Below, piece after piece: positions 1 through 64,000 of a stretch of DNA of 64,000 nucleotides. Numbering within the stretch: position 1 is the first letter of the stretch; every line of letters begins with the position of its first letter. The position numbers were made by a program, and so were the translations under genes. Origin of the DNA: Flavobacteriales bacterium (GTDB lineage: Bacteria; Bacteroidota; Bacteroidia; Flavobacteriales_D; Crocinitomicaceae); the NCBI GenBank assembly GCA_009885545.1, contig VFKM01000012.1, forward strand, positions 23,667-87,666, written 5' to 3'. The notes beneath the pieces are model-generated. The model was given only the letters and a program-made list of their open reading frames with translations. It was not told the DNA's origin and did no database searches.

Positions 1-183
1 ATCAAATCTCTCAACTGACTCACCATTAATGATGGCAATACGAGGTTTTGATTGACGATCCCTCCAAAACTCAATTGAATTACTTGAAGGAATCTTTTGA
101 TAAAATTTGCCATCAGTCAAATACTCAACTAATTCCATCTGATCGGTGAGCCGCACGATCCTGCCAGGACTCTCGCTCCTCAA
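1..183 (-). CDS. hypothetical protein (N-terminal part; 3' end runs off window)
   Basis: Frame open from stop at 190-192 down to position 1. Candidate starts are TTG 183 (GAGG 4 nt upstream), GTG 156 and ATG 138. Lies downstream of promoter 222-250. Confidence 0.35.
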   Translation of the reverse strand, partial: MRSESPGRIVRLTDQMELVEYLTDGKFYQKIPSSNSIEFWRDRQSKPRIAIINGESVERFD

Positions 184-221
184 GAAACCTCATCCGAGAT
201 TTCTTTTGTCCTGCACCACTT

Positions 222-250
222 ATCCTACTCTATCTTTGTGCTATTATCAA
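222..250 (-). promoter_or_regulatory. sigma70-like promoter (window consensus), leadered
   Basis: -35 TTGATA 245-250, N17, -10 TAGGAT 222-227. Upstream extension is AATCAGTTGATAAT. Confidence 0.6.
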
Positions 251-257
251 CTGATTA

Positions 258-449
258 TTAACTGCACCAGTAAAGAGTCGTCTTTGACTGGGTGTTGGCG
301 ATCTTGACAACAGGGCTCTTGTCAATTCCATATTGCCATTCTCTGCGAAAGAACGCAGATAGTCTATCACTCGGAACCACCTCAGACCTCTGAGCCTGAA
401 ACTGCCCATTCTCATCGTGAAATCCACCAGTTACTAGAACATTATGCAT
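258..449 (-). CDS. hypothetical protein (63 aa)
   Basis: ATG 447-449 is preceded by an AAGGAG SD and promoter 487-515. The competing frame 230..427 has neither. Confidence 0.6.
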   Translation of the reverse strand: MHNVLVTGGFHDENGQFQAQRSEVVPSDRLSAFFRREWQYGIDKSPVVKIANTQSKTTLYWCS

Positions 450-486
450 TTTTGTTATTCTCCTTTGTTTCCCTGTTGACTTACTG

Positions 487-515
487 ATCTTAGTTCATTC
501 GGATTCGATTATCAA
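487..515 (-). promoter_or_regulatory. sigma70-like promoter, leadered
   Basis: -35 TTGATA 510-515, N17, -10 TAAGAT 487-492. The 37-nt leader carries the conserved box CAGTAAGTCAACAGG and an AAGGAG SD. Confidence 0.7.
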
Positions 516-697
516 CTAATTGATTCTGAATCGGTTTCATCTTCGCTGAGAATTTTTAAATCAAAGTTCTTTCTGCATTCAGGAATCTCGCATGAAAAGA
601 AAGTATGCTTAAAATTTCCTGAGCGCATCGCTTTTACAATATTTACTCCTGAGCTGTTTGCTTCTTTACCGCAAGTATCACAAATTTTATTATCCAT
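512..697 (-). CDS. small Cys-rich (putative zinc-binding) protein (61 aa)
   Basis: Contains CDTC...C...C. Its TGA stop lies inside the next promoter's TTGATA. Confidence 0.6.
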   Translation of the reverse strand: MDNKICDTCGKEANSSGVNIVKAMRSGNFKHTFFSCEIPECRKNFDLKILSEDETDSESIS

Positions 698-717
698 AAT
701 TCCTTTTTTAAACTCTG

Positions 718-746
718 ATATTATCTGTTTGTTGTTTAGATATCAA
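718..746 (-). promoter_or_regulatory. sigma70-like promoter, leadered
   Basis: -35 TTGATA 741-746, N17, -10 TAATAT 718-723. The 20-nt leader contains AAAGGAA. Confidence 0.6.
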
Positions 747-803
747 GCAATTTGTTGGTGTGCTATTACGCTAAAGTCGGACCAGAGGTACTTGGTCCGG
801 TAA

Positions 804-1007
804 TTAATCGCTACTGTGATCCAGCGTTTCAGAGAGCTTATCCATTTTTGGGCCAGTTGTACTCTGGTTTCTCTTCAACTCTGTTACGCCAAGGCCAAAT
901 AATTTTATATATTTGGGTCTTACAACCGTTCCAGGTTGCTTTTGATTCATCAAGTCACAGTCTTGTCTCACTCTTATCATGGCTGCTGCTAGGCCCAGTA
1001 CCAACAA
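804..1007 (-). CDS. hypothetical protein (67 aa)
   Basis: TTG start lies 11 nt after an AAGGAA SD; ATG 980 is an alternative start. Downstream of promoter 1026-1054. Confidence 0.45.
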   Translation of the reverse strand: MLVLGLAAAMIRVRQDCDLMNQKQPGTVVRPKYIKLFGLGVTELKRNQSTTGPKMDKLSETLDHSSD

Positions 1008-1025
1008 AATTTCTCTTATTCCTTT

Positions 1026-1054
1026 ATCTTACTCCATCTACTTCCGATTATCAA
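1026..1054 (-). promoter_or_regulatory. sigma70-like promoter, leadered
   Basis: -35 TTGATA 1049-1054, N17, -10 TAAGAT 1026-1031. Confidence 0.65.
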
Positions 1055-1083
1055 CTGAATTATTTCTTTATTTTGAATTCACC

Positions 1084-1104
1084 AGGAGGCTATTGCAGCC
1101 TCCT
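1084..1104 (-). terminator. GC-rich hairpin after 1171..1404
   Basis: 8-bp stem AGGAGGCT/AGCCTCCT with a 5-nt loop. The U-tract is weak. Confidence 0.35.
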
Positions 1105-1170
1105 AAATTCGTGGCAACCACCCAGGTCATTCGTCTCTTTTGGAGAGCTAGATGAGCCGCCTGTACAATT

Positions 1171-1404
1171 CTAAATGATGGTTCCTTTATCTTGTGACAT
1201 GATCTCAAGAATGCGATCCATTGATGCAGCATCAAATCCAATAAGCAGTTTTCGTGCCATCGAAATAAACTTGATTGGAGGAGTACTAGTTGCTGCCTCA
1301 TCAGCATAATAGTTGCATTCGTCTAAAAGACAATATAGTTTCCTTGAAAGTCTCAATTCATTTCTAAATTGTGGAGAATCAGTTTCTGACTGATGGTGGC
1401 GCAT
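1171..1404 (-). CDS. hypothetical protein (77 aa)
   Basis: ATG has an AAGGAA SD 7 nt upstream and follows the stop of 1419..1682. The overlapping frame 1068..1307 lacks an RBS. Confidence 0.6.
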   Translation of the reverse strand: MRHHQSETDSPQFRNELRLSRKLYCLLDECNYYADEAATSTPPIKFISMARKLLIGFDAASMDRILEIMSQDKGTII

Positions 1405-1418
1405 GATATAATTCCTTG

Positions 1419-1682
1419 TTAATAATACATTACTGAATCCATTACCAGAATGAACTCTTCTGCGGTCAGAAGACCTCTCCTGCGATCTCTATTTGCATGA
1501 ATTAGAACTCCTACAACAAAGTTGCTTGCAGTGATTTGATTAGAATTTGCCTTTGTATATTGTTCTAATAGAAGTTTTGCTCTGTGAAAGAGTCTAGCAA
1601 CATCCTCTTTAATTCCAAATTCTTTACAAGAATTATAATAAACAAAGTTTTTATCAGTGCAAAACTCTTTCGGATTGAACAT
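1419..1682 (-). CDS. hypothetical protein (87 aa)
   Basis: Start trimmed to ATG 1680-1682, 7 nt after the -10 of promoter 1690-1718. The track start is the TTG of TTGATA. Confidence 0.65.
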   Translation of the reverse strand: MFNPKEFCTDKNFVYYNSCKEFGIKEDVARLFHRAKLLLEQYTKANSNQITASNFVVGVLIHANRDRRRGLLTAEEFILVMDSVMYY

Positions 1683-1689
1683 GAAATAA

Positions 1690-1718
1690 ACTTTATCAGT
1701 TATCGTATCGATTATCAA
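1690..1718 (-). promoter_or_regulatory. sigma70-like promoter, leaderless configuration
   Basis: -35 TTGATA 1713-1718, N17, -10 TAAAGT 1690-1695, N7, ATG. Confidence 0.65.
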
Positions 1719-1735
1719 CTAATAATATCAACAGT

Positions 1736-2206
1736 TCAGAAGGAGTGTTGTTCCTCTTTGACTGCCTTCAATAGATTATTGATTTGCTCAGTAGTTGCCG
1801 ATAGAAGCCTACCAGCTATATTGATAAAACCAGACTCTAACATGGCTTTCAGACAATCGTACCGATAGCCACAAGAATCTTCCCCATCATCATAGAATCC
1901 AGTGTCAACAAGAATCCTTCCATCAGGAAGCCTTAACATAAAGAAGGTTCCTTCTTTCAGTCTTTGAGTAGCAATTTGATAAGGACCAAATGTCTTAAAC
2001 TCTATTCCTGTAGGAATGTGCAAGTCAAAAGATGGAAATTCGATAATATCAATTCTCTTGCCAGAATCTGTTTCTTTTGTCTCAAGATATAACCATGTTT
2101 TGTATGTATATACCTTGTATGTTACAAAGGATTCTTTGGATTCCTCTCTGATCCAAAAGTGCCCACCATTGTCATCAAAACCAGCACTACTATAACAATA
2201 GCTCAT
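1736..2206 (-). CDS. hypothetical protein (156 aa)
   Basis: ORF track. ATG lies 5 nt after the -10 of promoter 2212-2240. Confidence 0.7.
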   Translation of the reverse strand: MSYCYSSAGFDDNGGHFWIREESKESFVTYKVYTYKTWLYLETKETDSGKRIDIIEFPSFDLHIPTGIEFKTFGPYQIATQRLKEGTFFMLRLPDGRILVDTGFYDDGEDSCGYRYDCLKAMLESGFINIAGRLLSATTEQINNLLKAVKEEQHSF

Positions 2207-2211
2207 GCCCT

Positions 2212-2240
2212 ACTGTATCCTTTCTTGAACTGATTATCAA
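2212..2240 (-). promoter_or_regulatory. sigma70-like promoter, leaderless configuration
   Basis: -35 TTGATA 2235-2240, N17, -10 TACAGT 2212-2217, N5, ATG 2204-2206. Confidence 0.7.
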
Positions 2241-2245
2241 CTGAT

Positions 2246-2539
2246 TCATACCAGTTCTGTTGGCATTGTCATTTCCTTCGTCCAGTATTGCATAAATACT
2301 GAATCATTCTCTGCTTGCATCTTGAGGGCAAGCTCGCACGATTTTTCACTTTGGTCATTGAATGTCCAACCATTGTCCCCCAAAGTTGCATAATCCATAA
2401 TAATAAGACTAGACATCTCTCCAAATAGAATATCAGAAATGTTTGCCAAAGCATCAAATTCTAATTGAGAAATCCAACGAACTTTGGCACAGATCATCAG
2501 AGAAATGAATGAATCGTGCAACCGCTTGTAGTGTTCCAT
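2246..2539 (-). CDS. hypothetical protein (97 aa)
   Basis: ORF track. ATG lies 7 nt after the -10 TAGGAT. Confidence 0.7.
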   Translation of the reverse strand: MEHYKRLHDSFISLMICAKVRWISQLEFDALANISDILFGEMSSLIIMDYATLGDNGWTFNDQSEKSCELALKMQAENDSVFMQYWTKEMTMPTELV

Positions 2540-2546
2540 GAATTAG

Positions 2547-2575
2547 ATCCTAACAGGTTGAAGATTGAATATCAA
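2547..2575 (-). promoter_or_regulatory. sigma70-like promoter, leaderless configuration
   Basis: -35 TTGATA 2570-2575, N17, -10 TAGGAT 2547-2552, N7, ATG 2537-2539. Confidence 0.75.
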
Positions 2576-2581
2576 GTGAAT

Positions 2582-2929
2582 TTAGAACGAATGGAGAACT
2601 TTTGCGGCTGCTTCATGATCTTCTTCAGTTCTACTAGCGATTTCATCAGCAACATAATTTGTAATATGCATATCAAAACTACGAAAAGAATTAATCATTT
2701 CATGATGGACATAAAGCTCTTCCAGTGTAACAGACTCCAATGCTTCTTTGTAAGCGTTTTCTATTGACAGTCCATTTTTGTAAGCATTTATTTTTTTCTC
2801 TGTATCGCGTTCTTGTTGAGCCTCTTTTTGTCTCCACCAATTTAATTGTGCAACCAAATTTAAAAGCTGATTTTCTACTTTCATACTTACGGTTTCTGTA
2901 GATTCAAAGAAAATTTCAATTAAGTTCAT
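2582..2929 (-). CDS. hypothetical protein (115 aa)
   Basis: ORF track. It has no promoter of its own and is probably co-transcribed with the HNH gene upstream. Confidence 0.65.
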   Translation of the reverse strand: MNLIEIFFESTETVSMKVENQLLNLVAQLNWWRQKEAQQERDTEKKINAYKNGLSIENAYKEALESVTLEELYVHHEMINSFRSFDMHITNYVADEIASRTEEDHEAAAKVLHSF

Positions 2930-3020
2930 TAATTTAATTATTGACAGCTCTTCTTTTGTAGGCCATACAAAAATCGAATTTGTACCTGGAGCTTATAAGG
3001 CCCCTGCTCTTACCAATGAG

Positions 3021-3407
3021 CTAATGGCCCAAACTATCAAGAATCTCGTGTTGTTCAGCATGACAATTACAACACAATAATTGGCACTTATCAAGTTCTT
3101 TTTTCACACTATTAAAGTTTCTTGTCAAAAAACCAGAAATCGTAAATTCTTTTTCTAAAGGATTCAAATGGTGAAACACTAAAGCTTTTGGTGATTTATT
3201 GTAGCCACATATTTCACATTTTCCACCTTTATATTCTAGGAATTTTAATTTTGCTGCTCGCCTAGCATGACGATTCATACAAACTTGACAGCAATCAATT
3301 CTATCATTTTTGTGCTTATAAACAAACTGTTTTTTACAAAAATTACAATTTGTTAAAGTTCCAAGTTTTGAAGTTCCAGTTTTTCCGAATTTCAGTCCAC
3401 AAATCAT
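3021..3407 (-). CDS. HNH homing endonuclease
   Basis: Has CxxC pairs plus the HNH core FHHLNP...N...CCNCHAEQH. Confidence 0.85.
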   Translation of the reverse strand: MICGLKFGKTGTSKLGTLTNCNFCKKQFVYKHKNDRIDCCQVCMNRHARRAAKLKFLEYKGGKCEICGYNKSPKALVFHHLNPLEKEFTISGFLTRNFNSVKKELDKCQLLCCNCHAEQHEILDSLGH

Positions 3408-3413
3408 ATTTAG

Positions 3414-3442
3414 ATCCTATCATATTTAGAGTTGATTATCAA
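3414..3442 (-). promoter_or_regulatory. sigma70-like promoter, leaderless configuration
   Basis: -35 TTGATA 3437-3442, N17, -10 TAGGAT 3414-3419, N6, ATG 3405-3407. Confidence 0.75.
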
Positions 3443-3447
3443 CTGAT

Positions 3448-3666
3448 TTATAGTTCAAGAATGCCCTGGAACAATTCTTGCATTTTGGATCGATCAACTG
3501 AATACATTTCACCATATCCATTAAAACGCAAATTGCGAATCCATCCCTTGTGAATAAGGGAGTCCAAATCAGTAAGATTACTCTGAAATTTTCTCCTCAT
3601 AATGGAGGAAAGGAGAAAATCTGAACTAACAAGGTCCATCATCATTTCTACCTGAACTTTATTCAT
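3448..3666 (-). CDS. hypothetical protein (72 aa)
   Basis: ORF track. ATG lies 7 nt after the -10. Confidence 0.65.
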   Translation of the reverse strand: MNKVQVEMMMDLVSSDFLLSSIMRRKFQSNLTDLDSLIHKGWIRNLRFNGYGEMYSVDRSKMQELFQGILEL

Positions 3667-3673
3667 GTTTCAC

Positions 3674-3702
3674 ACCCTATCATGTTCTGAGTTGATTATC
3701 AA
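3674..3702 (-). promoter_or_regulatory. sigma70-like promoter, leaderless configuration
   Basis: -35 TTGATA 3697-3702, N17, -10 TAGGGT 3674-3679, N7, ATG 3664-3666. Confidence 0.7.
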
Positions 3703-4015
3703 TGAATTCCTTGATATATTCGGACGAAGTGACATCTGTATCATACCTAGCAAAATTGTACAAAGCAAAACAATTTTTGCTAGTTTTACCTCCAAACAAA
3801 CTCAAATAATGAGAATGATTTTTTAACAAATCATGCTTTGGATTCTCTTCAACAAGAATACGGATTTCTTTTCGGTATTTATCCGTAGTATCAACTGCAT
3901 CCTGCAAGTACCCAGGAAGCGACTCTGAAGAATACTTGTCTTCAATAACTTTTGAATAATCCTCGATTACAGAATAAGCATCAAGAGCCAAGATTAGCAG
4001 TTCGCCTTTATTCAT
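3680..4015 (-). CDS. hypothetical protein (111 aa)
   Basis: ORF track. Lies 4 nt after the stop of 4020..4316, suggesting an operon. Confidence 0.65.
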   Translation of the reverse strand: MNKGELLILALDAYSVIEDYSKVIEDKYSSESLPGYLQDAVDTTDKYRKEIRILVEENPKHDLLKNHSHYLSLFGGKTSKNCFALYNFARYDTDVTSSEYIKEFIDNQLRT

Positions 4016-4019
4016 GGAT

Positions 4020-4316
4020 TTATCTTTGTTCTTTTTTATGATTACAAAATTGGGGTTTCAGAAGAGCAATTGCTGGAGCCACTGTCGAAGATGTGGTATC
4101 CAGCAATTCCTTGCCGTCATTCTGAATTGAATATGCTATGGTCCTATCCACAAAAAATCCATGAGCCTCACTGAGTTTGTCTGTTACGAAAAACCCAGCA
4201 TGAATTACAAATTCAGATTCTTCATAATGGCAATCAAACCCATGAGCACCTGCCACTACCACTTCTGTATTTGGAGGATATTTTCTAAGTGCCTTTAACA
4301 AATCTTTAAGTTTCAT
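4020..4316 (-). CDS. hypothetical protein (98 aa)
   Basis: Start trimmed to ATG 4314-4316 (MKLKDLL), 6 nt after the -10 TATACT. The track's N-terminal extension reads through the promoter and inverted repeat. Confidence 0.6.
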   Translation of the reverse strand: MKLKDLLKALRKYPPNTEVVVAGAHGFDCHYEESEFVIHAGFFVTDKLSEAHGFFVDRTIAYSIQNDGKELLDTTSSTVAPAIALLKPQFCNHKKEQR

Positions 4317-4322
4317 ACAAAG

Positions 4323-4351
4323 AGTATAACAGATCGATTCTTGAATATCAA
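4323..4351 (-). promoter_or_regulatory. sigma70-like promoter, leaderless configuration
   Basis: -35 TTGATA 4346-4351, N17, -10 TATACT 4323-4328, N6, ATG. No SD-like sequence is present. Confidence 0.7.
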
Positions 4352-4466
4352 CTGATTTGAATGCTTCGACCAGCATCTGAGGTCTTATGGCTTTTTTATA
4401 GTTTATGCCATGACTTGAGCTAGCCTCGTTGGCTACTAAATTCAAATCAGTTGATATTCAAGAATC
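4336..4466. repeat. 27-bp perfect inverted repeat containing the promoter -35 region
   Basis: Arm 4336-4362 is the exact reverse complement of arm 4440-4466, with a 77-nt spacer. The mirrored plus-strand copy has TTGATA 4451-4456 but only a poor -10 (CAGGAC). Confidence 0.9.
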
Positions 4467-5271
4467 AACAATGCAGGACTCTTACGCGATCCTGCTTACG
4501 CTAGCAACCACTAGGACAATTTCCATCCTTTCCTCTGTTGGTTGTCAAAGGAACCTATCTCGTGGAATATAGACGATCAACAGCCACAAGAGGAATCATG
4601 CTCTGTTTCAAGTCTTAGCATGGCCAGAGGTACATATACTTGACTCTACAATATTCTAGTATTGCCCAAGCAAATAGCGTGATCTTCAGGGCTTTGGTTT
4701 AGCCAGCAGCACCGCCACCAAAAGGGGCCTGATTCTTTGGTCGCATGAATATCAGGAATCATCATGCGATCTTTACATTCTGATTGATTTTCTAATTATT
4801 GACTATATTGCAACTGGCCACGTTATAGTAATTTTGATCATCAGAAGCCAAATCTGTGTGGTTCGCCAGCAATCCTCCACCACAAGGGCGCAGTTTTAGT
4901 CGGATCACATGAAAGGAGTCTGCCTATCGCATCCATGTGATTTAACATTCTATCAGAATGATGTTGCACGATTTTCCCTAATGACTGGCCTTGACAGGAA
5001 AAAGATACAACCTGACAGAAGTCCTAGAGGCACCTTACCGATGCCCCATATAGGCGAGCCACACCTATTTGCCGCAGAAATCTCGCTTCCAATTCTTGCA
5101 TGGTGCGATTGAGACACTCAATCACTAGCAAGAACCATTCTGCCGCCCTGTAAAACACAATCAATTTATAAAAAACTCAATTATTTAGTGTTAGAGGTCT
5201 TAGGGGCCAGCACGAATTGGATTTGACATTTTTTATTATTCCTTTTTTGCTATCGCCCATCTGACTTACTG

Positions 5272-5300
5272 ATCTTACTCTATCCTGAACTGATTATCAA
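5272..5300 (-). promoter_or_regulatory. sigma70-like promoter facing an ORF-poor region
   Basis: -35 TTGATA 5295-5300, N17, -10 TAAGAT 5272-5277, followed by CAGTAAGTCAG. No ORF of 60 aa or more lies downstream on the minus strand until 4316. Confidence 0.6.
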
Positions 5301-5324
5301 CTGATTGATTTGGCATCCTATTTG

Positions 5325-5405
5325 CTAGGCAAGAGTTGCCGCCAGAACAGTTCCGACTCCATACCAAGACGCGAAGGCGATTGATAGATAAAACATTGCT
5401 ACCAT
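5325..5405 (-). CDS. hydrophobic micropeptide (26 aa, MVAMFYLSIAFASWYGVGTVLAATLA)
   Basis: Below the ORF-track cutoff. An AAGGAG SD lies 6 nt upstream, and the gene starts 22 nt after the stop of 5428..5508. Confidence 0.35.
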   Translation of the reverse strand: MVAMFYLSIAFASWYGVGTVLAATLA

Positions 5406-5427
5406 GTTTGACTCCTTTTCATCAGAA

Positions 5428-5508
5428 CTATACGAGAGCGATCTTTGCAACTGCAAAGAACAGAGTAACAAATGCCGATGAGATCCACATACTTGCGAAA
5501 ATATCCAT
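5428..5508 (-). CDS. hydrophobic micropeptide (26 aa, MDIFASMWISSAFVTLFFAVAKIALV)
   Basis: Promoter 5533-5561 is followed by a 24-nt leader with an AAGGAG SD. Confidence 0.4.
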   Translation of the reverse strand: MDIFASMWISSAFVTLFFAVAKIALV

Positions 5509-5532
5509 TTTGCGTCTCCTTATCTGTGAGTG

Positions 5533-5561
5533 ATCTTACAGGAACCAAGAAGGAATATCAA
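5533..5561 (-). promoter_or_regulatory. sigma70-like promoter, leadered
   Basis: -35 TTGATA 5556-5561, N17, -10 TAAGAT 5533-5538. Confidence 0.7.
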
Positions 5562-5573
5562 GTGAATTATTTG

Positions 5574-5643
5574 CCTCCCATACAGGAGTTGAACCTGTCG
5601 TGGCTGGTTTAGAAGACCTGCCTGTGCATCCGGCACATGGGAG
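5574..5643 (-). ncRNA. tRNA-like RNA (possible tRNA-Arg UCU with non-canonical D-arm)
   Basis: - Acceptor stem is 7 bp (CTCCCAT/ATGGGAG).
- T-arm is ACAGG-TTCAACT-CCTGT.
- Anticodon loop is CTTCTAA on a 5-bp stem with one A.A mismatch.
- Variable loop is 5 nt.
- The D region is 3 nt short (GTGC-CGGAT-GCAC).
- No encoded CCA.
- Own promoter lies about 46 nt upstream. Confidence 0.4.
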
Positions 5644-5689
5644 TTAAAGAAAGTTATTCTAAACCACAGCATTTATGGTTTATTTCCCA

Positions 5690-5718
5690 ACTATACTTTA
5701 TTGTTCCTGTGATATCAA
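5690..5718 (-). promoter_or_regulatory. sigma70-like promoter upstream of the tRNA-like gene
   Basis: -35 TTGATA 5713-5718, N17, -10 TATAGT 5690-5695. Confidence 0.65.
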
Positions 5719-5730
5719 GTAAATATTCTA

Positions 5731-5841
5731 TTACAGTCCAACAATTGTATAAACAGCCATTGTTCCTGTTCCAATCGCAATTGCTGCAACAGAACAGAAG
5801 AACAAAAACAACAAAAAACTGACTGCTGCTGGTCCGGTCAT
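5731..5841 (-). CDS. hydrophobic micropeptide (36 aa, MTGPAAVSFLLFLFFCSVAAIAIGTGTMAVYTIVGL)
   Basis: Below the track cutoff. ATG lies 6 nt after the -10 of promoter 5848-5876. Confidence 0.4.
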   Translation of the reverse strand: MTGPAAVSFLLFLFFCSVAAIAIGTGTMAVYTIVGL

Positions 5842-5847
5842 GTATTC

Positions 5848-5876
5848 ACTATTACATAACTAGATACCAATATCAA
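5848..5876 (-). promoter_or_regulatory. sigma70-like promoter, leaderless configuration
   Basis: -35 TTGATA 5871-5876, N17, -10 AATAGT 5848-5853 (or TAATAG at N16), N6, ATG 5839-5841. Confidence 0.55.
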
Positions 5877-6014
5877 TTGAATTGTTGACGACTCCTAATA
5901 TCCATCTATTTGTTTTAACATTGCACTGGAGCCCGTTTAAGCCCCGCAAACTCTCCAGATGGACCAGAGCACCAACAAACAATTTGGAAGTCTTGGCGGG
6001 TCTCCTGGTGATTC

Positions 6015-6830
6015 CTAAATGGCATCTTTGAGGACAGGTGCCGCACCATCAAACAAACAATCAATGATATTTGCAATGGTTGACAACTGAGGAACCTGTA
6101 TATTACTGATTCTGGAACGCTCAACAATCAATTCAGGATTCTTCCTGGCATTGTGCCCTAAAGGCAAGGTTTCAATTTCTTCTTTAGAAAAAAGAGTTGA
6201 AACCTTAACTCTTTGGAAGTAAGAGCCTCGTTTGAATGATACAGGATAATCATTCCAATCAATCCCTGCCTCCAAAAGCATCTTACTCTTCAGTTGTTCA
6301 CCATTTAAATCCTGTAATGACCTATGAGAAAACAGTGATCTTGCTGCCATCTGAATAGAATTTTTAGAGGCATCAAGCTCCCTCCAAATGAGGGTGTTAC
6401 AAGCCTCCATTTTAGAAGGCACGTTCCATGCCCTACAATCAAATGTAGGAAACCTGTTGATTCTTTCTGGAAAGAACTCAGGAAGCCTTGAATTAAAATA
6501 CACAGAGGCATCAGCGGCTAGTGAAGAACAGATTTTCTGGACTCTTCCACCAAAATAGGATTGAGACTCTGGATTACAATGTAAAATCAAAGAAATTTCA
6601 TCTGATTGAGTGTATCCAATAATAGCATTGGATACTTTAACAAGTTGCAAGGTAGTTTCCTTCATCAAATTTTGCATTTTGACATCAAAAGGACGATCCA
6701 TTCCTTTTGTAAAAGAACTAAATCCTCTCCCATCTAGACGAATGCAAATTGGCAAGGTTTGGTCAAGGAGTCTGTGGGCCTCAACTCCTTCTAGTTCCTT
6801 CATTCTATCACCAAGAGCGTCTTTGTCCAT
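6015..6830 (-). CDS. Thg1-like protein (tRNA-His guanylyltransferase family, 3'-5' nucleotidyltransferase)
   Basis: Collinear Thg1 motifs: CIRLDGRGFSSF (cf. VRLDGRNFHRF), GYTQSDEISLIL (cf. AYGQSDEYSF) and FDCRAW...IWRELDASKNS (cf. FDGRV...WRQADCHINN). Confidence 0.9.
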   Translation of the reverse strand: MDKDALGDRMKELEGVEAHRLLDQTLPICIRLDGRGFSSFTKGMDRPFDVKMQNLMKETTLQLVKVSNAIIGYTQSDEISLILHCNPESQSYFGGRVQKICSSLAADASVYFNSRLPEFFPERINRFPTFDCRAWNVPSKMEACNTLIWRELDASKNSIQMAARSLFSHRSLQDLNGEQLKSKMLLEAGIDWNDYPVSFKRGSYFQRVKVSTLFSKEEIETLPLGHNARKNPELIVERSRISNIQVPQLSTIANIIDCLFDGAAPVLKDAI

Positions 6831-6835
6831 GACTC

Positions 6836-6864
6836 ATTATAACAAATTTTTGAGACAAACCAAG
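6836..6864 (-). promoter_or_regulatory. extended -10 promoter, leaderless configuration
   Basis: TGT-TATAAT (6836-6844), N5, ATG 6828-6830. The -35 is weak (CTTGGT 6859-6864). Confidence 0.55.
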
Positions 6865-6876
6865 AGAATTCTTGAA

Positions 6877-7047
6877 CTATTCTGTCATCTCTTGGAGCCT
6901 ACTTGCTGCCTCCTCTTCGCTACACCATGTTGAATAACAAAAGCCAGATTCACATCCAAATACTCCCCAACATTCTGTTTGAGTATCAAAATCAACTTCA
7001 AAAGAGAAATCTTTGATCTCGCCCCGGAGTCTGTATTGTGTTTCCAT
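6877..7047 (-). CDS. hypothetical Cys-rich protein (56 aa)
   Basis: Below the track cutoff. ATG 7045-7047 lies 7 nt after the -10 of promoter 7055-7083. Confidence 0.5.
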   Translation of the reverse strand: METQYRLRGEIKDFSFEVDFDTQTECWGVFGCESGFCYSTWCSEEEAASRLQEMTE

Positions 7048-7054
7048 GAGTCAG

Positions 7055-7083
7055 ACTATATCAGTTCAAAGAGGGAATATCAA
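7055..7083 (-). promoter_or_regulatory. sigma70-like promoter, leaderless configuration
   Basis: -35 TTGATA 7078-7083, N17, -10 TATAGT 7055-7060, N7, ATG. Confidence 0.7.
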
Positions 7084-7107
7084 TGAATTATCGGTGCTTT
7101 ATGAGTT

Positions 7108-7347
7108 TCAAATTTTGTGGCTGTTCAGTGCCATGCGAAGACATGAATCAAAGTTGATTCCTAGTTTATCCGATAGATGAAGAACATCTGTAAGAAAATA
7201 GGATAAAATGGTTTCTATATCCTCTCCAGTCATCCCTTCCCGATGACTATAGTCTCCCAAATGAGATGCTGCGAGTCGCACGCTTCTCTCAGTGTTAGTT
7301 TCGATGTCAGAATGTTTCCATTTAGACAATTCAAGAAGTTGATTCAT
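7108..7347 (-). CDS. small helical protein with a MazG-like C-terminal helix motif (79 aa)
   Basis: Start trimmed to the ATG that overlaps the upstream stop (ATGA). Carries the motif DVLHLSDKLGINFD. Confidence 0.55.
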   Translation of the reverse strand: MNQLLELSKWKHSDIETNTERSVRLAASHLGDYSHREGMTGEDIETILSYFLTDVLHLSDKLGINFDSCLRMALNSHKI

Positions 7348-7634
7348 GATGACGCCCAACCAAAAAACAACCATTTTCCATCAGAAACCTTGATGCAACC
7401 TGCTGGCCCCCATTTATCATCAATACGTCTGTCATCTGATGACAAAAGCCTGCGAGCGCATTGAGATGGAGTTTCACCCTCATTTGGTTGAATCATAATA
7501 AAACTGCTTTTTTCTGCGATGGTGCCAGTATATCCTCTGTGACCATACTCAAATAAAGCATCATCAACTAAATCTGAAAAGGCTTCTTTCGCTGTCAGAC
7601 CAGACCCATTGTTACAAAACTGATTTGCTCCCAT
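7344..7634 (-). CDS. hypothetical protein (96 aa)
   Basis: ORF track. An AAGGAAG SD lies in the 21-nt leader of promoter 7656-7684. Confidence 0.7.
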   Translation of the reverse strand: MGANQFCNNGSGLTAKEAFSDLVDDALFEYGHRGYTGTIAEKSSFIMIQPNEGETPSQCARRLLSSDDRRIDDKWGPAGCIKVSDGKWLFFGWASS

Positions 7635-7655
7635 ATGCTTCCTTTGCTGTTTGTG

Positions 7656-7684
7656 ATCTTACTAGAATTACTCTTGAATATCAA
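7656..7684 (-). promoter_or_regulatory. sigma70-like promoter, leadered
   Basis: -35 TTGATA 7679-7684, N17, -10 TAAGAT 7656-7661. Confidence 0.7.
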
Positions 7685-7695
7685 CTGATTTATGG

Positions 7696-8136
7696 TTATT
7701 TCTTGCAACCTCGCTCATCAATTTCAACAAAAGTAAAATTCCAATCGCCTTCGCAAGATTTGGCTCTTTGTTGCCATTCTTTGACTTCTTCAAGAGAGGC
7801 AGGAGGCTCTGCACAGCCACCACCAGGACAGGTATGGCATGATCCATCCTCTGATTGGAAATCAACTTCAACAACAATCCAATCAGAGTGATTGTCAAGA
7901 TCATTTGTTTTGATATGTTTATTAAAACAAGGACCGTAAACTTCTCCAGTTTCGTCATCAGTCTCCATGGCAACAATACCATAGTAAATTTCTGATTTAG
8001 ATACTACATGGTTATAGGCATCGCAGCCATGATACAAATCCCCTGGTTTTACATTAACAGCCCATTCCATCAGAGCGCGACGACCTGGTTTATCAAACCA
8101 CTGTTCGCCTAGAGGGCCTTTATATAATTGATTCAT
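7696..8136 (-). CDS. hypothetical protein (146 aa) with a KPGDLYHG motif and a Cys cluster
   Basis: ORF track. It carries the same GDLY motif as the AT-rich-arm family. ATG lies 7 nt after the -10. Confidence 0.7.
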   Translation of the reverse strand: MNQLYKGPLGEQWFDKPGRRALMEWAVNVKPGDLYHGCDAYNHVVSKSEIYYGIVAMETDDETGEVYGPCFNKHIKTNDLDNHSDWIVVEVDFQSEDGSCHTCPGGGCAEPPASLEEVKEWQQRAKSCEGDWNFTFVEIDERGCKK

Positions 8137-8143
8137 GTGTTAG

Positions 8144-8172
8144 ATCCTATCAGGTTATGAGTCGAATATCAA
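8144..8172 (-). promoter_or_regulatory. sigma70-like promoter, leaderless configuration
   Basis: -35 TTGATA 8167-8172, N17, -10 TAGGAT 8144-8149, N7, ATG 8134-8136. Confidence 0.75.
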
Positions 8173-8399
8173 TCGAATTGCCTAGAGGTTTTCTCAAGGA
8201 AACCTTCATCATCTGAGAAAAATCCATCTTCTTCGTCTTCGTCTTGTTCTTCATCTGCAATTTCTTCAAGAAAACCATCAAGCTCTGGAGCTAAATCCTT
8301 TGAATCAATGAAATTGTATAATAGCTTTAGGATCGTCTTGTCAGTCCAAGAATTTGAATGAGTAAGGACAGCATTCTCTGCATCTAGATTTTTAGTCAT
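8169..8399 (-). CDS. acidic hypothetical protein (76 aa)
   Basis: ORF track. Has a D/E-rich tail, and its TGA stop lies inside the next TTGATA. Confidence 0.65.
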   Translation of the reverse strand: MTKNLDAENAVLTHSNSWTDKTILKLLYNFIDSKDLAPELDGFLEEIADEEQDEDEEDGFFSDDEGFLEKTSRQFD

Positions 8400-8407
8400 G
8401 GTGTTGT

Positions 8408-8436
8408 TACATAGCCTCTCTAATTTCAGATTGCAA
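8408..8436 (-). promoter_or_regulatory. variant promoter, leaderless configuration
   Basis: -35 TTGCAA 8431-8436, N17, -10 TATGTA 8408-8413, N8, ATG 8397-8399. Confidence 0.45.
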
Positions 8437-8441
8437 CAGAA

Positions 8442-8867
8442 TTAAGCTAACAGGTCCAAAAGGTCTTTGCCTCCCTGATAGATTTTATGAATATGATTAG
8501 TAATTTCCTCTTGTAAAAGAAGAACAACACTCGACAAAGTACCTTCATTGCTTTCCAGTATGCCAAAATTACTATCAATTACATATCCTCTTGCGAAGGA
8601 AACATAACGAATTGTTGTAACAGAATGGTCGCCAAATAATTTAGTATTAAATTCAATAAGCCTATCAAGGGGCATGATTTTCGGGCTTGATAGACATCCA
8701 ATCTTTTCCATTTGTGATCTCCATTTTTCTACATTAGGTTGATAGGGGATATCAAGAAGAACTACTGAGTATTTCATTTGTGCCCCTGTCGAGTAACGAT
8801 CTCGCTTCGCGAAATTAAAAGTTTCGTGCTCATCCACTAAAGCTTCAGAGGCTGGATGGGAACCCAT
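8442..8867 (-). CDS. hypothetical protein (141 aa)
   Basis: Start trimmed to ATG 8865-8867, 19 nt after the -10, with an AAAGGGAA SD. Confidence 0.6.
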   Translation of the reverse strand: MGSHPASEALVDEHETFNFAKRDRYSTGAQMKYSVVLLDIPYQPNVEKWRSQMEKIGCLSSPKIMPLDRLIEFNTKLFGDHSVTTIRYVSFARGYVIDSNFGILESNEGTLSSVVLLLQEEITNHIHKIYQGGKDLLDLLA

Positions 8868-8886
8868 GTTCCCTTTTGATGTCCTA

Positions 8887-8915
8887 AGTATACTTGATTC
8901 CCCCCAAAATATCAA
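8887..8915 (-). promoter_or_regulatory. sigma70-like promoter, leadered
   Basis: -35 TTGATA 8910-8915, N17, -10 TATACT 8887-8892. Confidence 0.65.
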
Positions 8916-8925
8916 GTATTATTTA

Positions 8926-9117
8926 TCAGCTAGCAGATACCATCTGCCGTCCACCCTTTCGGTTCTTCTTCTTGATTCTTCGATTGATCCTCCTTGACAT
9001 TTTTTCAGCATAGGCAGCAAGAGCGCCAGGATTGTCATTCCGAAACTTCTTTTGACTTCCCGACTTGAGATGCTTTGAAACCTTGCCACGTTGAGTTGAA
9101 CACTTTGGTCCTGCCAT
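8926..9117 (-). CDS. highly basic small protein (63 aa)
   Basis: ORF track. K/R-rich (RRINRRIKKKNRKGGR). Confidence 0.6.
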   Translation of the reverse strand: MAGPKCSTQRGKVSKHLKSGSQKKFRNDNPGALAAYAEKMSRRINRRIKKKNRKGGRQMVSAS

Positions 9118-9158
9118 TTTATTATCCTAACCTTTCTTAGTGACCTGTTGACTTATTG

Positions 9159-9187
9159 ATCTTACTTGGTTTCTGTCTGATTATCAA
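9159..9187 (-). promoter_or_regulatory. sigma70-like promoter, leadered
   Basis: -35 TTGATA 9182-9187, N17, -10 TAAGAT 9159-9164. The 41-nt leader carries the conserved box CAATAAGTCAACAGG. Confidence 0.7.
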
Positions 9188-9407
9188 CTAATTGTTCTGG
9201 AGAAAATAAATCTATCATTTTTCCTCCAACATAATCATGAAGATAGTACTCGGCATCCATAACAAATGCAAGCTCTTCTCCCTCGACTTTATCGATTTCT
9301 CCTTCGCCACCAAAAATTGCTTTTGCAGCTTCTTCCGGTGAGTCTGCTTCTACTACAACTCTTCCTGATGACATGATAGGAACCCACATGAAGTATTTCT
9401 TTTTCAT
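9162..9407 (-). CDS. hypothetical protein (81 aa)
   Basis: ORF track. Abuts the stop of 9408..9659 with a 0-nt gap. Confidence 0.65.
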   Translation of the reverse strand: MKKKYFMWVPIMSSGRVVVEADSPEEAAKAIFGGEGEIDKVEGEELAFVMDAEYYLHDYVGGKMIDLFSPEQLVDNQTETK

Positions 9408-9659
9408 TTATGATACTCCATTTGAAAAATGGAGTTCAATCATCTTCCTACAGAATTCCTCGAGTGCTCCATCTTGAAAATAGAAATTATTGTCAGTTGC
9501 ATCCACAAATCTTCCAAGATAGGATGCAGCTTCCTTGCCATGTAGATATTCACAAAGCTCATAACAGGCTTCATAGACTTCTGATTGAACTCCCTCTTCG
9601 TTCGCTAGTGCAGCCAGAAGATGTTGAAATACTGACTCAAGTGCTGCTCGGTTCTTCAT
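9408..9659 (-). CDS. hypothetical protein (83 aa)
   Basis: ORF track. ATG lies 7 nt after the -10. Confidence 0.65.
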   Translation of the reverse strand: MKNRAALESVFQHLLAALANEEGVQSEVYEACYELCEYLHGKEAASYLGRFVDATDNNFYFQDGALEEFCRKMIELHFSNGVS

Positions 9660-9666
9660 GTGATTG

Positions 9667-9695
9667 ATCCTATCAGGTTATTGGGCGATTATCAA
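9667..9695 (-). promoter_or_regulatory. sigma70-like promoter, leaderless configuration
   Basis: -35 TTGATA 9690-9695, N17, -10 TAGGAT 9667-9672, N7, ATG 9657-9659. Confidence 0.75.
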
Positions 9696-9937
9696 TCAAT
9701 TTGCGATGATTCTTTTAGAATGAGAGCCTCAGAATAAACATTCTGAAATTCTATTCCAAGCTCATCCGACATAAGCATCATATTTGCAAGGAAATTCGCC
9801 ATGGAATCTCCTATGAATGCATTTTCCATACCCTCTTCTCGCACAAATGAATCCATGTGCTTTGCTGCGGATTTAACAAAATCCATTGCACCAGGGTAAG
9901 AAGGTTGTTCAGATGCTAGTTTGGCAAACTTATTCAT
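9692..9937 (-). CDS. small helical protein, MazG-like helix motif (81 aa)
   Basis: Motif MMLMSDELGIEFQ. Overlaps the upstream gene by 8 nt. Confidence 0.6.
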   Translation of the reverse strand: MNKFAKLASEQPSYPGAMDFVKSAAKHMDSFVREEGMENAFIGDSMANFLANMMLMSDELGIEFQNVYSEALILKESSQID

Positions 9938-10127
9938 TTTCTAATTCTTTCTCCGTATAGAAAACTTCTTTGGCATCTTCTAGTCGATCATCAATGTTGA
10001 TTTGCAACTTATGTGCCAAATGAAGACAATCTGTCAGGATGTCTCTCAAGGCGAACATATCATCATATGAGCAACCATTATCTAATTGGTTGCGCAAATA
10101 CATCTGAAACTCCTTCGACATTGACAT
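9930..10127 (-). CDS. small helical protein, MazG-like helix motif (65 aa)
   Basis: Motif DCLHLAHKLQINID. Start set at ATG 10125-10127, 8 nt after AAGAAAGG; ATG 10148 is an alternative. Confidence 0.5.
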   Translation of the reverse strand: MSMSKEFQMYLRNQLDNGCSYDDMFALRDILTDCLHLAHKLQINIDDRLEDAKEVFYTEKELENE

Positions 10128-10150
10128 TTCAATAGCCTTTCTTACCATGA

Positions 10151-10179
10151 CAAATATCACATTACAGTTTGATTATCAA
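10151..10179 (-). promoter_or_regulatory. sigma70-like promoter (weak -10)
   Basis: -35 TTGATA 10174-10179, N17, -10 TATTTG 10151-10156. Confidence 0.45.
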
Positions 10180-10185
10180 GTAAAT

Positions 10186-10488
10186 TCATTCTGTTTCTTG
10201 CTTCAACCCTATTAAACAACAATCATGTCTTGGAATGTGGCCATATTCATCACAAGATCTAGTCTCATCACCGAATAGAAAACTAGGATCAGAGCCTTGA
10301 GCATACAGAAGATCGCTCATTTCTTTTTTCGTCACTTCCATTGAGCCATCTGTAGTAACAACTCCAGAACAGTGCCCTTCTGTAATTTCATAATTGATCT
10401 CTTCTAATCCCATTCCATCAGCCTGTAAAGGCTCATCAGAAAGAACTTCAATTGTAAAAACTGTGCGATAAAATTTGTTGTTTTCCAT
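10186..10488 (-). CDS. hypothetical protein (100 aa)
   Basis: ORF track. Has an AAGGAGA SD, and its leader contains a GTCAACAG box. Confidence 0.65.
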   Translation of the reverse strand: MENNKFYRTVFTIEVLSDEPLQADGMGLEEINYEITEGHCSGVVTTDGSMEVTKKEMSDLLYAQGSDPSFLFGDETRSCDEYGHIPRHDCCLIGLKQETE

Positions 10489-10542
10489 TTTGTCTCCTTA
10501 TCATTTGAGCGGACTGTTGACCCCTGCACAATCCTAAAAACA

Positions 10543-10725
10543 CTATCTACGCACCGCATACATGATTTTTTCACAAACAGGACAAATTACATTTTCTCTT
10601 GTATCTCGCTGGTCAGGTGATGTCACAAGTTCACCTGCTTTCGCCTGTGCAGTTGTGCCACAATTATAACATTGAAGATAAACAATTATATCTTCTGGTT
10701 TTGTGCCTCTGTGAATAATTTCCAT
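10543..10725 (-). CDS. zinc-ribbon protein (60 aa)
   Basis: Contains CYNC...CPVC. Confidence 0.6.
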   Translation of the reverse strand: MEIIHRGTKPEDIIVYLQCYNCGTTAQAKAGELVTSPDQRDTRENVICPVCEKIMYAVRR

Positions 10726-10734
10726 TTTACTCTT

Positions 10735-10932
10735 TCAATCCCAACAGTCCATCTCTCTGTCATCAATCTGATCCTCGGACCATTCAGAAATAAGGTTGCG
10801 TTCGTCATTGACGGCACCACCGCGAGGAATCCTAGAATCCTTCATAGGGCCTCCCTTGCAGCTAAGAATAGCTGAAAGAGTTTGAGCCCACCGCATTGCC
10901 TTAACTGAAGCCCTGAGAGTTGAGTTCTTCAT
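10735..10932 (-). CDS. hypothetical protein (65 aa)
   Basis: ORF track. ATG lies 7 nt after the -10. Confidence 0.55.
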   Translation of the reverse strand: MKNSTLRASVKAMRWAQTLSAILSCKGGPMKDSRIPRGGAVNDERNLISEWSEDQIDDREMDCWD

Positions 10933-10939
10933 GTGATTG

Positions 10940-10968
10940 ATCCTATATTAGTTATGGATTGGTTTCAA
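10940..10968 (-). promoter_or_regulatory. sigma70-like promoter, leaderless configuration
   Basis: -35 TTGAAA 10963-10968, N17, -10 TAGGAT 10940-10945, N7, ATG 10930-10932. Confidence 0.65.
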
Positions 10969-10977
10969 CAGATTGTT

Positions 10978-11145
10978 TCAATAATCGTTTAGCTCTGGCT
11001 CCCAAGCGACTAAATTGCCTTCGCAATCAGTTGATACTCCTGTATCAATTACTAGTTCACCATTTTCATATGAAAATGCAGGCTCTAATCCAGATTCTCT
11101 TAGAAGAATAAGCAACTCTTCCAGAGTAGAAAGCGGCTTTGTCAT
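10978..11145 (-). CDS. hypothetical protein (55 aa)
   Basis: Start trimmed to ATG 11143-11145 (MTKPLSTLEE), 7 nt after the -10. Confidence 0.55.
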   Translation of the reverse strand: MTKPLSTLEELLILLRESGLEPAFSYENGELVIDTGVSTDCEGNLVAWEPELNDY

Positions 11146-11152
11146 GTAATTG

Positions 11153-11181
11153 ATCCTATCAGGTTTCAGATTGAATATCAA
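11153..11181 (-). promoter_or_regulatory. sigma70-like promoter, leaderless configuration
   Basis: -35 TTGATA 11176-11181, N17, -10 TAGGAT 11153-11158, N7, ATG. Confidence 0.75.
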
Positions 11182-11411
11182 GCAATTCGCTTGTAGGGAT
11201 AGAGGTGCTCATTCTTTTTGATAATTGCATGAAATGCCTTTCCGAGAGAGGCAGAGTCGAGAAGGACTCGCATAGTCTCCCATGTCACTCCAGCATATTC
11301 ATAAATGCCACCGCTCTTGTAGGTTGCGGTCAGCACCTCTCCCTTGGGATTGAATCCAAGAGAAGAAATCATTGTAGACTCGGGAAGTTGAATCGTCATT
11401 GTCTGTTCCAT
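11178..11411 (-). CDS. KTSC-domain protein (77 aa)
   Basis: Pattern ISSLGF...L.ATYKSGGIYEYAGV...SLGKAF...IKK..YPY matches the KTSC domain. Confidence 0.7.
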   Translation of the reverse strand: MEQTMTIQLPESTMISSLGFNPKGEVLTATYKSGGIYEYAGVTWETMRVLLDSASLGKAFHAIIKKNEHLYPYKRIA

Positions 11412-11418
11412 GAATCAG

Positions 11419-11447
11419 AGTTTAGCCGATACAGGAACGAATAACAA
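11419..11447 (-). promoter_or_regulatory. sigma70-like promoter, leaderless configuration
   Basis: AATCAG-TTGTTA 11442-11447, N17, -10 TAAACT 11419-11424, N7, ATG 11409-11411. Confidence 0.6.
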
Positions 11448-11605
11448 CTGATTAATTTGGCATCAATGTTGCATCATAGGATTTCTTCTATTTTGATTCA
11501 ACTCTATAATGCAACAACTGTGCCAAGATAAAATTAAAAATAGAAACACCAAAAGCCAAGAATCCATTTTTGGACCTCGGCTTTGGCATGGTTGTTGATA
11601 TTCGG

Positions 11606-11632
11606 ATTGGGCCAGCATTGCACTGGCCCAAT
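11606..11632 (-). terminator. 10-bp GC-rich hairpin after 11641..12399
   Basis: ATTGGGCCAG-cattgca-CTGGCCCAAT lies 9 nt after the stop. There is no clear U-tract. Confidence 0.4.
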
Positions 11633-11640
11633 CCCTGCTT

Positions 11641-12399
11641 TCAGTTGCTCTCGCTAGCGTCTTCTACATCCTGAGCAGCATACTTCGCCAGGAGATCAGC
11701 AATGCTGCGAGTCTCTCCTTCTCCCTCTTCGCTCACAGGAGCCTCTGTAGCGGGCTCTGATGCCTCTACCTCAACAGAATCCATCGAAACCTCTAGAGCC
11801 TCCAGAACAGCCTCCTGTGCAATCTCAGGTGCCTCTACAGCGGGTTCTGATGGCTCCATCTCTGCAACTGTCTGATCGGATGGCTCCTCGGTCACTTCGA
11901 CGACATCGGACTCCATTGCAGCCTCTACCACCGCTGCGGCAGGAACCGGAGGGCCTTCGACCCTCGTTGGAGAAACAGCCTTGACTGCCTTGCGAGCAAC
12001 CTTATCTGCCTCCTTCTTCGCAGCAATCTCCGCTACCTCTGCCTCAGTGCGAGGCTTGATTCCGCGGGTTCCTACGGGAACCGGCGTAGCCGATGGCTGA
12101 AAGAAGACCTCCTCTCCGAATGCCTGGAGAAGCTCCATGGCTCCGACCTTCAAGGGTTCCTTACCCTCTCCTGCATTGAGGGTAAGGATCGTGCGGCCAG
12201 TGCGCCCTCGGTGAGCAAACCGAGACATCACTACGAAGGTCTTGGTCTTGCCGCTCTTGGAAACCCGAATGCGAGTTCCCTCAGTTGCGTTGCGAACAAA
12301 AGTTGCCATATTGGCGAGAAGATCAGCGTTCATTTCGGTTCCCTTTCCTACGTTGACAGTTGCGGTTGACTTGACTTCAGATGCGTTCTTGTTTGCCAT
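11641..12399 (-). CDS. GC-rich protein with a G(R/K)xG-loop beta domain and a long acidic Pro/Glu/Ala/Val tail (252 aa)
   Basis: ORF track. One 60-nt line sampled by hand gives 55% GC. The N-terminal segment FVVMSRFAHRGRTGRTILTL is paralogous to 34152..34595. Confidence 0.75.
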   Translation of the reverse strand: MANKNASEVKSTATVNVGKGTEMNADLLANMATFVRNATEGTRIRVSKSGKTKTFVVMSRFAHRGRTGRTILTLNAGEGKEPLKVGAMELLQAFGEEVFFQPSATPVPVGTRGIKPRTEAEVAEIAAKKEADKVARKAVKAVSPTRVEGPPVPAAAVVEAAMESDVVEVTEEPSDQTVAEMEPSEPAVEAPEIAQEAVLEALEVSMDSVEVEASEPATEAPVSEEGEGETRSIADLLAKYAAQDVEDASESN

Positions 12400-12405
12400 G
12401 TTCTT

Positions 12406-12434
12406 GTTATACTTCTTTCTGTTTCAATTATCAA
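12406..12434 (-). promoter_or_regulatory. sigma70-like promoter, leaderless configuration
   Basis: -35 TTGATA 12429-12434, N17, -10 TATAAC 12406-12411, N6, ATG 12397-12399. Confidence 0.7.
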
Positions 12435-12486
12435 CTGATTATTTATTGCTTCCCTAGAGCCAACATGGCACAGGGATTGCTAGAGT

Positions 12487-12663
12487 TCAAATATACCCAA
12501 GCTCCAAAAGCCACGAAGGATTCCCGTGGATACATCGCCCGTCAGGCTCTACAGTACATCCATCAGTAGCCTTTGCGATGCCATCAAAGGACCATCGCTC
12601 TAGCGTCTTGAGGCTCGGCTGCTTGGTTGTTCTCGGTGCCCTGGTTCCTGCGCTTGTCTTCAT
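12487..12663 (-). CDS. small protein with a C-terminal ATDGC-VEPDG-C-HG-PSWLL motif (58 aa)
   Basis: Start set at the second ATG (12661-12663), 6 nt after the -10. I recall the motif from many small phage and bacterial proteins but cannot name the family. Confidence 0.55.
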   Translation of the reverse strand: MKTSAGTRAPRTTKQPSLKTLERWSFDGIAKATDGCTVEPDGRCIHGNPSWLLELGYI

Positions 12664-12669
12664 ACCCAT

Positions 12670-12698
12670 GTTGTACCTCAATGGCTTTGGTTTATCAA
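12670..12698 (-). promoter_or_regulatory. sigma70-like promoter, leaderless configuration
   Basis: -35 TTGATA 12693-12698, N17, -10 TACAAC 12670-12675. Confidence 0.55.
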
Positions 12699-12929
12699 CC
12701 GATTGTTTTTGATTAGGTTGGCATAGAAGTTGCAACGCGATTCCTTATGCATTCTCAGGCTCCATGGCATCGGACAATTTTGAGATAATTCAGTTGAGAA
12801 TGCCGACAGAATCTGTTAAAATCAGTATGTAGTCGCCAAGGGGGAAGAATTGGCTGTGACACTACACTATACTATAATACGTTATGATAAATGACGTTTT
12901 ATATAATGTATGCGTTCTCATCTAATAGA

Positions 12930-12950
12930 AAGGATACTTTTTTTATCCTT
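12930..12950. other. hairpin in the divergent intergenic region
   Basis: AAGGATA-ctttttt-TATCCTT. Confidence 0.6.
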
Positions 12951-12964
12951 AAATACAACAGATA

Positions 12965-12984
12965 TTCCCAAAAAAAATTGGGAA
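12965..12984. other. hairpin in the divergent intergenic region
   Basis: TTCCCAA-aaaaaa-TTGGGAA. Confidence 0.6.
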
Positions 12985-12996
12985 ATAAAATTAATG

Positions 12997-13019
12997 ATAT
13001 TAGTTTATTAAACTAATAT
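12997..13019. promoter_or_regulatory. 23-nt perfect palindrome immediately upstream of ATG 13023
   Basis: ATATTAGTTTA-t-TAAACTAATAT. It could be an operator or a structure occluding the RBS. Confidence 0.5.
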
Positions 13020-13022
13020 TAA

Positions 13023-13328
13023 ATGTACATGAAAAATTGCATTATAATTGGAGAGCTTTATTGGTTAAAAAATAGAAAATGTTTGTTCCAACAAGGTTCA
13101 GGTAAAGCAACTGAATTTGAATTGAGTGATAAATGCAATGCAATTAAGCTTGATTGGGTAATACCTCTTTTTATTAAATCATTTTATAAAATAGACGTTG
13201 AGAAAACAACTATTTTATGCAAATATGGAATATATGATATATTTTATCAAAATAATCAAATAAAATATTTGTTTTATGACAATATTCAATACCAGAAAAA
13301 AATTAATGAAAATAAACAAATTACATAA
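13023..13328 (+). CDS. GxLY-family small protein
   Basis: Motifs IGELYWL ... DWVIPL ... LCKYGIYDI. Confidence 0.65.
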   Translation: MYMKNCIIIGELYWLKNRKCLFQQGSGKATEFELSDKCNAIKLDWVIPLFIKSFYKIDVEKTTILCKYGIYDIFYQNNQIKYLFYDNIQYQKKINENKQIT

Positions 13329-13374
13329 GCAGATATGTCTGAATCAGTAGTATTTTGTTATGTAATCCAAAAAC

Positions 13375-13662
13375 ATGAAACATAAAAATATACCCAAAAT
13401 CGGTGAGTTATACTGGCTGCGCCTTACTGTGCTTACCTATCCCCTAAACACTATTCAGAGTACAGGAAAAGAATTGATGGGAAAACGGGATGAAGAATCA
13501 GATTGGATTATTCCTGTTATTGTTATGGAAAGAAATGCTTTTTGTAGTTGGAAAATGACTGTTTTATGCAGGCATGGACTTGTTGATATTTATCCAAACT
13601 CATCCGAAATTGAAACATTAACTTATCCATTATATGATTTGATAAATTTGAATGAAACATAG
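13375..13662 (+). CDS. GxLY-family small protein
   Basis: Motifs IGELYWL ... DWIIPV ... LCRHGLVDI. Confidence 0.65.
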   Translation: MKHKNIPKIGELYWLRLTVLTYPLNTIQSTGKELMGKRDEESDWIIPVIVMERNAFCSWKMTVLCRHGLVDIYPNSSEIETLTYPLYDLINLNET

Positions 13663-13722
13663 ATATTATTGACGTGAAACAACGATATTTGAATCAAACC
13701 AACGCCCCTCCCACCTACGATC

Positions 13723-13965
13723 ATGGCAAAAAATGATAATAAACAATTTCATGTCGGTGATTTAATCACTTATGAAGGAGCAATGTCAGAACCATTATGG
13801 GATTCTTTAGAGGAATTTTCATTTGGCAATGAAATCAAAAAAAATGATTGGCTTCTAGTATTAGAAATTTTAAATGATAAAATAGATTATACTTGGTTTA
13901 AAACACTAACAAAACATGGAGTAGGTTATATAGACTCTTATCTTGAATATGAATTTGTTTCCTAG
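13723..13965 (+). CDS. GxLY-family small protein
   Basis: Motifs VGDLITY ... DWLLVLE ... LTKHGVGYI ... EFVS stop. Confidence 0.65.
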   Translation: MAKNDNKQFHVGDLITYEGAMSEPLWDSLEEFSFGNEIKKNDWLLVLEILNDKIDYTWFKTLTKHGVGYIDSYLEYEFVS

Positions 13966-13969
13966 AAGG

Positions 13970-14200
13970 TCAACTTATTCTTTCAAGACCATAGAAACCT
14001 AACCCAGTACTTTCATAATAATCAATAGTTACAATAATATTTGCACCAGTTACAAACATTGTTAATGTGCCATATTCGTTAGGTTTAGCAAGTTTATTAG
14101 CAACCATTATTAATAATGAACCTTTTTTAACAATAAAGCCAAAATAAAGATCTATTATAGTACAATAAAGGCCGCCAGGAGATTCTAATTTAATTAACAT
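13970..14200 (-). CDS. GxLY-family-like small protein
   Basis: Motifs PGGLYCT ... ERIS stop. A weaker match to the family. Confidence 0.5.
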   Translation of the reverse strand: MLIKLESPGGLYCTIIDLYFGFIVKKGSLLIMVANKLAKPNEYGTLTMFVTGANIIVTIDYYESTGLGFYGLERIS

Positions 14201-14204
14201 ATTT

Positions 14205-14549
14205 TTATTTATTCACTAACTGAAATAATTCATTAAATCTAAATCCTTGTATCTTAAGATGATTCTGACCCATCGACCAAGCATACCAAAATGTAGTTCC
14301 ATTTGTAATGTCCCACACTCTGTAACAATATGCCGTGATCTCTCCACTGCTGTCTGGAAAAATAACAATATCTTTATCTAATAAGATATATGAATTTCCT
14401 ATAATAGTTTCGCAATATTTAAATTTACTAGCCCAGTTTCTCATGATAGACATTGAGGTTCTGCATGCTTGATTCTTATCATTATGGATGTTCAAAAATA
14501 CACGTATTTTACATTCATAGAGAGAGCCAATGGTCGGTTGGGGTTCCAT
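14205..14549 (-). CDS. GxLY-family protein (114 aa)
   Basis: Motifs IGSLYEC ... DKDIVIF. Confidence 0.6.
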   Translation of the reverse strand: MEPQPTIGSLYECKIRVFLNIHNDKNQACRTSMSIMRNWASKFKYCETIIGNSYILLDKDIVIFPDSSGEITAYCYRVWDITNGTTFWYAWSMGQNHLKIQGFRFNELFQLVNK

Positions 14550-14550
14550 T

Positions 14551-14715
14551 TTAATTACTTGATTTATCTTCAGTTGAATTCATTTCTAGAATAGCTTCAA
14601 TTACTGGTTCCCAACCAACTTGTGTCAACCATTGCTGAAACATAATAAACGTATGGATGTTTAATTCAAGAGCCGTTGTGGAAATGAAGTTTAATTCTAA
14701 CCTTTGAAAATCCAT
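14551..14715 (-). CDS. hypothetical protein (54 aa)
   Basis: Below the track cutoff. An AAGGA SD lies in the 19-nt leader of promoter 14735-14762. The stop is 1 nt before the next ATG. Confidence 0.5.
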   Translation of the reverse strand: MDFQRLELNFISTTALELNIHTFIMFQQWLTQVGWEPVIEAILEMNSTEDKSSN

Positions 14716-14734
14716 GTTTGTTTATCCTTGAATC

Positions 14735-14762
14735 ATCTTACTGGTTTCAGAGAGAATATCAA
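14735..14762 (-). promoter_or_regulatory. sigma70-like promoter, leadered
   Basis: -35 TTGATA 14757-14762, N16, -10 TAAGAT 14735-14740. Confidence 0.6.
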
Positions 14763-14771
14763 CCAAATTAG

Positions 14772-15668
14772 TTACTTGTTGTTTTCTACAATAGAAACAC
14801 CTAATCTAGGTTTTAAAAATCCATCAACAAACTCTACAGATAGCACCCCGGAAACGAATGACATCGGAATTTCATTTCCATAGTAATTCCATGTAAATGG
14901 AACACAAGAAAGATTAGAAGGAAAATTGTTTAGTTTCAATCCACCAAATCTTTTAGAATCATTAAGATAACGATGTTCTTTGTTTTTTAAATACGCTATC
15001 GACTTATTTGTTTCATGATCTATATCATAAAGATGAGCATAAAAAGCATTAAACCAACCATTTGAAAAAGGACCACCAGATCCTGTGTTAATTTTATAGA
15101 TCGAAGACCACCAATCTTCATCAATCTTGTTACCATCAACAGTGTTTCTAATCTCTCTAAGAACTGGTCTAAGATTATCAAAATATTCCTTCAATCCAGG
15201 CAATAAGCCTGATAACTTATCAGCAGAATTTAAAACCTTTTCCCAATCTTCTGCTGTTCCTTCAATTTGAAATTTTGGGATACCACAACAAGTTGTCATT
15301 CCATATGAATAATAATTTGATGCTGCATCCATAAAAGAAACCAAGTGTGCAACCTCTGTTTCGAGAGTTCCAGTTGATAGTTTTGGAAGCATATATTCTA
15401 AAATATCAGAAGGGATTTTTTCAATCAGCTTATTTCTGAACTTAATGACTCCTTCCAACCAATTATTCTCTTCACCATAAACAAAATGATCTATAGAAAC
15501 TGAGATATGCTGCTTTATCCCTGGTGTATTTGTAAATAAAGATTCAATTGTTTTATCAGTTGAATTGTTTTTGACATATTGAGCAATTTCTTGAGAGATG
15601 ATAGAGTGGATTACTTCTGGTGAAATACTAAATGGAATATGTTGATCAAATGCATCATGTAGAGACAT
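14772..15668 (-). CDS. hypothetical protein (298 aa), possibly DUF4419-like
   Basis: ORF track. The segment CCGIPKFQIEGTAEDWEKV resembles the DUF4419 core as I recall it. Confidence 0.65.
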   Translation of the reverse strand: MSLHDAFDQHIPFSISPEVIHSIISQEIAQYVKNNSTDKTIESLFTNTPGIKQHISVSIDHFVYGEENNWLEGVIKFRNKLIEKIPSDILEYMLPKLSTGTLETEVAHLVSFMDAASNYYSYGMTTCCGIPKFQIEGTAEDWEKVLNSADKLSGLLPGLKEYFDNLRPVLREIRNTVDGNKIDEDWWSSIYKINTGSGGPFSNGWFNAFYAHLYDIDHETNKSIAYLKNKEHRYLNDSKRFGGLKLNNFPSNLSCVPFTWNYYGNEIPMSFVSGVLSVEFVDGFLKPRLGVSIVENNK

Positions 15669-15709
15669 AACAAATTTGCTAACACTTGAAGTTGGTTGGG
15701 ATAATTCTT

Positions 15710-15946
15710 TTAGAAGTTTATTTTTTTCCCTTCATATTCTTCTGGTGTTTTTGATCGTTTCAAATATCCTTCATAAATTGAATCAGTTGTATATGATTGC
15801 TTTACAGAAACAATATCAGAGGTTCTACTCAGAAAATGGTTTTGTTTGATATTTGGTACAATATTGTTAACAAAATCAATGCTCTTCGTTGTTTCTAATT
15901 CTGGAATATTTTTGGCTTCAATCTTTGATATGTTAAAAATTCTCAT
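15710..15946 (-). CDS. hypothetical protein (78 aa)
   Basis: ORF track. ATG lies 6 nt after a perfect TATAAT. Confidence 0.65.
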   Translation of the reverse strand: MRIFNISKIEAKNIPELETTKSIDFVNNIVPNIKQNHFLSRTSDIVSVKQSYTTDSIYEGYLKRSKTPEEYEGKKINF

Positions 15947-15952
15947 AATTGT

Positions 15953-15981
15953 ATTATATAATCAACGCATTATTATATCAA
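15953..15981 (-). promoter_or_regulatory. sigma70-like promoter, leaderless configuration
   Basis: -35 TTGATA 15976-15981, N17, -10 TATAAT 15953-15958, N6, ATG 15944-15946. Confidence 0.7.
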
Positions 15982-16236
15982 TTATAATTCTTCTGATTTA
16001 AACAATATAATATAATCGTTATTACTGTGCTTGATCCAATTATGAAGAATCCCATGTTTAGAATACCATAAGTTTTGGACACTATTATAAATATAATTTG
16101 GATGTTTATTAACTCCAAGATAGATCAACCAATCTGTTGAACTAATAGGAAACCAAGATTCTTGCAAATAAAAACTCGGCATCCAAATTGGTTGGGTCGG
16201 TCTGTAAAGTTCATATCTCAGAAATTTTGTTTTCAT
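15982..16236 (-). CDS. GxLY-family small protein
   Basis: Motifs YELYRPT ... DWLIYLG ... YSKHGILHN. Confidence 0.6.
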   Translation of the reverse strand: MKTKFLRYELYRPTQPIWMPSFYLQESWFPISSTDWLIYLGVNKHPNYIYNSVQNLWYSKHGILHNWIKHSNNDYIILFKSEEL

Positions 16237-16273
16237 CTATAATTTTTGGAATTTTAAAAAGAAGTTGCTTGAT

Positions 16274-16312
16274 ATGGACTCTGTAATATTCCTTACTTAA
16301 AACAGAGTCCAT
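16274..16312 (-). other. 11-bp hairpin downstream of rIIB
   Basis: ATGGACTCTGT-17 nt-ACAGAGTCCAT. Confidence 0.5.
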
Positions 16313-16333
16313 TATCAATAATAAAGATTTTTA

Positions 16334-16358
16334 ATCTAATGTATGTTTTGCATTAGAT
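16334..16358 (-). terminator. intrinsic terminator after rIIB
   Basis: 8-bp stem ATCTAATG/CATTAGAT, followed on the minus strand by the U-rich run TAAAAATCTTTATTATT. Confidence 0.55.
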
Positions 16359-16375
16359 GGCAAAAATGTTTATAA

Positions 16376-17527
16376 TCATGCAGAATTAGCAGCTCTATTG
16401 ATTAGTAGACTGTCAATAGAAACTAAAGTAAGCATTAATGAATCCAAGTCTCTTCCATCCACACTAAGTTCCAAAGTCTCAAGTTTCTTTTGATAAGATT
16501 TTAGTCTGTCTGTTGACATTTTCTTCAATGAAACCTCAGAATGAAATGCCATTGGAACATAGGAATCTATTGCGACATCTGGCTCCACTTCCTCTGATTC
16601 CTCTTGATCTGGATTAAGACCAGATCCATCATAATAAGCACAAGTCTCCATTAAATATCCAGTACTATTACAGGAATAACAATCGCAATCATGACATTCT
16701 TTCTCCCATTCACCAGATCCACCACATTCCAGACAATCATCTTCCGACTCAGCTTCCTTAAAAGGAGTACAAGAAACTGGATCATTCTCTTTTGGCTCTT
16801 GGACCAGATGCTTGTTCGCATTTGGATTTGTAACAACTCCACGGACTTTGTAGCCAGCGCATCGCATTTTTGATTCATTATAATCAATTGGAATAGCCAC
16901 AACATCTGCTGGATTCACTTCAACCTCAAGCATGGTATCCGATGGACTTCCATATTTATTCGCAGCATAATCCCAATTGGCGACATGAAGACCAAAGGAG
17001 CAAGTTTGATTTGGGTCTTCATTCACTTGGTTCCTTGGCATTGAAAGAACCTTGCCAGGGCTGTTATCAAATTTGCCAGAGTGAATATCAAGAAAATCAT
17101 TCCTTACTTTCTTATAAGCAATAAACATTCCATCTTCTGTGATCGGATGTCGATTCCTTTCAAGGAAGGAGAATAATTGAGTAACTGCTCTCATCGAAGG
17201 ATTCTTTTGAAGATTCCTGAAGAAATTCACTAAAGGTTGGAATGGGAGTCCTTCATTTGAGAAATCCATAATCTGGCGACCAAGTTCACCTGGAACGGCA
17301 GCTCCATCAACCATTACTTGACCATCAACGACCTTGAAGGCTCCACCAGATGATTTCTCAATTTGTGCTGGTCTATTAACCAGAACCTTTACATCGTCCT
17401 CTCTCCCTTCTTTGAGGGCAAGTTTGACTGCCTCAAAGGTTCCTGTATCAGATACTAAAACAGTGTGCGTTTGCCCATCAAAGTTAACTGTGATGGATTG
17501 CTTTGATACCATATATGAAATTGTCAT
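16376..17527 (-). CDS. rIIB: rIIB-like protein with a C-terminal DnaJ-type zinc-finger extension
   Basis: - Collinear with T4 rIIB: FDNSPGKVLSMPRNQVNEDPNQTCSFGLHV and DVVAIPIDYNESKMR.
- Start trimmed to ATG 17525-17527, which has an AAAGGAAAA SD.
- About 150 extra C-terminal residues include CLECGGSG. Confidence 0.85.
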   Translation of the reverse strand: MTISYMVSKQSITVNFDGQTHTVLVSDTGTFEAVKLALKEGREDDVKVLVNRPAQIEKSSGGAFKVVDGQVMVDGAAVPGELGRQIMDFSNEGLPFQPLVNFFRNLQKNPSMRAVTQLFSFLERNRHPITEDGMFIAYKKVRNDFLDIHSGKFDNSPGKVLSMPRNQVNEDPNQTCSFGLHVANWDYAANKYGSPSDTMLEVEVNPADVVAIPIDYNESKMRCAGYKVRGVVTNPNANKHLVQEPKENDPVSCTPFKEAESEDDCLECGGSGEWEKECHDCDCYSCNSTGYLMETCAYYDGSGLNPDQEESEEVEPDVAIDSYVPMAFHSEVSLKKMSTDRLKSYQKKLETLELSVDGRDLDSLMLTLVSIDSLLINRAANSA

Positions 17528-17603
17528 GTTTTTTCCTTTTATTGACGACTGAATTTGAACTGGTTGTATTGTATTGGAGTCTGTTAGTGGTTTCAAGTAA
17601 TAA

Positions 17604-19691
17604 TCATGGATTCTTTTTTGATTTCTCAAATGTTGTATCAATTAGATTAATATAATCAAAAAGGTCTTCATCAATGATCTCGCAATCTCTATTTCTACAA
17701 TAATAATAATCCTGAGCATTTTCTTTGTTTGCAAAATATTTTAACAAAGGATAATGATTTCTTAAAACCTTAACCATAATTTTCAATTCTTTAAGAAAAG
17801 AAGAATGTGGTGTGTTTCTCTCTACAAATACTTGATAAACAAGCAAACTTTTTCTCTTTGTAATAAATTTTACAGCTTCTTCCAGATAACTTATCATTGG
17901 AGAGTTTTTATATTTTAACAAATTAGTTTTAGCAATCATTTTTATTTCTTCATCATCAAATAAAGTTTGATGATGAGCCGCTGTAGAACAAGCAAAAAGA
18001 ACTTCGCCAGGATCAATTTGACTTGTTTTCAGATCATTATCTAAATAATCATCAAATGATTGAATTTCTTCGACTGCATCCTCTAATTTGTCTTTTGGAA
18101 CATTATCGCAAAATCCATAAATACTATAATCTCCCATTTTACAATCCGAATATTTTGACAAACCATTAATATCAATCTCTATTCCTTTGTGCAAAGGAAT
18201 ATATGTTTGTGCTGATGAATATTGTTGATTAGATTTCTTTAAATGAATCCAGACTTTCTTTTTTGTATCCTCTTCAAACTTATCAAAAGATGTCCTCTGA
18301 AATCCTGTTGTGCCCTTACCGAGAACAAAAAACGTAAGTCTGCCAAGAGAAGCTTTTTTAGATTTTGGCTTATAATAATCTTCTGATTGTACTAATTCAA
18401 GAAGGTCTAATCGTTTATCTGTAATTTCTTTTAAATCAGAAAATTTCATTAAAATAACACAAGTCTTGCTAGGAAACTTTTCTAGCAACTTTATTGCAAA
18501 ATTTTGCGCTCTTGCATCAAAAGGAAGCATCTGTTGCATAACACAATAAATTGATTCTTTATTGATTGGTAAAGTGTGACTTGAATAGTGTTTTTGTTTT
18601 TTTACAAGATTACATCCAATAACTCGATCATATCTTACAATTTCTCCATGAGTTAGAGTCGTAGCTGCACCAAATAATTTTATTCCTTTCCACATGCAAT
18701 TATCAAAACGATCAAAGATTTTTGATAATTCATCAAATTGACAATTGGCTTCAATAAAAGTGGAAGCTCCTGAAATAGACTCTTCAACTTTTTTATCGAT
18801 TTCTTTTTCTAGAACCTGTAGTTTTTTAGTAATAGCAAATTTGTTTTTATCATCAATTTCTACTTGCTCCCTATTGGCCGAAACAGAAATTTCTCCTGTT
18901 TTAAACTTAAGATACAAAGAAACCCCGTAATTAAATCTAATTGGGACGCAAGAAAAATCAAATGTATATTCGATTCCATCAACAATCAAAAATAGTTCTC
19001 TGTTTCCATAATGATTTGATCCTTTGTTAATATACCAATCAGTTCCAGATAAAACAGTAACATTATTTTCAAAGACAACACCTCCACCTTTGATAACAGG
19101 TTTAACGTCCCACCATTTAGTAATGTGGTGAATTTCTTTGATAAATTCTGAAAAATCATTACTTCTGATTGGAATAACGATCTCTGTTCCAGTTTTAGCA
19201 ATTGTTGATTCTTCTGATAAAAGAACTAATTTACCACAGCGAGATTCATCAATAATTGCATTATAGGAACGATGAATACCATCAATGAATGTATTGATAA
19301 TAAAGGAATCAGAGTAACCAAAACTACTCTTTGCGCCAATTCCATATGTCCCAACCTGAACATCACTATTTCTTTTAGTTGAATTTCCATATTTGATGAA
19401 AATTTCTTTTATTCTTGTTGGACTGATTCCTGGCCCAAAATCTCTAATACGGAGATTCGGATCTAAAAATGTTGGAATTGTAATTTCAATTGGGACATCA
19501 TCTTTCCCAATTTCTCTGTGAGCATCTCTTGCATTACAGGAATATTCCCTCACAATTGCTCTTTTGATATTTGAATAGATTTTGTTCCTGAGAAGACTCA
19601 AAATGAATCCGACATTTCCAATTCCGAAAGAATCCTCATCAAGAACACCGGAGGATTCGATTTCGGGTGATTCAATATTCAGTTTTGCCAT
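17604..19691 (-). CDS. rIIA: rIIA-like GHKL ATPase
   Basis: 695 aa with N-box CNARDAH, G1 RDFGPGIS and G2 GTYGIGAKS. Sits directly upstream of rIIB, as in T4. Confidence 0.8.
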   Translation of the reverse strand: MAKLNIESPEIESSGVLDEDSFGIGNVGFILSLLRNKIYSNIKRAIVREYSCNARDAHREIGKDDVPIEITIPTFLDPNLRIRDFGPGISPTRIKEIFIKYGNSTKRNSDVQVGTYGIGAKSSFGYSDSFIINTFIDGIHRSYNAIIDESRCGKLVLLSEESTIAKTGTEIVIPIRSNDFSEFIKEIHHITKWWDVKPVIKGGGVVFENNVTVLSGTDWYINKGSNHYGNRELFLIVDGIEYTFDFSCVPIRFNYGVSLYLKFKTGEISVSANREQVEIDDKNKFAITKKLQVLEKEIDKKVEESISGASTFIEANCQFDELSKIFDRFDNCMWKGIKLFGAATTLTHGEIVRYDRVIGCNLVKKQKHYSSHTLPINKESIYCVMQQMLPFDARAQNFAIKLLEKFPSKTCVILMKFSDLKEITDKRLDLLELVQSEDYYKPKSKKASLGRLTFFVLGKGTTGFQRTSFDKFEEDTKKKVWIHLKKSNQQYSSAQTYIPLHKGIEIDINGLSKYSDCKMGDYSIYGFCDNVPKDKLEDAVEEIQSFDDYLDNDLKTSQIDPGEVLFACSTAAHHQTLFDDEEIKMIAKTNLLKYKNSPMISYLEEAVKFITKRKSLLVYQVFVERNTPHSSFLKELKIMVKVLRNHYPLLKYFANKENAQDYYYCRNRDCEIIDEDLFDYINLIDTTFEKSKKNP

Positions 19692-19699
19692 AGAAGAAT

Positions 19700-19728
19700 A
19701 GATTAGCAGAAGAGGAACGGATTATCAA
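19700..19728 (-). promoter_or_regulatory. sigma70-like promoter, leaderless configuration (rIIA)
   Basis: -35 TTGATA 19723-19728, N17, -10 TAATCT 19700-19705, N8, ATG 19689-19691. Confidence 0.6.
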
Positions 19729-19806
19729 GCAATTATTCGTTTGTTAAATGACTCTGTTTGTTATTTATTTAATAATTTCAGCCATTATATTAATATAATA
19801 ATGCCT

Positions 19807-20061
19807 TCAGCTTATCAGTTGGAACCATTTAGGATCCTTAAAACATCTATAGAAATGACTTTCCAAAAGAAAAACACAACCTTGTTTGCTAAAAAAACTT
19901 AAGTTGCCATTTTTAGTAATTCCTAAAAATATATAAAGTTCACCTTTTTCTCCCTCAACAGAATAAGGTGGTGATCCAAGTTCATAGCTTGGTGCATCAT
20001 TTGACCTAAAACTAAGACGTTCTTTTAACTTATAAAGATTTCCAATATTAGAGTAAATCAT
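19807..20061 (-). CDS. GxLY-family small protein
   Basis: Motifs IGNLYKL ... LYIFLGI ... QLIS stop. Confidence 0.65.
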   Translation of the reverse strand: MIYSNIGNLYKLKERLSFRSNDAPSYELGSPPYSVEGEKGELYIFLGITKNGNLSFFSKQGCVFLLESHFYRCFKDPKWFQLIS

Positions 20062-20064
20062 TTA

Positions 20065-20295
20065 TTATATCTTTTTAAATAAAAAAGCATTCTTACTAAT
20101 GCCAATAGTAGGAAGAATATATGTTCCTCCCTTGAAAAGTATAGTGATATCATTATCTATTCTTGTATCAATTATCAAAACAATATCATTTGGTATTATT
20201 TTTTTTAATCGAAAAGACTTAAAATAAAGAGCCGGATAATATGAAAAAAGATCATCTCCGATAAACTGATAAAGTTCTCCAGTTTCAAGTAACAT
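20065..20295 (-). CDS. GxLY-family small protein
   Basis: Motifs TGELYQF ... NDIVLIID ... ILFKGGTY. Confidence 0.65.
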   Translation of the reverse strand: MLLETGELYQFIGDDLFSYYPALYFKSFRLKKIIPNDIVLIIDTRIDNDITILFKGGTYILPTIGISKNAFLFKKI

Positions 20296-20299
20296 AATT

Positions 20300-20557
20300 T
20301 CAACTCATACTTTCAAATTGAGATCTATTTCCTTCTATATGTGTTCCAAATATAAAATACGTTTTTCCTTTAAATAAGATTCCTGCAATGGGATCAGATG
20401 TATCATCTCTCCAAATTACTAGAATAATATCATTAGATTCTAATTTAACAAAATTAATAATATCAATTGGTTCACCATATATTGGATAAAAATTATTTAT
20501 ACTATTCATATGAGGAATAAATTGGTACAACTCTCCAATCTCTAAATCTGTATTCAT
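20300..20557 (-). CDS. GxLY-family small protein
   Basis: Motifs IGELYQF ... NDIILVIW ... ILFKGKTY. Confidence 0.65.
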   Translation of the reverse strand: MNTDLEIGELYQFIPHMNSINNFYPIYGEPIDIINFVKLESNDIILVIWRDDTSDPIAGILFKGKTYFIFGTHIEGNRSQFESMS

Positions 20558-20931
20558 TTAGATTCTCCATGCTGGCTTCTTGCAATCAAATACATTCCAA
20601 TGAATTCTTTTAACCTATCTCCATCAAGATACCTATGTGCCCAAACAAGAGGATCTTTATTTCCTTTTTCATTATTGCATTTCCAACATAAAACCATATA
20701 GTTTTCTCTAATATTTTTTCCTCCTTGTGCCCTCGGGATGATATGATCAATAGTCAAATAGTTTCTTGTATTTGGGAATCCATTTCTTCTGCAAACAAGA
20801 AGTTTACCATCCTCTCCCATGTATTTGATTTTACCAGAAACAGGACAAAGAACTGATGCTCCACACCTGAAGCAAGAATGGTTAAAGTGTTTAAGAACTT
20901 TTTGTCCCTCGCCATGAGAAAGATAACCCAT
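20554..20931 (-). CDS. HNH homing endonuclease
   Basis: Core DHIIPRAQGGKN...N...LCWKCNNEKG, with an N-terminal CxxC...C. Confidence 0.85.
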   Translation of the reverse strand: MGYLSHGEGQKVLKHFNHSCFRCGASVLCPVSGKIKYMGEDGKLLVCRRNGFPNTRNYLTIDHIIPRAQGGKNIRENYMVLCWKCNNEKGNKDPLVWAHRYLDGDRLKEFIGMYLIARSQHGESK

Positions 20932-20937
20932 AAAAGG

Positions 20938-20965
20938 ATCATAGCAGAACCAGTTAGAATATCAA
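20938..20965 (-). promoter_or_regulatory. sigma70-like promoter, leaderless configuration
   Basis: -35 TTGATA 20960-20965, N16, -10 TATGAT 20938-20943, N6, ATG 20929-20931. Confidence 0.6.
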
Positions 20966-20970
20966 CTGAA

Positions 20971-21258
20971 CTATGTTATTAATTTTGACAGACTTGGGAG
21001 GATATGTCTATTGGTTATTGACGCTGACATTAATCCATACTTTGTATAAAAAATATATGGTTCATAACAGAACGTATCCGAAATTTCAGCAATCCCAAGA
21101 TAAATTAACCATTCCTTTTGATGAAATCTTTGATAGCCATCAAAATTAGTTCCTATATTGCAACTCAACCAAAAATAGTTTTTATCAGGATCTTCTGCGG
21201 CTCCATCTTGATCTACAATATACATTTTTCCTATTATTAATTCTTCTCTTGTTATCAT
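20971..21258 (-). CDS. GxLY-family small protein
   Basis: Motifs IGKMYIV ... EWLIYLG ... YTKYGLM. Start trimmed to the ATGA overlap with the upstream stop. Confidence 0.6.
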   Translation of the reverse strand: MITREELIIGKMYIVDQDGAAEDPDKNYFWLSCNIGTNFDGYQRFHQKEWLIYLGIAEISDTFCYEPYIFYTKYGLMSASITNRHILPSLSKLIT

Positions 21259-21494
21259 GATATTTTCTTCCAACGACTTTGAAGAAGATTCAAAGAATAG
21301 CCAACATATACTAATTTCACTGTTCCTAGATGTAAAACTTCTATGTTGTTGTTTTTATTTATTTCTTTTGTTACAATAATAACATCATTAACTTGTATAA
21401 AACATGACGTGGTTCCATCATAAGCCACCCAACCATAATTATTACTATTGATATGACGATACATTTCTCCTATATTAAAGAATAAATAAAACAT
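21255..21494 (-). CDS. GxLY-family small protein
   Basis: Motifs IGEMYRH ... NDVIIVT ... KKIS stop. Confidence 0.65.
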   Translation of the reverse strand: MFYLFFNIGEMYRHINSNNYGWVAYDGTTSCFIQVNDVIIVTKEINKNNNIEVLHLGTVKLVYVGYSLNLLQSRWKKIS

Positions 21495-21527
21495 TTTTTC
21501 AAAAAAAATCTGTAAATAAAAACGATT

Positions 21528-21818
21528 TTATATTATCTCTTCAAAACAAGACTTATTAGAGTAAGATTCTAAACCAAAAATAATTTTAATTTGTCCTTTG
21601 TGTAAGATTTTTACAGCTATTTCCTTTTTCATATGTTTCACTGCGGCAATAATAAAAATAATATCATTTATTAACAATGCTTCTCGGATATCTACAGTGT
21701 TTACATCATATGTTGTATAATGTGTATAACGTTTTCCATGATCTCCATGTATAAATCTATACAAATTTCCACATTTGAAACCAAATACTGTTTCATCCGT
21801 GATGACTTCAATCTTCAT
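21528..21818 (-). CDS. GxLY-family small protein
   Basis: Motifs CGNLYRF ... NDIIFIIA ... ILHKGQIKI. Confidence 0.65.
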   Translation of the reverse strand: MKIEVITDETVFGFKCGNLYRFIHGDHGKRYTHYTTYDVNTVDIREALLINDIIFIIAAVKHMKKEIAVKILHKGQIKIIFGLESYSNKSCFEEII

Positions 21819-22184
21819 TTAGACATCTACAGATGTTGTTAGAAGTGTCCAACGGTATGGAAGCTTTTGGCTTTCTTCTTTTTTATAAAAGATCTTTTGG
21901 ATTTTGTTGGCTGCATTTTCAAGAGATGACGCCCTAACAGTATAATCTGTTTTAGATACTGCCCTAACCTTTACTTCATAAGTAAATGGTCCCTCTTTTG
22001 GCTCCAGTTTATTTAAATAAAGAAAAGTCCATCGAACAAGTTTGCTTGTATTTCCATAAACTGGTTTAATTGTAAAGCCGAGCATAAGTTCCTCGGCTTT
22101 TGATCTTGCATCTGATTCAGATTCAGCAAATGCAATTCTCAGATTGACTGTTTCGACCTCAAGAACTTTAGAAATATAATTCAT
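21819..22184 (-). CDS. hypothetical protein (121 aa)
   Basis: ORF track. ATG lies 6 nt after the -10. Confidence 0.65.
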   Translation of the reverse strand: MNYISKVLEVETVNLRIAFAESESDARSKAEELMLGFTIKPVYGNTSKLVRWTFLYLNKLEPKEGPFTYEVKVRAVSKTDYTVRASSLENAANKIQKIFYKKEESQKLPYRWTLLTTSVDV

Positions 22185-22190
22185 AGAACA

Positions 22191-22218
22191 ATCATAACAG
22201 AAACAAGAAGAATATCAA
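22191..22218 (-). promoter_or_regulatory. sigma70-like promoter, leaderless configuration
   Basis: -35 TTGATA 22213-22218, N16, -10 TATGAT 22191-22196, N6, ATG 22182-22184. Confidence 0.6.
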
Positions 22219-22219
22219 C

Positions 22220-22537
22220 CTATTTCAGTATTTTTTTTAATTCTGGCTCACTTAGCTCATATCCAAGTTTTTTGGCTGCTGCAATAAGTTCTTTTGAAAC
22301 ATAATTCAATCTTTGCTTATCAAATTTCGAATGAACTTTATACCACTCTTCTGTTTCTTGTGTTAAACACAATGGTGAATTATGCTTGGAATCTTCGCAT
22401 ACTTGACATAAAAGCCTTATAACTTTGTCTAATTCTTGCTTCAAAGTTCTTGCTTGAGATTCTAAGATACGGCACTTCTCTTTCAATTCAGAATTATAGT
22501 ACTCTTGCTCACTGGATTCAGGACCACGACATGGCAT
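22220..22537 (-). CDS. hypothetical protein (105 aa)
   Basis: ORF track. Has an AAAGGAAA SD. Confidence 0.65.
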   Translation of the reverse strand: MPCRGPESSEQEYYNSELKEKCRILESQARTLKQELDKVIRLLCQVCEDSKHNSPLCLTQETEEWYKVHSKFDKQRLNYVSKELIAAAKKLGYELSEPELKKILK

Positions 22538-22578
22538 AACTTAATTTCCTTTAATATCATTATTAAGCGAACAAAATA

Positions 22579-23202
22579 TCAAAGCAATTGTTTTTCTAGA
22601 TCAACATTCCCTTTACAAAATTCTTTAACTTTTTGAATCCATGCTATGTTTTTCACTTTCCACATCGAACAAGGATATCCGTTTTTAATTGGTTTAATTG
22701 TTTTGCAAACACATCCTTCAAATGTCATACCATCCAAAGAGCCATTTTTAACTTGTTCTTCAATTTGTTTTGTAAAATTACCAACATGAAGAATATGTGG
22801 TGTTTCAACATTTATATGAAGTTTGGTGAATTCATTTGGAGGCATCATCCCATGTTTATAAACATTTATATCAAATAAAGTTACTGTTTGTTCGTCATTT
22901 AGATCATGTTGGCCTGCGAATGAATTCTTTCCATAATATTCAAAAAAACAAACAACCTCTTCAAATTGTTCTTTTCGATAAAGATCAGTTAAACTTTTTT
23001 CATATTTCTCTATTAATAAAGGAATTGATCTTCCCAGGATTGGATCATCTTCTGCTATTAAAACATTTCTTGAACCAAACTTGATGAATCTCTTATGCTT
23101 CCTGGACCATTCAGCACGAATATTATTTCCATCTAGTTTGTCAAAAACATAGACGGGAACACCTTTTAAGAATTCTCCGTTAATTGAAGGATATGATTTC
23201 AT
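22579..23202 (-). CDS. minimal ATP-dependent polynucleotide ligase (nucleotidyltransferase domain only)
   Basis: Motifs I KLDGNN, III FFEYYG, IV FEGCVCK and V MWKVKN. ATG lies 6 nt after a TAAGAT at 23209-23214. Confidence 0.7.
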   Translation of the reverse strand: MKSYPSINGEFLKGVPVYVFDKLDGNNIRAEWSRKHKRFIKFGSRNVLIAEDDPILGRSIPLLIEKYEKSLTDLYRKEQFEEVVCFFEYYGKNSFAGQHDLNDEQTVTLFDINVYKHGMMPPNEFTKLHINVETPHILHVGNFTKQIEEQVKNGSLDGMTFEGCVCKTIKPIKNGYPCSMWKVKNIAWIQKVKEFCKGNVDLEKQLL

Positions 23203-23248
23203 ATTAACATCTTACTTTCATACTCAATCAAAAGATCACATAAAAAAA

Positions 23249-23647
23249 TTATTTTCCATTAAGATAAAAGCATCCATTTATAATCAACACTTCTTTATCA
23301 AGATACGAACAATCACAATTTATAGCAAAATCATGAATTATATGATAACATTTATTGCATATGAAAACTTGTTTTATAGCAATCTCAGGCATACTGCCTG
23401 TTTTTAAACATGGTGGAATAACTTCATGCGTTGATAAAATTTGATTTGGATGCTCGTAATAGAAATAATGATAGCTTCCAGGGCTTGCATAAGCACCATA
23501 TCGTTTCACACCACAATCTCCGCATTTCATAAAATGCTTATGACTCTCTTTATAAGGTGAATATTTGGAGATAGGGCACTCTTCCTCATCTAATGTCCAA
23601 TTATGGATTTCTATTCTATCTTCATTTAGTAATGGGAATGTTTTCAT
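23249..23647 (-). CDS. Cys/His-rich hypothetical protein (132 aa)
   Basis: Start trimmed to ATG 23645-23647, 4 nt after the upstream stop. Confidence 0.6.
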   Translation of the reverse strand: MKTFPLLNEDRIEIHNWTLDEEECPISKYSPYKESHKHFMKCGDCGVKRYGAYASPGSYHYFYYEHPNQILSTHEVIPPCLKTGSMPEIAIKQVFICNKCYHIIHDFAINCDCSYLDKEVLIINGCFYLNGK

Positions 23648-23651
23648 ATTT

Positions 23652-23921
23652 TCAACTAATAAAATCAATATAAGAAAATAAATTTTCTATAAAAGCTATA
23701 TGATAAGAAACAATTTTATCTTTTAGCATAAAAAGTTCTCTATTATCCTTTGAAGTACCAATATATAATATGAAATCTGTGGGCAATATTACAGCATCAT
23801 GATAATGACTTTTACCATTGGTACTCTCAGATAACATCCAAAATTTACCAGGGACTCCATATGGACTTTGTTTCATATCTGACTTATACAAAGAACCAAT
23901 TTCCAAAAATTTAACACTCAT
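23652..23921 (-). CDS. GxLY-family small protein
   Basis: Motifs IGSLYKS ... DFILYIGT ... DFIS stop. Start sits at the ATGA overlap. Confidence 0.6.
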   Translation of the reverse strand: MSVKFLEIGSLYKSDMKQSPYGVPGKFWMLSESTNGKSHYHDAVILPTDFILYIGTSKDNRELFMLKDKIVSYHIAFIENLFSYIDFIS

Positions 23922-24388
23922 GAAACAAGTTCCAGGCAACTTAAGAAAGAATTGCTAGGATGATCAAATACAATTTCCCCTTTAAAAATGTAGGTGGCTG
24001 TTTGGTTATAACCATCATAAGAACAGCAAATGAATATATCCCCTATTTCCATAAATCTGTCCCAGATAACAGCTTCATTGGCAGCCAGAGACAGACCCAC
24101 AGATGAGACTGCATAAGATTTAACCCGCCCTGAGTTTTTGTAATCTGTTATTCTATATAAATTACCTGGAATTAATTCTTTCATGATATTTTTTCCTGTT
24201 GCATTTCCTGGAAGAAGATGGAATATTCTACTTTTTCTGAAATTAAAGCATACAAGGCATCTTAATCTTCTATTAAAACCAGAATATTTTGAATCTATGG
24301 TTTCATATCCAAGAACGATGTGCCATTTCCCATTCCATTGAGCTAAATCTCCAATGTTAAAATCTGTTAGTTCAAATGGCTTTATCAT
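23918..24388 (-). CDS. tandem two-domain GxLY-family protein (156 aa)
   Basis: Contains both IGDLAQW and PGNLYRI, then YIFKGEIVF, with an ELVS stop. Confidence 0.6.
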   Translation of the reverse strand: MIKPFELTDFNIGDLAQWNGKWHIVLGYETIDSKYSGFNRRLRCLVCFNFRKSRIFHLLPGNATGKNIMKELIPGNLYRITDYKNSGRVKSYAVSSVGLSLAANEAVIWDRFMEIGDIFICCSYDGYNQTATYIFKGEIVFDHPSNSFLSCLELVS

Positions 24389-24564
24389 TAATCAGCTTCT
24401 TCAACATTCCAAAGGTTTTCATCACCCATATCACAAAATTCGAATTCATTATCCAGTGCTGTGCCTAGACCACAATGAACCTTTAATTTTGCCTCCTCTT
24501 CCGAAGATGCCTCAACTTCATATGTCTGAATCCAATCTTCATGAGCAAAAACTTTGTATTTCAT
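24388..24564 (-). CDS. acidic hypothetical protein (58 aa)
   Basis: Below the track cutoff. An AAGGAAGGG SD lies in the 23-nt leader of promoter 24588-24616. Its stop overlaps the next ATG (TAATG). Confidence 0.5.
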   Translation of the reverse strand: MKYKVFAHEDWIQTYEVEASSEEEAKLKVHCGLGTALDNEFEFCDMGDENLWNVEEAD

Positions 24565-24587
24565 ACCAATTCCCTTCCTTGTATGAA

Positions 24588-24616
24588 AGAATACAACATC
24601 TCACATTCAATTTCAA
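24588..24616 (-). promoter_or_regulatory. sigma70-like promoter, leadered
   Basis: -35 TTGAAA 24611-24616, N17, -10 TATTCT 24588-24593. Confidence 0.55.
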
Positions 24617-24749
24617 GTGAATTCATCAAGGATTTTCACAAGTCTTTTAAATGAATCCAAAATAATAAAACATACAGAAGGCCACATATAAAATTCTAAT
24701 CGATTCTAGGGCCATCACGAGTTGTTCTAGAAGGATATTTGATTAGTCG

Positions 24750-25157
24750 TTATCCATATTTTTTCTTTAGACGTTCATACAGATTTTCTTCTTCTTTTTC
24801 ACGGATAGAACTAATTTTTATATGTTCTTCTTCTTGTCTAAGACGGAGATCAATCATCGTTTGTACTTCTTTAAGAAGTGCTGGTTTTAGTTTGTCTGTT
24901 TTATGAGCATAATACAAAGAGCCATCTGCATTTTCGTATTCAAGTTCACAATCAGTCTCACCAACTGAATCAAGAATATTCTTGATTCTTTGTATTAATT
25001 CACTTGCTTGATTGTAAGAATGTAATTCTATGCGATGATCTTTAATTGTATAAAGTCGCACAACAAGTTTGTCACATATCATCTTCAACTCATCATCAGA
25101 AAGAGTTGTAAGATCAGTTTTTTGTAATATTTTTAATTGTTCAAACGACAAAGTCAT
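24750..25157 (-). CDS. hypothetical coiled-coil protein (135 aa)
   Basis: ORF track. Has an AAAGGAAA SD. Confidence 0.65.
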   Translation of the reverse strand: MTLSFEQLKILQKTDLTTLSDDELKMICDKLVVRLYTIKDHRIELHSYNQASELIQRIKNILDSVGETDCELEYENADGSLYYAHKTDKLKPALLKEVQTMIDLRLRQEEEHIKISSIREKEEENLYERLKKKYG

Positions 25158-25168
25158 TTTTGTTTCCT

Positions 25169-25351
25169 TTAATAAGACCGATGGACAATTTGCATAATAT
25201 CATTTGTCACATCTTTAATTTCTTCTATTGTTAGACCCTTAAGATGTAGTTTCATAAGAGCTTCTGTTAGATTTGTACCAGCATATTTCGGTAATTGCCA
25301 AGTTGCAGAAATCTCATATGCAAGATCAGTTATTTCAGTTCTTGTCGTCAT
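25169..25351 (-). CDS. hypothetical protein (60 aa)
   Basis: ORF track; tightly packed with neighbours. Confidence 0.55.
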   Translation of the reverse strand: MTTRTEITDLAYEISATWQLPKYAGTNLTEALMKLHLKGLTIEEIKDVTNDIMQIVHRSY

Positions 25352-25354
25352 AAT

Positions 25355-25621
25355 TTAATAACTTCTTTCAATTATTGGGTTCTCAAATGATTCTAAAAAA
25401 TCATATGATTGATAAACTATACCAAACCTACTAAGAAAATAACAACATTCCAACGGAAAATCATCTGGAATTCTTGATTCAATATAAATCAACCAATCAT
25501 TTTCTAATAAACGGCATCCATTTTCATTGCCAATAATTGAAAAATTAGCAATTGATTTAATTCTAAAATTAGAAAAATTTTTCCCGACAAAATAAAGATT
25601 TCCTTGTTTTAATTTAATCAT
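25355..25621 (-). CDS. GxLY-family small protein
   Basis: Motifs QGNLYFV ... DWLIYIES ... LSRFGIVYQ. Confidence 0.65.
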   Translation of the reverse strand: MIKLKQGNLYFVGKNFSNFRIKSIANFSIIGNENGCRLLENDWLIYIESRIPDDFPLECCYFLSRFGIVYQSYDFLESFENPIIERSY

Positions 25622-25622
25622 T

Positions 25623-25850
25623 TTAGCTTATTTTCACAAGCCAGTGTTGGAATATTCCAGTTGTAATTTTTTGAGAACCGCAAAACCATAACTTATATCT
25701 AATATCTGGTGGACTAAATGGGAAAACAGGAAAAACAACCTTTTCTATAATAATTCCTAATTCATTATAATAATGGTTATCTTTATTTTCACTTATACAT
25801 CTTACAAGATCACCAAGTTTAAAAAGACAATTAGATTCATATAAACTCAT
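25623..25850 (-). CDS. GxLY-family-like small protein
   Basis: Motifs LGDLVRC ... VKIS stop. Confidence 0.55.
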   Translation of the reverse strand: MSLYESNCLFKLGDLVRCISENKDNHYYNELGIIIEKVVFPVFPFSPPDIRYKLWFCGSQKITTGIFQHWLVKIS

Positions 25851-25856
25851 AAATTT

Positions 25857-26842
25857 CTATGATTTCTTAAGATACCATGCCCTTGCTCTCTCAGCCAAAA
25901 CCTTAGCTATAGGTTTCCATTCAAAACCAGAAACCTTAAGTTCCTCTTTGCTTTCTTTTTCAATATCCTTTGAAATCCATCCAAGAAACAATCCAATGTT
26001 CTTCTTTTCAAATTCTAAAGAACCATTGTTGACTGACACTGCACCCTGATTCATTCTTCCTTCAGTTAAAAACAAATCAACAAATTCATTAATTGAATTA
26101 ACAGTTTCAGAATCTACTTGAACTGGAACCTTTGTTTTGACAACTTGATGTTTTTCTCCTTTTGCCTTAAATGCTAAATCAGAAAAACATTTCCTTCCTT
26201 GATGTAGTTTTGAAACCGGGTAAAAAACTAATCCTTCCCCTACACCTTCAATGCCAAATGTTTCTTTTATCCAAGGATCACAAGCTTCAACTTCTAATAC
26301 TTTTTCATTTAATTTAGAAGCAACCCTTTCAAGTTCCTCTGCTGATTTAGACCAATCAATTTCAATTTCGAGATTTTGATGCCATGGAAGAACATACGTC
26401 TTTTGAATCCCCTTAACAACTTTATTAAGGACCACAGGATCCACAGTTAAATAATTTGAATCACTAAGAGGACTTGTTGCAAATACAAAAATGATTTTTG
26501 TGGTACTAAACAAGCTGCGGCCCCACTATTGATTCCTTTTCCAATCCACTCTCCATAAACAAGAATGATTCCATGATCTCTTGATAGTGATTTCCACTGA
26601 ACAGACGTTTCTTCAACCCATTTCGCAAATCCAGCATTATCATGCCCAGCCAAAAGATTTTTTGTGCGACTTTGTGCAACTAATGTTCCATCAGCATGAC
26701 ATTGAATACCCGAATTTGTACCATGTAGTTTTAGTTTTGCTTTATATGTAACTTTGTTGGAGCCATTTAACAATTCAGGATATCTGGCAACTGTTTTTCT
26801 TACATTATAAAATGATTCAATCGATGGCCATGGAATAAACAT
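25857..26842 (-). pseudogene. rnlB: Rnl2-type RNA ligase split by a frameshift near 26500-26515
   Basis: - N-terminal ORF 26447..26842 has motif I KLHGTN (T4 Rnl2 KIHGTN) and GEWIGKGI (T4 GEFAGPGI).
- The continuation KIIFVFA... and the C-terminal domain lie in the -1 frame, in ORF 25857..26513. Confidence 0.7.
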
Positions 26843-26847
26843 GAAAT

Positions 26848-26876
26848 CTTATAGCATATTTTCGAGATGGAAGCAA
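26848..26876 (-). promoter_or_regulatory. variant promoter, leaderless configuration (Rnl2)
   Basis: -35 TTGCTT 26871-26876, N17, -10 TATAAG 26848-26853, N5, ATG 26840-26842. Confidence 0.5.
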
Positions 26877-26906
26877 CAGAAAAATGTTAGAAAATTTATA
26901 ATGCAA

Positions 26907-27257
26907 TTAAGATTTGTTTAACTGGAATACTCCAACTCTATCTTCAAGATATCCATTGTAAAGATAAAGATTTTGAAACTGCTTAGTTAGCACTAGCTTA
27001 GCTGAATAACTAACCCATTCTGGGTTTCTTGGATCATCTAAAAACAGCCAATCTTTGTGATTTTCGACTAGAATCTCTAGAACTTTTGCAATGGCATCGG
27101 TTTTATTGCTTTTGAATTTACCTAGAATCCTTAGTCGTTTTGCAATACGAAAACATTCTTGTGAAAACGAAATGAGATTTTTATGAAATCCATCCATCGT
27201 CATTCCAATGATATTTTCTTTGTATCCATCAATTACCAATACTGCTTTTGTTCCCAT
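26907..27257 (-). CDS. hypothetical protein (116 aa)
   Basis: ORF track. An AGGAGA SD lies in the 18-nt leader. Confidence 0.65.
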   Translation of the reverse strand: MGTKAVLVIDGYKENIIGMTMDGFHKNLISFSQECFRIAKRLRILGKFKSNKTDAIAKVLEILVENHKDWLFLDDPRNPEWVSYSAKLVLTKQFQNLYLYNGYLEDRVGVFQLNKS

Positions 27258-27275
27258 TTGTATCTCCTGCGAATG

Positions 27276-27303
27276 ACTATACCAAACTTGCGAGAAATAT
27301 CAA
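27276..27303 (-). promoter_or_regulatory. sigma70-like promoter, leadered
   Basis: -35 TTGATA 27298-27303, N16, -10 TATAGT 27276-27281. Confidence 0.6.
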
Positions 27304-27308
27304 GTGAA

Positions 27309-27557
27309 TTATTCCTCGACTGGTAAAAACAATTCTTGCACCTGCATGTCATTGAGCTCTGTAAGTTTGCATACAATAATTCCTTTAAAAAAAAATTTAT
27401 AAATTGACATAATCGCAGGAGTAGACAACTCTTCTTTTCCTAGGAAAATCAAATAATCATTGGATCTTATATAAATAACATTTGCAAAAAAATTATTAAA
27501 AGGATAATAAGGATCACAAGAATTTGGCAGTTGTTTAACTAAATCTCCAGGTTTCAT
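27309..27557 (-). CDS. GxLY-family small protein
   Basis: Motifs KPGDLVK ... NDYLIFLG ... FFFKGIIV. Confidence 0.65.
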   Translation of the reverse strand: MKPGDLVKQLPNSCDPYYPFNNFFANVIYIRSNDYLIFLGKEELSTPAIMSIYKFFFKGIIVCKLTELNDMQVQELFLPVEE

Positions 27558-27558
27558 T

Positions 27559-27818
27559 TTAAACAACAACCTTGAATTCTTTTTTTAGTTCATCATTTGT
27601 AAATGTCGTTATTCTGTAAACAATCATTTGTTTATAAAGAAATCCATAAATTATTACATCATACCAACCTAAAGAATTTTGTATTCTTGAGCTTTTTTAC
27701 TAACAACAATCATTTTAGTATTTACTGGCACATAAATTTCATCTCCAAATGATACTGGTGTGTTTGCAAGAAATTGACTATCGACCATTTCTACAAGATC
27801 ACCAATCTCAATTGACAT
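27559..27818 (-). pseudogene. GxLY-family member interrupted at an A6 run
   Basis: The frame MSIEIGDLVEM... ends at TAG 27669-27671. The conserved C-terminal half (GWYDVIIYGFLYKQMIVY...) continues in the -1 frame from the A6 run within 27690-27700. Confidence 0.6.
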
Positions 27819-27828
27819 AATAAACCCT

Positions 27829-28062
27829 TCAACCAACTATGTTAAATTCTTCTTCAATTGTTTCTCTGTTGTATCTTGTGCTCCGGTATATTAACTTGCC
27901 ATTGTATAGAAACGTGTAGATATTATAACAATAGTCAGGATTATTAGTACATCCAATAAAAATCATATAACCTATAACAATAAACCCATTAGTATTATTA
28001 TTAGTATCTTTGAAAAAGCGTATATTAGGCTCTTTGCAGATAACTAAGTCTCCAAGATTCAT
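27829..28062 (-). CDS. GxLY-family small protein
   Basis: Motifs LGDLVIC ... GYMIFIG ... FLYNGKLIY. Confidence 0.65.
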   Translation of the reverse strand: MNLGDLVICKEPNIRFFKDTNNNTNGFIVIGYMIFIGCTNNPDYCYNIYTFLYNGKLIYRSTRYNRETIEEEFNIVG

Positions 28063-28063
28063 A

Positions 28064-28402
28064 TTATTTAAACTTGTTACTCATATGTGCGTCATAACAG
28101 ATTGTGCAGACTGTTCTAATCCATCCACCGCAACTTACAGTAGAGCCTTTAGCGCCACAATCCTCACAAATCTTTGAAGATTCAGCCTCAGCCTCATATA
28201 TCCTTTCATACATAGCCGATGTACTTTCCTCTATATACCAACGCAAAACTCCAAATTTTTCTTTTATTTGTCCAATATTACCATCCCATCCAATGGATTT
28301 TAAATCTATAATAAGATTCTCTGCAAGAGGAACCCAACCATTGCCAATGCAATTTCCATGATCTGCTAAACCATATTTCTTACATAGTTCCTGAAATGTC
28401 AT
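28064..28402 (-). CDS. hypothetical protein with a QIKEKFG.LRWY motif and a C-terminal zinc ribbon (112 aa)
   Basis: ORF track. Contains CEDCG...C..IC. I recall the IKEKFGGLR motif from many phage proteins. Confidence 0.65.
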   Translation of the reverse strand: MTFQELCKKYGLADHGNCIGNGWVPLAENLIIDLKSIGWDGNIGQIKEKFGVLRWYIEESTSAMYERIYEAEAESSKICEDCGAKGSTVSCGGWIRTVCTICYDAHMSNKFK

Positions 28403-28825
28403 TCATACCTTCCTTTGGTATCGTGTAAAGCAATGTTGATATGGCTCAGATACGAATACTCTTTCCCATGCTGTTTCATCATATGAAGAATAGATTCCAA
28501 TAAGAGAAACATAAAGATTGTATGGCGTAAAAAGAATTGTTGTTCTTGCCTCTCGACCATCACCATCATTGGTTTCTTCTGGGATTTGTACTAATCCACG
28601 AAGGATTTCATCTTCGGATAAAACATATCTCCAGATAGATTGATATTTTTGAGCGTATAATTTCTGCTTGTTATATCCATCTCTAGTAATAGATTTAGCG
28701 GTTTGTCTATTTATAAAGACTCCAGGTTCAAAAATTCCCTGAAAATATCCGTCTTGACGAAACCAAACATACCTTTTTTGGTCAACTTGTTTTAAGATTT
28801 CTTCTTTTGTTGCAAGCGTTTGCAT
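28403..28825 (-). CDS. GDGN/YVSLxGxYSS-family protein (paralog 1 of 4)
   Basis: Motifs NDGDGRE ... YNLYVSLIGIYSSYDETAWERVFVSEPY. Confidence 0.65.
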   Translation of the reverse strand: MQTLATKEEILKQVDQKRYVWFRQDGYFQGIFEPGVFINRQTAKSITRDGYNKQKLYAQKYQSIWRYVLSEDEILRGLVQIPEETNDGDGREARTTILFTPYNLYVSLIGIYSSYDETAWERVFVSEPYQHCFTRYQRKV

Positions 28826-28829
28826 TTAT

Positions 28830-29135
28830 TTATTTCTGTATCGGACTATATCTTGTTTCATAATAGGTGAAAGGTTCAGAAACAAATATATCAGTCCATT
28901 CTGGTGGGCCGTAACTAGAAAACCATCCTGTTAAACTAACATATAATTCATATTCTGAAAAGAATAAAGTTCGATACATTTCATTTCCGTCCCCCATATT
29001 TCTTTCCTCAACAACAGAATATGACCCTATATTGAGAGTGCAATCATCTATATTAAAATCAAACCAGTTATAGTCTTTGTTTTTAATATGTTCTAAAATA
29101 GATTCTTTTGTTGGAGCAAGTGTTATTGTAGACAT
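28830..29135 (-). CDS. GDGN/YVSLxGxYSS-family protein (paralog 2 of 4)
   Basis: Motifs ERNMGDGNE ... YELYVSLTGWFSSYGPPEW. Start trimmed to ATG 29133-29135. Confidence 0.65.
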   Translation of the reverse strand: MSTITLAPTKESILEHIKNKDYNWFDFNIDDCTLNIGSYSVVEERNMGDGNEMYRTLFFSEYELYVSLTGWFSSYGPPEWTDIFVSEPFTYYETRYSPIQK

Positions 29136-29136
29136 C

Positions 29137-29478
29137 TTAAATTTCTTCATACCTTGTTTCAGTATACTGGTACGGTTTTGAAAGGAAAATAGAAGTCCAT
29201 TCATAACCATTATAAGATGAATAATAACCAGTCATGGAAATATAAAGATCATAATCTTTGAAGTAAAAAGTCTTAAAGGCATCATTGCCATCTCCAAAAT
29301 TCCTATCCTCAACAACCTTTATGTTTTTTAAGGCAGAAGCAAATATAACCCAATTTTCTTCATCATTATCAGATGGCTCACCAGAAAGCCAATCATATTC
29401 ATCTTCATAATTTCTAAGCATCATCTTTCCAAGTCTAACTGTTTCAATCAATTCTTCTTTTGTTGGCATCCTTAACAT
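29137..29478 (-). CDS. GDGN/YVSLxGxYSS-family protein (paralog 3 of 4)
   Basis: Motifs EDRNFGDGND ... YDLYISMTGYYSSYNGYEW. Confidence 0.65.
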   Translation of the reverse strand: MLRMPTKEELIETVRLGKMMLRNYEDEYDWLSGEPSDNDEENWVIFASALKNIKVVEDRNFGDGNDAFKTFYFKDYDLYISMTGYYSSYNGYEWTSIFLSKPYQYTETRYEEI

Positions 29479-29479
29479 T

Positions 29480-30223
29480 TCACAATTCCTTTCTTAAATC
29501 ACAATATTTTTCAAATAGAAAAGTTGCATTTCCAGCATTCCAAAATACAGAATTCCAATTCTCAATTACAAAGTCTGCAAGCCACATTGGATGTAGCCTT
29601 GTAACAAGATCACGTTGAGCAAAATGATAAGCTTTGCGTTCTGGATAGTTTCTGTATCTTTCCAATCCTATCACAAGAGCCTCCTCAAATGCAACATTAA
29701 TCTTCTCCTGTTTTGTTAAATCCAGAAACTTATCCTCCAGTGGAGTTACTCCGTTTTCTGGATCAACAATTTTCAAATAGCTCGGAGCAGAATTTAAAAG
29801 GCAGTGCAGACCATCATGAGATATTTTTCTTTTTACGTTATCTTTAAAAAAATCTTCCTTGGTTTTTACATCAAAAGAACCTCTTTTATTCTTCCCATGG
29901 AACTCATTCCAAAATTCTCTTAAATCAAAAAGAAACCCTGGAACAATTTGACAGTTCTTCATTTGAAGAAATCTAATATCGCTCATTGTTTTTGCCCAAT
30001 GGATGTCTCTAATGGCATGAGAAACCTTTAAAGTATAAATCTCATCGGCATTCATTTCTCTATCTCTTGGAGCCAATGGCAGGTAATGAAATTCCTCTAT
30101 TGATCCATTATCATGTCGAATTGATCTAGATTCAGATTTGTTAAAAACAATCCAGTCAATATCATTTGGTTTCCTGAAATCAGGAAACATTGATTTTATC
30201 AAAACTGATCCAAACTTAATCAT
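29480..30223 (-). CDS. putative Pol-beta-superfamily nucleotidyltransferase (247 aa)
   Basis: N-terminal GS-x17-DID signature (FGSVLIKSMFPDFRKPNDIDWIV). Start trimmed to ATG 30221-30223. Confidence 0.45.
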   Translation of the reverse strand: MIKFGSVLIKSMFPDFRKPNDIDWIVFNKSESRSIRHDNGSIEEFHYLPLAPRDREMNADEIYTLKVSHAIRDIHWAKTMSDIRFLQMKNCQIVPGFLFDLREFWNEFHGKNKRGSFDVKTKEDFFKDNVKRKISHDGLHCLLNSAPSYLKIVDPENGVTPLEDKFLDLTKQEKINVAFEEALVIGLERYRNYPERKAYHFAQRDLVTRLHPMWLADFVIENWNSVFWNAGNATFLFEKYCDLRKEL

Positions 30224-30422
30224 AATACAACTCAAACACATGATTCGATTGTTGAAGAAACGGAATTATTTTTACCCTTCCTTTATGGAGGAAGGAATAA
30301 TAGTACAGCTCATCTACTGTTCTAAAATCTATTAAAATGCATAATTCATCTTTTGGAATTATGCTTTTAAGGTCTCTTTCATGTAATTCAAATTTTGCTC
30401 TATACATTTCACCTATAATCAT
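30216..30422 (-). CDS. GxLY-family small protein
   Basis: Motifs IGEMYRA ... ELCILIDF ... FLHKGRVKI. Confidence 0.65.
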   Translation of the reverse strand: MIIGEMYRAKFELHERDLKSIIPKDELCILIDFRTVDELYYYSFLHKGRVKIIPFLQQSNHVFELYYD

Positions 30423-30841
30423 GATACTGCTTTAAATCTTGTTTCCTGATATACATAAGGAGTTGAAATAAATACTTCAACCCAATAGGGATCATTCCAA
30501 GAAGAATAAGTCCCAATAAGAGAAACATAAAGATTATATTGTTCAAAATGAAGAGTGAAAAAACATTCATTCCCATCTCCTTCATTACGATCTTCTATAG
30601 TTTTGACACTATCAAAAAGGATATCATCTGGAGATGGAACAAGTTCAAATTTATTTTCCTCTTTATACTCTAAATTTAGAGCAATGAGATCGTCATAAGT
30701 ATCCGCTACTTGACCTGTTTCTTGATTTTTATATGGACCACCTTCATGAACTCCAGTAATATACAGTTTCTCACTAAACCAAGCATGATGTTTTTCTTTT
30801 ACTTTTTCAAGAATTTCTTTTTTTGAAGCTAGAACTAGCAT
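30419..30841 (-). CDS. GDGN/YVSLxGxYSS-family protein (paralog 4 of 4)
   Basis: Motifs EDRNEGDGNE ... YNLYVSLIGTYSSWNDPYW. Start trimmed to ATG 30839-30841, which has an AAAGGAAAA SD. Confidence 0.65.
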   Translation of the reverse strand: MLVLASKKEILEKVKEKHHAWFSEKLYITGVHEGGPYKNQETGQVADTYDDLIALNLEYKEENKFELVPSPDDILFDSVKTIEDRNEGDGNECFFTLHFEQYNLYVSLIGTYSSWNDPYWVEVFISTPYVYQETRFKAVS

Positions 30842-30863
30842 ATTTTTTCCTTTTGTATCGAAC

Positions 30864-30892
30864 ATGGTAGTAAAAACATAACAAATCTTCAA
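30864..30892 (-). promoter_or_regulatory. variant promoter, leadered
   Basis: -35 TTGAAG 30887-30892, N17, -10 TACCAT 30864-30869, then a 22-nt leader. Confidence 0.45.
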
Positions 30893-30917
30893 CTATAAAA
30901 AACAGAAACACTACCCT

Positions 30918-31223
30918 TCAATCACGAATAGTTGCCTCTGGCTCGGAAGATTTTCCATTTAATATTTTAATTTTCTGGACAAGATTACTAACATTGATTC
31001 TATATCCAATTCCATCTTTTGTCAAAAAAGAGTAATCAATCATATCATTATAAACTTTGCTTCCAACAAATATAATAAAATCACCAGGATTTAAACCAAA
31101 AACCTCTGTTTGTTGTTTTCTAGTTCTACTCCTATTGTTTTCTACAGGAAGTACTTTGTAAAAAGATACATAATCTGTCAATAAATACAATTCTCCATAT
31201 ATTAGGCAGTTTGATTCACTCAT
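30918..31223 (-). CDS. GxLY-family small protein
   Basis: Motifs YGELYLL ... GDFIIFVG ... LTKDGIGYR. Confidence 0.65.
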   Translation of the reverse strand: MSESNCLIYGELYLLTDYVSFYKVLPVENNRSRTRKQQTEVFGLNPGDFIIFVGSKVYNDMIDYSFLTKDGIGYRINVSNLVQKIKILNGKSSEPEATIRD

Positions 31224-31226
31224 GGT

Positions 31227-31490
31227 TTATTTCCCAATAGGAACTTTAATAACTTGAAAGAAATCAATGTCATTCAAATCAATATCTCTATTATAGCATT
31301 CAAAATCTTCTGGAGAATACTCTTTTCTTGCAACTAGATTTAGTTCCTGGCATTTTTTATTGGCATCATCAACAGATGAAAAATAACATACTGGAGAGCC
31401 ACTATTTTCTTCTGTTGCATAGTAATATTCGTCATTATATTGATAATCAATAGATGTAATTACAAAGACTTCATTTGGTATCTTTTTCAT
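31227..31490 (-). CDS. hypothetical protein (87 aa)
   Basis: Start trimmed to ATG 31488-31490, 1 nt after the upstream stop. Confidence 0.6.
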   Translation of the reverse strand: MKKIPNEVFVITSIDYQYNDEYYYATEENSGSPVCYFSSVDDANKKCQELNLVARKEYSPEDFECYNRDIDLNDIDFFQVIKVPIGK

Positions 31491-31491
31491 A

Positions 31492-31917
31492 TTATTCTTT
31501 TTCTCCTTCTTTATTTGCAAAATCTCTTTTTACTTTTTTGATGAGAGGACCAAACAATCCTAACTTATGTCCGAACAATTCAACAGTAATATCCTCGAAT
31601 AAATCACTCATAAAAGGAATGACTCCATGCATATCTTCCAAAACATGATCTTGAGCAATATCTCTGATAAAAACCTTCTTACCATCAGAATTTGTTATAA
31701 ACGGTTGTCTAACAAATTTTCCTGTTCCAGTTTGAACAATATCTCCAAATAGCTTTTCTGCCAAAGCAATACCAAAAGTATTATGAAGAACAATTCTATG
31801 AACAATAGTTCCAAGATGTTCCTTAGCCGAGTCCATAAACAAGTGTACCTCCAAAAAATCTTCTGGTATCCCACCGTATCTTTTCGCAGAATTTTTTGCG
31901 TGAATCCACGGGTTCAT
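31492..31917 (-). CDS. hypothetical protein (141 aa)
   Basis: ORF track. An AAGGAG SD lies in the 22-nt leader. Confidence 0.65.
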   Translation of the reverse strand: MNPWIHAKNSAKRYGGIPEDFLEVHLFMDSAKEHLGTIVHRIVLHNTFGIALAEKLFGDIVQTGTGKFVRQPFITNSDGKKVFIRDIAQDHVLEDMHGVIPFMSDLFEDITVELFGHKLGLFGPLIKKVKRDFANKEGEKE

Positions 31918-31939
31918 TTATTTCTGGCTCCTTAAAGAA

Positions 31940-31968
31940 ACAATATCAGATTCTTGTATGAATATCAA
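31940..31968 (-). promoter_or_regulatory. sigma70-like promoter, leadered
   Basis: -35 TTGATA 31963-31968, N17, -10 TATTGT 31940-31945. Confidence 0.6.
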
Positions 31969-31974
31969 CAGAAT

Positions 31975-32178
31975 TCATTTGTTGGCCCACCATATCCATA
32001 ACTTTGGAAATTTTTTGAAGATCCATTGACTAATCAATATTTTATAAACATTTTCCCATGATCCAGAGTTGCAAATATCACAAGTAACGTCATCATAATA
32101 ATGTCGGGAGCAAAATGAATACCATTCTTGCTTAAATAAACCCCAATAACGACTCCTAAGTCTGTTAGTATAACTCAT
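31975..32178 (-). CDS. hypothetical protein (67 aa)
   Basis: ORF track. Overlaps the upstream gene by 4 nt. Confidence 0.6.
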   Translation of the reverse strand: MSYTNRLRSRYWGLFKQEWYSFCSRHYYDDVTCDICNSGSWENVYKILISQWIFKKFPKLWIWWANK

Positions 32179-32792
32179 TCAAATGCTTCACTGAAAACAG
32201 ACATAGTGAACATTTTTTCTAATTCTGCTTGTGATACCTCTGTTCGATTAGTAGGAACTATTGAATTAATTTTCCTTGTGAAGGTGCCACATACTCTACT
32301 TCCTTTGTTCAAAGTAAACCAGTTATTTCCATGTCTAACAGCTATAAGCATATTTTTATATCCATGAAACTCAAATTGCTTTGTAAAAAATGACCCATTG
32401 AATTGAAAATCAGATTTCATTGCCTTTAACATGGCTTTTTCATCATTTTTTGAATCCAGAATTATTGCTTCCCAAGCCTTTTTTGTTTTTACATATCCAA
32501 AAAGATAAAATATTATCGTGTAAGCATTTTCAATCCCCAAAGAACATAAGGATGAATCACTAAGACCATTTGGAAGCTGCTGAATATAAACATAGGCAGG
32601 TTCGGTTGTTGAATGAAGCTTACCATTCTTGTATATTTGTTTTATGCAAAAAGCTTGACTATTATAGTATTGAGATTTATAACAGTTCTGCGATTCAGTA
32701 TAATCAAATATGATTCCAGTAAAATCTTCTCCTTGTTTTGTTTTAAGAAAATCAGAACATCCTGTGCCGCCTCTAAAAAATTTGATTTCCAT
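32175..32792 (-). CDS. hypothetical protein (205 aa)
   Basis: ORF track. ATG lies 6 nt after the -10. Confidence 0.65.
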   Translation of the reverse strand: MEIKFFRGGTGCSDFLKTKQGEDFTGIIFDYTESQNCYKSQYYNSQAFCIKQIYKNGKLHSTTEPAYVYIQQLPNGLSDSSLCSLGIENAYTIIFYLFGYVKTKKAWEAIILDSKNDEKAMLKAMKSDFQFNGSFFTKQFEFHGYKNMLIAVRHGNNWFTLNKGSRVCGTFTRKINSIVPTNRTEVSQAELEKMFTMSVFSEAFE

Positions 32793-32798
32793 TGGTTG

Positions 32799-32827
32799 AA
32801 TATACCATATAACCAGAATTATATCAA
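32799..32827 (-). promoter_or_regulatory. sigma70-like promoter, leaderless configuration
   Basis: -35 TTGATA 32822-32827, N17, -10 TATATT 32799-32804, N6, ATG 32790-32792. Confidence 0.6.
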
Positions 32828-32844
32828 GATATTATCAGAGAACT

Positions 32845-33153
32845 CTATGATAATTTTATAAAAGATGTTAAGAAGTCCCAATTTTCTATACGCAATTCAC
32901 AAGTTCTTCCTTCATATAAGACAGAAACAATATAATCAAGATCTTTTGTTCTTGTAATCGAGAGTATTAGAATTGTTTTTCCAGGTTTTACTTCTCTGTT
33001 ATCCCATACAAACATTCGTTCTTGTTTATAAAACCTTATAGACCTTCTTACAAGACAAAGATCACCGGGTTTAACTTTAATGTAAAAAATCTCAACAATA
33101 TTAAAAAAACCAATAATTGCTTTATCTAAAAAAGAATCTAAGAGAAGCCACAT
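32845..33153 (-). CDS. GxLY-family small protein
   Basis: Motifs KPGDLCL ... TILILSI ... VLYEGRTCEL ... IKLS stop. Confidence 0.6.
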   Translation of the reverse strand: MWLLLDSFLDKAIIGFFNIVEIFYIKVKPGDLCLVRRSIRFYKQERMFVWDNREVKPGKTILILSITRTKDLDYIVSVLYEGRTCELRIENWDFLTSFIKLS

Positions 33154-33161
33154 GAAAATAA

Positions 33162-33428
33162 CTATCCATTTTTTTCATACCACTCCTGCTTATCTTCATA
33201 CATAAAATAAATGGTATCCCAACCCCTATAAACTAAAATATAATTCATTTTAGCATAAAACTTTGCAAATGCATTTCTGGCAACATCCTCATCAGTGCAA
33301 CATAATTCAACTTTATAAATTATTTTTTGTTTAAGGCCATCATAATAACAACAAAGAATATGATAACAGCTTCTACCCAAAATTGAAGAAAGCTCTTCAG
33401 ATGTGGCATATTCAGAGAAATCAATCAT
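33162..33428 (-). CDS. hypothetical protein (88 aa)
   Basis: ORF track. Confidence 0.6.
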   Translation of the reverse strand: MIDFSEYATSEELSSILGRSCYHILCCYYDGLKQKIIYKVELCCTDEDVARNAFAKFYAKMNYILVYRGWDTIYFMYEDKQEWYEKNG

Positions 33429-33537
33429 AATAATGTTAAAAAATAATTACAGGAATAACCCACGGATGTAATGCAAAAACATATTCCAAAACATAAGACA
33501 TACTATCAAATTGTTTCATAATATATTTCATGAGTTA

Positions 33538-33711
33538 TTAACCATTTTCGTAATAATCATAGGAACGAATGCTTTTATTCGATACAATAAAAGTATTACC
33601 ATTTTTAGAATCTTCAACTAGCATTCTTTGATCTGGTAAATCTGATATAAGCTCAACATCAAGAGAGTCTTGAAATTCTTCATTTTCGTCAACAAGAATA
33701 TATTTTATCAT
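33538..33711 (-). CDS. hypothetical acidic protein (57 aa)
   Basis: Below the track cutoff. A GGAG SD lies 5 nt before ATG 33709-33711. Confidence 0.5.
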   Translation of the reverse strand: MIKYILVDENEEFQDSLDVELISDLPDQRMLVEDSKNGNTFIVSNKSIRSYDYYENG

Positions 33712-33747
33712 ATTAGCTCCTATGAACTTTAACTATATTCAACGCAT

Positions 33748-33783
33748 CATGCAAACAGCCAATTATTTTCAGTTGTTTGCATG
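33748..33783 (-). terminator. 10-bp hairpin after 33808..34089
   Basis: CATGCAAACA-16 nt-TGTTTGCATG. No clear U-tract. Confidence 0.35.
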
Positions 33784-33807
33784 AAATAACTTTATAATTG
33801 TTTTAGA

Positions 33808-34089
33808 TCAGTGTCGGGTTCCATATGACCGCATAAATACAGGCCATAGACGTTTGCCAATTGCCCTGTATTTTGGATTCCAGACATCATCAGGATGTGG
33901 CTGAACTTGTTGTGCATTATACTCTTCCGCTGCTCTCTCCTTAACCTCTTCTGGAGAGAAGTCAATAGGTTCATCTGAGTTAAGATCAACTTCATCCATC
34001 ATCCGGTCATAGATGAGCCAGTATTGCTCATCATTCATATCGGCACCGGATAACGAAAGAGCCTTTGAAAATTCACGATTATTTGACAT
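33808..34089 (-). CDS. hypothetical acidic protein (93 aa)
   Basis: ORF track. Has an AAAGGAAA SD. The overlapping frame 33792..33995 is rejected. Confidence 0.65.
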   Translation of the reverse strand: MSNNREFSKALSLSGADMNDEQYWLIYDRMMDEVDLNSDEPIDFSPEEVKERAAEEYNAQQVQPHPDDVWNPKYRAIGKRLWPVFMRSYGTRH

Positions 34090-34151
34090 TAGTTTCCTTT
34101 GGATTTAAAAACTTTAATTGATTTAATTTGAAATAAACCCCCCATACAACC

Positions 34152-34595
34152 TCAGATACTCTCAACAAGCTCCGCCGCAGTAGTAACAGATGTAGACTCG
34201 CTCTTTTGTGGTGCAACCTTTGGTGCCTTTACTGCCTTCACAGGTGTCTCAACGCGACCTGCGCGAGCATTGGTCCCCTCACTAACCCTACGAACATAAA
34301 CCCAGGTTTTCGGTAGCTTTCCACGGCTCCTTACAGTAACCTTTTGGCGTTCATCTACGATATCACGAAGCGTGAAGATAGTCCCTCCAGTTGCACGACC
34401 GACCTTTCCAACTCGCTCCGATACTCTGAATAGTCGAGTAACCATTTCAGTTTTTGCCTCGACGTGTCGATCCAGGCGCAGATCGTGAACCTCTTGCGCG
34501 ACCTCCATTACAACTGCAATTGTGTCTCCCTTTTGTGAACGCTGGAGGGATGCAAGCGAAATAGAGTCGTTATCTGTAATTGTCTTAATTGCCAT
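34152..34595 (-). CDS. GC-rich protein with a G(R/K)xG-loop beta domain and a basic KAVKAPK tail (147 aa)
   Basis: The segment LFRVSERVGKVGRATGGTIFTL is paralogous to 11641..12399. ATG lies 6 nt after TAGGAA. Confidence 0.7.
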   Translation of the reverse strand: MAIKTITDNDSISLASLQRSQKGDTIAVVMEVAQEVHDLRLDRHVEAKTEMVTRLFRVSERVGKVGRATGGTIFTLRDIVDERQKVTVRSRGKLPKTWVYVRRVSEGTNARAGRVETPVKAVKAPKVAPQKSESTSVTTAAELVESI

Positions 34596-34708
34596 TTTGT
34601 ATTCCTATTGTTTCTTTCTGTATTCCGAACTTTGGTTTGCCACCATGGCTCCGTTTGTTCGTTTCCTTGATGCTTATGATCCTAACTCAACTCTAAGAAC
34701 TTTGCAAG

Positions 34709-34984
34709 TTATTTATCTTGTCTCTGGTTTCCAGCCACTACCGAAAAAACAAAAGAAAGTCCTCTTCTTGTTGTATTAAACAAATTATTCCTGCTTGTAA
34801 CTGCCAAAAAGCATTCTTCCCCTATGTCAAGCCCTCGACTATAGCAACGCCCAGTCACAGTCATCTCATCGTCTTCTGTGCTATCACTTTCATGTTTGTA
34901 ATCACAATAGGCACCTAATCCATTTATACCATCCCTGACACCAAAACTAAACATCTTCACTGCATCAATTTTATATTTAATCAT
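34709..34984 (-). CDS. hypothetical protein (91 aa)
   Basis: ORF track. Overlaps the upstream gene by 4 nt. Confidence 0.55.
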   Translation of the reverse strand: MIKYKIDAVKMFSFGVRDGINGLGAYCDYKHESDSTEDDEMTVTGRCYSRGLDIGEECFLAVTSRNNLFNTTRRGLSFVFSVVAGNQRQDK

Positions 34985-35259
34985 AGATCCTGCAATACTT
35001 TGATAGTTTTATCAATATCTGATCTCTGAATCATTTCAAATGATAGTAGAGATGATACAAGTTCCTTTAGGTTATATTCCTTTGAAAAAGAATATGCTTC
35101 TGAACCATTTACTTTTCTTTCTGGTCCGTTTCCATTTGAAATGGATTTTAGAAGAATATGCACTTCCATTGGTGCATCAGAACGAAGCCAAAGACGATAG
35201 TTGTTTGCGTCAGCTCTTTGAATACAAAAAAGCCTTTGAAGTCTCCAGTTAGTTTTCAT
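34981..35259 (-). CDS. hypothetical protein (92 aa)
   Basis: Start trimmed to the ATGA overlap at 35256-35259. Confidence 0.55.
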   Translation of the reverse strand: MKTNWRLQRLFCIQRADANNYRLWLRSDAPMEVHILLKSISNGNGPERKVNGSEAYSFSKEYNLKELVSSLLSFEMIQRSDIDKTIKVLQDL

Positions 35260-35720
35260 ATTTTTGAATAATCCCTTGCTCGTGAATGGGTTACAATATC
35301 TTCCAAGCATTTTGCACGGAAGAAGGACATATTCCTTATATCTGGATTCTCTAAGATAATCAACTGAATTGATTCCCTCATTGCCTGCTCTAATTTTAAA
35401 CTAAATACATAAAGATCATTGCAGGTATGATTGTGGGGAGTTATATTATAACGATTTTTAAGATATGATAAATCAAGTTTAAATTCTTCTTGACATTTAA
35501 TAAAATACGGGACTTTATTCATTGAAACAATTTTTGAAATATTCCTTTGATAATTTGCCAAGAAAACATTTAATATTCTAAAGAACAGAGTGCGACTATT
35601 TTTTCTCTTCCAATCTTCGGTTGATTTAAAAGGATAAAATTGTTTGGGGCGTTCTTTAGGAGAGTACACGATATGAATATCCAGCTTTTTTAATATTATC
35701 TGATAAAAACCTGCCAGCAC
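35256..35720 (-). CDS. hypothetical protein (start uncertain)
   Basis: ORF track. The first ATG is at 35522, and the upstream part may use a GTG start. Confidence 0.45.
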   Translation of the reverse strand: MLAGFYQIILKKLDIHIVYSPKERPKQFYPFKSTEDWKRKNSRTLFFRILNVFLANYQRNISKIVSMNKVPYFIKCQEEFKLDLSYLKNRYNITPHNHTCNDLYVFSLKLEQAMRESIQLIILENPDIRNMSFFRAKCLEDIVTHSRARDYSKI

Positions 35721-35916
35721 TGGTAGCAGAGATCAATTCTGTAACAACCTCCTCTGGAATTGCTTTGTATTCATATTTTAATTGAGGATTCCTAAATTCC
35801 ACAATTAAATTTTGGGTAACCTTATTGTAAGCAATTTTTCTAATCGAAGTAGAATTTGGAAATTCATGATCAAAGACTGTAGTGCCACCAAGAAACATTT
35901 CATCTGAATTTGTCAT
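35656..35916 (-). CDS. KTSC-domain protein (86 aa)
   Basis: Pattern IRKIAYNK..QNLIVEFRN...YEYKAIPEE....SAGRF....IKKAGYSY. Start set at ATG 35914-35916, 5 nt after the -10. Confidence 0.65.
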   Translation of the reverse strand: MTNSDEMFLGGTTVFDHEFPNSTSIRKIAYNKVTQNLIVEFRNPQLKYEYKAIPEEVVTELISATSAGRFLSDNIKKAGYSYRVLS

Positions 35917-35921
35917 ACCTA

Positions 35922-35950
35922 ATTTTATCATAAAATCCACCAAAAGTAAA
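35922..35950 (-). promoter_or_regulatory. degenerate promoter, leaderless configuration
   Basis: AATCAG-TTTACT 35945-35950, N17, -10 TAAAAT 35922-35927, N5, ATG. Confidence 0.45.
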
Positions 35951-36001
35951 CTGATTTTGCAAGTCTTTGATTTCACATAAGAATCATTTAACAAATATTA
36001 T

Positions 36002-36403
36002 ATGGAAGCTTACCACAGAAGGAGGATTGAGACCATAACCAAAGTATTTCATAGTGATCTTATGGTGATCAAGGCATTTCTTATTTTTTCCGTCGCTTCT
36101 TTGATCGTATCTGGTATTATACATTTAGTTCAAAATCTACTGTCAACAATAATGCTACTAATTGATCCATATGTTACAGAGAGAGTAAAAACTCAATATA
36201 ATTTAGCAAATAGTTCTGATGTTAAATCAGAAGAATATAAAAAAGAAAAGGATCGGATAAATGAAGAAATCACAGAATATGCTAAAACTAAATTTACCAA
36301 TGGCAGTTTAGTATTTACAATACCAATATTTTTTAAATCTATTGCATTTGGTTTGTCTGTAGGCTCTCTTACTATATGCTGCATCCTATGGTTGTTTACC
36401 TAA
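36002..36403 (+). CDS. membrane protein (133 aa)
   Basis: ORF track. Hydrophobic segments lie near the N and C termini. Confidence 0.6.
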   Translation: MEAYHRRRIETITKVFHSDLMVIKAFLIFSVASLIVSGIIHLVQNLLSTIMLLIDPYVTERVKTQYNLANSSDVKSEEYKKEKDRINEEITEYAKTKFTNGSLVFTIPIFFKSIAFGLSVGSLTICCILWLFT

Positions 36404-36454
36404 TATAATTTTAGTAACCAAACAACTTTCCATGTTACATACTAAATTACTAAT

Positions 36455-36715
36455 ATGAAAATAATAATTGACAAAATAACATTAAATAAAATCTTAGATC
36501 ATTATAGAAATAAGGCAATGGAGAAGTTCCCAGATAGAATTTTTACTCATGCTGCACAGTTTGAAATAAACACTTTTATAAAACAATATCAAGAACATAT
36601 CATCAAAAGAGAAACTCATCCTGGTTGGTCTCTTCCGATTAGGTTGATATTTGATCCAAGAGGTTGTAATATGGATGTGGAATTAGATCCGCAAGCCGAT
36701 GTTGAAATATTCTAA
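36455..36715 (+). CDS. hypothetical protein (86 aa)
   Basis: ORF track. Confidence 0.6.
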   Translation: MKIIIDKITLNKILDHYRNKAMEKFPDRIFTHAAQFEINTFIKQYQEHIIKRETHPGWSLPIRLIFDPRGCNMDVELDPQADVEIF

Positions 36716-37001
36716 TAAAAAAATTTTAAAGATAAAACGGAATGCCAACTCAGGTGACTTGTTTGCAGTACCTTGCAATTATTCAATATTTTTTTATAGA
36801 ATCGATGGAACATTTGTTCATATAGAAAAAACTGATCCAATATTTTTGTTGTTGCAGTATAATCATTTTACATGGAATCCGCATCAAAGATGTCATGTTG
36901 CTGAAGTCTCTGTTTTATATAATGGCATAGTAGGTAATATTACTGTTTTTGATAGGGATATTAAAAGAATATGGAAAAAAAAATCAAACCTGGCGACTTA
37001 G
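36699..37001 (+). CDS. GxLY-family small protein
   Basis: Motifs SGDLFAV ... DPIFLLLQ ... VLYNGIVGNI. Confidence 0.6.
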   Translation: MLKYSNKKILKIKRNANSGDLFAVPCNYSIFFYRIDGTFVHIEKTDPIFLLLQYNHFTWNPHQRCHVAEVSVLYNGIVGNITVFDRDIKRIWKKKSNLAT

Positions 37002-37177
37002 TAAAAGCCAAAACTAATCATTTATCTTATGTAAGAAAGAATGATATTTTTGTAGTTTTAAGCTCTGTAAAAACTGATTCAAATACAACATATGAAATTC
37101 TTTTTTCCGGTAAAATTTTAAAATTTTGGATTAATAATTTTTTTAAAGAAAAAGAACTATTTGAAGTTATCAGTTGA
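36971..37177 (+). CDS. GxLY-family small protein
   Basis: Motifs KPGDLVK ... NDIFVVLS ... ILFSGKILKF ... EVIS stop. Confidence 0.65.
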   Translation: MEKKIKPGDLVKAKTNHLSYVRKNDIFVVLSSVKTDSNTTYEILFSGKILKFWINNFFKEKELFEVIS

Positions 37178-37202
37178 AAATCCAAGATACACACACTAGG
37201 AT
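37174..37202 (+). promoter_or_regulatory. sigma70-like promoter, leaderless configuration (Rnl1)
   Basis: ATCAG-TTGAAA 37174-37179, N17, -10 TAGGAT 37197-37202, N6, ATG 37209. Confidence 0.65.
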
Positions 37203-37208
37203 GTCACC

Positions 37209-38402
37209 ATGTTACTAGTTCAAGAATATCTAAGGGACCATTCTCTCGAAGAGCTTGTTACAGATCATGGAGTGGAAGCTCGTGTATTTGGGCATAAAGC
37301 TTCATTCAATTATAACCAAATAGAGGCAAAAGATAATGATCCTATTGTTTGTGAATGTAGAGGTTTAATTTTATCTAAAGCTGATGGAACTGTGTTTTCG
37401 TCAGGAACTACTGTTGGGGATACGAAAGTATTGGCACAGCCATTTTTTAGATTTTTTAATTTCGGACAAGGAGCCGCTGCTCCTGTTGATTTTGATGATA
37501 AAAAACTTAAAATTTATGATAAGAAAGATGGAAGTCTTATCATTGTTTATTTTGATGAATTATCTGGAGACTATCCAGAAGCTTGCATTGCAACCAGATC
37601 AGTCTCAGAAGCTGATCTTCCAATGTCGGATGGAAGAACCTTCGCAGAGTTAGTAAAATCAACTATTTTGAAACAAACTGGGAAATACTGGGAAGAATTC
37701 TCAAATCTTTTAAGAAATCGTTGCTCATGGGGAGCAACAACTTGGTGTTTTGAATTATGCACTCCATATAATTCAGTGGTCGTTCAACACAATGAATCCA
37801 AAATGTTTTTGTTATACGCAATGAGCCAAGTGTTGCTTTCCGAATATCCAAAAGAAACATTGGATTCTATTGCGCTAACTTTAGGAGTGCAAACTGCTCC
37901 TTTATTGCATGAAGGTCCACTAACAATTGAAACTTGTATGGCAATTGTGAATTCAAGATCAGGAAAGGATTTTGAGGGTGTAGTAGCATGTGATTCTAAA
38001 TTCAGAAGAATCAAAATTAAGAATGCAGAATATCTTGCTCTTCACAAAATTACATCTTCACTTGTAACTTCTTGTAGAAGCATGGCAACTTTAATTCTAA
38101 ACGGATCAGAGGATGATATTCTCCCACTTCTTGCAAAGGAATTACAAAAAGATGTTTTAGATATGAAAGAACAAATTGTAACAACTTGTAAAGAGCATGA
38201 GTATTTTTTCCACAAAACATTTATACCAAATATAACAAGAAAAGATTTTGCAATTGCTTGTCAGCAAAACAAAGAGATGTCTATGGGATATATGATGGAC
38301 TGTTACACAAAAGGATATAAAAGTTTTATTGATTGGATGAGGAGCAAGAAAACTCTAGAAGGAGAATATCCAAAAGGATTATTAGATTATTGGTGTAAAT
38401 AA
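37209..38402 (+). CDS. rnlA: Rnl1-type RNA ligase (T4 gp63-like)
   Basis: 397 aa with motif I KKDGSL (T4 Rnl1 KEDGSL) and an upstream FFRFFNFGQ. Size is similar to T4 Rnl1. Confidence 0.75.
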   Translation: MLLVQEYLRDHSLEELVTDHGVEARVFGHKASFNYNQIEAKDNDPIVCECRGLILSKADGTVFSSGTTVGDTKVLAQPFFRFFNFGQGAAAPVDFDDKKLKIYDKKDGSLIIVYFDELSGDYPEACIATRSVSEADLPMSDGRTFAELVKSTILKQTGKYWEEFSNLLRNRCSWGATTWCFELCTPYNSVVVQHNESKMFLLYAMSQVLLSEYPKETLDSIALTLGVQTAPLLHEGPLTIETCMAIVNSRSGKDFEGVVACDSKFRRIKIKNAEYLALHKITSSLVTSCRSMATLILNGSEDDILPLLAKELQKDVLDMKEQIVTTCKEHEYFFHKTFIPNITRKDFAIACQQNKEMSMGYMMDCYTKGYKSFIDWMRSKKTLEGEYPKGLLDYWCK

Positions 38403-38422
38403 TTCAAACCGCATGGTTTGAA
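38403..38422 (+). terminator. hairpin immediately after the Rnl1 stop
   Basis: TTCAAACC-gcat-GGTTTGAA followed by an A/T-rich stretch. Confidence 0.45.
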
Positions 38423-38435
38423 TATAGTTAAATTA

Positions 38436-38783
38436 ATGGAGCCAACAATCAGGGAACTTTATCGTTACAGATTAGCTGATCCTGATTATGGTATATGGGC
38501 TTCTCCTACAAAAGAAAAATGTATTTGGTCACTATTATGTACTTGTAGAGCATGGACACAAATAGAATTTCCAAAATCAGTATATCCACGACCTAATGAT
38601 ATCTTTCTTATATTAGATTCTGAAGTTGTTTCAAACACCGATCCAGATACTATTTTTATAAGCTGTTACAATTTAATGGAATGTCGAACCAGCAATATAT
38701 TTTGGATTGGGTATGCTAATATAATTTCAAAACAAACTTTACAAACTTCTTTTTTTGACATATTTGAAAAGGTCGAACTATGA
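38436..38783 (+). CDS. GxLY-family small protein
   Basis: Motifs IRELYRY ... NDIFLILDS. Start moved to the ATG because the track's TTG lies inside the hairpin. Confidence 0.55.
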   Translation: MEPTIRELYRYRLADPDYGIWASPTKEKCIWSLLCTCRAWTQIEFPKSVYPRPNDIFLILDSEVVSNTDPDTIFISCYNLMECRTSNIFWIGYANIISKQTLQTSFFDIFEKVEL

Positions 38784-38923
38784 TTAAAATACTGTTTAAT
38801 AAAATTAAAAAATATCAAATTTCATTGGATAAAGAAGTTTATAGGTTAAGATATGTTTTCAACAATTCTAAAACTATAAAAATTTATAGAGAATTCATTA
38901 AGAGCATTATTCCAACTCAATGA
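38780..38923 (+). CDS. hypothetical protein (47 aa)
   Basis: Below the track cutoff. ATGA overlap with the upstream stop. Confidence 0.3.
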   Translation: MIKILFNKIKKYQISLDKEVYRLRYVFNNSKTIKIYREFIKSIIPTQ

Positions 38924-38988
38924 TAAAGAATACCTTTTGATGGTTTTGAGCGATTCTAGAGTCTTCTAGGCAGGTTGTAGTGCGCTTA

Positions 38989-39702
38989 TTATTTTGGAAG
39001 TTTACTGATTACGAATAATTTGTTTGGGAAAAATTTCTGAACAGATGAATCATCACATCTTAACACTTTAAAAACTTTTGAAGACCAGGATCCGGTTTTA
39101 TAGAAACTTGGTTTGTTTGGTGTATTCACAGCAATAACGAGATGAGCTTTTGTTTTTGTTACAATAAGATCTCCAATTTCAATTGATTCAAACAAGATTA
39201 GATGTTTAAGTGGAAGTAGATGTTGACGACAATAAAACCATATATGATTTTTACTATTTTCCCATAAATCTATTAAGTCAATCGAACCATCTTTTGAAAT
39301 TTTAAAACCTTTGTAAATTTTTACAGCAGCAGAAACAATATATAATTCATTTTGTTGATTATTACGAGAAGCCAGAGCTTCAAATTTTTCTTTAGAATCA
39401 ATATAAAAATATTGATTCTTTAATAAAACCATAAAACCAACAATTTGCGTAACATATGATTCTTTGTATGAAGAATCATTTAATAAATCTCCAAAAGATA
39501 AATCTTCAAATATTTTTTCTAAAGGTTTATCGAAAGTTTCTACGACTTGTTCTGCTTGAAATATTGAACGATATTTGAATGTATAATGAACATTTTGCCA
39601 CCATGTTTCTATATCTGTTGGCGAATCAATCTGAAATACAAATGTATGAGTGAGTACTCTTGGTCTAACAAGAGATCCAATATGTTGGACTCCTAGCTTC
39701 AT
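38989..39702 (-). CDS. hypothetical protein (237 aa) with a C-terminal GxLY-like domain
   Basis: ORF track. The C-terminal part carries IEIGDLIVT ... VISKLPK. Confidence 0.65.
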   Translation of the reverse strand: MKLGVQHIGSLVRPRVLTHTFVFQIDSPTDIETWWQNVHYTFKYRSIFQAEQVVETFDKPLEKIFEDLSFGDLLNDSSYKESYVTQIVGFMVLLKNQYFYIDSKEKFEALASRNNQQNELYIVSAAVKIYKGFKISKDGSIDLIDLWENSKNHIWFYCRQHLLPLKHLILFESIEIGDLIVTKTKAHLVIAVNTPNKPSFYKTGSWSSKVFKVLRCDDSSVQKFFPNKLFVISKLPK

Positions 39703-39742
39703 TTTTATTTAATTAGACGAAGCTAGGAATCTAATTTCCTAG
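39692..39742 (-). promoter_or_regulatory. two mutually exclusive hairpins around the start codon of 38989..39702
   Basis: - H2 is CCTAGCTTC (39692-39700) paired with GAAGCTAGG (39719-39727) and encloses ATG 39700-39702.
- H1 is CTAGGAA (39723-39729) paired with TTCCTAG (39736-39742).
- The two share 39723-39727. Confidence 0.45.
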
Positions 39743-39763
39743 AACTGTATTCGTTTGAAATTA

Positions 39764-40045
39764 CTATACATTTCCAGCTTCAACTTGAGCTGAATAGAAT
39801 TTGCTGAGTGTCTCGTAAAGTTCTCTCATTTGAGATCCATTTAATTGAACTTGTGCGACTCTACGAGTTCCTAATTCTGATCTTGAAATTGGAATTGTCA
39901 TTTTAAGATGAGATGCTTTTTTAGCACCAGATTGGGAAATTGTTGCACCAACAGCAGATACATCTGCTGATCTTAATTCAATTTTATTTGTTGGATTCAA
40001 GGCTCCAATATACTCTAATTTACCATTTGTAACTTCTATAAACAT
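39764..40045 (-). CDS. hypothetical protein (93 aa)
   Basis: ORF track. Confidence 0.6.
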   Translation of the reverse strand: MFIEVTNGKLEYIGALNPTNKIELRSADVSAVGATISQSGAKKASHLKMTIPISRSELGTRRVAQVQLNGSQMRELYETLSKFYSAQVEAGNV

Positions 40046-40083
40046 TTTAAACTCCTGAAACAGAGTTTAACCTATTTGTTTTA

Positions 40084-40383
40084 TCATTCAATTTCCTTTT
40101 GTTTCTTTGATAATTTTTTTTGATCTTTTTTATCATCTACTTGTTTTTCTGATTCTAATGATAATTCTGCTGTTGTAGTTTCAATAGAAAAAAATCCTAG
40201 CGGAGCAGGTAAAGGCAATAAACTATCTATTTCACTTTTATCAATAGCTGTTAATAAAAGATTATCGTTAAGTAATGCTTGCTCAAGATCCAGTTGCGTT
40301 AAAATCGAATTATCTTCTATCCATTGCTGAACTGTTTTTCTTCTTCTATCAAGAAATTTTCTGAATTCAAACATTTGTTTCAT
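40084..40383 (-). CDS. hypothetical protein (99 aa)
   Basis: ORF track. Overlaps the 3' end of the sigma-factor gene. Confidence 0.6.
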   Translation of the reverse strand: MKQMFEFRKFLDRRRKTVQQWIEDNSILTQLDLEQALLNDNLLLTAIDKSEIDSLLPLPAPLGFFSIETTTAELSLESEKQVDDKKDQKKLSKKQKEIE

Positions 40384-41440
40384 CTTTCATATTTAATTTT
40401 TCAAATGGTTTATAGTGGCATAATATATCTGGAAGCATATCATGAACTGATTGATTTTTTATAAGATCACAAATTTCAGATTTCGTTAAAGATGGAAGTC
40501 CTATCTCTGATAAAAATGAAATAAAAAATTTAGTATATGCTGAAACTAATACATTTCTTGCTGTCGCATGATTCATTGGCCACCCATATTGATGCATGAT
40601 TTTTGCTATTGTTCTATAATCCAATCCATCTGTCATCGTAACATATTTTCCTTTTTTAGTTGTAGAAGCATATTTTTTGGCTGTGTTTTCACTTTTTGGT
40701 AAAGAATATCTAAGGAGCAGAACATTCATTTCTCTATCATCTAACGAAGTCAAAGCAGTAGCAGCAGCTTTTTTTATTTGCCAAGAATATAACGAAGGTT
40801 CCTGATCTGGAAGAACAGTGGTGGCTTTTATAACTCTTTCATCTTGTATTAAATTACCACATTCTATACCAAGCATTGCAGTATCCAAAGATATAGAACT
40901 GTAATGAACTCCTCGCATCATTGATAAACAGTGATGCATTTTATTTGTTATTCCCAATTCATCTGCGGTGAATTCACTAATGTTGTCTGTTACAGTTTTG
41001 CCAAGTGACTTTAACTGAGTACTGCTTTTACAGAATTGATTAAGAATGTGAGAAGGAACATGCGTTAAATGCTTGTTAACTTTCAAATAATTTATAATAG
41101 ATTGTTTTATCCACCAACTTGAATAAGTTGAGAATCTAAAACCCATACTCGGCTCAAACTTGTCAATAGCCTCTAATAATCCTAACATGCCCTCTTGAAA
41201 TAAATCATCTTTATTTGACTCAGTTACTTGTTTTGAATATGATCGATCTATAATATAAGACACTAGTTTTGCATTACTGGTAGCAATTTTATTCTTTAAT
41301 ACATTGTTGCTATCTATAAGTTTTTTCTCTGGTCCTATAGAATAAATTCTACTATTAGCATATTCAATAAAAAGAGCATCTTGATTATACTCTTTATTAA
41401 TTGTTGTTTTTGTATGCTGTTTTCCTATTTCCTGTTTCAT
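40367..41440 (-). CDS. sigma-70-family RNA polymerase sigma factor (357 aa)
   Basis: - Region 2: DLFQEGMLGLLEAIDKFEPSMGFRFSTYSSWWIKQSIINYL.
- Region 4-like: LDDREMNVLLLRY ... YRTIAKIM. Confidence 0.8.
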   Translation of the reverse strand: MKQEIGKQHTKTTINKEYNQDALFIEYANSRIYSIGPEKKLIDSNNVLKNKIATSNAKLVSYIIDRSYSKQVTESNKDDLFQEGMLGLLEAIDKFEPSMGFRFSTYSSWWIKQSIINYLKVNKHLTHVPSHILNQFCKSSTQLKSLGKTVTDNISEFTADELGITNKMHHCLSMMRGVHYSSISLDTAMLGIECGNLIQDERVIKATTVLPDQEPSLYSWQIKKAAATALTSLDDREMNVLLLRYSLPKSENTAKKYASTTKKGKYVTMTDGLDYRTIAKIMHQYGWPMNHATARNVLVSAYTKFFISFLSEIGLPSLTKSEICDLIKNQSVHDMLPDILCHYKPFEKLNMKDETNV

Positions 41441-41511
41441 CTATTACCAATCTTTCGGATTTGATTCCAAAATAAGAATAATACATTTATTAATCATAAC
41501 AAACAGTTTTT

Positions 41512-41982
41512 TTAATTTTCTTCATCATCAATAAATGGAAGAATTTTTTCTTTAATTTCTTTGGTTGTTTGTCTCACAACAACCCAATTCATATAGGAAG
41601 CTAGTTGTTTAGCTTTTAAGAATTGATAGGATGGACCTAGAGACCATCCTTGCTTTACAGCAAGTCTTTCACCCTCATGCCAAGCAAGAACTTCTTCTTC
41701 AACCATCAAAACTTTATAAGCTAATGTTGAATGTTTTTTTTGATTATTATAACGTTGAAAATACTCTTCGTAATTTGGCCTAAGAAATAATCTGGTATGA
41801 CCTATTTCATGAAGAAGAATATAAAATCTATGTTCTAATTTCCTTCTTCGTGAAATAAAAATCGTACTAGTTTCTGGATCTGCTAGTTCTTCATCTTTTT
41901 TTTGACAATAAACAATAGACCAACAATTAGAGTTACACCATTGTATGGCTTCATTTAATTGATAATTCCAATCAATATTCAT
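41512..41982 (-). CDS. ImmA/IrrE-like zinc metallopeptidase (156 aa)
   Basis: HExxH motif LLHEIGHT in a small helical protein. Confidence 0.55.
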   Translation of the reverse strand: MNIDWNYQLNEAIQWCNSNCWSIVYCQKKDEELADPETSTIFISRRRKLEHRFYILLHEIGHTRLFLRPNYEEYFQRYNNQKKHSTLAYKVLMVEEEVLAWHEGERLAVKQGWSLGPSYQFLKAKQLASYMNWVVVRQTTKEIKEKILPFIDDEEN

Positions 41983-42025
41983 TGGTTGCCATTAGTATAT
42001 ACTGAATAATAAAGAATTTTTCAGA

Positions 42026-42292
42026 TTAAAGAACAGTTGCTCCCATACAACGCTTGATTTTTTGTTTTACCTCAAATGATGGTTCAAAACAATTAAAATT
42101 AAACATACGAGTTAGTCCACATCCCTCGGATAAGTAAGCCTCATGGGTAAAACCATCCCAAACAGGTTCAATAACTCCATATTGTTTTAATAAATCTTTT
42201 ACTGATTCAAGATAAAATGGTGCTCCATAAGAACTAATTGAATGATCCCTGACATGAACCATAATCGAACATCTGTTAACTGTGTTTGACAT
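42026..42292 (-). CDS. hypothetical protein (88 aa)
   Basis: ORF track. Has an AAGAGGAAA SD. Confidence 0.6.
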   Translation of the reverse strand: MSNTVNRCSIMVHVRDHSISSYGAPFYLESVKDLLKQYGVIEPVWDGFTHEAYLSEGCGLTRMFNFNCFEPSFEVKQKIKRCMGATVL

Positions 42293-42373
42293 TTAATTTC
42301 CTCTTATTGATAAGATGGCAGGATAATATTTTCGTTTAAATTGATTTCAGGATAATTAATCTCTTTAAATATT

Positions 42374-42402
42374 TTGTTTGATTTTTTTGGTTGTTATATA
42401 AT
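42374..42402 (+). promoter_or_regulatory. sigma70-like promoter, short leader
   Basis: -35 TTGTTT 42374-42379, N17, -10 TATAAT 42397-42402, N10, ATG 42413. Confidence 0.45.
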
Positions 42403-42412
42403 AGATCATATT

Positions 42413-42976
42413 ATGGTGACAATTGCTTTTGATATGGATAATGTATTGTGTAACTGGGAACAAGGATTTATTGATGCTTGGATGAAAGATCCTGTCCAAA
42501 AACTTAAACCCTATATCAAAATTGAAGATAGGAACACCTTCTATGCCTCAGATCAATATACCGATCTAAAAGATCAAGTCTTTGCTAAAAAAGCTCCAAG
42601 GCAACCAGGATTTTATGAGAATTTACTTCCAATGGATGGAGCAGTAAATGGAATGCGAGAAATAATAAAACTACCAAATGTTGAAATTATTATTCTAACA
42701 TCTCCAATGTCTAACCACCCAACATGTGCTCAAGAAAAACTATCTTGGATTAAAACTCATTTTGGAAGATATTTGGTAGATAAAGTTATAATAGCGAAAG
42801 ATAAAACAAGGATAAAAGCAAATTTTCTTATTGACGATAAACCAATTATTACAGGATCAGAGAAACCAGAATGGGAACATATTATGTTTGATATGCCATA
42901 TAATAGGCAGATGCCAAATAAAAGAATGACTTGGGTAAACTGTTCTAGTTTATTAAACAAATTATTATTTAGTTAA
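42413..42976 (+). CDS. 5'(3')-deoxyribonucleotidase (NT5C/HAD family)
   Basis: HAD motif I FDMDNVLC at the N terminus; about 187 aa. Start trimmed to the ATG. Confidence 0.65.
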   Translation: MVTIAFDMDNVLCNWEQGFIDAWMKDPVQKLKPYIKIEDRNTFYASDQYTDLKDQVFAKKAPRQPGFYENLLPMDGAVNGMREIIKLPNVEIIILTSPMSNHPTCAQEKLSWIKTHFGRYLVDKVIIAKDKTRIKANFLIDDKPIITGSEKPEWEHIMFDMPYNRQMPNKRMTWVNCSSLLNKLLFS

Positions 42977-43100
42977 AGAAATAGGAAACAATGTACCAAC
43001 TTATTAAGCAGACCATAAAACAAAAGATTTTATATATTTCAACACAGAAGAAGAAGCATTGTTTTATACCATAGGATTAATTTTACATGAGCAATCCAAT

Positions 43101-43292
43101 ATGAATACAAAACATAACAATAAAGTTCTAAGCTTAATAAGAACAAAATTTTTTAAGGAAGCTATAACAGAATGGAATAATGATTATAATGCTTTATCTG
43201 TGCGATTTCTAATACGGGAATACCAGAAGCCTAAAATTGCATCCGAACAAACTTTAGTTACATGGGCTGAAAATATTATGGAAGGATTCTAA
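43101..43292 (+). CDS. hypothetical protein (63 aa)
   Basis: Start trimmed to ATG 43101. Confidence 0.5.
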   Translation: MNTKHNNKVLSLIRTKFFKEAITEWNNDYNALSVRFLIREYQKPKIASEQTLVTWAENIMEGF

Positions 43293-43293
43293 A

Positions 43294-43617
43294 ATGTTAG
43301 AAAGAAGAAAATCATTTTCTGTTGTAGAAAAATTGATTGGAATATCAATAGTTTTGATAATATTTGCCACATTATTAGTGGCGTCAGTCGGTAAAGGAGT
43401 CGCTTTTGACTCAAGACAATCTGCAAGAAGCTGGGCATCACAAATGTATCCAAATGAAAGAACTACATCAGTAATGTGTCAAACTTTTGATACAGATGGA
43501 GATGGATATCTTTCTTGCTCAATTAGAATTAACGAATATCAACCAATCGCACTTGATTGTCCAGTTATCATGTCGTTTAATAAAGAATGCAGAATGTCAC
43601 GAACAACTAACCGATAG
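43294..43617 (+). CDS. pilin-like (class III signal-like) small secreted or membrane protein
   Basis: N terminus RRKSFSVVEKLIGISIVLIIFATLL resembles the prepilin motif (K/R)G-F(T/S)L(I/V)E plus a hydrophobic helix. Also has a DTDGDGYLSC Ca-binding-like loop. Confidence 0.45.
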   Translation: MLERRKSFSVVEKLIGISIVLIIFATLLVASVGKGVAFDSRQSARSWASQMYPNERTTSVMCQTFDTDGDGYLSCSIRINEYQPIALDCPVIMSFNKECRMSRTTNR

Positions 43618-44511
43618 AGATGAAGCATTGCTTCCCTCTAGCATTTTATCAATAATTTTGATATAATTTACTCCATAGTTGCTATTCTCCATTTGATGAA
43701 TTAAATAATTAAAACTCGAATCTTTTGGAGTAATATCATCTTTTATATCTTTACTTTGGGATGCTATGGCAGATGCTATACTAGCAACTGTATCAGTGTC
43801 GCCACCTAGTCCGATAGCTGTTTTAATGACATCAGACAATATTCCATTTGACATTATAACAGATGTTATAGCTGCCCTTACAGTAATCAAACCAAGATCA
43901 TTGGATACTTTTACTCTTTCCATCCATGGTTGATCTAATTTCAAACTGGAATCAAAATATGTTTTAATATATTCTAACATCTCATTTAAAGATGAATTTT
44001 TATATTTAAGTGCCCAACAACAAACAAGAACGCATCTAGCTGCCTCAATAGCAGTCCCTTCATGAGTAATACCTGAAACAATTTCATTGATCCTGAATAA
44101 CTCATCGAGATTATCTGTAAGATACACTAATGGTGCAATTCTCATTGCAGCACCATTTTTATCAGTTCTACCATGCTCATTAATCCTAGAAAGGAGTTCT
44201 GATCCATTTCTTACTTCCTCTAAAAGAGTTTGTAAGCCTCTACTATAACCTTTTCTTGGATCTCTTTTAAATCCGGAAACAAATCTGTTCGCAACATCTA
44301 GCTCCGTGAATACAAATGATCCCATACGAGCATCAATAACCATTTCAGCAATTATTAATGACATCTGTGTGTCATCACTATACATTCCTGGTTTAAGACC
44401 AGTATGTATAGGATGTTGATAAAATCCTAAATCATTGGGAGGAGCATTTAAACCAGATGTATATTCATGACCAACACCGATACTATCACCAATTTCAATT
44501 TGTAATAACAT
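43597..44511 (-). CDS. ADP-ribosylglycohydrolase family protein
   Basis: N-terminal GDSIGVGHEY and C-terminal GLGGDTDTVASIASAIA, both typical of the ARH family. Confidence 0.8.
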   Translation of the reverse strand: MLLQIEIGDSIGVGHEYTSGLNAPPNDLGFYQHPIHTGLKPGMYSDDTQMSLIIAEMVIDARMGSFVFTELDVANRFVSGFKRDPRKGYSRGLQTLLEEVRNGSELLSRINEHGRTDKNGAAMRIAPLVYLTDNLDELFRINEIVSGITHEGTAIEAARCVLVCCWALKYKNSSLNEMLEYIKTYFDSSLKLDQPWMERVKVSNDLGLITVRAAITSVIMSNGILSDVIKTAIGLGGDTDTVASIASAIASQSKDIKDDITPKDSSFNYLIHQMENSNYGVNYIKIIDKMLEGSNASSLSVSCS

Positions 44512-44622
44512 TTTTATGCTCCATTAATTTCGCCATACCAAGTCCAAAATTTACTGCTGGATCCTACTACACATTTCTGAGGACATCCATAGGATTACGT
44601 ATGTAAATTTCTCAAATTATGG

Positions 44623-44838
44623 TTAGTCTAATTCATTTGAATAGATTTTGTCTATTTCATTATTTACTAATGCATTCGCTATAACCCAAGGACAGTACAA
44701 AGAGTGCTGGTTAACCATACTACAAACTGAACAACATTTTAATCCCTTCCCGACCTCAAATGTTGTATCAGAGGATGCAAGACTGTTCAACAATATTTCT
44801 ATTAAGACAGTTTTTAGGTCATGATTATCATTTTTCAT
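44623..44838 (-). CDS. hypothetical protein (71 aa)
   Basis: ORF track. Confidence 0.55.
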   Translation of the reverse strand: MKNDNHDLKTVLIEILLNSLASSDTTFEVGKGLKCCSVCSMVNQHSLYCPWVIANALVNNEIDKIYSNELD

Positions 44839-45535
44839 CGTGATTATAATAATGTATTAAACTAGATAACTTTTTTGTTTTCTCAAGGTCTAATGTGCCA
44901 AATGATTTTTCTATAGAAGAAGCAACGAAAAACACATCAACATAAGGCAATATTAGTTTAACATTTTCAATCGCCACTCCAGAGGCAACCCCTAACGGAT
45001 ATTCTCCTAATCCTTTTCTGAATGTCATTGCCTTCTCTGGATCTATAGGACAGCCAGTTTCATTTCCAGAAGTCATAACAACATCCATATGTTTTGCTGC
45101 TTCTGTTGCCAGGGATTGCCAATCCTCTTTTTTAATTATTGGATATTGATATTTGAAAGCAACTCCACCAAACCATAAACTATCTCCTCTATATTTTGAT
45201 GGCGGCAGTACAGGAAAGTTTTGTACTTTAGGATTTAATATTCCAGAACTATCAGTCCAAACAATATCTGGTTGTGCTTCAAGAGCCGTCCAATGATCCC
45301 CAAGTATATTAAGGCCAATAAATAAATCATTATAGTTTTTGCGAGTATATGGAATAATATCTTCTATAATTTCTCTTGCCGATAAATCTCCTTGATCGAT
45401 AAAAATGACACCATCAGCAGAAGCTTCATATGCCACCTTCAAAGAATGATCGATACAATCTCCAGATACGCAATGAATAACAGGGAAAAATAGTTTTTTT
45501 TTATTGTTTAATTGTTCTTTTAATTTTAATGACAT
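44828..45535 (-). CDS. TIM-barrel protein (phosphate-binding barrel, BtpA/TrpF-like)
   Basis: Alternating beta-alpha pattern. The C-terminal GVASGVAIENV...VDVFFVASSIE resembles the phosphate-binding end of ribulose-phosphate-binding barrels. Confidence 0.4.
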   Translation of the reverse strand: MSLKLKEQLNNKKKLFFPVIHCVSGDCIDHSLKVAYEASADGVIFIDQGDLSAREIIEDIIPYTRKNYNDLFIGLNILGDHWTALEAQPDIVWTDSSGILNPKVQNFPVLPPSKYRGDSLWFGGVAFKYQYPIIKKEDWQSLATEAAKHMDVVMTSGNETGCPIDPEKAMTFRKGLGEYPLGVASGVAIENVKLILPYVDVFFVASSIEKSFGTLDLEKTKKLSSLIHYYNHDEK

Positions 45536-45615
45536 TGATTTATATGATATTTGATCATTGATCGAATAACTTTAAAACTAAATTTTTGGCACAAGTTTTG
45601 CGTGACGTAAACTGG

Positions 45616-45644
45616 TTGTTGTGAACGTTATTTCGTGATACATA
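45616..45644 (+). promoter_or_regulatory. variant promoter, leaderless configuration
   Basis: -35 TTGTTG 45616-45621, N17, TGA-TACATA 45639-45644, N7, ATG 45652. Confidence 0.5.
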
Positions 45645-45651
45645 ACATCGT

Positions 45652-45849
45652 ATGACACAATTATCTTTGCAAGAAAAACTTGAACTAGAAAAAGACACAC
45701 TAATATCTGGAGGATTCAACTCCGACTCACGTTTTGAAGAATGGCACAGTATGAATTCTAATTTGCTTCATAATCTGAGTCTGATTAGATCAGATTATGG
45801 AAAAGCATTAAAACAACGCAAACATCAATTAAATGATCTCATAGGATGA
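45652..45849 (+). CDS. hypothetical protein (65 aa)
   Basis: ORF track. Confidence 0.6.
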   Translation: MTQLSLQEKLELEKDTLISGGFNSDSRFEEWHSMNSNLLHNLSLIRSDYGKALKQRKHQLNDLIG

Positions 45850-46160
45850 GATACTTTGGACCACATATTGAAAGCTCCTTACTTCCAATATCAAAAATAT
45901 CTGATGGCTGTCGTAAAGAAGTAGGTTATGCTGTAATAGAGTCATATGCAGGTTGGTCTGGATTTAAAATGTCCTACTACCATCAAGCACCTGAGTTTAA
46001 CCACAAACTATATGGAACACTTTATTTAGACTACGACAGCAATTCCTATAAATGGATTAGAAATAATGGAATTTATAGTGGATGTTCTTTTCTTAATATA
46101 GTTGATGCAGCACAACAAATTTACCATTTTATGAACTGTTTGTCAAATACACGAATTTAA
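45846..46160 (+). CDS. hypothetical protein (104 aa)
   Basis: ORF track; 4-nt overlap coupling. Confidence 0.6.
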   Translation: MRYFGPHIESSLLPISKISDGCRKEVGYAVIESYAGWSGFKMSYYHQAPEFNHKLYGTLYLDYDSNSYKWIRNNGIYSGCSFLNIVDAAQQIYHFMNCLSNTRI

Positions 46161-46188
46161 TAAATCTTCAAAAATAGTTTGGTTGGTA

Positions 46189-46395
46189 ATGCACTCAAGC
46201 CATGATTCAGTCATGGATAAAATTATTGAAACGATGGCTTGCAACTGGTCAAGAACTTTGTTGTTAACAACTGCTTTTGTTCCACCAAAGAATCAAAATC
46301 AATTATCGGAAGAGCAGAAACAATTAATGATGGTACCAGAATTTGCAATGGCTATATCAGTAGCTATCATTCCGGCAACAGTACAAATGAATTAA
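46189..46395 (+). CDS. hypothetical protein (68 aa)
   Basis: Start trimmed to the ATG. Confidence 0.5.
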   Translation: MHSSHDSVMDKIIETMACNWSRTLLLTTAFVPPKNQNQLSEEQKQLMMVPEFAMAISVAIIPATVQMN

Positions 46396-46411
46396 TTTAA
46401 AAGATATTACT

Positions 46412-46603
46412 GTGATAATTAAACATATGCATGTTAAATCTTGGAAGATTTTGGATGGTCTTCGTTGGTTTAACATACAATGCACATTATATAATAATCA
46501 AGAGATATTAATCTCATCATTTGCATCAAAAGAATCTGCACTTGATTTTGCAAAACGTGAAGGATTTCTTTTGAAAGATCAACAAGTTGTTGTGACGAAA
46601 TAA
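46412..46603 (+). CDS. hypothetical protein (63 aa)
   Basis: ORF track; GTG start. Confidence 0.5.
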   Translation: MIIKHMHVKSWKILDGLRWFNIQCTLYNNQEILISSFASKESALDFAKREGFLLKDQQVVVTK

Positions 46604-46624
46604 ATAGTGTGCCAAAATAGTGCC

Positions 46625-46915
46625 ATGTTTTTAGTCAAAGATCTTTCCAAACAAATTGCGGGATATGTAGAAACAGAGGAAGATGCATGTAAATTCATTT
46701 GCTCCTTAATAGCCAAGAAATGGACGCAAGGTAGATGGGATAATTTATCCTATTCTGATTCTCTTCGTATTGCAATCAATTCTGGAAGGTACAAACTTGC
46801 AATTCAAATTGGCGATCTCTATGATTTTATAGAAGAAATTACAGTTTTACAAGAATTAAAGAAGCCAAATCACATATTGGCATCTCCAAGAAAAAAAAGA
46901 AAGATTAATAAATGA
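46625..46915 (+). CDS. hypothetical protein (96 aa)
   Basis: Start trimmed to the ATG. Confidence 0.55.
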   Translation: MFLVKDLSKQIAGYVETEEDACKFICSLIAKKWTQGRWDNLSYSDSLRIAINSGRYKLAIQIGDLYDFIEEITVLQELKKPNHILASPRKKRKINK

Positions 46916-47673
46916 GCAAATTACAAGTAGGAAATCCGCAAGTAAATAATAAAACAAATATTCTTGATATAGAGGTGCCACTACAAATGAGGGACTCCAT
47001 TTCTACAGGAATGCCTCATGTTGATCTTTTATGTACTGGAAGCGGAATGCTTGCATCAACTGTTCTTCTCTTAACTGGCTTACCTGCTATGGGTAAAACA
47101 ACACTCGCTCTTCAGTTATCTGATTCAATTACCAAAACAGGTAATATAGCTCTTTTCAATACATGTGAAGAATCATTGTATCAGATTAGAAGAACAGTTT
47201 CTAGATTAAATCTCAAAAATGGTTTCATACCATCATATGAATCAGAAGTAGATGGCCTTATGGCAAAAGGAGATGAATTATTAGAAGAATATCCAGACAA
47301 AAAAGTTTTTTTGTTCGTAGATTCTTTGCAAACAATAGAAGTTACAAGAGAAGCAGGACAAAGAGGAAGAGGAGCTTCTTCACAGACACAGGCTGTTGAT
47401 GCTGTATGGAAATTAGCAGCATGGGCTAAAAGAACATATGGGATTGTTGTTTTAATTGGACAAGTTACTAAAGATGGAGTTTTTGCTGGAAAACAAGAAA
47501 TAAAGCATGCTATTGATTGTCATTTGCATCTATCTCAAGAAAGGGATAGAACATCACAGCATTACGGAGAAAGAATCGCTGAGATGGAAAAGAATAGATT
47601 CGGAATAGCAAATGTATTCTATCCATTTGAGATTAAATCAGATGGAGTTATTTTTCAACACTCTAAACCTTGA
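46912..47673 (+). CDS. RecA-superfamily ATPase (RadA/Sms-, Sak4- or KaiC-like core)
   Basis: Walker A GLPAMGKTT and Walker B VFLFVDSLQ; 253 aa. Confidence 0.65.
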   Translation: MSKLQVGNPQVNNKTNILDIEVPLQMRDSISTGMPHVDLLCTGSGMLASTVLLLTGLPAMGKTTLALQLSDSITKTGNIALFNTCEESLYQIRRTVSRLNLKNGFIPSYESEVDGLMAKGDELLEEYPDKKVFLFVDSLQTIEVTREAGQRGRGASSQTQAVDAVWKLAAWAKRTYGIVVLIGQVTKDGVFAGKQEIKHAIDCHLHLSQERDRTSQHYGERIAEMEKNRFGIANVFYPFEIKSDGVIFQHSKP

Positions 47674-47720
47674 TTTTCAATCAAACCAGCCTCTATAATT
47701 AAATTGTCAATCAAACTATT

Positions 47721-48128
47721 ATGCCAGATGCAACTAAACTATCATTTATTGATATTCTTAAACTTTCAAGAGGTGATTTAATCCGTGGTATATCATCTGA
47801 TCCAAACTTAAATAAAAATAAAGTTATAAAGAAAATTGATATTCTTTATGGTTCGACACCAAAAGATATTATTGTAGGAGCATTGCTTAATCCAAAAAAC
47901 TTCTCTTTATCAGATCAAAAATATATAACAACAAAATCTGATACTAGAATAATCCTGTTGCCACAAAACTACTCACCAACAATTTATTATTGGCCACATG
48001 CTTTAGTTGCATTTAAAGAAAATTGTTGTGTTGGATTGTTTATTGGAAACATAATTCGAGACTCAGAATTTGGAACAAGAATAAATATAATGACATTTAA
48101 CGGCTTAAACATTTGGTTAGAATGCTAA
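47721..48128 (+). CDS. hypothetical protein (135 aa)
   Basis: ORF track. Has a weak GxL motif, RGDLIRG. Confidence 0.6.
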   Translation: MPDATKLSFIDILKLSRGDLIRGISSDPNLNKNKVIKKIDILYGSTPKDIIVGALLNPKNFSLSDQKYITTKSDTRIILLPQNYSPTIYYWPHALVAFKENCCVGLFIGNIIRDSEFGTRINIMTFNGLNIWLEC

Positions 48129-48146
48129 CAATATTAATAACAAAAG

Positions 48147-48518
48147 ATGACTATTCCAAAAATTGTTATAAGTGATGAATACAAAGAATTATTTGAGTTA
48201 TTTGGTTTAAACATAAGTGAAGAGGAATATTCTTCTATTGAAACAGAAGAATCAAATTTCCCTCTTCGTAATAAAGATGCAAGAGAAGATAGGAATTCTA
48301 TTGAAAATTTATTATTGATAGAATCAGAGTTTTTACCAAAAACAGAATATCGTATTATACTAGAGAAATCTCTCAAATCTTCTCTCTTTAAAGAGGATTT
48401 TACACGAACATACAAACAACTTATACACAAAAAATTTAGAGATTCTAAAGTATATTGGCTGGATGAATTAAGTTGCATACTTGAAAAAATGATTCAAGAT
48501 AAATCTTTAAAACTATAA
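48147..48518 (+). CDS. hypothetical charged helical protein (123 aa)
   Basis: Preferred over the antisense Ser-rich ORF 48134..48478. Continues the plus-strand block. Confidence 0.55.
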   Translation: MTIPKIVISDEYKELFELFGLNISEEEYSSIETEESNFPLRNKDAREDRNSIENLLLIESEFLPKTEYRIILEKSLKSSLFKEDFTRTYKQLIHKKFRDSKVYWLDELSCILEKMIQDKSLKL

Positions 48519-49162
48519 AATTTTTCATAAACTTCTTGGGTTAATCCGTAATCTATTATAACTGGAATCTTCTGTCCATTTCTTTCAACAATGCCCCAAG
48601 AGCTTTTCCTAACCAGATCTTGCCATGGTAAATTATAGTTGTTGATTAAATCAGTAGCATGAGAAAAGAGATCAGTTCCAGCAATTTGATCATTTTTTCT
48701 TTTAAAAGAAGTTGTTGACCAATTCTGGATCTGTAATGCGAACTCATCAAATCTAAAACCCATTATTTCTTTAAAAATACTTGCATGCTCTGTTAAAGGT
48801 GATGCGAACTCTGCCTCTAGCCAACTTCCATTTATATCATGATCAAATACTTTGGCAATTATTTCATTTGAAAATCCATCACCAGATATGTCAATCTCAG
48901 CTTTATTTTGGGCCATTCCTTTAAGATTTCTAGCAATTTTAATAACTTTATTGGCTGGTAATTTAAATACTATTCTAGATGAACCACGACCAACTTTACC
49001 TAGTCTATTAGTAACATAACTTAATCTATTCTTTATTGAAGTGATTGACTTAAATTCATTTAAATCGAACTTAGGTTCTAATTTATTCTCTTCTTCTTCT
49101 GAAAGAAGATAAGGTTCATGGAAAGAATACACAAGAGAATTAAACAAAGAACTTTCGTTCAT
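48494..49162 (-). CDS. protein-kinase-like fold protein (222 aa)
   Basis: - Gly-rich loop GRGSSRIVF.
- VIKIAR (VAIK-like Lys).
- QDLVRKSSWG (catalytic-loop-like).
- IIDYG (DFG-like).
- Start trimmed to ATG 49160-49162. Confidence 0.4.
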   Translation of the reverse strand: MNESSLFNSLVYSFHEPYLLSEEEENKLEPKFDLNEFKSITSIKNRLSYVTNRLGKVGRGSSRIVFKLPANKVIKIARNLKGMAQNKAEIDISGDGFSNEIIAKVFDHDINGSWLEAEFASPLTEHASIFKEIMGFRFDEFALQIQNWSTTSFKRKNDQIAGTDLFSHATDLINNYNLPWQDLVRKSSWGIVERNGQKIPVIIDYGLTQEVYEKFYSFKDLS

Positions 49163-49163
49163 A

Positions 49164-49658
49164 TTAAACCAACAAATCCCTTTTATCTTCAATATCATGA
49201 ATTAAATCAATCACTCTATCAAGATATTCTTTTTTCTCTTCCAAAGAAACTTCAACTTCTTCAAACAATAGCATCTTTAATGAATCATCGTTACCATAAC
49301 ATATTTCCATGATAGAAATATTTCCGCCCTTATACTTCAGGTAAGAATCAATGATTGATCTAAACAATCTTCTTCCAGCTACAGCATCTTTGGTATCTGG
49401 TGCCAATAGCGCCATTGTCTGCTCAATTCCATATGAGTCGATAGCCAATGTTGGATCAAGCTCAGGATATTGCTTCAAAAGCTTATTTGCAATTCTTGCT
49501 TTTTCTGCTGGAGTCAATTCTCTATGAATATAAGATAAAATTTCTCTAGCTTGGGATACTAACTTTTTTTTAAGATCTAAAGATTCTATATTACCATAGA
49601 ATCTTTCAGCTCTTTGTTTGACTCTTGTTTTTTTTGGTTTGAATGGGGAATCAATCAT
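49164..49658 (-). CDS. hypothetical helical protein (164 aa)
   Basis: ORF track. Confidence 0.65.
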   Translation of the reverse strand: MIDSPFKPKKTRVKQRAERFYGNIESLDLKKKLVSQAREILSYIHRELTPAEKARIANKLLKQYPELDPTLAIDSYGIEQTMALLAPDTKDAVAGRRLFRSIIDSYLKYKGGNISIMEICYGNDDSLKMLLFEEVEVSLEEKKEYLDRVIDLIHDIEDKRDLLV

Positions 49659-49702
49659 TTGATAGTTTTAAATATGATCAAAAACTATCAAATAACTTTA
49701 AA

Positions 49703-50347
49703 TTATTGTAACCCTGAAGTATTGACTCCAGGCAAAAATCCAGCAGAACCTCCACCAGAACCATTTTGTGGTCTATTGCTAATTGGGCTGTTAAAAGCCA
49801 GTTTTGCAAACAAAGAAGGATAACCGGCATGTGCTGCTTGTTGCTGGTTGTATCCGTTTCCATATACCATTTGTCGCTGCTGTGGTTGTTGTGGTTGATA
49901 ACCTCCATATCCTTGTTGTCCATAACCATTATTCATCGTTGGTTGTTGTTGAGGATATTGACCAGTCATTATTTGATTTAGTTGAGGAACCTGAACAACA
50001 GAAGAATTATTTCCGTTCATTCCTTGAAGACCATTCATCGTATCTTGATTCCAAAATTGCGGATCTACTTCTCCTGACTGTTGTTCAATGGCAGTTTCAA
50101 GAGTATCAGATAAAATTGATTCAAACATAGCTCTTTCTTTTGGTGTTTTACCAACAGATGCTGCAACTGATTTCACTCTTGGATCAAGTTGTTTTGGTTG
50201 ATTGTGAACTTGGTTTGAATGTAACATCTGCGGATTGGTATTGAATGATAAACGCTGTAGAGTTTCATTCAAGGAGCCGTCAGATACGAGCTCCATAATG
50301 CATTCTTTAATTATTTCTTTTAACTGAGATCTTTGAATTTTTGCCAT
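49703..50347 (-). CDS. head-module protein with a Q/N/G/Y-rich low-complexity C-terminal half (214 aa)
   Basis: ORF track. Lies directly downstream of the prohead protease, which is the position of a scaffold or core protein in T4. Confidence 0.65.
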   Translation of the reverse strand: MAKIQRSQLKEIIKECIMELVSDGSLNETLQRLSFNTNPQMLHSNQVHNQPKQLDPRVKSVAASVGKTPKERAMFESILSDTLETAIEQQSGEVDPQFWNQDTMNGLQGMNGNNSSVVQVPQLNQIMTGQYPQQQPTMNNGYGQQGYGGYQPQQPQQRQMVYGNGYNQQQAAHAGYPSLFAKLAFNSPISNRPQNGSGGGSAGFLPGVNTSGLQ

Positions 50348-50401
50348 GTTATTCTTTAATTATTAATTAAACTTTATTGGTTGTATCTGAAAATATAAAA
50401 A

Positions 50402-51034
50402 TCATTTGCTCGATTTAATCGATAGTATTTCATTTAAAATTCTATCAAGTCTATCTGGTTTAGATAAATTAGATTTATAATCTCTATAATCAACTAATTT
50501 AGCTTCTGCAAGAGACATAAAACTATTTTTTGTAGATGGTTCGCTAACAAAATCAAAGCAAACTAATTGTAAATCGTCTTGAACAATTTTTGCATTGTCT
50601 CTTTCTTCAAGAGAACCCAAGGCTCTTGAAGAAATCCCAGGTTTTCCACCAGCTCTAATCAATGCTTTTACAATTTCTCCACAAGGAGTATCAATGATTT
50701 GAACTTTCCCCATCACAGTATCTCCATCCATCCAAATTTCTTTGACTAGATGAGAAGCATTTTTTAGGTTAATAATAGGATTATCAGCATGATCTAATTC
50801 TCCCCATGCCCTGTTTTCACTAATAAGTTTTTGATAATTCTTAAGCTCTCTTACAAGAATATCTCGTGGATAAATCCTGCCATTTTGATTCAACGTATTG
50901 CATCTTTGTAAAATGCCTTTAAGAATCATGGGTTTTTTTGGATCATCTAATGAATTTTTAGCATCTTGCTCATCATAATCAAAGGTTGCATATTCCTTTA
51001 AAAGATAAATTGGCTTTTTTGTTTCTTCTTTCAT
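50402..51034 (-). CDS. gp21: prohead core protease (T4 gp21-like)
   Basis: RIYPRDIL...AWGELDH...GISSRALGS is collinear with T4 gp21 RLYPKRIL...ALGELNHP...GVSSRGLGS. Confidence 0.8.
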   Translation of the reverse strand: MKEETKKPIYLLKEYATFDYDEQDAKNSLDDPKKPMILKGILQRCNTLNQNGRIYPRDILVRELKNYQKLISENRAWGELDHADNPIINLKNASHLVKEIWMDGDTVMGKVQIIDTPCGEIVKALIRAGGKPGISSRALGSLEERDNAKIVQDDLQLVCFDFVSEPSTKNSFMSLAEAKLVDYRDYKSNLSKPDRLDRILNEILSIKSSK

Positions 51035-51894
51035 TTTGAATCTAACTCAGTTTCTAAGTTTGGTAAACTTAAATAAAACGCTATAACTTCATCATTTAAA
51101 TCAACACAAAATTTATATTCATTTAAAATCGATTTAACTGACTCTAATTTCTCTGAGAGTACTTTGTCCATCTGGAATTCTTTAAGCCCTAGATCGACCT
51201 TGTACGCAATCCTAGAGCCAAGTTTCTTGAGAGATTCAACAAGGGTTTTCCTAGCATCTTGGTTATCTTCAATAAAAACATAATTTTGCACTATGTGACG
51301 TTGCTCATCAGACAAATCAGAAAATTTTTTATTTACTTTTTCTGTCATGATAGAAACAGTCATCTTATCAACATCATCAACCTTCATCTCTAAAACATCA
51401 TTTAGTTTCATTGGAGATTCTCCTGAACAGAGATGCTCAATTAGTTTCTCTTCAAGCTCAACAATTTCAGTAATTGATTCAACAAGATTTTTTGATCTCC
51501 ATTCATTTAACAATACTTGTATTGTTGCATAAGACTTATAATCTTCTATTGAACGATTAAAGAACTGATCGTCACCAAGAGTTATATTAATTTCATGAAT
51601 CAACGATGTTTTTTCTAGATCAAGTCTTGTTTGAGATTGTGTCCTTAAACCTTCTCTTACTCTATTAAGAAGATGGATCGCTCTATCTCTTGTTGGAGTT
51701 TTTGTAGAATGGAGAGAACGAAAAAGCTTTAACTCTTCATGAAGATCAGTTTTTTTATTAAAATGTTTTTGAATAATAGTTTTTGCTTTTGTAATTTTGT
51801 CGTCTTGTCCCTCAATGATCGCTTGTCCAATATATCTGGCAAGAAACTCATAGACTAGTCCAACATTTCTTTTCTTGTTGTGCTTTAATGGCAT
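51031..51894 (-). CDS. helical scaffold-like protein (287 aa)
   Basis: Lies between portal and protease. Charged and helical. Start trimmed to ATG 51892-51894, and its stop overlaps the protease start (ATGA). Confidence 0.55.
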   Translation of the reverse strand: MPLKHNKKRNVGLVYEFLARYIGQAIIEGQDDKITKAKTIIQKHFNKKTDLHEELKLFRSLHSTKTPTRDRAIHLLNRVREGLRTQSQTRLDLEKTSLIHEINITLGDDQFFNRSIEDYKSYATIQVLLNEWRSKNLVESITEIVELEEKLIEHLCSGESPMKLNDVLEMKVDDVDKMTVSIMTEKVNKKFSDLSDEQRHIVQNYVFIEDNQDARKTLVESLKKLGSRIAYKVDLGLKEFQMDKVLSEKLESVKSILNEYKFCVDLNDEVIAFYLSLPNLETELDSK

Positions 51895-51935
51895 TGTGTT
51901 TCTGTAGCTTAAATATAAAGCAGATTTAAATAAAA

Positions 51936-54900
51936 TCAACTATCTTCAAAAAGTTGATCCTCAAGCAACAACATTTCATCATCACTATCATCAAGAATCC
52001 TGCTGTCACTCAAAATATCTAAATCAATAACTTCCTTACTCTTTCTTGTTACTTCATCAAATCTTCTTAGAGCAGAAGCAACATCCCTAGGAACACCAAG
52101 CGGAATAATCTTTTTACTTTCATTTAAATCATCAGCGAAAAGTTCTTCATTGATTTGATTTTTTATATATTCATAATCATATGGATCTTTTGTCTGTCTG
52201 TTGTTGGCACTATTAATTTGATTAATGTCAGGAGAAACCAAAGCACCTCTTCCAGTAAATTCCTTACTTCTCCTTGTCTGTCTTCTAAGTCTTTGTATAT
52301 TTGGATTAGGATTTGCAGATATTGGAAGTTTGTTTGTTTTCATTACTTTACTTAACAAAGAATCAGAGGATGGCTCTGGTATCTTGATCTTTGTTCTTTG
52401 TTGAACAGCATCATTACTTGAAGCCTGTAGTTGTTGCGGCATAGATGCTGCTGGAATTTTGTTATAGTTCTCTGGGTCAAATGGATCAATAATAGCCTCT
52501 CCATCCTTATCTTCTTTTGGAGCAGCCTCAGCAAGTTGTCTTAATTGAGCAACCCTGATTTGATCTTGTTGAGCTCCAATCCTCATTTTTACTATTTGTT
52601 CCATACGAAAACCAAGAATTTCTTTCTGGATATATTCCATGTCCATCAATCCAGTTTCTTTGGAGAGCTCCCATGCTTTTGTTGCAATATCAATTTTAGA
52701 ACCAACAAGAGCTAGTTTTTGCTGTAGAGCAACTGTGCTAGGATTGGAAAACTTAAGCTCAAAATCAAGAAGTGATTCCCCTGTAAATCCTTTAGCATAT
52801 AAATGAATAATAGCAAGTTTATTAAACTCAGCCACCATAATCTTTTGAAGAACTGAAATGGTGCGGGAAAATCTTATGTCCAACTGGCTAAGTGTAGCTT
52901 TGGATCCAGTACCCTCAGAATAAGATATATAAGCTTTAGGAACCTTTAAAGCAGCAATGAGTTTGTTTCTCATATATTCGACATCTTCCACTGCTGCTGC
53001 ATTGGTTCCGCCTGGAAGAGAATCAATTTTTGTTAAACTGTTAGTTTTTGTTGGAAGAAAGATATCATCTTCAATGCTCAAAGCATTATATCTATGATCT
53101 TGTCTCCCTGTCAAACGATCCATTACAGAATTACCTTTTATGGTTTCTTTTATTGCTTCCATATATTGTGGAATATCGTTTGGATTCATTCCACTTACAT
53201 CAATATAAAAAGCTCTGCGCTCTGGAGCTCTTACAATCCTGTAGATAAGCATTGCATCCTCTAACATAGAATTGTGACCAACAACACCATTAGCAATAAA
53301 ATTATGAGTTGGATGATCTACTTCTAGATCATAAGTTTCATCCTCTTCTATTTCTTTAATACCTGTTACCGCCTCTAAACTAAAACTATTTGTATTAATA
53401 TATTTTAAATCGACAAGAAGCCTGTAAGATGTTTGTCTTTTTATAATTTTATTAAAGGCAGGATAATATCCTTCTACATGGCCAATTACGGATGACTTAC
53501 CGACATTTACCCCGGATTGTTGGCAAAGTATCTTCACATCTTCAATTAAACCTTTGTTGGAAAGCGAGAGTGTTTTACCTTTCCTGCTGCCATCAGCATC
53601 ATAAATTCCTTGGACAAATCCAATTCTAGATGCTTGAGGCAAAGAATAAATCCATTCTGGAACCCTTTTTTTGGCGAATCCAGTAATAAATCCTGCTTTC
53701 CTAAAAATATCACAAATTTCTGTTGAATCAAAATTAACTTGTCCACCACGACCAATAGATGGAATGGAAATACGATATTTTATATTTGGGAATATTTTTT
53801 TAATCAATCCAAGATAATATTGATTCATTTCTTCGTATATACCAAGAGCGAATCCAAACTTATGCTCATTAACCCATCCATCTCCAAGCATAAATCCAAA
53901 AAATTTTACAAAATCATCTGTAATATCAAACTTAAAATCATTGAGAAATGATTTGTTTTTTGATTGTTTTTGGTAAAAATCCACATTCGTATTTTTTTCT
54001 GTAATGACATGACGTAATTTTTTATAATCAGAAAATGATATTTTTCTTTTTGCATTTAGGAAACCATGAGCATTTTTATATTTGCAACTAAGATTTAAAT
54101 CTTTTAATACTTTTACGATACCAAGAGCAATATATTTGGTTTTCTTTTGAAGTTTAACTGAGTATGTTTCCGGATCTAATTCTATTATTTTTAATGAATT
54201 ATTTGGAAAATTTATTGCAGGCAAGATTAATTTATCTGCTAATTCATATTCATTTTTACTTGTACTCTTAGCAATAATTAAGTCTTTTGCTTGTTTATAA
54301 TGATAGGCACCACTTTTATCAAAAACTAACATTCCATGATTAGGGGTTACATCAATCTGTCTATGGGTTGTAAAAACTCTAACAAGCTTTTGTTTCCCCA
54401 TACTAATATTATGTTTTACTTGCGTCTCAATTAGAGAAGACTCATTTGTATCAAATGAGTAAACAGTATCATTTTTTTGAACATTTTGAATTTCTTTATA
54501 GCCATGATCCTTCACCCATACTTGAGTTCCTGTTCTATAACACAATTGTCTATGTGGGCGCACAGCAGATTCTAGAATGCTTTGACCGTAAGGTAAGAAT
54601 TCATCGTTTCCAAGAATTCTGAAATGGAGCATTTGCCAATTCTCCAAATATTTTCCTCCTCTTGACAAAAGCTTAAATCTTACTGCGTAAGGATCATTTG
54701 GATTATATCCATCTTCTCTCTCAACTTCATTAACAGGAATCGGTTCAACATTAACAACTCCTTCTCCTGGAGCTACTTCAATATAACGAAAAAAGTCTCC
54801 ATTTTTGATAAGGTTTCTTATATCTCTTATTGCTTCAAATTCAATGTTATAAACATCATTAAAAAGTTCTTCTAAAGCTTTTTGAATTTGTGGATTATCA

Positions 54901-55292
54901 CTGAATACATGGAAAGATTTCCCATGCTCATCTCCTGAACATACCTCATGAGATATGACATCCAAAGCTGTATTAACTTCTGCTGTCTGCTCCATGCTGG
55001 AGAATTCTTGATATCTTGTCATACGATTTAGAAGACCATATGCTCCTTGAATCGAGAATGGAGAATTCTCTCTTTTGAATGCTGAGCCTCCGTAATAGCC
55101 GAGATTGCTATGGACAACAGAATTATCATAGAAATTTTTAGGATCTTTTCCTTTAATTTTTCTTCTTAGGGCTGGCCCTGAAGAGAACAATCTTCCTAGC
55201 CTTTTATAGAAATTTTCATCGCGAGGTTGAGCCATGTTATTAACGAATAAGTATTGTTCCTTTATTTGTGGATTGATGAACTCTAAAAGCAT
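51936..55292 (-). CDS. gp20: portal protein (T4 gp20-like) interrupted by an intein
   Basis: The C-extein LEDAMLIYRIVRAPERRAFYIDVSGM...DSLPGG is collinear with T4 gp20 [26 protein letters not shown]...DTLPGA. The extein total is about 694 aa. Confidence 0.85.
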   Translation of the reverse strand: MLLEFINPQIKEQYLFVNNMAQPRDENFYKRLGRLFSSGPALRRKIKGKDPKNFYDNSVVHSNLGYYGGSAFKRENSPFSIQGAYGLLNRMTRYQEFSSMEQTAEVNTALDVISHEVCSGDEHGKSFHVFSDNPQIQKALEELFNDVYNIEFEAIRDIRNLIKNGDFFRYIEVAPGEGVVNVEPIPVNEVEREDGYNPNDPYAVRFKLLSRGGKYLENWQMLHFRILGNDEFLPYGQSILESAVRPHRQLCYRTGTQVWVKDHGYKEIQNVQKNDTVYSFDTNESSLIETQVKHNISMGKQKLVRVFTTHRQIDVTPNHGMLVFDKSGAYHYKQAKDLIIAKSTSKNEYELADKLILPAINFPNNSLKIIELDPETYSVKLQKKTKYIALGIVKVLKDLNLSCKYKNAHGFLNAKRKISFSDYKKLRHVITEKNTNVDFYQKQSKNKSFLNDFKFDITDDFVKFFGFMLGDGWVNEHKFGFALGIYEEMNQYYLGLIKKIFPNIKYRISIPSIGRGGQVNFDSTEICDIFRKAGFITGFAKKRVPEWIYSLPQASRIGFVQGIYDADGSRKGKTLSLSNKGLIEDVKILCQQSGVNVGKSSVIGHVEGYYPAFNKIIKRQTSYRLLVDLKYINTNSFSLEAVTGIKEIEEDETYDLEVDHPTHNFIANGVVGHNSMLEDAMLIYRIVRAPERRAFYIDVSGMNPNDIPQYMEAIKETIKGNSVMDRLTGRQDHRYNALSIEDDIFLPTKTNSLTKIDSLPGGTNAAAVEDVEYMRNKLIAALKVPKAYISYSEGTGSKATLSQLDIRFSRTISVLQKIMVAEFNKLAIIHLYAKGFTGESLLDFELKFSNPSTVALQQKLALVGSKIDIATKAWELSKETGLMDMEYIQKEILGFRMEQIVKMRIGAQQDQIRVAQLRQLAEAAPKEDKDGEAIIDPFDPENYNKIPAASMPQQLQASSNDAVQQRTKIKIPEPSSDSLLSKVMKTNKLPISANPNPNIQRLRRQTRRSKEFTGRGALVSPDINQINSANNRQTKDPYDYEYIKNQINEELFADDLNESKKIIPLGVPRDVASALRRFDEVTRKSKEVIDLDILSDSRILDDSDDEMLLLEDQLFEDS
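53271..54542 (-). mobile_element. class 1 intein with a LAGLIDADG homing endonuclease (424 aa)
   Basis: - Cys1 is TGT 54540-54542, after RQL.
- Block B is TPNHGM.
- LAGLIDADG motifs are FFGFMLGDGWV and FVQGIYDADGS.
- The C terminus is NGVVGHN followed by Ser+1 (53268-53270). Confidence 0.85.
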
Positions 55293-55312
55293 TACAATCT
55301 ATTTAATTCAAT

Positions 55313-56392
55313 ATGGCAAAGAAAGAACTTACAAAGCGACAATTACAAGAATTCATAGATGCCACAACAAAAAAAGCTTTTTTATCCGAGGATTACGATG
55401 GCGGTTATGGTGACTATGGTGATTACGGAGGTGGCGGTGGAGGATATGGAGGAGGTCATGATGCTGGTAATATAAGAGGATTAGGTGGTATTGCCGGGAT
55501 GTTTCTCAATCCATTACTTGATGTAGGTAGAACAGCTATGAAAACAGTTAAAGGAACAGCCATAAAACTAAAGAATTTTGGTGCTGGTGTTGTTAGCAGT
55601 ATTATCGCTGGAGCCTTACCATCTTTCATGACAGCAGATAAAAATAATAAAGGCGGCAAAACTGTTTCTGGTGAATTCAATAAATTTAGAACGAAAGATC
55701 AAAGAGAGTTAGCTGCTCTTGAAGGACAATATAAAGATGTTATTGAAAGAACAAGATCCGCATTAGCAAATGATGATGTTTGGGGAATAACATTCTTGTT
55801 AGATCCTGTCAGTGTAATCGCTGCTAGTCTTGTATCAAAAGCCCCAGGAGTTGCATTCGGTGTTTTGGATGCTGCATCAGCAGGAATGGCAACTAATATT
55901 CTTAATAGAATAAGAAGACCGACCAGTGTAAATCCTTACAATTATTATGATCATGATGATCATGGAGGATGGAAAAAACATGTTGGTTATCTTGGAGAAG
56001 AAACAGAAGAGCAAATAAAAGCTGATCCTAAAGAAGTTGCTAAAGTTGCAAATGATCCTAGAATAATTCATGCATTAGAAGGCAGTAAAATGATTCAAGA
56101 TATGAAGGCGGCAGGAGCAAGGATACTTGCTGACAGGGCCAATTCTATATTAAATGCAAAAACTGTTGAAGAGATGTCGAGAGCTTTAGGTAAAAATATT
56201 CAACAAGATATTGAAACTGCGATCAAAAAAGATAATATTAAACAATCAGATCACAATAAGTTTATTCAGGATTTTTTGTTAAGTTTGAAACAAGAATTCA
56301 AAACAAAATACATACAGCAATTGAATGCAATGGCAGCTTCTAATCCTGGAATGAGTGAAGCTATTGAAATGGCTTTAAAACAAATAAAATGA
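55313..56392 (+). CDS. hypothetical protein with a G/Y/D-rich N-terminal tract (359 aa)
   Basis: ORF track. Divergent from the portal gene. Confidence 0.65.
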   Translation: MAKKELTKRQLQEFIDATTKKAFLSEDYDGGYGDYGDYGGGGGGYGGGHDAGNIRGLGGIAGMFLNPLLDVGRTAMKTVKGTAIKLKNFGAGVVSSIIAGALPSFMTADKNNKGGKTVSGEFNKFRTKDQRELAALEGQYKDVIERTRSALANDDVWGITFLLDPVSVIAASLVSKAPGVAFGVLDAASAGMATNILNRIRRPTSVNPYNYYDHDDHGGWKKHVGYLGEETEEQIKADPKEVAKVANDPRIIHALEGSKMIQDMKAAGARILADRANSILNAKTVEEMSRALGKNIQQDIETAIKKDNIKQSDHNKFIQDFLLSLKQEFKTKYIQQLNAMAASNPGMSEAIEMALKQIK

Positions 56393-56602
56393 TTATGAGA
56401 CAAATTTACAGCAGATAAACCATGCCTCCGCGTCTTTTGTTTTAAATCTGCTAAAAGATTTTAAATGAAGATAAGTCAAGATAAAAGGTGACACTTCTAT
56501 TACCAACAAACAATCTCCTTTAAGGACCAAATCATGACCATCAGGCTCAAATTGTCATAAACTGCCAACTTCAATTTGTGAAAGACAATTATATAGTTTC
56601 AT
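56393..56602 (-). pseudogene. GxLY-family member with an in-frame TGA
   Basis: MKLYNCLSQIEVGSL-TGA(56555-56557)-QFEPDGHDLVLKGDCLLVIEV...CKFVS stop. The stop falls where the family has Y. Confidence 0.5.
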
Positions 56603-56608
56603 GTTTTC

Positions 56609-56812
56609 TTAACTGACAAATTCATAAAAATATGAAAAGTCACTCTTTGATATTACCAAAAAACAAACTACTCTTCTATTGCAATGATATGCCTTTATTT
56701 CATACATGTTATTTATATCGATTTTAACAGAGCAAATTAGAAAAAACAAGGGAAGGCGACCCACCTCATATTTGTATAAACTACCGACCTGTGGTATCAT
56801 ACTTGGTTCCAT
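56609..56812 (-). CDS. GxLY-family small protein
   Basis: Motifs VGSLYKY ... EFVS stop. Start trimmed to ATG 56810-56812. Confidence 0.65.
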   Translation of the reverse strand: MEPSMIPQVGSLYKYEVGRLPLFFLICSVKIDINNMYEIKAYHCNRRVVCFLVISKSDFSYFYEFVS

Positions 56813-56813
56813 A

Positions 56814-57014
56814 TTAACTGATAAAATCAAAATATCGCGATAGATCTTTTTTCATAAGTTCATACCAATAAAATTTTTTAGTTTTAAAGCAATAAAAATA
56901 AATTTTATAGTATGATCCTTGAATGTGTCTTACCGAATAAACTAAAGAATAGTCAGATATAGTAAACTTTTTTCTATATAAATCACCAGGATTACATGTA
57001 AATTCATCACTCAT
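56814..57014 (-). CDS. GxLY-family small protein
   Basis: Motifs PGDLYRK ... DFIS stop. Confidence 0.65.
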   Translation of the reverse strand: MSDEFTCNPGDLYRKKFTISDYSLVYSVRHIQGSYYKIYFYCFKTKKFYWYELMKKDLSRYFDFIS

Positions 57015-57019
57015 ATTTG

Positions 57020-57238
57020 TTAGCTAATAAATTTAAATAACTTAGGGATCTCATCGGAAAAGTATGCATGATAAATAATTTTTCCTATTTTAGGAAACCA
57101 CATTTTAACACGATATGAAGTTTGTTTTCTATCTATTTCAAGAATAAGAAACAGTAAATTTTTATCACCATTAATAGAATTAATAGAGATAGCACCAGTA
57201 TACTGGTAGAGATCACCAACTGATAGCTTTTTTTTCAT
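57020..57238 (-). CDS. GxLY-family small protein
   Basis: Motifs VGDLYQY ... LLFLILEI ... KFIS stop. Confidence 0.65.
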   Translation of the reverse strand: MKKKLSVGDLYQYTGAISINSINGDKNLLFLILEIDRKQTSYRVKMWFPKIGKIIYHAYFSDEIPKLFKFIS

Positions 57239-57477
57239 CGGCTTAAAAGACCAAATAAATAATGAAAAGATTCAATTCGATATTCATTATTAGAAACAAC
57301 TCCAGAGCGTAGCCAAAATATTTTAGCTTTTATTATTTCTGTACGATATACAAAGTCCCCTATATCAGATCTTTTTACCTCCAATATAATACATAACTTA
57401 TCATCATCATGAAATCGTAAATCATGCAATTTATACAAATCGCCTACTTCTGGTATTTTAAATCCAATATTTTCCAT
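57235..57477 (-). CDS. GxLY-family small protein
   Basis: Motifs VGDLYKL ... KLCIILEV. Confidence 0.65.
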   Translation of the reverse strand: MENIGFKIPEVGDLYKLHDLRFHDDDKLCIILEVKRSDIGDFVYRTEIIKAKIFWLRSGVVSNNEYRIESFHYLFGLLSR

Positions 57478-57482
57478 GATTA

Positions 57483-57695
57483 TCAGCTAACAAACTTACA
57501 ATATTTCTGGAATTCGTCTTCAAAAGATAATAAACTCCCTATACTCTTATCATTTGGATAATATGCTTCGATCTCTATGATTCGTCTATTATCTTCATAT
57601 TCATATTTTTTTATGAAAAGAACAATAAAAAATGAATGCGTAGAGTCAACACAAGAATATAAATCACCTATTTTTGGTTTGTGATTATTTGTCAT
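57483..57695 (-). CDS. GxLY-family small protein
   Basis: Motifs IGDLYSC ... FFIVLFI ... KFVS stop. Confidence 0.65.
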   Translation of the reverse strand: MTNNHKPKIGDLYSCVDSTHSFFIVLFIKKYEYEDNRRIIEIEAYYPNDKSIGSLLSFEDEFQKYCKFVS

Positions 57696-57752
57696 GATTT
57701 AATCTGATTAAATTTCAAACTTGTCTAGGAAATGGAATCAAACTTTGCATTA

Positions 57753-57788
57753 TTGATTCTTTAAAACAAAGTTATTTTAAAGAATCAA
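57753..57788. terminator. 14-bp perfect hairpin
   Basis: TTGATTCTTTAAAA-caaagtta-TTTTAAAGAATCAA in an ORF-poor intergenic region. Confidence 0.45.
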
Positions 57789-57840
57789 CAGCGAAACCTT
57801 ATCTTGAAATAATAAAAAACTATTGTTAACGATTATCTAT

Positions 57841-57864
57841 AGGACTGCTGGGTATCGAACCCAG
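57841..57864 (-). other. tRNA 3'-fragment-like sequence (T-arm plus 3' acceptor strand)
   Basis: The minus strand reads CTGGG-TTCGATA-CCCAG-CAGTCCT. No matching 5' acceptor strand, D-arm or anticodon arm lies upstream. Confidence 0.4.
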
Positions 57865-58370
57865 GTCTTGAAATATATTTGAAGGACATTTACGTGGCCT
57901 ATTCTAGATTAATAAATTAAACAACTTCTAGACAAATCATTTAAAGTTTCTTTTATAATCTTAATGTTTTTTATCAAAAGAATTTTAAAAACATCCAGTC
58001 CGATTGTTTTCACCTTTCACAAACTACGAACAGAAATCCATGAAAGATGTGTTCTTAACTATGCCGCAACGGCATAGGGAGCAGATGTTGCATTATCATT
58101 TGCAATTATGTTTGCTTGTTTTTTTATGTGGCCACAGCACCACAACCACGTATTCATTTCTCTTATATCCCAATCGAATCCTTTCAGCCCTAAAACTAAG
58201 TATGATACTTTCCCTCACAAATATCAACCAAATAATAATTTATCTTTACGAACAATCTTCCATGAGATTTATCATGAGAATTCAAGTGCTTGCTAGCAGG
58301 CACAAACAAAATCTCTTGCAAACCAAAAAAATATATGGCAAGGTATGTTTACCGATAAGGAAAGAAGTAA

Positions 58371-58931
58371 ATGTTAAAACCAATATTAAAAACAGCACTC
58401 CAGAATTCTACTGGGAAAGAAATGTCATTCACATTCAGATCACCTCTTGAATCTCTAAATGGCTCCTATAAAGTCACATCTGTAAAAACGGGAAGAGGAA
58501 AAGGTGGAAGCCTTTTGGTTACAATGCAGAATCTTGCAACAGGTGAATCTCTATCACAAGTCACAGTTGATGGAAAGCAATTAAATTTCGGAACATCCGT
58601 ATCTGAGCACATTGTCAATCTCACAGTTGATGGCACTCTTTTTGGACCTAATTCTGCCGAAGAAGATATGGACAACCTTCCAAAGGATGCAGAGATGGCA
58701 GTCAAACTAAGAGAAGCAATGACGCCTTATCTCGGCAAAGAAGGAACAAAAATTACAATTACATCCAAACTTCCTTCACTAAATGGCGAATGGTCCATTT
58801 TGAGTGGGGTTAGATCGCCTGGAGTATTTGGTCAGCTTCGATTCAGTCTTCTTGGAAAAAATGGTGAAAAACAGGACTTTTGGACATATAGACACTCGGG
58901 AGTTATTTCAGATATTTTGATTTCAGATTAA
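58371..58931 (+). CDS. protein with two internal G(R/K)xG-loop beta repeats (186 aa)
   Basis: The internal repeat pairs SLNGSYKVTSVKTGRGKGGSLLVTMQNLATGE with SLNGEWSILSGVRSPGVFGQLRFSLLGKNGE. Has an AAGGAAAGAAG SD and looks richer in G/C than the flanking sequence by eye. Confidence 0.7.
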   Translation: MLKPILKTALQNSTGKEMSFTFRSPLESLNGSYKVTSVKTGRGKGGSLLVTMQNLATGESLSQVTVDGKQLNFGTSVSEHIVNLTVDGTLFGPNSAEEDMDNLPKDAEMAVKLREAMTPYLGKEGTKITITSKLPSLNGEWSILSGVRSPGVFGQLRFSLLGKNGEKQDFWTYRHSGVISDILISD

Positions 58932-59870
58932 AGATCCTATCGTCCAACCTTTATATTTTTTCTGGTGTCCATTAACAAGAGATCTTAATCTTTTAGCAAC
59001 TAATCCATGATCTTTTGCAAATTTGGATAGATTCTTTATATTTTGAAATTTGTCTCCAATTGGAGAATTTAAAATAAATCCAGAAAAAATCTTGCCATCT
59101 TTAATTACTTTCCACTTGTCTGCTTCTTTTAATTTATTATTAATATCGGCTTCAGACAACAAGTTATTAACAGAATAAGCAGTCCAACCACGGGTTGTTT
59201 TTTGCCTTCCGACTACTGTTGCGTGCAGCTTACTTGGACATAAGTCATGATCTCTAGCAAACTGTGCTAAATTTTTTATATTATAAAATTTTTCACCTTC
59301 TGGTGAAACTATAATAAACTCTGAAAAAGTTTTTGCGCATGCTTCTATACCTTTTTTGAAATTTTTCATGATATTTTCTGCAAATAGAATATCAATTTTC
59401 ATTTTTTCTTTTACAAGAACTGATTTTTTTCGACTCATTTCTGGGTTTTCAAGATTAAATTTTATTAATGCTTTTGACATACGTTTTCTTGTTTCTTCTG
59501 GAGTGTGAGAAAAACAAGATTTATCTCCAGTCGCTGGATGTTTTTCTATATTATAAATTTTATCTTGGATATCAAACTTGGCAATCCATTTTTCTTCATA
59601 TGGATTTCTTTGAAATTTTGTGGTTCCAGGTAACAACTCTAAAATATAAAATTCAAGGAAATCATCATTTCCTAATTCTAGAAAACATTTGTTAAAATCT
59701 CTTTGAAAAAATTTATTTCTATGCTTATTTCTTTTTAAACAAGTTCCATGCCCAGTTTCCCATCTTGTTTTGAACTGTTTTGCTCCTCCAATATAAACTC
59801 TTCCAGAATGAGTATTAACAATTTTATAGATTCCAGAATTTAGTTCTTCACCATTATAAAAATATTTCAT
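58923..59870 (-). CDS. GIY-YIG homing endonuclease with two C-terminal HTH-like repeats
   Basis: GIYKIVNTHSGRVYIGGAKQF, followed by two copies of F..F.....G.K..NIKNL..FA.DH.L....L......K..+GW. Start trimmed to ATG 59868-59870. Confidence 0.8.
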   Translation of the reverse strand: MKYFYNGEELNSGIYKIVNTHSGRVYIGGAKQFKTRWETGHGTCLKRNKHRNKFFQRDFNKCFLELGNDDFLEFYILELLPGTTKFQRNPYEEKWIAKFDIQDKIYNIEKHPATGDKSCFSHTPEETRKRMSKALIKFNLENPEMSRKKSVLVKEKMKIDILFAENIMKNFKKGIEACAKTFSEFIIVSPEGEKFYNIKNLAQFARDHDLCPSKLHATVVGRQKTTRGWTAYSVNNLLSEADINNKLKEADKWKVIKDGKIFSGFILNSPIGDKFQNIKNLSKFAKDHGLVAKRLRSLVNGHQKKYKGWTIGSLI

Positions 59871-59874
59871 TTCT

Positions 59875-60852
59875 TTATCCCAGAAGCATTTTCTTTCCAA
59901 GAGGTTGATTTGCCAATGTTTTTGGGGGTCCATTCTGCGGTTGATTTTGTTGCCTTCTCAAACCATCTGTTAATAATTGATATCCCATAGGATTTTGTGA
60001 TTGTTGCCCACGAGCGATGGCTTCTTTTGGAACAAAGATAGTTCTAACTTGTCCCATTGGAGGACAGATCAATTCAACAAGCTCAGTTAACATATTTGGA
60101 TTTCTCTGAAGAACCTCCATATTCACTGCTTGTTGTTGTGGAGGAACAACATAAGCTTTTATTATTCCTTTGAATGTATATTGCCTAGAAGCTAAATCAG
60201 AACCAATCTGTCCAAGACCTCTAACAAGAGGAATAACTCCTCCAAAACTACCATACTGAATTCCAACAAAACAAGGATGTCCTTCTAGTAACCTACATTC
60301 TTGTGAATTTTGCTGTTGTGGTTGATTAAAGTTATTATTACTGTTTCCCATTAACGCTGTTGTCCTTTGGTTTCCGACTTCATGAAGTCTTGTCAAACTA
60401 TGTTGCGGGAATGGAGATTGACCTTTTTCTAGAGATTGTTGTATTTGAGATACTTGTCCTCTAAGATTTGCAGGAACATGACTATATTGATCTTCTACGG
60501 ATATTGCTTCTCCTGATTGAGATCTCATCTGAGCAAACCTCGACTGAATTGCTTGAGACATACCATCCAAATCTGCATTTATTTCAAAGTTTCCAGCAGA
60601 TTCTCTATCCATTACTTTTCCTCCAAGATGGGCTGGACCAAAATAACGAGCATTTGTATATTTTTCTACAACTATTTTAGTATAAGGATCATTTATAATA
60701 TATCCTCCTTGTTGGTTTGTGGAAGTATTGATTTTTTTATCAAGATAAGAATCATTTCTTGCCACTGGTCGAGAATCATTGCTTCTTATTCTTTGATGGA
60801 TTCTTTTATCCATCCACTCAGATGAACCATCGTCCCAATTATTTATTGCCAT
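59875..60852 (-). CDS. hypothetical (probably structural) protein (325 aa)
   Basis: ORF track. Start trimmed to ATG 60850-60852, which has an AAGGA SD. Confidence 0.6.
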   Translation of the reverse strand: MAINNWDDGSSEWMDKRIHQRIRSNDSRPVARNDSYLDKKINTSTNQQGGYIINDPYTKIVVEKYTNARYFGPAHLGGKVMDRESAGNFEINADLDGMSQAIQSRFAQMRSQSGEAISVEDQYSHVPANLRGQVSQIQQSLEKGQSPFPQHSLTRLHEVGNQRTTALMGNSNNNFNQPQQQNSQECRLLEGHPCFVGIQYGSFGGVIPLVRGLGQIGSDLASRQYTFKGIIKAYVVPPQQQAVNMEVLQRNPNMLTELVELICPPMGQVRTIFVPKEAIARGQQSQNPMGYQLLTDGLRRQQNQPQNGPPKTLANQPLGKKMLLG

Positions 60853-60912
60853 TTTATGCAAAATCCTTTTATAGTAATTATTATAAGAAGTAGAAAGATT
60901 GGGCAAGCAAAT

Positions 60913-61095
60913 ATGGAAGTTGATCTATTAAATTCTGAAAACCTTAAAAAACTATTTGATTCAATTGATAAAGATTGTGCCCAAAGGCTCGCAATGAGTG
61001 CTGTTGCAGGAAGAAGAAAATTTCTAATTCAACTTAATATTGAATGTGGAATTCAGGTTCTAAGAGATGAGGCAAAAGAGAAGAAAGTAAAATGA
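60913..61095 (+). CDS. hypothetical protein (60 aa)
   Basis: Start trimmed to ATG 60913. Confidence 0.45.
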   Translation: MEVDLLNSENLKKLFDSIDKDCAQRLAMSAVAGRRKFLIQLNIECGIQVLRDEAKEKKVK

Positions 61096-61122
61096 TATTT
61101 TTGTTATTCGCCACTTGGGCTA

Positions 61123-61965
61123 TTATTTTGATTTACTGCGTTTTTTTGTTGAAGAAGCCTTAAAAGTTTTTCCAACAACTGTAGCTACTCCACCAGAGCC
61201 AGGATGTCTCCATGGATTTAATTTATCCATCAATGTTTCAACATCATCTTTTTTTGATTCATTCATAGAGATATTTCCATCTGGAGCAAATGCAACTGGA
61301 TTTACTATTGTTCCCATTATCCCTGGTCTTGTTTCGACTCCATCTTCCATATCAGTCAAATATAAATCATCATTTGATGTTTCTTCATTTGGGACATATT
61401 CTTTATGTGCTGCCAGTTGATTAAATCTAAAATCTTTAGGTTCTTTTCCTCTGCCAAGACTTTTATATGGGTTCGCTTTATTGGATTGTGATTTTTTCAT
61501 ATTGTTAACTATTTTACTCTCTTCCATCGAGCCATTACCAAACCATTGAACATCTGTATCTCTATTCATATTATCCCCAGCATCTTCTGGTTCTCTTCTA
61601 TCTTGATCTCTATCAAGAGGAACTTGGTCTACTGGATCTATAAGAGCATTAATTCGATTAAGACCTGGTAAATCTCTATAACCAGATCTCATAGCATCAT
61701 TAACAGCCAACTGAGTCTCATATATCGGCCTGTTATCCATAGCAACCGGAAACTTTAAACCAATATTTGATTGTTCTTCTTCATTATCCTTTAAACCATC
61801 CCATTCTGTCGGCATAGCAAGTTGTCTTCTATTTGAATGACCAAATGCATCACCATATAATAGTTTTTTAATGCTAGTATCGCCAGTTGTTCCATAAGAT
61901 TGATATTGATCAACATCAGGTTCAAACCATTTATTTTTTTCGAAAGAACTCATTTGTTTTGTCAT
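61123..61965 (-). CDS. hypothetical protein (280 aa)
   Basis: ORF track. The antisense ORF 61115..61420 is rejected. Confidence 0.65.
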   Translation of the reverse strand: MTKQMSSFEKNKWFEPDVDQYQSYGTTGDTSIKKLLYGDAFGHSNRRQLAMPTEWDGLKDNEEEQSNIGLKFPVAMDNRPIYETQLAVNDAMRSGYRDLPGLNRINALIDPVDQVPLDRDQDRREPEDAGDNMNRDTDVQWFGNGSMEESKIVNNMKKSQSNKANPYKSLGRGKEPKDFRFNQLAAHKEYVPNEETSNDDLYLTDMEDGVETRPGIMGTIVNPVAFAPDGNISMNESKKDDVETLMDKLNPWRHPGSGGVATVVGKTFKASSTKKRSKSK

Positions 61966-62048
61966 GGATTTATAACTTGTTAAAATTTTAAAAAGTAAAT
62001 TGAATTATTACATAATAGTTATTGCTGACAAAGGTAATATAAATACAA

Positions 62049-62507
62049 ATGCCAATAAAAACAACAGTAGGAGCCGCTCAAGGCGTTGTGGAAACAAACA
62101 ATGGATCTGGTCTCCAAATTGAAAGAGACCCAGGCCATAAAGGATTTGCCCCATTTCAAGTATATAGCATTAAAACAGTAACATCACAGGTATCAATGTC
62201 AGTAGATGATGCCGGAGTTATTATAGTATCAGGTTCAGCAGGAATCGTTCCTGTTTTGATGCCTTCCGCTAGTTTATGCCCAGGGTCTATGTGGACTTTT
62301 ATCAATAAAAGCCTTGATTCTCATTATTTAAGCTCTTCAACTTATGGATCAGCTAATGGATCGGCTACATTTAATAACGGAACCACGGGAGGCTCCAGGC
62401 TTCAACTAGCTAACGTTATCAACCAATCAATTACCTTGTTATCAGACGGAGTAAATTTTACGGTTTTAGGAGGCACGTCTAGCTCGATATCAATTTCTGG
62501 TACGTAA
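62049..62507 (+). CDS. hypothetical (possibly structural) protein (152 aa)
   Basis: ORF track. S/T/G-rich, with a beta-type composition. Confidence 0.6.
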   Translation: MPIKTTVGAAQGVVETNNGSGLQIERDPGHKGFAPFQVYSIKTVTSQVSMSVDDAGVIIVSGSAGIVPVLMPSASLCPGSMWTFINKSLDSHYLSSSTYGSANGSATFNNGTTGGSRLQLANVINQSITLLSDGVNFTVLGGTSSSISISGT

Positions 62508-62614
62508 AATATTACACGTACGTACCTCACCTTACTGAAAAGGAACCAAGATGAAAATTTTGGTTCCTTTTCTTTATCAAATAAATTGATTCCACTAGCA
62601 TATCACCTGTTAAT

Positions 62615-63463
62615 ATGAAATATTTTTATGATGGACACGAGAAAGATTCTGGAATATATAAAATTTTAAATACTCATACCGGAAGAGTATACATTGGACA
62701 AGCAAAGCAGTTTGATGATAGGTGGCCAAGGCATAGGCGCGATTTGTATAAAAAGAAAAAGAAAACTCCAATTCTACAAAATGACTTTAATAAATGCTTA
62801 AAGGAGCTTGGGCATGATGATTTCTTGGAATTCTATGTTCTGGAAGTTCTCCCAGGAACTACAAGGTTACAAAGAAATCCATTTGAAGAGAAATGGATTT
62901 CCATATTTGATATTCCTGATAAAATATATAATATAGAAAAACATCCAGCATCTGGTGATCCTTCTTGTTTCTCTCACACTCCAGAAGAAACAAAGGTAAA
63001 ATTATCCATCGCTGTCAAGAAGATGTGGGAAAATAAAGATATAAGAATTAAAATAACAGAATTATCTAAGCAAAGATGGCAAAATCCAAAATATAGAGAG
63101 TCAAGAACCAAACAGATACAAGAATATAGTTCGAAACCAGAAACAAAAGAAAAAAGAAGCAAGGTTGCAAAAGAAAGATATAACGACCCTGTTATCGGAG
63201 AAACAATTAAAACAACCTTGGCAGATGCAAGGTTAAAACAACTTGGAACAAAGGCAGCCATAGAAATAAATGCCAAAACATTTTCTGGTTTTATTTTAAC
63301 ATCTCCAACTGGAGAAAAATATCAAAATATAAAAAATCTTGCACAGTTTGCAAGAGATCACCAATTAAATGAAAGCGGACTAAGAGCATTTATATATTGC
63401 AAAAGAGAGTCCTATAATGGCTGGCGTCTTGTCCCAGTTGAATCGTCCGATAATATCTCTTGA
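62615..63463 (+). CDS. GIY-YIG homing endonuclease with one C-terminal HTH-like repeat
   Basis: GIYKILNTHTGRVYIGQAKQF. Paralog of 58923..59870, in inverted orientation. Confidence 0.8.
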   Translation: MKYFYDGHEKDSGIYKILNTHTGRVYIGQAKQFDDRWPRHRRDLYKKKKKTPILQNDFNKCLKELGHDDFLEFYVLEVLPGTTRLQRNPFEEKWISIFDIPDKIYNIEKHPASGDPSCFSHTPEETKVKLSIAVKKMWENKDIRIKITELSKQRWQNPKYRESRTKQIQEYSSKPETKEKRSKVAKERYNDPVIGETIKTTLADARLKQLGTKAAIEINAKTFSGFILTSPTGEKYQNIKNLAQFARDHQLNESGLRAFIYCKRESYNGWRLVPVESSDNIS

Positions 63464-63494
63464 TTCGGTCGCCAAAGTGTCCTAATCTCCATCC

Positions 63495-64000
63495 ATGGAA
63501 TCAGACACAAATACAGAAGTTATCGTCATCCAAGATACAACTCTAAAAATCCCAAAACCAAAACTTTTTATGAATCGCCTTAAGGCAAAAGAATTCTTTA
63601 AAACTTTTCCGGTTGAGAAAATTCAAGAATATAAAGATTATTGGGAAAAGGTATCGCCAAAAACAAATGAAGATATCTTCAGAAGATATCTATTTGCTTT
63701 TTGCTCTGTTCATACAACATGGGAAGGGAATATCAGAGGATATAATGCTATTAAAGATTTTAATCAATGGATTGATAATAAAGAACTTCTTTTAGAGAAA
63801 CTAAAGAATTCTGGTGTTGGATTGCATAATAACAGGACTAAATATATTTGGGCCTTCAAGGATCAATTTTGGAAGAATCCAAAAGAATTCTATTTTACAT
63901 CTAAAAAAGGTCATGTAAAGAAGCGAGATGAAATCGCTAGCAAAATCAAAGGACTTGGACTAGCAAAAGTCAGTTTTGCTCTAGAAATGATTCATCCAAA
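63495..64000 (+). CDS. HhH-type DNA glycosylase-like protein (N-terminal 168 aa; runs off window)
   Basis: Hand-translated open frame from ATG 63495 to the window end. It is absent from the track because it is truncated. Has the helix-hairpin-helix-like segment IKGLGLAKVSFALEM. Confidence 0.4.
   Translation, partial: MESDTNTEVIVIQDTTLKIPKPKLFMNRLKAKEFFKTFPVEKIQEYKDYWEKVSPKTNEDIFRRYLFAFCSVHTTWEGNIRGYNAIKDFNQWIDNKELLLEKLKNSGVGLHNNRTKYIWAFKDQFWKNPKEFYFTSKKGHVKKRDEIASKIKGLGLAKVSFALEMIHP

Follow-up and report, generated by a model that had tools for sequence, protein, structure and literature searches.

Why does one short element recur before so many genes of this phage, and does it place the start of their mRNAs at the start codon itself? 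The window, meaning the whole 64,000-nt stretch of DNA that was analysed, comes from an uncultured, very divergent T4-like phage. The most likely reading, to which we assign a probability of roughly 0.7, is that the elements act as strong early promoters of host sigma70 type and that about 20 of them would make leaderless mRNAs.

Enrichment and anatomy of the motif

The strict pattern TTGATAWTC-N14-TANNNT has 18 matches, every one of them on the minus strand; 100 dinucleotide shuffles, none of which reached 18, put the expectation at 0.10. For TTGATA-N17-TANNNT the minus strand has 24 matches, where Markov shuffles give an expectation of 1.2. A scan of the whole stretch with a two-block position weight matrix (PWM), as the earlier note had proposed, returned 40 minus-strand and 8 plus-strand sites at ≥10 bits, compared to 0-5 in shuffles, and a direct-repeat search independently recovered the promoter cassettes as families D1-D11, with the ATG inside several of them. 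The -35 box, TTGATA, is embedded in aatcagTTGATA(a/t)tc and is followed by a 17-nt spacer (16 nt in a few copies) and the -10 box, TAnnnT, frequently with an extended -10 TGn. Of the small early genes, about two-thirds have a copy in front of them, and so do rIIA, an RNA ligase gene, a tRNA and the tmRNA. They often begin 0-10 nt from the preceding stop codon; at the ORF ends 512, 8169, 9692, 11178 and 22579 the upstream TGA does lie inside TTGATA, as had been described.

The earlier note had counted about 45 promoters and had placed one before nearly every gene in 1-12.7 kb and before at least 15 genes further right. The repeated motif holds up, but both figures were too generous: about 34 sites are solid (≥14 bits) and up to 48 are reached with weak ones, and about 26 of about 40 genes in that interval are preceded by a copy. 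Further right, the sites at 14735, 15953, 19700, 20938, 22191, 24588, 26848, 27276, 31940, 32799, 37174 and 45616 were re-derived, but the one at 35922, also listed as a promoter, is weak, its second box being TGGATT and not TAnnnT.

Two classes of distance to the start codon

In class lists curated by hand from the PWM hits, the hexamer-to-ATG distance (d) is bimodal, in agreement with the two promoter classes proposed previously: 21 sites fall at 5-8 nt (class 1), none of the curated promoter sites at 9-16 nt, and the others at ≥17 nt, mostly with Shine-Dalgarno (SD) sequences of AAGGA/AAGGAG type. Class 1 comprises one site at 5 nt, 10 at 6, nine at 7 and one at 8, and TGn is present in 14/21.

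Features are on the minus strand unless marked (+). The 5-nt site is 2204..2246 (TTGATA 2240, TACAGT 2217-2212, ATG 2206, 156 aa), and the 8-nt site, with TGn, belongs to rIIA (19689..19734; TTGATA 19728, TAATCT 19705-19700, ATG 19691). Sites at 7 nt with TGn are 1680..1724 (TTGATA 1718-1713, TAAAGT 1695-1690, ATG 1682, 87 aa), 2537..2581 (TTGATA 2575, TAGGAT 2552-2547, ATG 2539, 97 aa), 3664..3708 (TTGATA 3702, TAGGGT 3679-3674, ATG 3666, 72 aa), 7045..7089 (TTGATA 7083, TATAGT 7060-7055, ATG 7047, 56 aa) and three whose TTGATA holds the upstream TGA, namely 8134..8178 (TTGATA 8172, TAGGAT 8149-8144, ATG 8136, 146 aa), 9657..9701 (TTGATA 9695, TAGGAT 9672-9667, ATG 9659, 83 aa) and 11143..11187 (TTGATA 11181, TAGGAT 11158-11153, ATG 11145, 55 aa); 10930..10974 (TTGAAA 10968, TAGGAT 10945-10940, ATG 10932, 65 aa) and 11409..11453 (TTGTTA 11447, TAAACT 11424-11419, ATG 11411, 77 aa) share this distance. 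At 6 nt, TGn accompanies 3405..3448 (TTGATA 3442, TAGGAT 3419-3414, ATG 3407, 128 aa), 4314..4357 (TTGATA 4351, TATACT 4328-4323, ATG 4316, 98 aa), 5839..5882 (TTGATA 5876, AATAGT 5853-5848, ATG 5841, a 36-aa hydrophobic peptide), 32790..32833 (TTGATA 32827, TATATT 32804-32799, ATG 32792, 205 aa) and, with 16-nt spacers, 20929..20971 (TTGATA 20965, TATGAT 20943-20938, ATG 20931, 125 aa) and 22182..22224 (TTGATA 22218, TATGAT 22196-22191, ATG 22184, 121 aa). The same distance is found at 12397..12440 (TTGATA 12434, TATAAC 12411-12406, ATG 12399, 252 aa), at 15944..15987 (TTGATA 15981, TATAAT 15958-15953, ATG 15946, 78 aa), at 37168..37211 (+) before an RNA ligase 1-like gene (TTGAAA 37174, TAGGAT 37197-37202, ATG 37209, 397 aa), and at 12661..12704 (TTGATA 12698, TACAAC 12675-12670), where the sequence reads ATGGGT ATG and the second ATG, 12663, is the one at 6 nt.

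About 25 sites had been assigned to this leaderless type; the class stands, but its firm membership is 21, with three more that have a weak -35. These are 6828..6865, before a Thg1-like gene (TGtTATAAT, hexamer 6841-6836, 5 nt, ATG 6830, poor -35 cTTGGTt), 26840..26876 (TTGCTT-N17-TATAAG, hexamer 26853-26848, 5 nt, ATG 26842) and 45616..45654 (+) (TTGTTG 45616-N17-TACATA, 7 nt, ATG 45652).

In class 2, which has about 13 copies, a leader of 17-45 nt separates the promoter from the start codon (one leader has 83 nt), and most of these leaders carry an SD of AAGGAG type. TAAGAT is the hexamer at 447..521 (TTGATA 515, holding the upstream TGA, hexamer 492-487, 37-nt leader with AAGGAG, ATG 449), 978..1060 (TTGATA 1054, hexamer 1031-1026, 45-nt leader, ATG 980, start uncertain), 5227..5306 (TTGATA 5300, hexamer 5277-5272, 42-nt leader, then a 9-codon ORF and about 780 nt without ORFs), 5506..5567 (TTGATA 5561, hexamer 5538-5533, 24-nt leader with TAAGGAG, ATG 5508, 26 aa), 7632..7690 (TTGATA 7684, hexamer 7661-7656, 21-nt leader with AAGGA, ATG 7634), 9115..9193 (TTGATA 9187, hexamer 9164-9159, 41-nt leader, ATG 9117) and 14713..14768 (TTGATA 14762, 16-nt spacer, hexamer 14740-14735, 19-nt leader with AAGGA, ATG 14715). 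Other hexamers occur at 136..256 (TTGATA 250, TAGGAT 227-222, 83-nt leader, ATG 138), 695..752 (TTGATA 746, TAATAT 723-718, 20-nt leader with AAGGA, ATG 697), 8865..8921 (TTGATA 8915, TATACT 8892-8887, 19-nt leader, ATG 8867), 24562..24622 (TTGAAA 24616, TATTCT 24593-24588, 23-nt leader with AAGGAAGG, ATG 24564), 27255..27309 (TTGATA 27303, 16-nt spacer, TATAGT 27281-27276, 18-nt leader with AGGAG, ATG 27257) and 31915..31974 (TTGATA 31968, TATTGT 31945-31940, 22-nt leader with TAAGGAG, ATG 31917).

Promoters of the same type precede two RNA genes. At 5643..5724 (TTGATA 5718, TATAGT 5695-5690) the element is followed, after about 46 nt, by tRNA-Arg (5573-5643), and at 58191..58233 (TTGATA 58227-58222, 17 nt, CATACT 58204-58199) the tmRNA acceptor stem begins with A 58191, 7 nt past the hexamer. 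The tmRNA 5' end can serve as an internal calibration of the start offset, albeit a soft one, because the 5' end of a tmRNA is normally a processed one and because another possible hexamer, TATCAT, is present 3 nt upstream.

The second box and the class 1 start codons

The short distance in class 1 might instead mean that the second box is an SD. At sites picked on the -35 block alone (n=34) and read with the spacer fixed at 17 nt, the hexamer has T at position 1 in 25/34, A at position 2 in 29/34 and T at position 6 in 24/34, and the TGn position upstream is G in 18/34; an SD profile is absent from these 34 sites, the information having no peak at the GG that an SD needs. Moreover, 13/21 class 1 hexamers, including TATAGT, TATACT, TATGAT (twice), TAATCT, TAAACT, TAAAGT, TATATT, TATAAT and TACAGT, are not SD-like and cannot pair with the anti-SD, whereas the other 8/21 (TAGGAT/TAGGGT) double as well-placed SDs. 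The lack of space for an SD in class 1 counts for little by itself, since the phage is SD-poor overall, with only about 30% of its ORFs having an SD core of ≥4 nt. Based on these data, the assignment of the first box as a -35 and the second as a -10, as the earlier note had argued, is supported, every sequence-level test made here favouring it. The proposed split of hexamers by class was also recovered, with TAAGAT in 0/21 class 1 versus 7/11 class 2 sites (Fisher p=1e-4) and TAGGnT in 8/21 versus 0/11 (p=0.03).

The base at -1 of the ATG is a pyrimidine in 20/21 class 1 genes versus 60/125 other genes (p=2.5e-5), and C in 13/21 versus 27/125 (p=3.5e-4). E. coli RNA polymerase prefers to start 7-8 nt past the -10, with a purine at +1 and a pyrimidine at -1, and the class 1 arrangement, with its -1 pyrimidine and the ATG at positions 7/8, fits this usual start-site rule. 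The start codons themselves are backed by several observations: an in-frame, SD-led alternative within 30 codons exists in only 2/21 class 1 genes, the rIIA N-terminus aligns with >30 homologues in agreement with ATG 19691, and an independent gene caller (Logan contig) also chose ATG 19691 and ATG 15946. A precedent for the class 1 signature is found in Deinococcus-Thermus, where leaderless genes are marked by a -10 adjoining the ORF (PMC12340547).

Relatives, recognition and translation

In four relatives (L123-L126; rIIA 41-43% identical), the promoter reads aat..TTCA(T/A)AAt-N17-TGnTAnnnT, and its hexamers are mostly not SD-like. There, d is 6 in six genes and in two more at the second ATG, one called start has d=4 and one -2, none of the starts falls at 7-14, and the remainder lie at ≥15 with SDs. 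The promoter-to-ATG geometry in these sequences is thus kept despite a -35 box that differs from TTGATA. Together with the distance, the -1 pyrimidine and the tmRNA offset, this geometry argues that the class 1 ATG is at the predicted +1, as previously suggested; at these approximately 21 copies, the A of the ATG would be the first base that polymerase transcribes, and ribosomes would load through the 5'-terminal AUG.

Which factor reads the promoters is a separate matter. Region 2 is the only sigma region present in the phage sigma and its close homologues, no Pfam region 4 being found in any of them, and host sigma is favoured over the phage sigma for this reason. Another factor, acting instead or in addition, may nevertheless take part in recognition: a G is near-universal in primary-sigma -35 elements, and the relatives' TTCAAA/TTCATA boxes do not have it. 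We continue to favour host sigma70-type recognition, with early expression predicted.

Terminators were not enriched (7 terminator-like sites versus 8.9 expected), and therefore read-through transcripts must exist, on which each class 1 gene would also be an internal cistron. TAGGAT, whose AGGA is 8 nt from the ATG, may function there as a weak SD and thereby have a dual use, and such a role would explain its restriction to the short class. The main route need not be leaderless translation, as the host may initiate without SDs on internal cistrons, in keeping with the low SD use of this phage.

How far the arrangement is new depends on which part is considered. T4-type phages are known to carry repeated early promoters, named PeSLs, in front of ORFans (PMC2839356), and the Thermus myovirus phiYS40 is known to have leaderless middle/late genes (PMC3594737). 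The claim of novelty accordingly narrows to the leaderless layout within the T4-like group: one near-identical promoter before most of the small early genes, with leaderless mRNAs predicted for about twenty of them, appears to be an organisation unreported in the T4-like phage literature.

Promoter repeats and the identity of the second box

Counting TTGATA-N-TANNNT arrangements on the minus strand yielded 24 copies with a 17-nt spacer, where about 1.2 are expected, along with 2, 7, 3, and 3 copies for spacers of 15, 16, 18, and 19 nt, respectively, indicating that the stereotyped promoter described in the earlier note is real. The longer pattern TTGATAWTC-N14-TANNNT occurred 18 times, always on the minus strand, compared to 0.10 expected from dinucleotide-preserving shuffles, and a two-block weight matrix applied at ≥10 bits detected 40 minus-strand and 8 plus-strand sites, compared to 0-5 in shuffled sequence. 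A repeat search also recovered the promoters, as families of direct repeats 32-56 nt long, and in several families the repeat runs through the ATG. The promoter positions that had been reported for the right-hand part of the window were reproduced save one, the promoter listed at 35922 being weak. The overall tallies need some adjustment: the figure of ~45 promoters was slightly generous, with ~34 sites being solid, the ~25 promoters of leaderless type comprise 21 firm and 3 weak cases, and within 1-12.7 kb, where nearly every gene was said to have a promoter, the proportion is about two-thirds. The stop codon of the preceding gene falls within the -35 box or no more than ~10 nt away, so the entire intergenic space is promoter, and gene packing around these promoters is extreme.

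The -35 hexamer is TTGATA, a 5/6 match to TTGACA, in nearly all copies (variants being TTGAAA and TTGTTA), and together with the 17 ± 1 spacer and a TAnnnT -10 element this is the composition of a sigma70-type promoter, at which initiation is predicted. To avoid circularity in characterizing the second box, 34 sites were picked by the -35 block alone (A[AT]TnnnTTGATA[AT][TA]), and the downstream profile was then computed. Information peaked 18, 19, and 23 nt past the -35 hexamer (T in 25/34, A in 29/34, and T in 24/34), and a G was found two positions ahead of the second hexamer at 18/34 sites (TGn). The resulting profile, TGnTAnnnT, is that of an extended -10 without a GG-centred Shine-Dalgarno (SD) profile, which upholds the original identification of this box as a -10. 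The box is equally conserved at class 2 promoters, which have a separate AAGGAG and in which 17-45 nt separate the box from the ATG. At class 1 promoters, where the ATG follows 5-8 nt past the hexamer, 13 of the 21 hexamers are unable to pair with the anti-SD (TATAGT, TATACT, TATGAT twice, TAATCT, TAAACT, TAAAGT, TATATT, TATAAT, TATAAC, TACAGT, TACAAC, and AATAGT).

These observations bear directly on an arrangement that the earlier note had itself set against its reading, in which TTGATAAT/TTGATATT is the true -10, transcription starts ~7 nt later, and the second box, with TAGGAT as its SD, is a ribosome-binding site. It draws on the 5/6 match of GATAAT to TATAAT and on TAGGAT setting AGGA 8 nt from the ATG in seven genes. 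However, nothing is conserved 17 nt upstream of TTGATA, and the information upstream of the aatcag that precedes TTGATA is ~0, so TTGATAAT has no -35 of its own. Moreover, conservation of the second box falls on T1, A2, and T6 and not on a GG, its conservation is the same in class 2 and most class 1 boxes cannot pair with the anti-SD, and in related phages the corresponding boxes carry TGn and are mostly not SD-like. Given the profile, the upstream sequence, and class 2, we regard this arrangement as very improbable.

Distance between the -10 hexamer and the start codon

The distance d between the end of the -10 hexamer and the ATG is sharply bimodal across the sites in the window, bearing out the division into two classes. 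The -10 ends 5-8 nt before the start codon, the spacing taken as the mark of a leaderless gene, at 21 sites, with d equal to 5 at one, 6 at ten, 7 at nine, and 8 at one of them. No site in the window has d = 9-16, and the sites outside class 1 have d of at least 17, usually with AAGGA, AAGGAG, or TAAGGAG. An SD before the ATG is present in most class 2 copies and absent in the 21 class 1 copies, whose geometry leaves no space for one between the predicted transcription start site (TSS) and the ATG; 8/21 of their hexamers contain AGG, however, and could themselves serve as an SD on read-through RNA. E. coli RNA polymerase starts mostly at the 7th, then the 8th base past the -10, preferring a pyrimidine-purine step at -1/+1, and distances of 6 and 7 place the A of the ATG at the 7th and 8th base past the hexamer. 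A pyrimidine precedes the ATG in 20/21 class 1 genes compared to 60/125 other predicted genes (Fisher p=2.5e-5), and a C in 13/21 compared to 27/125 (p=3.5e-4). The TGn extension is likewise commoner in class 1 (14/21) than in class 2 (2/11; p=0.023). The proposed split in hexamer usage also held, with TAGGnT found in 8/21 class 1 and 0/11 class 2 promoters (p=0.03), and TAAGAT in 0/21 and 7/11, respectively (p=1e-4). The class 2 promoters at 487-449, 5272-5229, and 9159-9117 (minus strand) share a leader start beyond the -10, TAAGATCA(G/A)TAAGTCA(A/G)(C/A)(A/T)GG, which corresponds to direct-repeat family D6.

The search for class 1 starts considered ATG only, so the presence of ATG in 21/21 follows from the search; promoters followed at d=5-8 by an ORF beginning with GTG or TTG were not seen. 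Several observations suggest that the class 1 ATGs are genuine starts. The N-terminus of rIIA (17604-19691, minus strand; start ATG 19691), MAKLNIESPEIESSG, aligns residue by residue with the N-termini of more than 30 homologues, the gene caller applied to the Logan contig picks ATG 19691 and ATG 15946, and an in-frame ATG, GTG, or TTG with an SD core occurs within 30 codons downstream in only 2/21 class 1 genes. An SD core of at least 4 nt precedes only ~30% of the predicted ORFs in the window, and the host therefore probably tolerates SD-less initiation. In such an SD-poor phage the lack of room for an SD is weak evidence alone, and the case rests on the geometry. Among all predicted genes, especially right of 23 kb, TTAAAT, ATTAAA, and TAAATA are enriched 4-6-fold 1-8 nt from the ATG, and could represent a late-promoter-like element or an AT-rich translation signal.

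A one-piece tmRNA (57837-58191, minus strand; Rfam RF00023, 88 bits), missed by ARAGORN, offers a comparison with a non-coding 5' end. A 58191, the first base of the tmRNA, is paired in the acceptor stem and lies 7 nt past the hexamer CATACT of a TTGATA-N17 promoter, with a T at -1, the same geometry as in the d=7 genes. This internal calibration of the promoter +1 is soft, given that RNase P ordinarily trims tmRNAs and that 3 nt upstream there is an alternative hexamer, TATCAT. The tmRNA encodes the tag ANDNATSAPYAVAA*, one that none of the GTDB species genomes shares.

The nearest rIIA homologues are only 41-43% identical, and four loci bearing them (L123-L126) were taken for comparison. These loci carry a stereotyped promoter of their own, aat..TTCA(T/A)AAt-N17-TGnTAnnnT, whose -35 sequence differs from that in the window, and d is again bimodal: exactly 6 in six genes and 6 to the second ATG in two more, with one called start at 4, one at -2, none at 7-14, and the rest at 15 or more with SDs. 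Hexamers of the short class are mostly not SD-like (TAGTGT, TACTGT, TATGGT, TACAGT, TAAGCT, and TATCCT), and a pyrimidine occupies -1 in 8/8. That the geometry persists although the sequence has turned over is the strongest argument for the spacing being functional. An ATGnnnATG directly past the promoter occurs at 12669/12663 in the window, at 1246 in L124, and at 647 in L125, three cases where ~0.5 are expected by chance; in each, gene callers take the first ATG, which directly adjoins the hexamer (d=0), and the second lies at d=6, like the ATGs of the leaderless class. The rIIA gene itself is class 1 in the window and SD-led in all four relatives, and because the class differs between orthologues, it belongs to the cassette and not to the gene. 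In a more distant rIIA-bearing relative (L127, JGI 3300072490; 37% identical), the regions 2900-9100 and 15200-17000 contain an intergenic repeat cassette of another kind, in which a stem-loop of 10-12 bp stands ahead of (c/t)a(t/c)aggag and the ATG. This cassette resembles the promoter-early stem-loop (PeSL) cassettes of T4-type coliphages and shows that regulatory cassettes turn over between lineages.

Read-through and promoter recognition

Intergenic terminators and PeSL-type stem-loops are absent from the window: terminator-like hairpins are not enriched (7 compared to 8.9 expected) and none coincide with the cassettes. Transcripts therefore run on downstream, and class 1 genes are also internal cistrons. 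The explanation we favor, with a probability of roughly 0.7, is that these are strong sigma70-type early promoters, ~20 of which yield leaderless mRNAs. The host primary-sigma holoenzyme would recognize the -35 and extended -10, and at the class 1 copies would start at the A of the ATG, producing an mRNA whose 5' end is the start codon. TAGGAT would then act as a -10 in the DNA and as a weak SD in read-through RNA, and the status of class 1 genes as internal cistrons would explain the bias toward TAGGnT in class 1 and TAAGAT in class 2.

The same read-through could support a different account, in which the promoters are real and the close spacing is a by-product of compaction and of PeSL-like recombinational copying of a promoter-plus-ATG cassette. 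Proteins would then come mainly from polycistronic transcripts by internal initiation, either SD-independent or assisted by TAGGAT, and 5'-AUG transcripts would be minor. In keeping with this account, the genes are not separated by terminators, the host presumably initiates without SDs given how SD-poor the phage is, the enrichment of TAGGAT falls at just the position in which an SD would help, the class is not conserved among rIIA orthologues, and direct-repeat cassettes do include the ATG and first codons, as with 9651-9673, which is 100% identical to 10924-10946. Compaction alone, however, predicts neither the 6-7 nt optimum, the empty gap at 9-16, nor the pyrimidine at -1 in 20/21 genes, and relatives show the distance of 6 again even though their cassettes and those in the window have no sequence in common. 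Untranslatable transcripts would also be a waste, yet these promoters are the best matches in the window. We therefore consider the by-product account unlikely.

A separate question is whether the promoters are read by unmodified host sigma70 or by a phage-directed form of the polymerase, which would make them middle rather than immediate-early promoters; this concerns only the reader and is compatible with leaderless transcripts. Candidate readers would be the phage sigma factor (40367-41440, minus strand), which resembles regions 2-3 of RpoD/SigA and not T4 gp55, or a MotA/AsiA-like appropriator recognizing the 15-bp aatcagTTGATAatc box. The conserved upstream box, at ~15 bp, is longer than a -35 hexamer, and the relatives' TTCAAA/TTCATA lacks the canonical -35 G, so an additional recognition factor besides host sigma is possible. 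The phage also encodes the sigma factor itself, and TATAAATA late promoters are not enriched (6 compared to 8.3 expected), leaving that protein without defined targets. Nevertheless, region 4, the usual reader of the -35, was not detected in the phage sigma or its close homologues (Pfam region 2 only; region 4 at E=0.21), of which there are only ~5 among 5.8 billion proteins, and its apparent lack makes the phage sigma a poor candidate for reading the -35. In addition, 17-nt spacing with TGnTAnnnT is the classic geometry of a primary sigma, the promoters serve genes typical of the T4 early set (rIIA, small ORFans, and tRNAs), and the unmodified host enzyme must transcribe something first, with no other promoter family evident in the region. 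T4 early promoters are likewise conserved well past their hexamers. Taken together, a phage-directed reader seems quite unlikely.

Beyond the favored explanation, a more far-reaching proposal is that an entire uncultured clade of T4-like phages, comprising this phage and the L123-L125 lineages, uses a leaderless early regulon for take-over of the host. Host translation initiation would be altered early, for example by acting on IF3, S1, or the 3' end of the 16S rRNA, in line with a proposal for phiYS40, such that 5'-AUG phage messages were favored over SD-led host messages, and the dual-coded -10, TAGGAT, would keep the same genes translated from read-through RNA. We put this forward as speculation that we would not expect to hold.

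Local inverted repeats were absent within the cassettes, with the exception of an inverted copy of the -35 block (ATTCAAATCAGTTGATATTCAAGAATC) that forms a perfect 27-bp repeat at 4336-4362/4440-4466, with 77 nt between its arms, and that could represent an RNA hairpin or a scar of cassette recombination. It is located at the end of a stretch of ~780 nt (4440-5265, minus strand) containing no ORF longer than 67 aa, with predicted transcription from a class 2 promoter at 5300. This stretch sits between the two tRNA genes, its G+C content is 42-46% compared to 33.6% for the 64-kb window, and its fold z-score is -3.2, with 0/20 shuffles folding equally well. Rfam gave no match for it even at E<=1, a search of phage DNA found nothing similar, and we consider it a candidate large structured non-coding RNA.

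The phage, known systems and significance

Transcription of the left 36 kb of the window is nearly all on the minus strand. The gene content, which includes rIIA, rIIB, a T4-type portal, RNA ligases, a Thg1-like gene, two tRNAs, the tmRNA, and the sigma factor, identifies the phage, as far as its genes tell, as T4-like and very divergent. A megablast of 1-12.7 kb against 50,697 phage records gave zero nucleotide matches, and portal and rIIA share just 23-38% identity with any cultured phage, the hosts of the nearest ones being scattered. An identical rIIA protein is encoded on a 157,908-bp NCBI contig and two Logan contigs. An rIIA-based search of IMG/VR found no related loci, and no relative with >85% identity for a comparison of gene content was found in the phage, IMG/VR, or viral and metagenome contig searches. 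The exact 15-mer AATCAGTTGATAATC yielded nothing in viral contigs beyond single chance matches, the cassette pattern gave 0 matches in viral contigs and single chance matches in metagenome contigs, and multiple promoters of the window type were present on no fetched locus except the phage's own Logan contigs.

Several individual genes are also unusual. The portal protein (51936-55292, minus strand; 1118 aa) is ~2x the usual length, with the portal profile matching mainly residues 675-910, and the extra region (251-675) in part weakly resembles a phage 'methylase' ORF; it may be an insertion or fusion. Homing-endonuclease-like genes of HNH/GIY-YIG types (58923-59933, minus strand, and 62615-63463, plus strand; group I intron endonuclease family, 63 bits) sit amid structural genes. 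The Thg1-like tRNA-His guanylyltransferase gene (6015-6830, minus strand; Pfam 108 bits) adjoins the tRNA genes, tRNA-Arg(TCT) at 5573-5643 and tRNA-Ile(TAT) at 2958-3030, the latter overlapping the 3' end of a cysteine-rich 128-aa ORF (3021-3407) that matched no Pfam family.

With regard to known promoter types, the T4 middle promoter replaces the -35 by a MotA box, (a/t)(a/t)TGCTT(t/c)A, whose centre is at -30, 11-13 bp from the -10. The promoters in the window differ from these MotA-dependent promoters, their box being TTGATA at the canonical 17-nt spacing. A single phage mRNA beginning at its AUG has a precedent in lambda, where the cI mRNA from PRM, in work by Shean and Gottesman (1992, as cited in PMC12340547), reportedly starts at the A of the AUG and is translated without an SD, but that case concerns one regulatory gene of a temperate phage and is not repeated gene by gene. 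In phiKZ there are no leaderless transcripts.

The closest counterpart among T4-type phages is the PeSLs of coliphages RB49 and phi1, which comprise ~50 near-consensus sigma70-like early promoters, concentrated in the hyperplastic region and mostly directly upstream of small ORFans, with a G/C-rich stem-loop attenuator inside and an SD closing the cassette ahead of the ATG; excision or insertion of ORFans through mini-circles is described for them (Arbiol et al. 2010, PMC2839356). The cassettes described here likewise consist of a recurring early promoter of sigma70-like type placed immediately ahead of ORFans in the hyperplastic region, with an upstream stop codon at the 5' edge and a length sufficient for a recombination substrate. 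In contrast with PeSLs, they carry no stem-loop or terminator signal, ~21 copies appear to have no leader at all and have no SD at the 3' end, and the sequence is unrelated (TTGATA/TAnGAT compared to the E. coli consensus); it is the more distant relative, L127, that does have the stem-loop and SD form. For leaderless transcription in a phage, the nearest parallel is phiYS40, a Thermus thermophilus myovirus for which many leaderless middle and late transcripts are described (Sevostyanova et al. 2007, as summarised in PMC3594737). Going by that summary, both are large myoviruses with many promoters placed such that the mRNA would start at the start codon, but the phiYS40 host belongs to Deinococcus-Thermus, where leaderless genes are common, its leaderless class is middle and late whereas the genes here look early and the phage T4-like, and its 5' ends were mapped whereas those here are predicted from sequence. 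A -10 adjacent to the ORF is, in the account of PMC12340547, which cites Zheng 2011 and de Groot 2014, an accepted leaderless signature in Deinococcus-Thermus and also in Actinobacteria. That element, as in class 1, is a TANNNT in which T1, A2, and T6 do not vary, placed a few bp ahead of the start codon; it cannot be replaced by a ribosome-binding site, and a -35 box 17 bp upstream raises its output (PMC12340547). It differs in serving cellular genes and mostly lacking a -35, whereas the copies here are phage-borne repeats each with a stereotyped -35.

The claim of novelty made in the earlier note thus stands in part. Repeated early promoters and leaderless phage genes are each known, the former already in T4-type phages, but a full-text literature search found no such arrangement in T4-like phages, and the predicted leaderless early arrangement in a T4-like phage would be new, pending TSS confirmation. 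Leaderless translation is considered marginal in most Gram-negative hosts. For annotation, the three ATGnnnATG cases, in which the geometry points to the second ATG, serve as a warning that start prediction based on SDs would put starts in the wrong place in phages of this kind. If the favored explanation is true, one hexamer acts as both -10 and SD, and the phage provides a natural matched set of promoters, with the same recognition elements with and without leaders, with which the competition between leaderless and SD-led initiation during infection could be studied. If class 1 transcripts do start at the ATG, then a T4-like phage would depend on leaderless translation for ~20 of its genes, rIIA and an RNA ligase gene among them, and the host must be able to translate 5'-AUG mRNAs adequately.

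Follow-up and report, generated by a model that had tools for sequence, protein, structure and literature searches.

Gene content of the 5325-6864 region

The window (the whole stretch of DNA that was analysed, 64,000 nucleotides) carries on its minus strand, between positions 5325 and 6864, a gene for a Thg1-like protein (TLP), three short hydrophobic open reading frames (ORFs) and a tRNA gene of unusual shape, interspersed with promoter-like sequences. The features are given in the direction in which that strand is read.

6836..6863, minus strand: predicted TLP promoter, read from the sequence; -35 TTGGTT (6863..6858), 16-nt spacer, extended -10 TGtTATAAT (hexamer 6841..6836)
6015..6830, minus strand: TLP of the bacterial/phage type, 271 aa; Pfam, PHROG and a solved relative
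5848..5876, minus strand: promoter-like motif TTGATA-N17-AATAGT before the 36-aa ORF, whose ATG lies 7 nt past the -10 hexamer
5731..5841, minus strand: 36-aa hydrophobic micropeptide ORF (MTGPAAVSFLLFLFFCSVAAIAIGTGTMAVYTIVGL), leaderless layout; from the ORF list, putatively coding
5690..5718, minus strand: promoter-like motif TTGATA-N17-TATAGT (10/12) before the tRNA; predicted leader about 40 nt
5574..5643, minus strand: compact-core tRNA-Arg(UCU), 70 nt; ARAGORN, fold, family model and covariation
5533..5561, minus strand: promoter-like motif TTGATA-N17-TAAGAT before the two 26-aa ORFs
5428..5508, minus strand: 26-aa hydrophobic micropeptide ORF (MDIFASMWISSAFVTLFFAVAKIALV), preceded at 8 nt by AAGGAG; from the ORF list
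5325..5405, minus strand: 26-aa hydrophobic micropeptide ORF (MVAMFYLSIAFASWYGVGTVLAATLA), preceded at 7 nt by AAGGAG; from the ORF list

Every element that an initial annotation of this region had listed, including the 36-aa and the two 26-aa hydrophobic ORFs, was recovered where it had been placed. Three micropeptide genes are plausible: by hydrophobicity the three ORFs rank within the top 1.5-3.6% of 338 small ORFs in the window, with the 36-aa ORF (GRAVY 1.80) in the top 1.5%. No homologue of the three micropeptides was returned by tblastn against phage genomes, a search in which the BLAST low-complexity filter may hide hydrophobic matches. Their products are probably small membrane proteins, to which we assign no role.

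The three further consensus promoters that had been proposed on the same strand are all present, and the sites (5876..5848, 5718..5690 and 5561..5533) score 9-10 of 12. The consensus of the local promoters is TTGATA-N17-TAnnnT, from which the 5876 site deviates with its -10 of AATAGT. The window contains 26 copies of this motif where 2.5 would be expected, a count reached by none of 100 shuffles, and 20 minus-strand copies lie within 1..11.2 kb. About half of the copies stand 6-8 nt ahead of an ATG in a leaderless layout, and in 1..11.2 kb the leaderless spacing from -10 to ATG was found at 11 of 21 motif promoters; the TLP ATG, 5 nt past its -10, also has a leaderless-type layout. The small genes had been proposed to be separately promoted, one of them without a leader, and they do have their own copies of the over-represented motif, the tRNA gene included. 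Such dense promoters, placed 6-8 nt before start codons, point to widespread leaderless early genes in the phage, and the locus would lie in a part of the genome of a large, uncultivated phage that is dense in promoters and of early type.

Searches with the locus as a whole returned little. The segment 5200..7100 gave a single 65% match by blastn against phage genomes, restricted to the TLP gene, and a single-protein scan of IMG/VR for close relatives of the cassette yielded nothing. When all window ORFs were compared with all fetched loci by tblastn, the common neighbours were the TLP and an HNH endonuclease only; an HNH endonuclease was likewise the sole informative match of the nearby small proteins to Pfam and PHROG. 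The ORF-poor stretch at 4400..5270 has no Rfam match and no blastn match, and its fold z-score is only -2.4. The best explanation of 5325-6864 is a set of independent small transcription units; one functional module is not seen.

A Thg1-like protein of the bacterial type

The product of 6015..6830 matches the Pfam Thg1 family (PF04446) over residues 8-138 with 107.6 bits (cut-off 29.2, E 5.5e-31) and phrog_4717, annotated as tRNA-His guanylyltransferase, over residues 3-260 (E 6.7e-76). Asp33, Ser76, Asp77 and Glu78 are invariant across 26 homologues, and the Thg1/TLP signature blocks previously read in this gene are confirmed by these matches and by the invariant carboxylates. The closest solved structure is that of the Bacillus thuringiensis TLP (4KGK, E 4.3e-39), in whose alignment D33 (RLDGRGF) and D77-E78 (QSDEIS) are identical residues. 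Homology to this protein and to PHROG 4717 extends over the full length, with the catalytic DG...F and QSDEIS motifs in common. We take D33, D77 and E78 to be the counterparts of the metal-binding carboxylates D29, D76 and E77 of human Thg1. The match to fungal (Candida) Thg1 is weaker (E 7e-13), and DCHINNLYN of the Candida protein is aligned to DASKNSI of the window protein; the B. thuringiensis and PHROG 4717 proteins resemble it in having DASKNSI where eukaryotic Thg1 has the anticodon-recognition HINNLYN. The absence of HINNLYN and the greater nearness to bacterial TLPs place the protein in the TLP subtype and not with eukaryotic Thg1. A search at E <= 0.1 gave no match of the protein to the Pfam Thg1C domain (PF14413); some homologues do match PF14413.

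Among phages, members of the TLP family occur in 161 GenBank records and in no fewer than 587 IMG/VR contigs. Identity of the window TLP does not exceed 67% with any of the proteins found or 55% with any GenBank phage record, and this divergence and its leaderless-type promoter layout distinguish it from known bacterial and phage TLPs. Thg1 has already been listed among the 5'-end RNA-repair enzymes of jumbo phages (PMC7824862); since phage Thg1-like genes are catalogued, the TLP alone adds little. Its phage relatives have RNA-repair genes as neighbours: the TLP of Vibrio phage D69 is accompanied by a CCA-adding enzyme, a nucleotidyltransferase, Rnl1 and Pnkp, and two RNA ligases lie 1.3 and 5.5 kb upstream of the TLP in another locus (L006). 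In 23 of 80 IMG/VR TLP loci, tRNA genes lie within 10 kb of the TLP. The window itself holds a translation and RNA-repair kit of TLP, Rnl1-like ligase, tmRNA and two tRNAs. Judged by homology, the 271-aa protein would be a bacterial-type Thg1-like 3'-5' nucleotidyltransferase that restores missing tRNA 5' nucleotides with the 3' acceptor strand as template, and it may be one item of this kit; the general role in tRNA repair suggested for it earlier appears reasonable and has precedent in the same literature.

A tRNA-Arg(UCU) with a compact core

ARAGORN calls a tRNA-Arg(tct) at 5573..5643 on the minus strand, with the anticodon at position 31 rather than 34. All seven acceptor pairs are formed (7/7), the acceptor/T split is 7/5, and the 8/9 connector is absent (0 nt). 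The D region is 3 nt short: a 4-bp stem (GUGC/GCAC) with a 5-nt loop (CGGAU) is followed by a single A. The anticodon stem has 7 bp, including one A.A mismatch, and carries the loop CUUCUAA; the variable loop is 3 nt (ACG), the T arm reads ACAGG/UUCAACU/CCUGU, the discriminator is G and CCA is not encoded. The perfect acceptor stem, canonical T arm, CU-UCU-AA loop and shortened D arm that had been noted in this RNA are all present. As in canonical tRNAs, the acceptor stem has 7 bp, the T stem has 5 bp and closes a 7-nt loop of the form UUCRANY, and the anticodon loop is 7 nt long, with U33 and with a purine in position 37. The RNA departs from canonical tRNAs in the connector (2 nt in canonical tRNAs), the D loop (at least 7 nt), the anticodon stem (5 bp) and the variable loop (4-5 nt). 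The predicted minimum free energy is -27.4 kcal/mol (z -2.5).

Two of the programs proposed as checks gave different answers, ARAGORN calling tRNA-Arg and the Rfam tRNA model (RF00005) scoring the RNA below its gathering threshold of 29 bits. The best match in the Rfam clan was tRNA-Sec (21.8 bits, E 0.047). tRNA-Sec molecules have an 8/5 or 9/4 acceptor/T split, a long variable arm and a UCA anticodon. We rejected this assignment (RF01852), for which the gathering score is 47 bits and to which the 7/5 split, 3-nt variable loop and UCU anticodon of the window RNA do not conform.

The compact tRNA belongs to a recurring class

No fewer than 25 further sequences have the same architecture; they come from viral contigs, from metagenomes and, in a few cases, from metagenome-assembled genomes (MAGs). 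The window tRNA aligns without gaps to 16 others, and 96.2% of cells are paired in these 17 ungapped members, the members of this first alignment having been pre-filtered for pairing. Both sides changed in 21 of 23 pairs, including 4/4 pairs of the D stem and 7/7 of the anticodon stem; the family covariation score is 0.908, whereas shuffles gave 0.23 and slid controls 0.09-0.14, and RNAalifold recovers the same fold independently. Ten further metagenome loci, obtained by a search in which the acceptor and anticodon stems were left free, all have this fold. The search pattern fixed CGGAT, CTTCTAA and the T loop, and the invariance of these segments is therefore not evidence. The unusual core dimensions all have support from covariation in the family. 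The window tRNA scores 82.6 bits on a family covariance model that was built including it.

We define the class by an Arg anticodon and the following order of parts: an acceptor stem of 7 bp joined without a connector to a D stem of 4 bp, whose loop of 4-5 nt includes GGA, then 1 nt, an anticodon stem of 7 bp, a variable loop of 2-3 nt and a T stem of 5 bp. The window tRNA has all of these features and also fits a strict structure descriptor, which gave 25 matches across 1.32 Mb of loci and 0 when the sequence was reversed as a control. The compact members seen have UCU, CCU, CCG and UCG Arg anticodons, and Ala and Thr versions are rare. GGA is kept in the D loop of the relatives with CCU, CCG and UCG, and the Ala versions have UGGU or AGGU there and carry G3:U70. 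CCA is encoded directly after the discriminator in nine distinct members. The compact RNA is a member of a recurring, covariation-supported class of tRNA-Arg that occupies the UCU place in many phage tRNA arrays; the initial annotation had called it defective-looking, and it is neither defective nor a one-off.

That the RNA is a tRNA pseudogene in decay, or was called by ARAGORN through chance, is the least probable reading, one to which we give almost no credence. The score below Rfam gathering, the modest fold z-score and ARAGORN's own poor drawing of the D arm would fit it; the recurrence with compensatory changes in every unusual helix, the array position and encoded CCA of relatives, the tRNA's own promoter and the lack of descriptor matches in reversed sequence argue against it.

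The Rfam tRNA model missed 14 of 14 compact members tested and called 92 canonical neighbours, which suggests that covariance-model annotation under-counts phage tRNAs. Across 185,579 species genomes this search pattern had 4 compact matches, all in tRNA arrays or short MAG contigs. Exact 41-mer and 35-mer scans for the window tRNA in IMG/VR and metagenomes found nothing, and blastn of the window tRNA, two other members and 24 concatenated members against deposited phage genomes gave no real match. The searchable literature contained no description of a phage tRNA of this architecture; what came nearest were reviews covering tRNAPyl and mitochondrial tRNA-Ser, and work on 8/4 allo-tRNAs. One survey of structured viral RNAs mentions a motif that overlaps tRNA-Arg.

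Context and proposed decoding function

The members of the class lie 4-10 nt from canonical tRNAs within arrays of 10-36 tRNAs, and no second UCU tRNA was seen in the portion of any array that was fetched. In the window AGA accounts for 58.5% of the codons for Arg and ATA for 27.8% of those for Ile, and its two tRNAs, Arg-UCU and Ile-UAU, match this usage. Under the E. coli rules the bacterial tRNA-Arg identity set comprises A20, C35, U/G36 and A/G73. The corresponding elements of the window tRNA are the D-loop sequence C-G-G-A-U, the anticodon U-C-U and the discriminator G, and we infer that the D-loop A is A20. G18, G19, the ArgRS identity base A20, C35, U36-A37-A38 and the T loop would then all be kept. 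The window tRNA is most likely a working AGA decoder: the transcript would be excised by RNase P and a 3' nuclease, receive CCA from a CCA-adding enzyme, be charged by the host ArgRS and read AGA, the dominant Arg codon of the phage. A tRNA-like regulatory or structural RNA that does not decode has the non-canonical core as its sole point in favour. The retained Arg identity elements with the U36-A37-A38 context, the position as the only UCU tRNA seen in fetched arrays and the prominence of AGA make this reading highly improbable.

The dimensions of the core suggest how the fold could be maintained. The window tRNA has no 8/9 connector and would lack the U8-A14 and 15-48 tertiary layers. An anticodon stem lengthened by two Watson-Crick pairs, together with the 3-nt variable loop, may stand in for them, so that the stack of 4-bp D stem, 1 nt and 7-bp stem would retain the layer count of a canonical tRNA. 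If it works, the compact tRNA is a natural non-canonical core in ordinary bacterial translation, akin to tRNAPyl and mitochondrial tRNA-Ser(UCN), and a test case for core reduction in a tRNA family that must still serve bacterial RNase P, ArgRS, EF-Tu and ribosomes.

Relationship between the TLP and the compact tRNA

The initial annotation had tentatively linked the TLP to the odd tRNA as a functional pair, with the RNA as a dedicated substrate, a client for 5' repair or editing, or a decoy. The tRNA does start 372 nt past the TLP stop in the window, a compact tRNA-Arg(UCG) starts 5 nt past the TLP stop codon in one other locus (L164), and a second (L019) holds both genes, 6.4 kb apart. A conserved module is contradicted by the wider comparison: the closest TLP loci (67%, 62%, 55% and 51% identity) are without a compact tRNA, and about 27 other compact-tRNA loci are without an adjacent TLP, that of L019 being distant. 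Only 1 of 176 tRNAs near 89 TLP loci is compact (about 0.6%), against 2-4 of 599 in control loci, and there is therefore no enrichment of the pair. The perfect acceptor stem gives no sign of 5' editing, and the TLP and the tRNA have separate promoters. The substrate and decoy proposals find no comparative support, and we consider a functional pair very unlikely. Taken together, the locus is probably composed of independent units: a bacterial-type TLP, a working compact tRNA-Arg(UCU) and likely small membrane micropeptides.

A role in counter-defence would refine this explanation and does not exclude it. The compact shape would here belong to an AGA decoder that, through its altered core and anticodon arm, escapes host tRNA nucleases or dependence on host modification enzymes, with the TLP, the Rnl1-like ligase and the tmRNA as allied functions. 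Nearly all occurrences of the class are in viral contigs or phage-like tRNA arrays and most are Arg, and tRNA-Arg is a known toxin target, as for colicin D (PMC7824862); escape from PARIS by variant phage tRNAs is documented (PMC11464382). As read from the sequence, the design is without U8 and without the majority of the modification sites of the D and variable loops. No defence system or nuclease is linked to the class, however, and neutral drift that ArgRS tolerates could just as well account for the compactness; we regard counter-defence as unlikely, if less so than the functional pair. A somewhat broader proposal, tentative and still on the doubtful side, is that a compact-core family without the U8-A14 and 15-48 layers, offset by the 7-bp anticodon stem, extends across several phage lineages and is kept by nuclease resistance or modification independence. 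The compact design is a candidate for nuclease-evading or orthogonal tRNA scaffolds.

Comparison with known tRNAs

The compact tRNA resembles tRNAPyl, above all that of Methanomethylophilus alvus. In tRNAPyl too the core is compact: the acceptor-D connector is 0-1 nt, the D loop 4-5 nt and the variable loop 3 nt, and the anticodon stem is elongated and in some cases broken by an unpaired base. The L-shape of tRNAPyl is established (PMC7609411). The likeness is architectural only. The anticodon stem has 7 bp here and 6 in tRNAPyl, the anticodon is UCU with Arg identity elements rather than CUA, no PylRS takes part, and the source is a phage rather than an archaeon or bacterium; G18G19 and the T-loop UUCRA (genomic TΨC) are kept here and missing from Methanosarcina barkeri tRNAPyl. 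Mammalian mitochondrial tRNA-Ser(UCN) (type I) similarly combines a short connector, a small D loop with G18G19, a retained TΨC, an elongated anticodon stem and a 3-nt variable loop, and it retains the L-shape (PMC7609411). Its connector is 1 nt and its stem 6 bp, against 0 nt and 7 bp here, and it has Ser rather than Arg identity and serves mitochondrial rather than bacterial translation machinery.

The canonical tRNA-Arg(UCU) of T4-like and other large phages has the same anticodon loop, a presumed AGA role for AT-rich genes and often a position beside tRNA-Ile(UAU), Leu(UAA) or Lys(UUU). It differs in that U8/N9 are there, the D loop runs to 7-10 nt, the anticodon stem has 5 bp and the variable loop is 4-5 nt long. 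Scores of such canonical tRNAs on RF00005 are 31-73 bits, whereas 0 of the 14 compact members tested reach 29. The 8/4 and 9/3 allo-tRNAs and the phage 8/4 tRNA-Ser and tRNA-His are likewise deviant tRNAs in phage tRNA clusters (Mukai et al., 2017, PMC5389517); in those the acceptor/T-stem split is changed, whereas the compact tRNA keeps the standard 7/5 split and has a remodelled D, anticodon and variable core.

A recurrent compact-core design in phage tRNA-Arg genes

The tRNA-like gene at 5574..5643(-) has the perfect acceptor stem (7/7 paired), canonical T-arm and shortened D region ascribed to it in the initial annotation. Its T arm is ACAGG-UUCAACU-CCUGU, its anticodon loop is CUUCUAA, and the acceptor-to-anticodon-stem region is short by 3 nt. 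ARAGORN called tRNA-Arg(tct) at 5573..5643(-), placing its anticodon at position 31 instead of 34. The gathering score of the Rfam tRNA model was not reached, and the best Rfam clan match was tRNA-Sec (21.8 bits, E 0.047).

An IMG/VR pattern scan in which only the D-loop CGGAT, its spacing to CTTCTAA, and the T-loop were fixed returned 113 loci, mostly canonical tRNA-Arg(UCU). Eighteen of these (16 distinct) have exactly the layout of the window gene.

This compact layout consists of a 7-bp acceptor stem; a 4-bp D stem with a 5-nt loop, joined to the acceptor stem without any connector at positions 8/9; a 1-nt linker, usually A; a 7-bp anticodon stem; a 3-nt variable loop; and a normal T arm.

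In a gapless alignment of 17 compact sequences, 96.2% of cells were paired, and both-sided changes occurred in 21/23 pairs, including 4/4 in the D stem and 7/7 in the anticodon stem, among candidates that had been pre-filtered for pairing. D-stem variants included GUGC/GCAC, GUAC/GUAC, CUGC/GCAG, CUGG/CCAG, GGGC/GCCC, GCGC/GCGC, and GCUU/AAGC. The covariation score was 0.908, as compared with 0.23 for shuffles and 0.09–0.14 for slid partners. RNAalifold, run independently, gave the same fold, open only at the often-mismatched third pair of the long stem. A later metagenome scan, with only the D hairpin and loops fixed, yielded perfect acceptor and T stems and 5–7 of 7 anticodon-stem pairs at 10/10 loci.

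Compact members are located 4–10 nt from canonical tRNAs within arrays of 10–36 tRNA genes, usually together with tRNA-Ile(UAU), Leu(UAA), and Lys(UUU), and are the sole UCU tRNA seen in whatever portion of each array was retrieved. Nine distinct members encode CCA directly past the discriminator. The covariation, the arrays, and the encoded CCA indicate that the window gene, which had been described as defective-looking, instead belongs to a recurrent compact-core tRNA-Arg design. AGA accounts for 58.5% of Arg codons and ATA for 27.8% of Ile codons in the window, shares matched by its two tRNAs, Arg(UCU) and a canonical Ile(UAU) (2958..3030(-), 63.6 bits); the compact tRNA most likely decodes AGA.

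Searches with a covariance model and with a strict descriptor extended the design to the Arg anticodons CCU, CCG, and UCG, in tRNAs that all retain the D-loop GGA, and to rare compact Ala(UGC) tRNAs with G3:U70 and UGGU or AGGU in place of GGA. With the strict descriptor, 1.32 Mb of loci yielded 25 distinct cases, and reversed sequence yielded 0. RF00005 called 92 canonical tRNAs but 0/14 compact ones at 14 compact loci. When 185,579 species genomes were scanned for the pattern, only four of the 17 matches were compact, and each of the four belonged to a tRNA array or a short MAG contig; no near relatives were found among 50,697 deposited phage genomes. The literature searched contains no description of the class, and an earlier report elsewhere is possible. 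Taken together, the design is recurrent and, judged from these sequences, appears to be phage-associated and undescribed.

Compact cores with CCU and CCG (Arg), UGC (Ala, G3:U70), and CGU (Thr) anticodons were also seen in phage tRNA arrays of the comparison loci (L-numbers), several of them left uncalled by ARAGORN.

Other-anticodon compact tRNAs
L102 1610..1678 and 1759..1827
L069 7152..7220
L066 1164..1232
L106 5018..5086
L037 658..726
L096 241..309

Other unusual tRNAs in phage loci (L102 3811..3893, L028 3986..4060, L001 12121..12195) include a tRNA-Sec-like match above the gathering score (50.8 bits), an amber-suppressor tRNA(CUA) adjoining a compact tRNA-Arg, and an ARAGORN call with a 4-nt 'ttta' anticodon.

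Proposed fold of the compact core

The canonical tRNA stack comprises about 12 layers: the D stem (4), 8-14, 15-48, the 26-44 pair, and the 5-bp anticodon stem. The compact core (4 + 1 + 7) would have an equal layer count, and therefore two extra Watson-Crick pairs appear to stand in for the missing tertiary layers, with the D-loop GG probably still able to reach the T-loop. The same structural solution is found in tRNAPyl, for which the L-shape has been shown, and in mitochondrial tRNA-Ser(UCN); M. alvus tRNAPyl likewise has a 0-nt connector (PMC7609411). That review makes no mention of phages.

The Thg1-like protein and its proposed pairing with the compact tRNA

6015..6830(-): Thg1-like protein (TLP), 271 aa; Pfam Thg1, PHROG 4717

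The TLP identity originally assigned to this gene is upheld by Pfam Thg1 (107.6 bits, cut-off 29.2) and by a nearly full-length match to PHROG 4717 'tRNA-His guanylyltransferase' (6.7e-76). Among solved structures it is closest to the Bacillus thuringiensis TLP 4KGK (4.3e-39), with far weaker matches to fungal (7e-13) and human (2.9e-07) Thg1. The DG..F and QSDEIS motifs are retained, whereas eukaryotic HINNLYN is replaced by 'DASKNSI'; D33, S76, D77, and E78 are invariant across 26 homologues. Homologues occur in 161 GenBank phage records, mostly annotated tRNA-His guanylyltransferase, and on at least 587 IMG/VR contigs, and 3278 proteins match at E <= 1e-20. Large phages commonly carry this family, and a jumbo-phage survey already places Thg1 among 5'-end tRNA repair enzymes (PMC7824862). 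The Vibrio phage D69 TLP neighbors a CCA-adding enzyme, a nucleotidyltransferase, Rnl1, and Pnkp, and locus L006 has two RNA ligases 1.3 and 5.5 kb upstream of its TLP; such neighbors fit a role in tRNA 5'-end repair. The window TLP is thus, by sequence, an ordinary member of a kind already known in phages.

The initial annotation suggested a functional link between the TLP and the tRNA. No compact tRNA is present at the closest TLP loci (67, 62, 55, and 51% identity), and about 27 other compact-tRNA loci contain one TLP, 6.4 kb away (L019). tRNAs lie near 23/80 IMG/VR TLP loci examined with 10-kb flanks, which fits a tRNA-directed enzyme. Only one of the 80, L164, has a compact tRNA, Arg(UCG), starting 5 nt past the TLP stop codon; the L164 TLP also has tRNA-His(GUG) 312 nt upstream (9617..10879). 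Under the same descriptor, compact tRNAs made up 1/176 tRNAs near TLPs vs 4/599 (2 distinct) at loci chosen through canonical tRNA-Arg, and thus are not enriched near TLPs. The adjacency in the window is best explained by the general tendency of large phages to group tRNA genes with tRNA enzymes. All features of the initial annotation were found in place, its interpretation held only in part, and the functional pairing is unsupported.

Putative promoters and micropeptides

5876..5848(-), 5718..5690(-), and 5561..5533(-): promoter-like consensus matches
5731..5841(-): 36-aa hydrophobic ORF
5428..5508(-) and 5325..5405(-): 26-aa hydrophobic ORFs

The three promoters reported downstream of the TLP gene are present, as part of a window-wide motif rather than as isolated matches: TTGATA-N17-TAnnnT occurs 26 times against 2.5 expected, with 20 minus-strand copies in 1..11200 (about 1 per 500 bp). 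The fuller motif of these minus-strand promoters is TTGATA(A/T)TC...TGATAGGAT. An ATG lies 6–8 nt past the -10 in 11/21 copies, each starting a 36–156-aa ORF, including the 36-aa ORF at 5841, and the TLP gene has a leaderless-type layout behind its own TGtTATAAT. This spacing suggests that many early genes, including that of the TLP, are translated from leaderless mRNAs.

The micropeptide ORFs likewise exist as annotated. Both 26-aa ORFs have AAGGAG 7–8 nt upstream, and the three rank in the top 1.5–3.6% of 338 small window ORFs by hydrophobicity; together with the way the promoters are placed, the Shine-Dalgarno sequences and this hydrophobicity make it plausible that the peptides are small membrane proteins. 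No homologues of the three were found, so their coding status stays inferred.

Directly 3' of a motif promoter at 5300..5272, about 870 nt (4400..5270(-)) lack a sizeable ORF and gave no match in Rfam or in blastn against phages. Folding of 4990..5265 gives a z-score of -2.4, and the region may represent either a non-coding RNA or genes in decay.

Phage setting

By gene content the window is phage DNA, with genes for a portal protein, rIIA, rIIB, an Rnl1-like RNA ligase, and a sigma factor. No GenBank phage record exceeds 34% identity to its rIIA, placing the phage far from any cultured one. The other RNA genes in the window are tRNA-Ile(UAU) and a tmRNA.

57837..58191(-): tmRNA; Rfam RF00023, 88.1 bits, E 7.5e-33
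37209..38402(+): Rnl1-like RNA ligase; phrog_562, 1e-39
40367..41440(-): sigma factor
43597..44511(-): ADP-ribosylglycohydrolase
3021..3407(-): HNH endonuclease; phrog_2255, 3.4e-26

The ligase, TLP, tmRNA, and tRNAs point to a translation/RNA-repair toolkit. ARAGORN made no call for the tmRNA, whose predicted tag, read off the alignment, is ANDNATSAPYAVAA. The 5' end of tRNA-Ile(UAU) and the stop region of the HNH gene share 10 nt. HNH homologues are present in other tRNA-bearing phage loci, among them L001, L026, and L071, and in L001 one HNH gene directly adjoins a tRNA.
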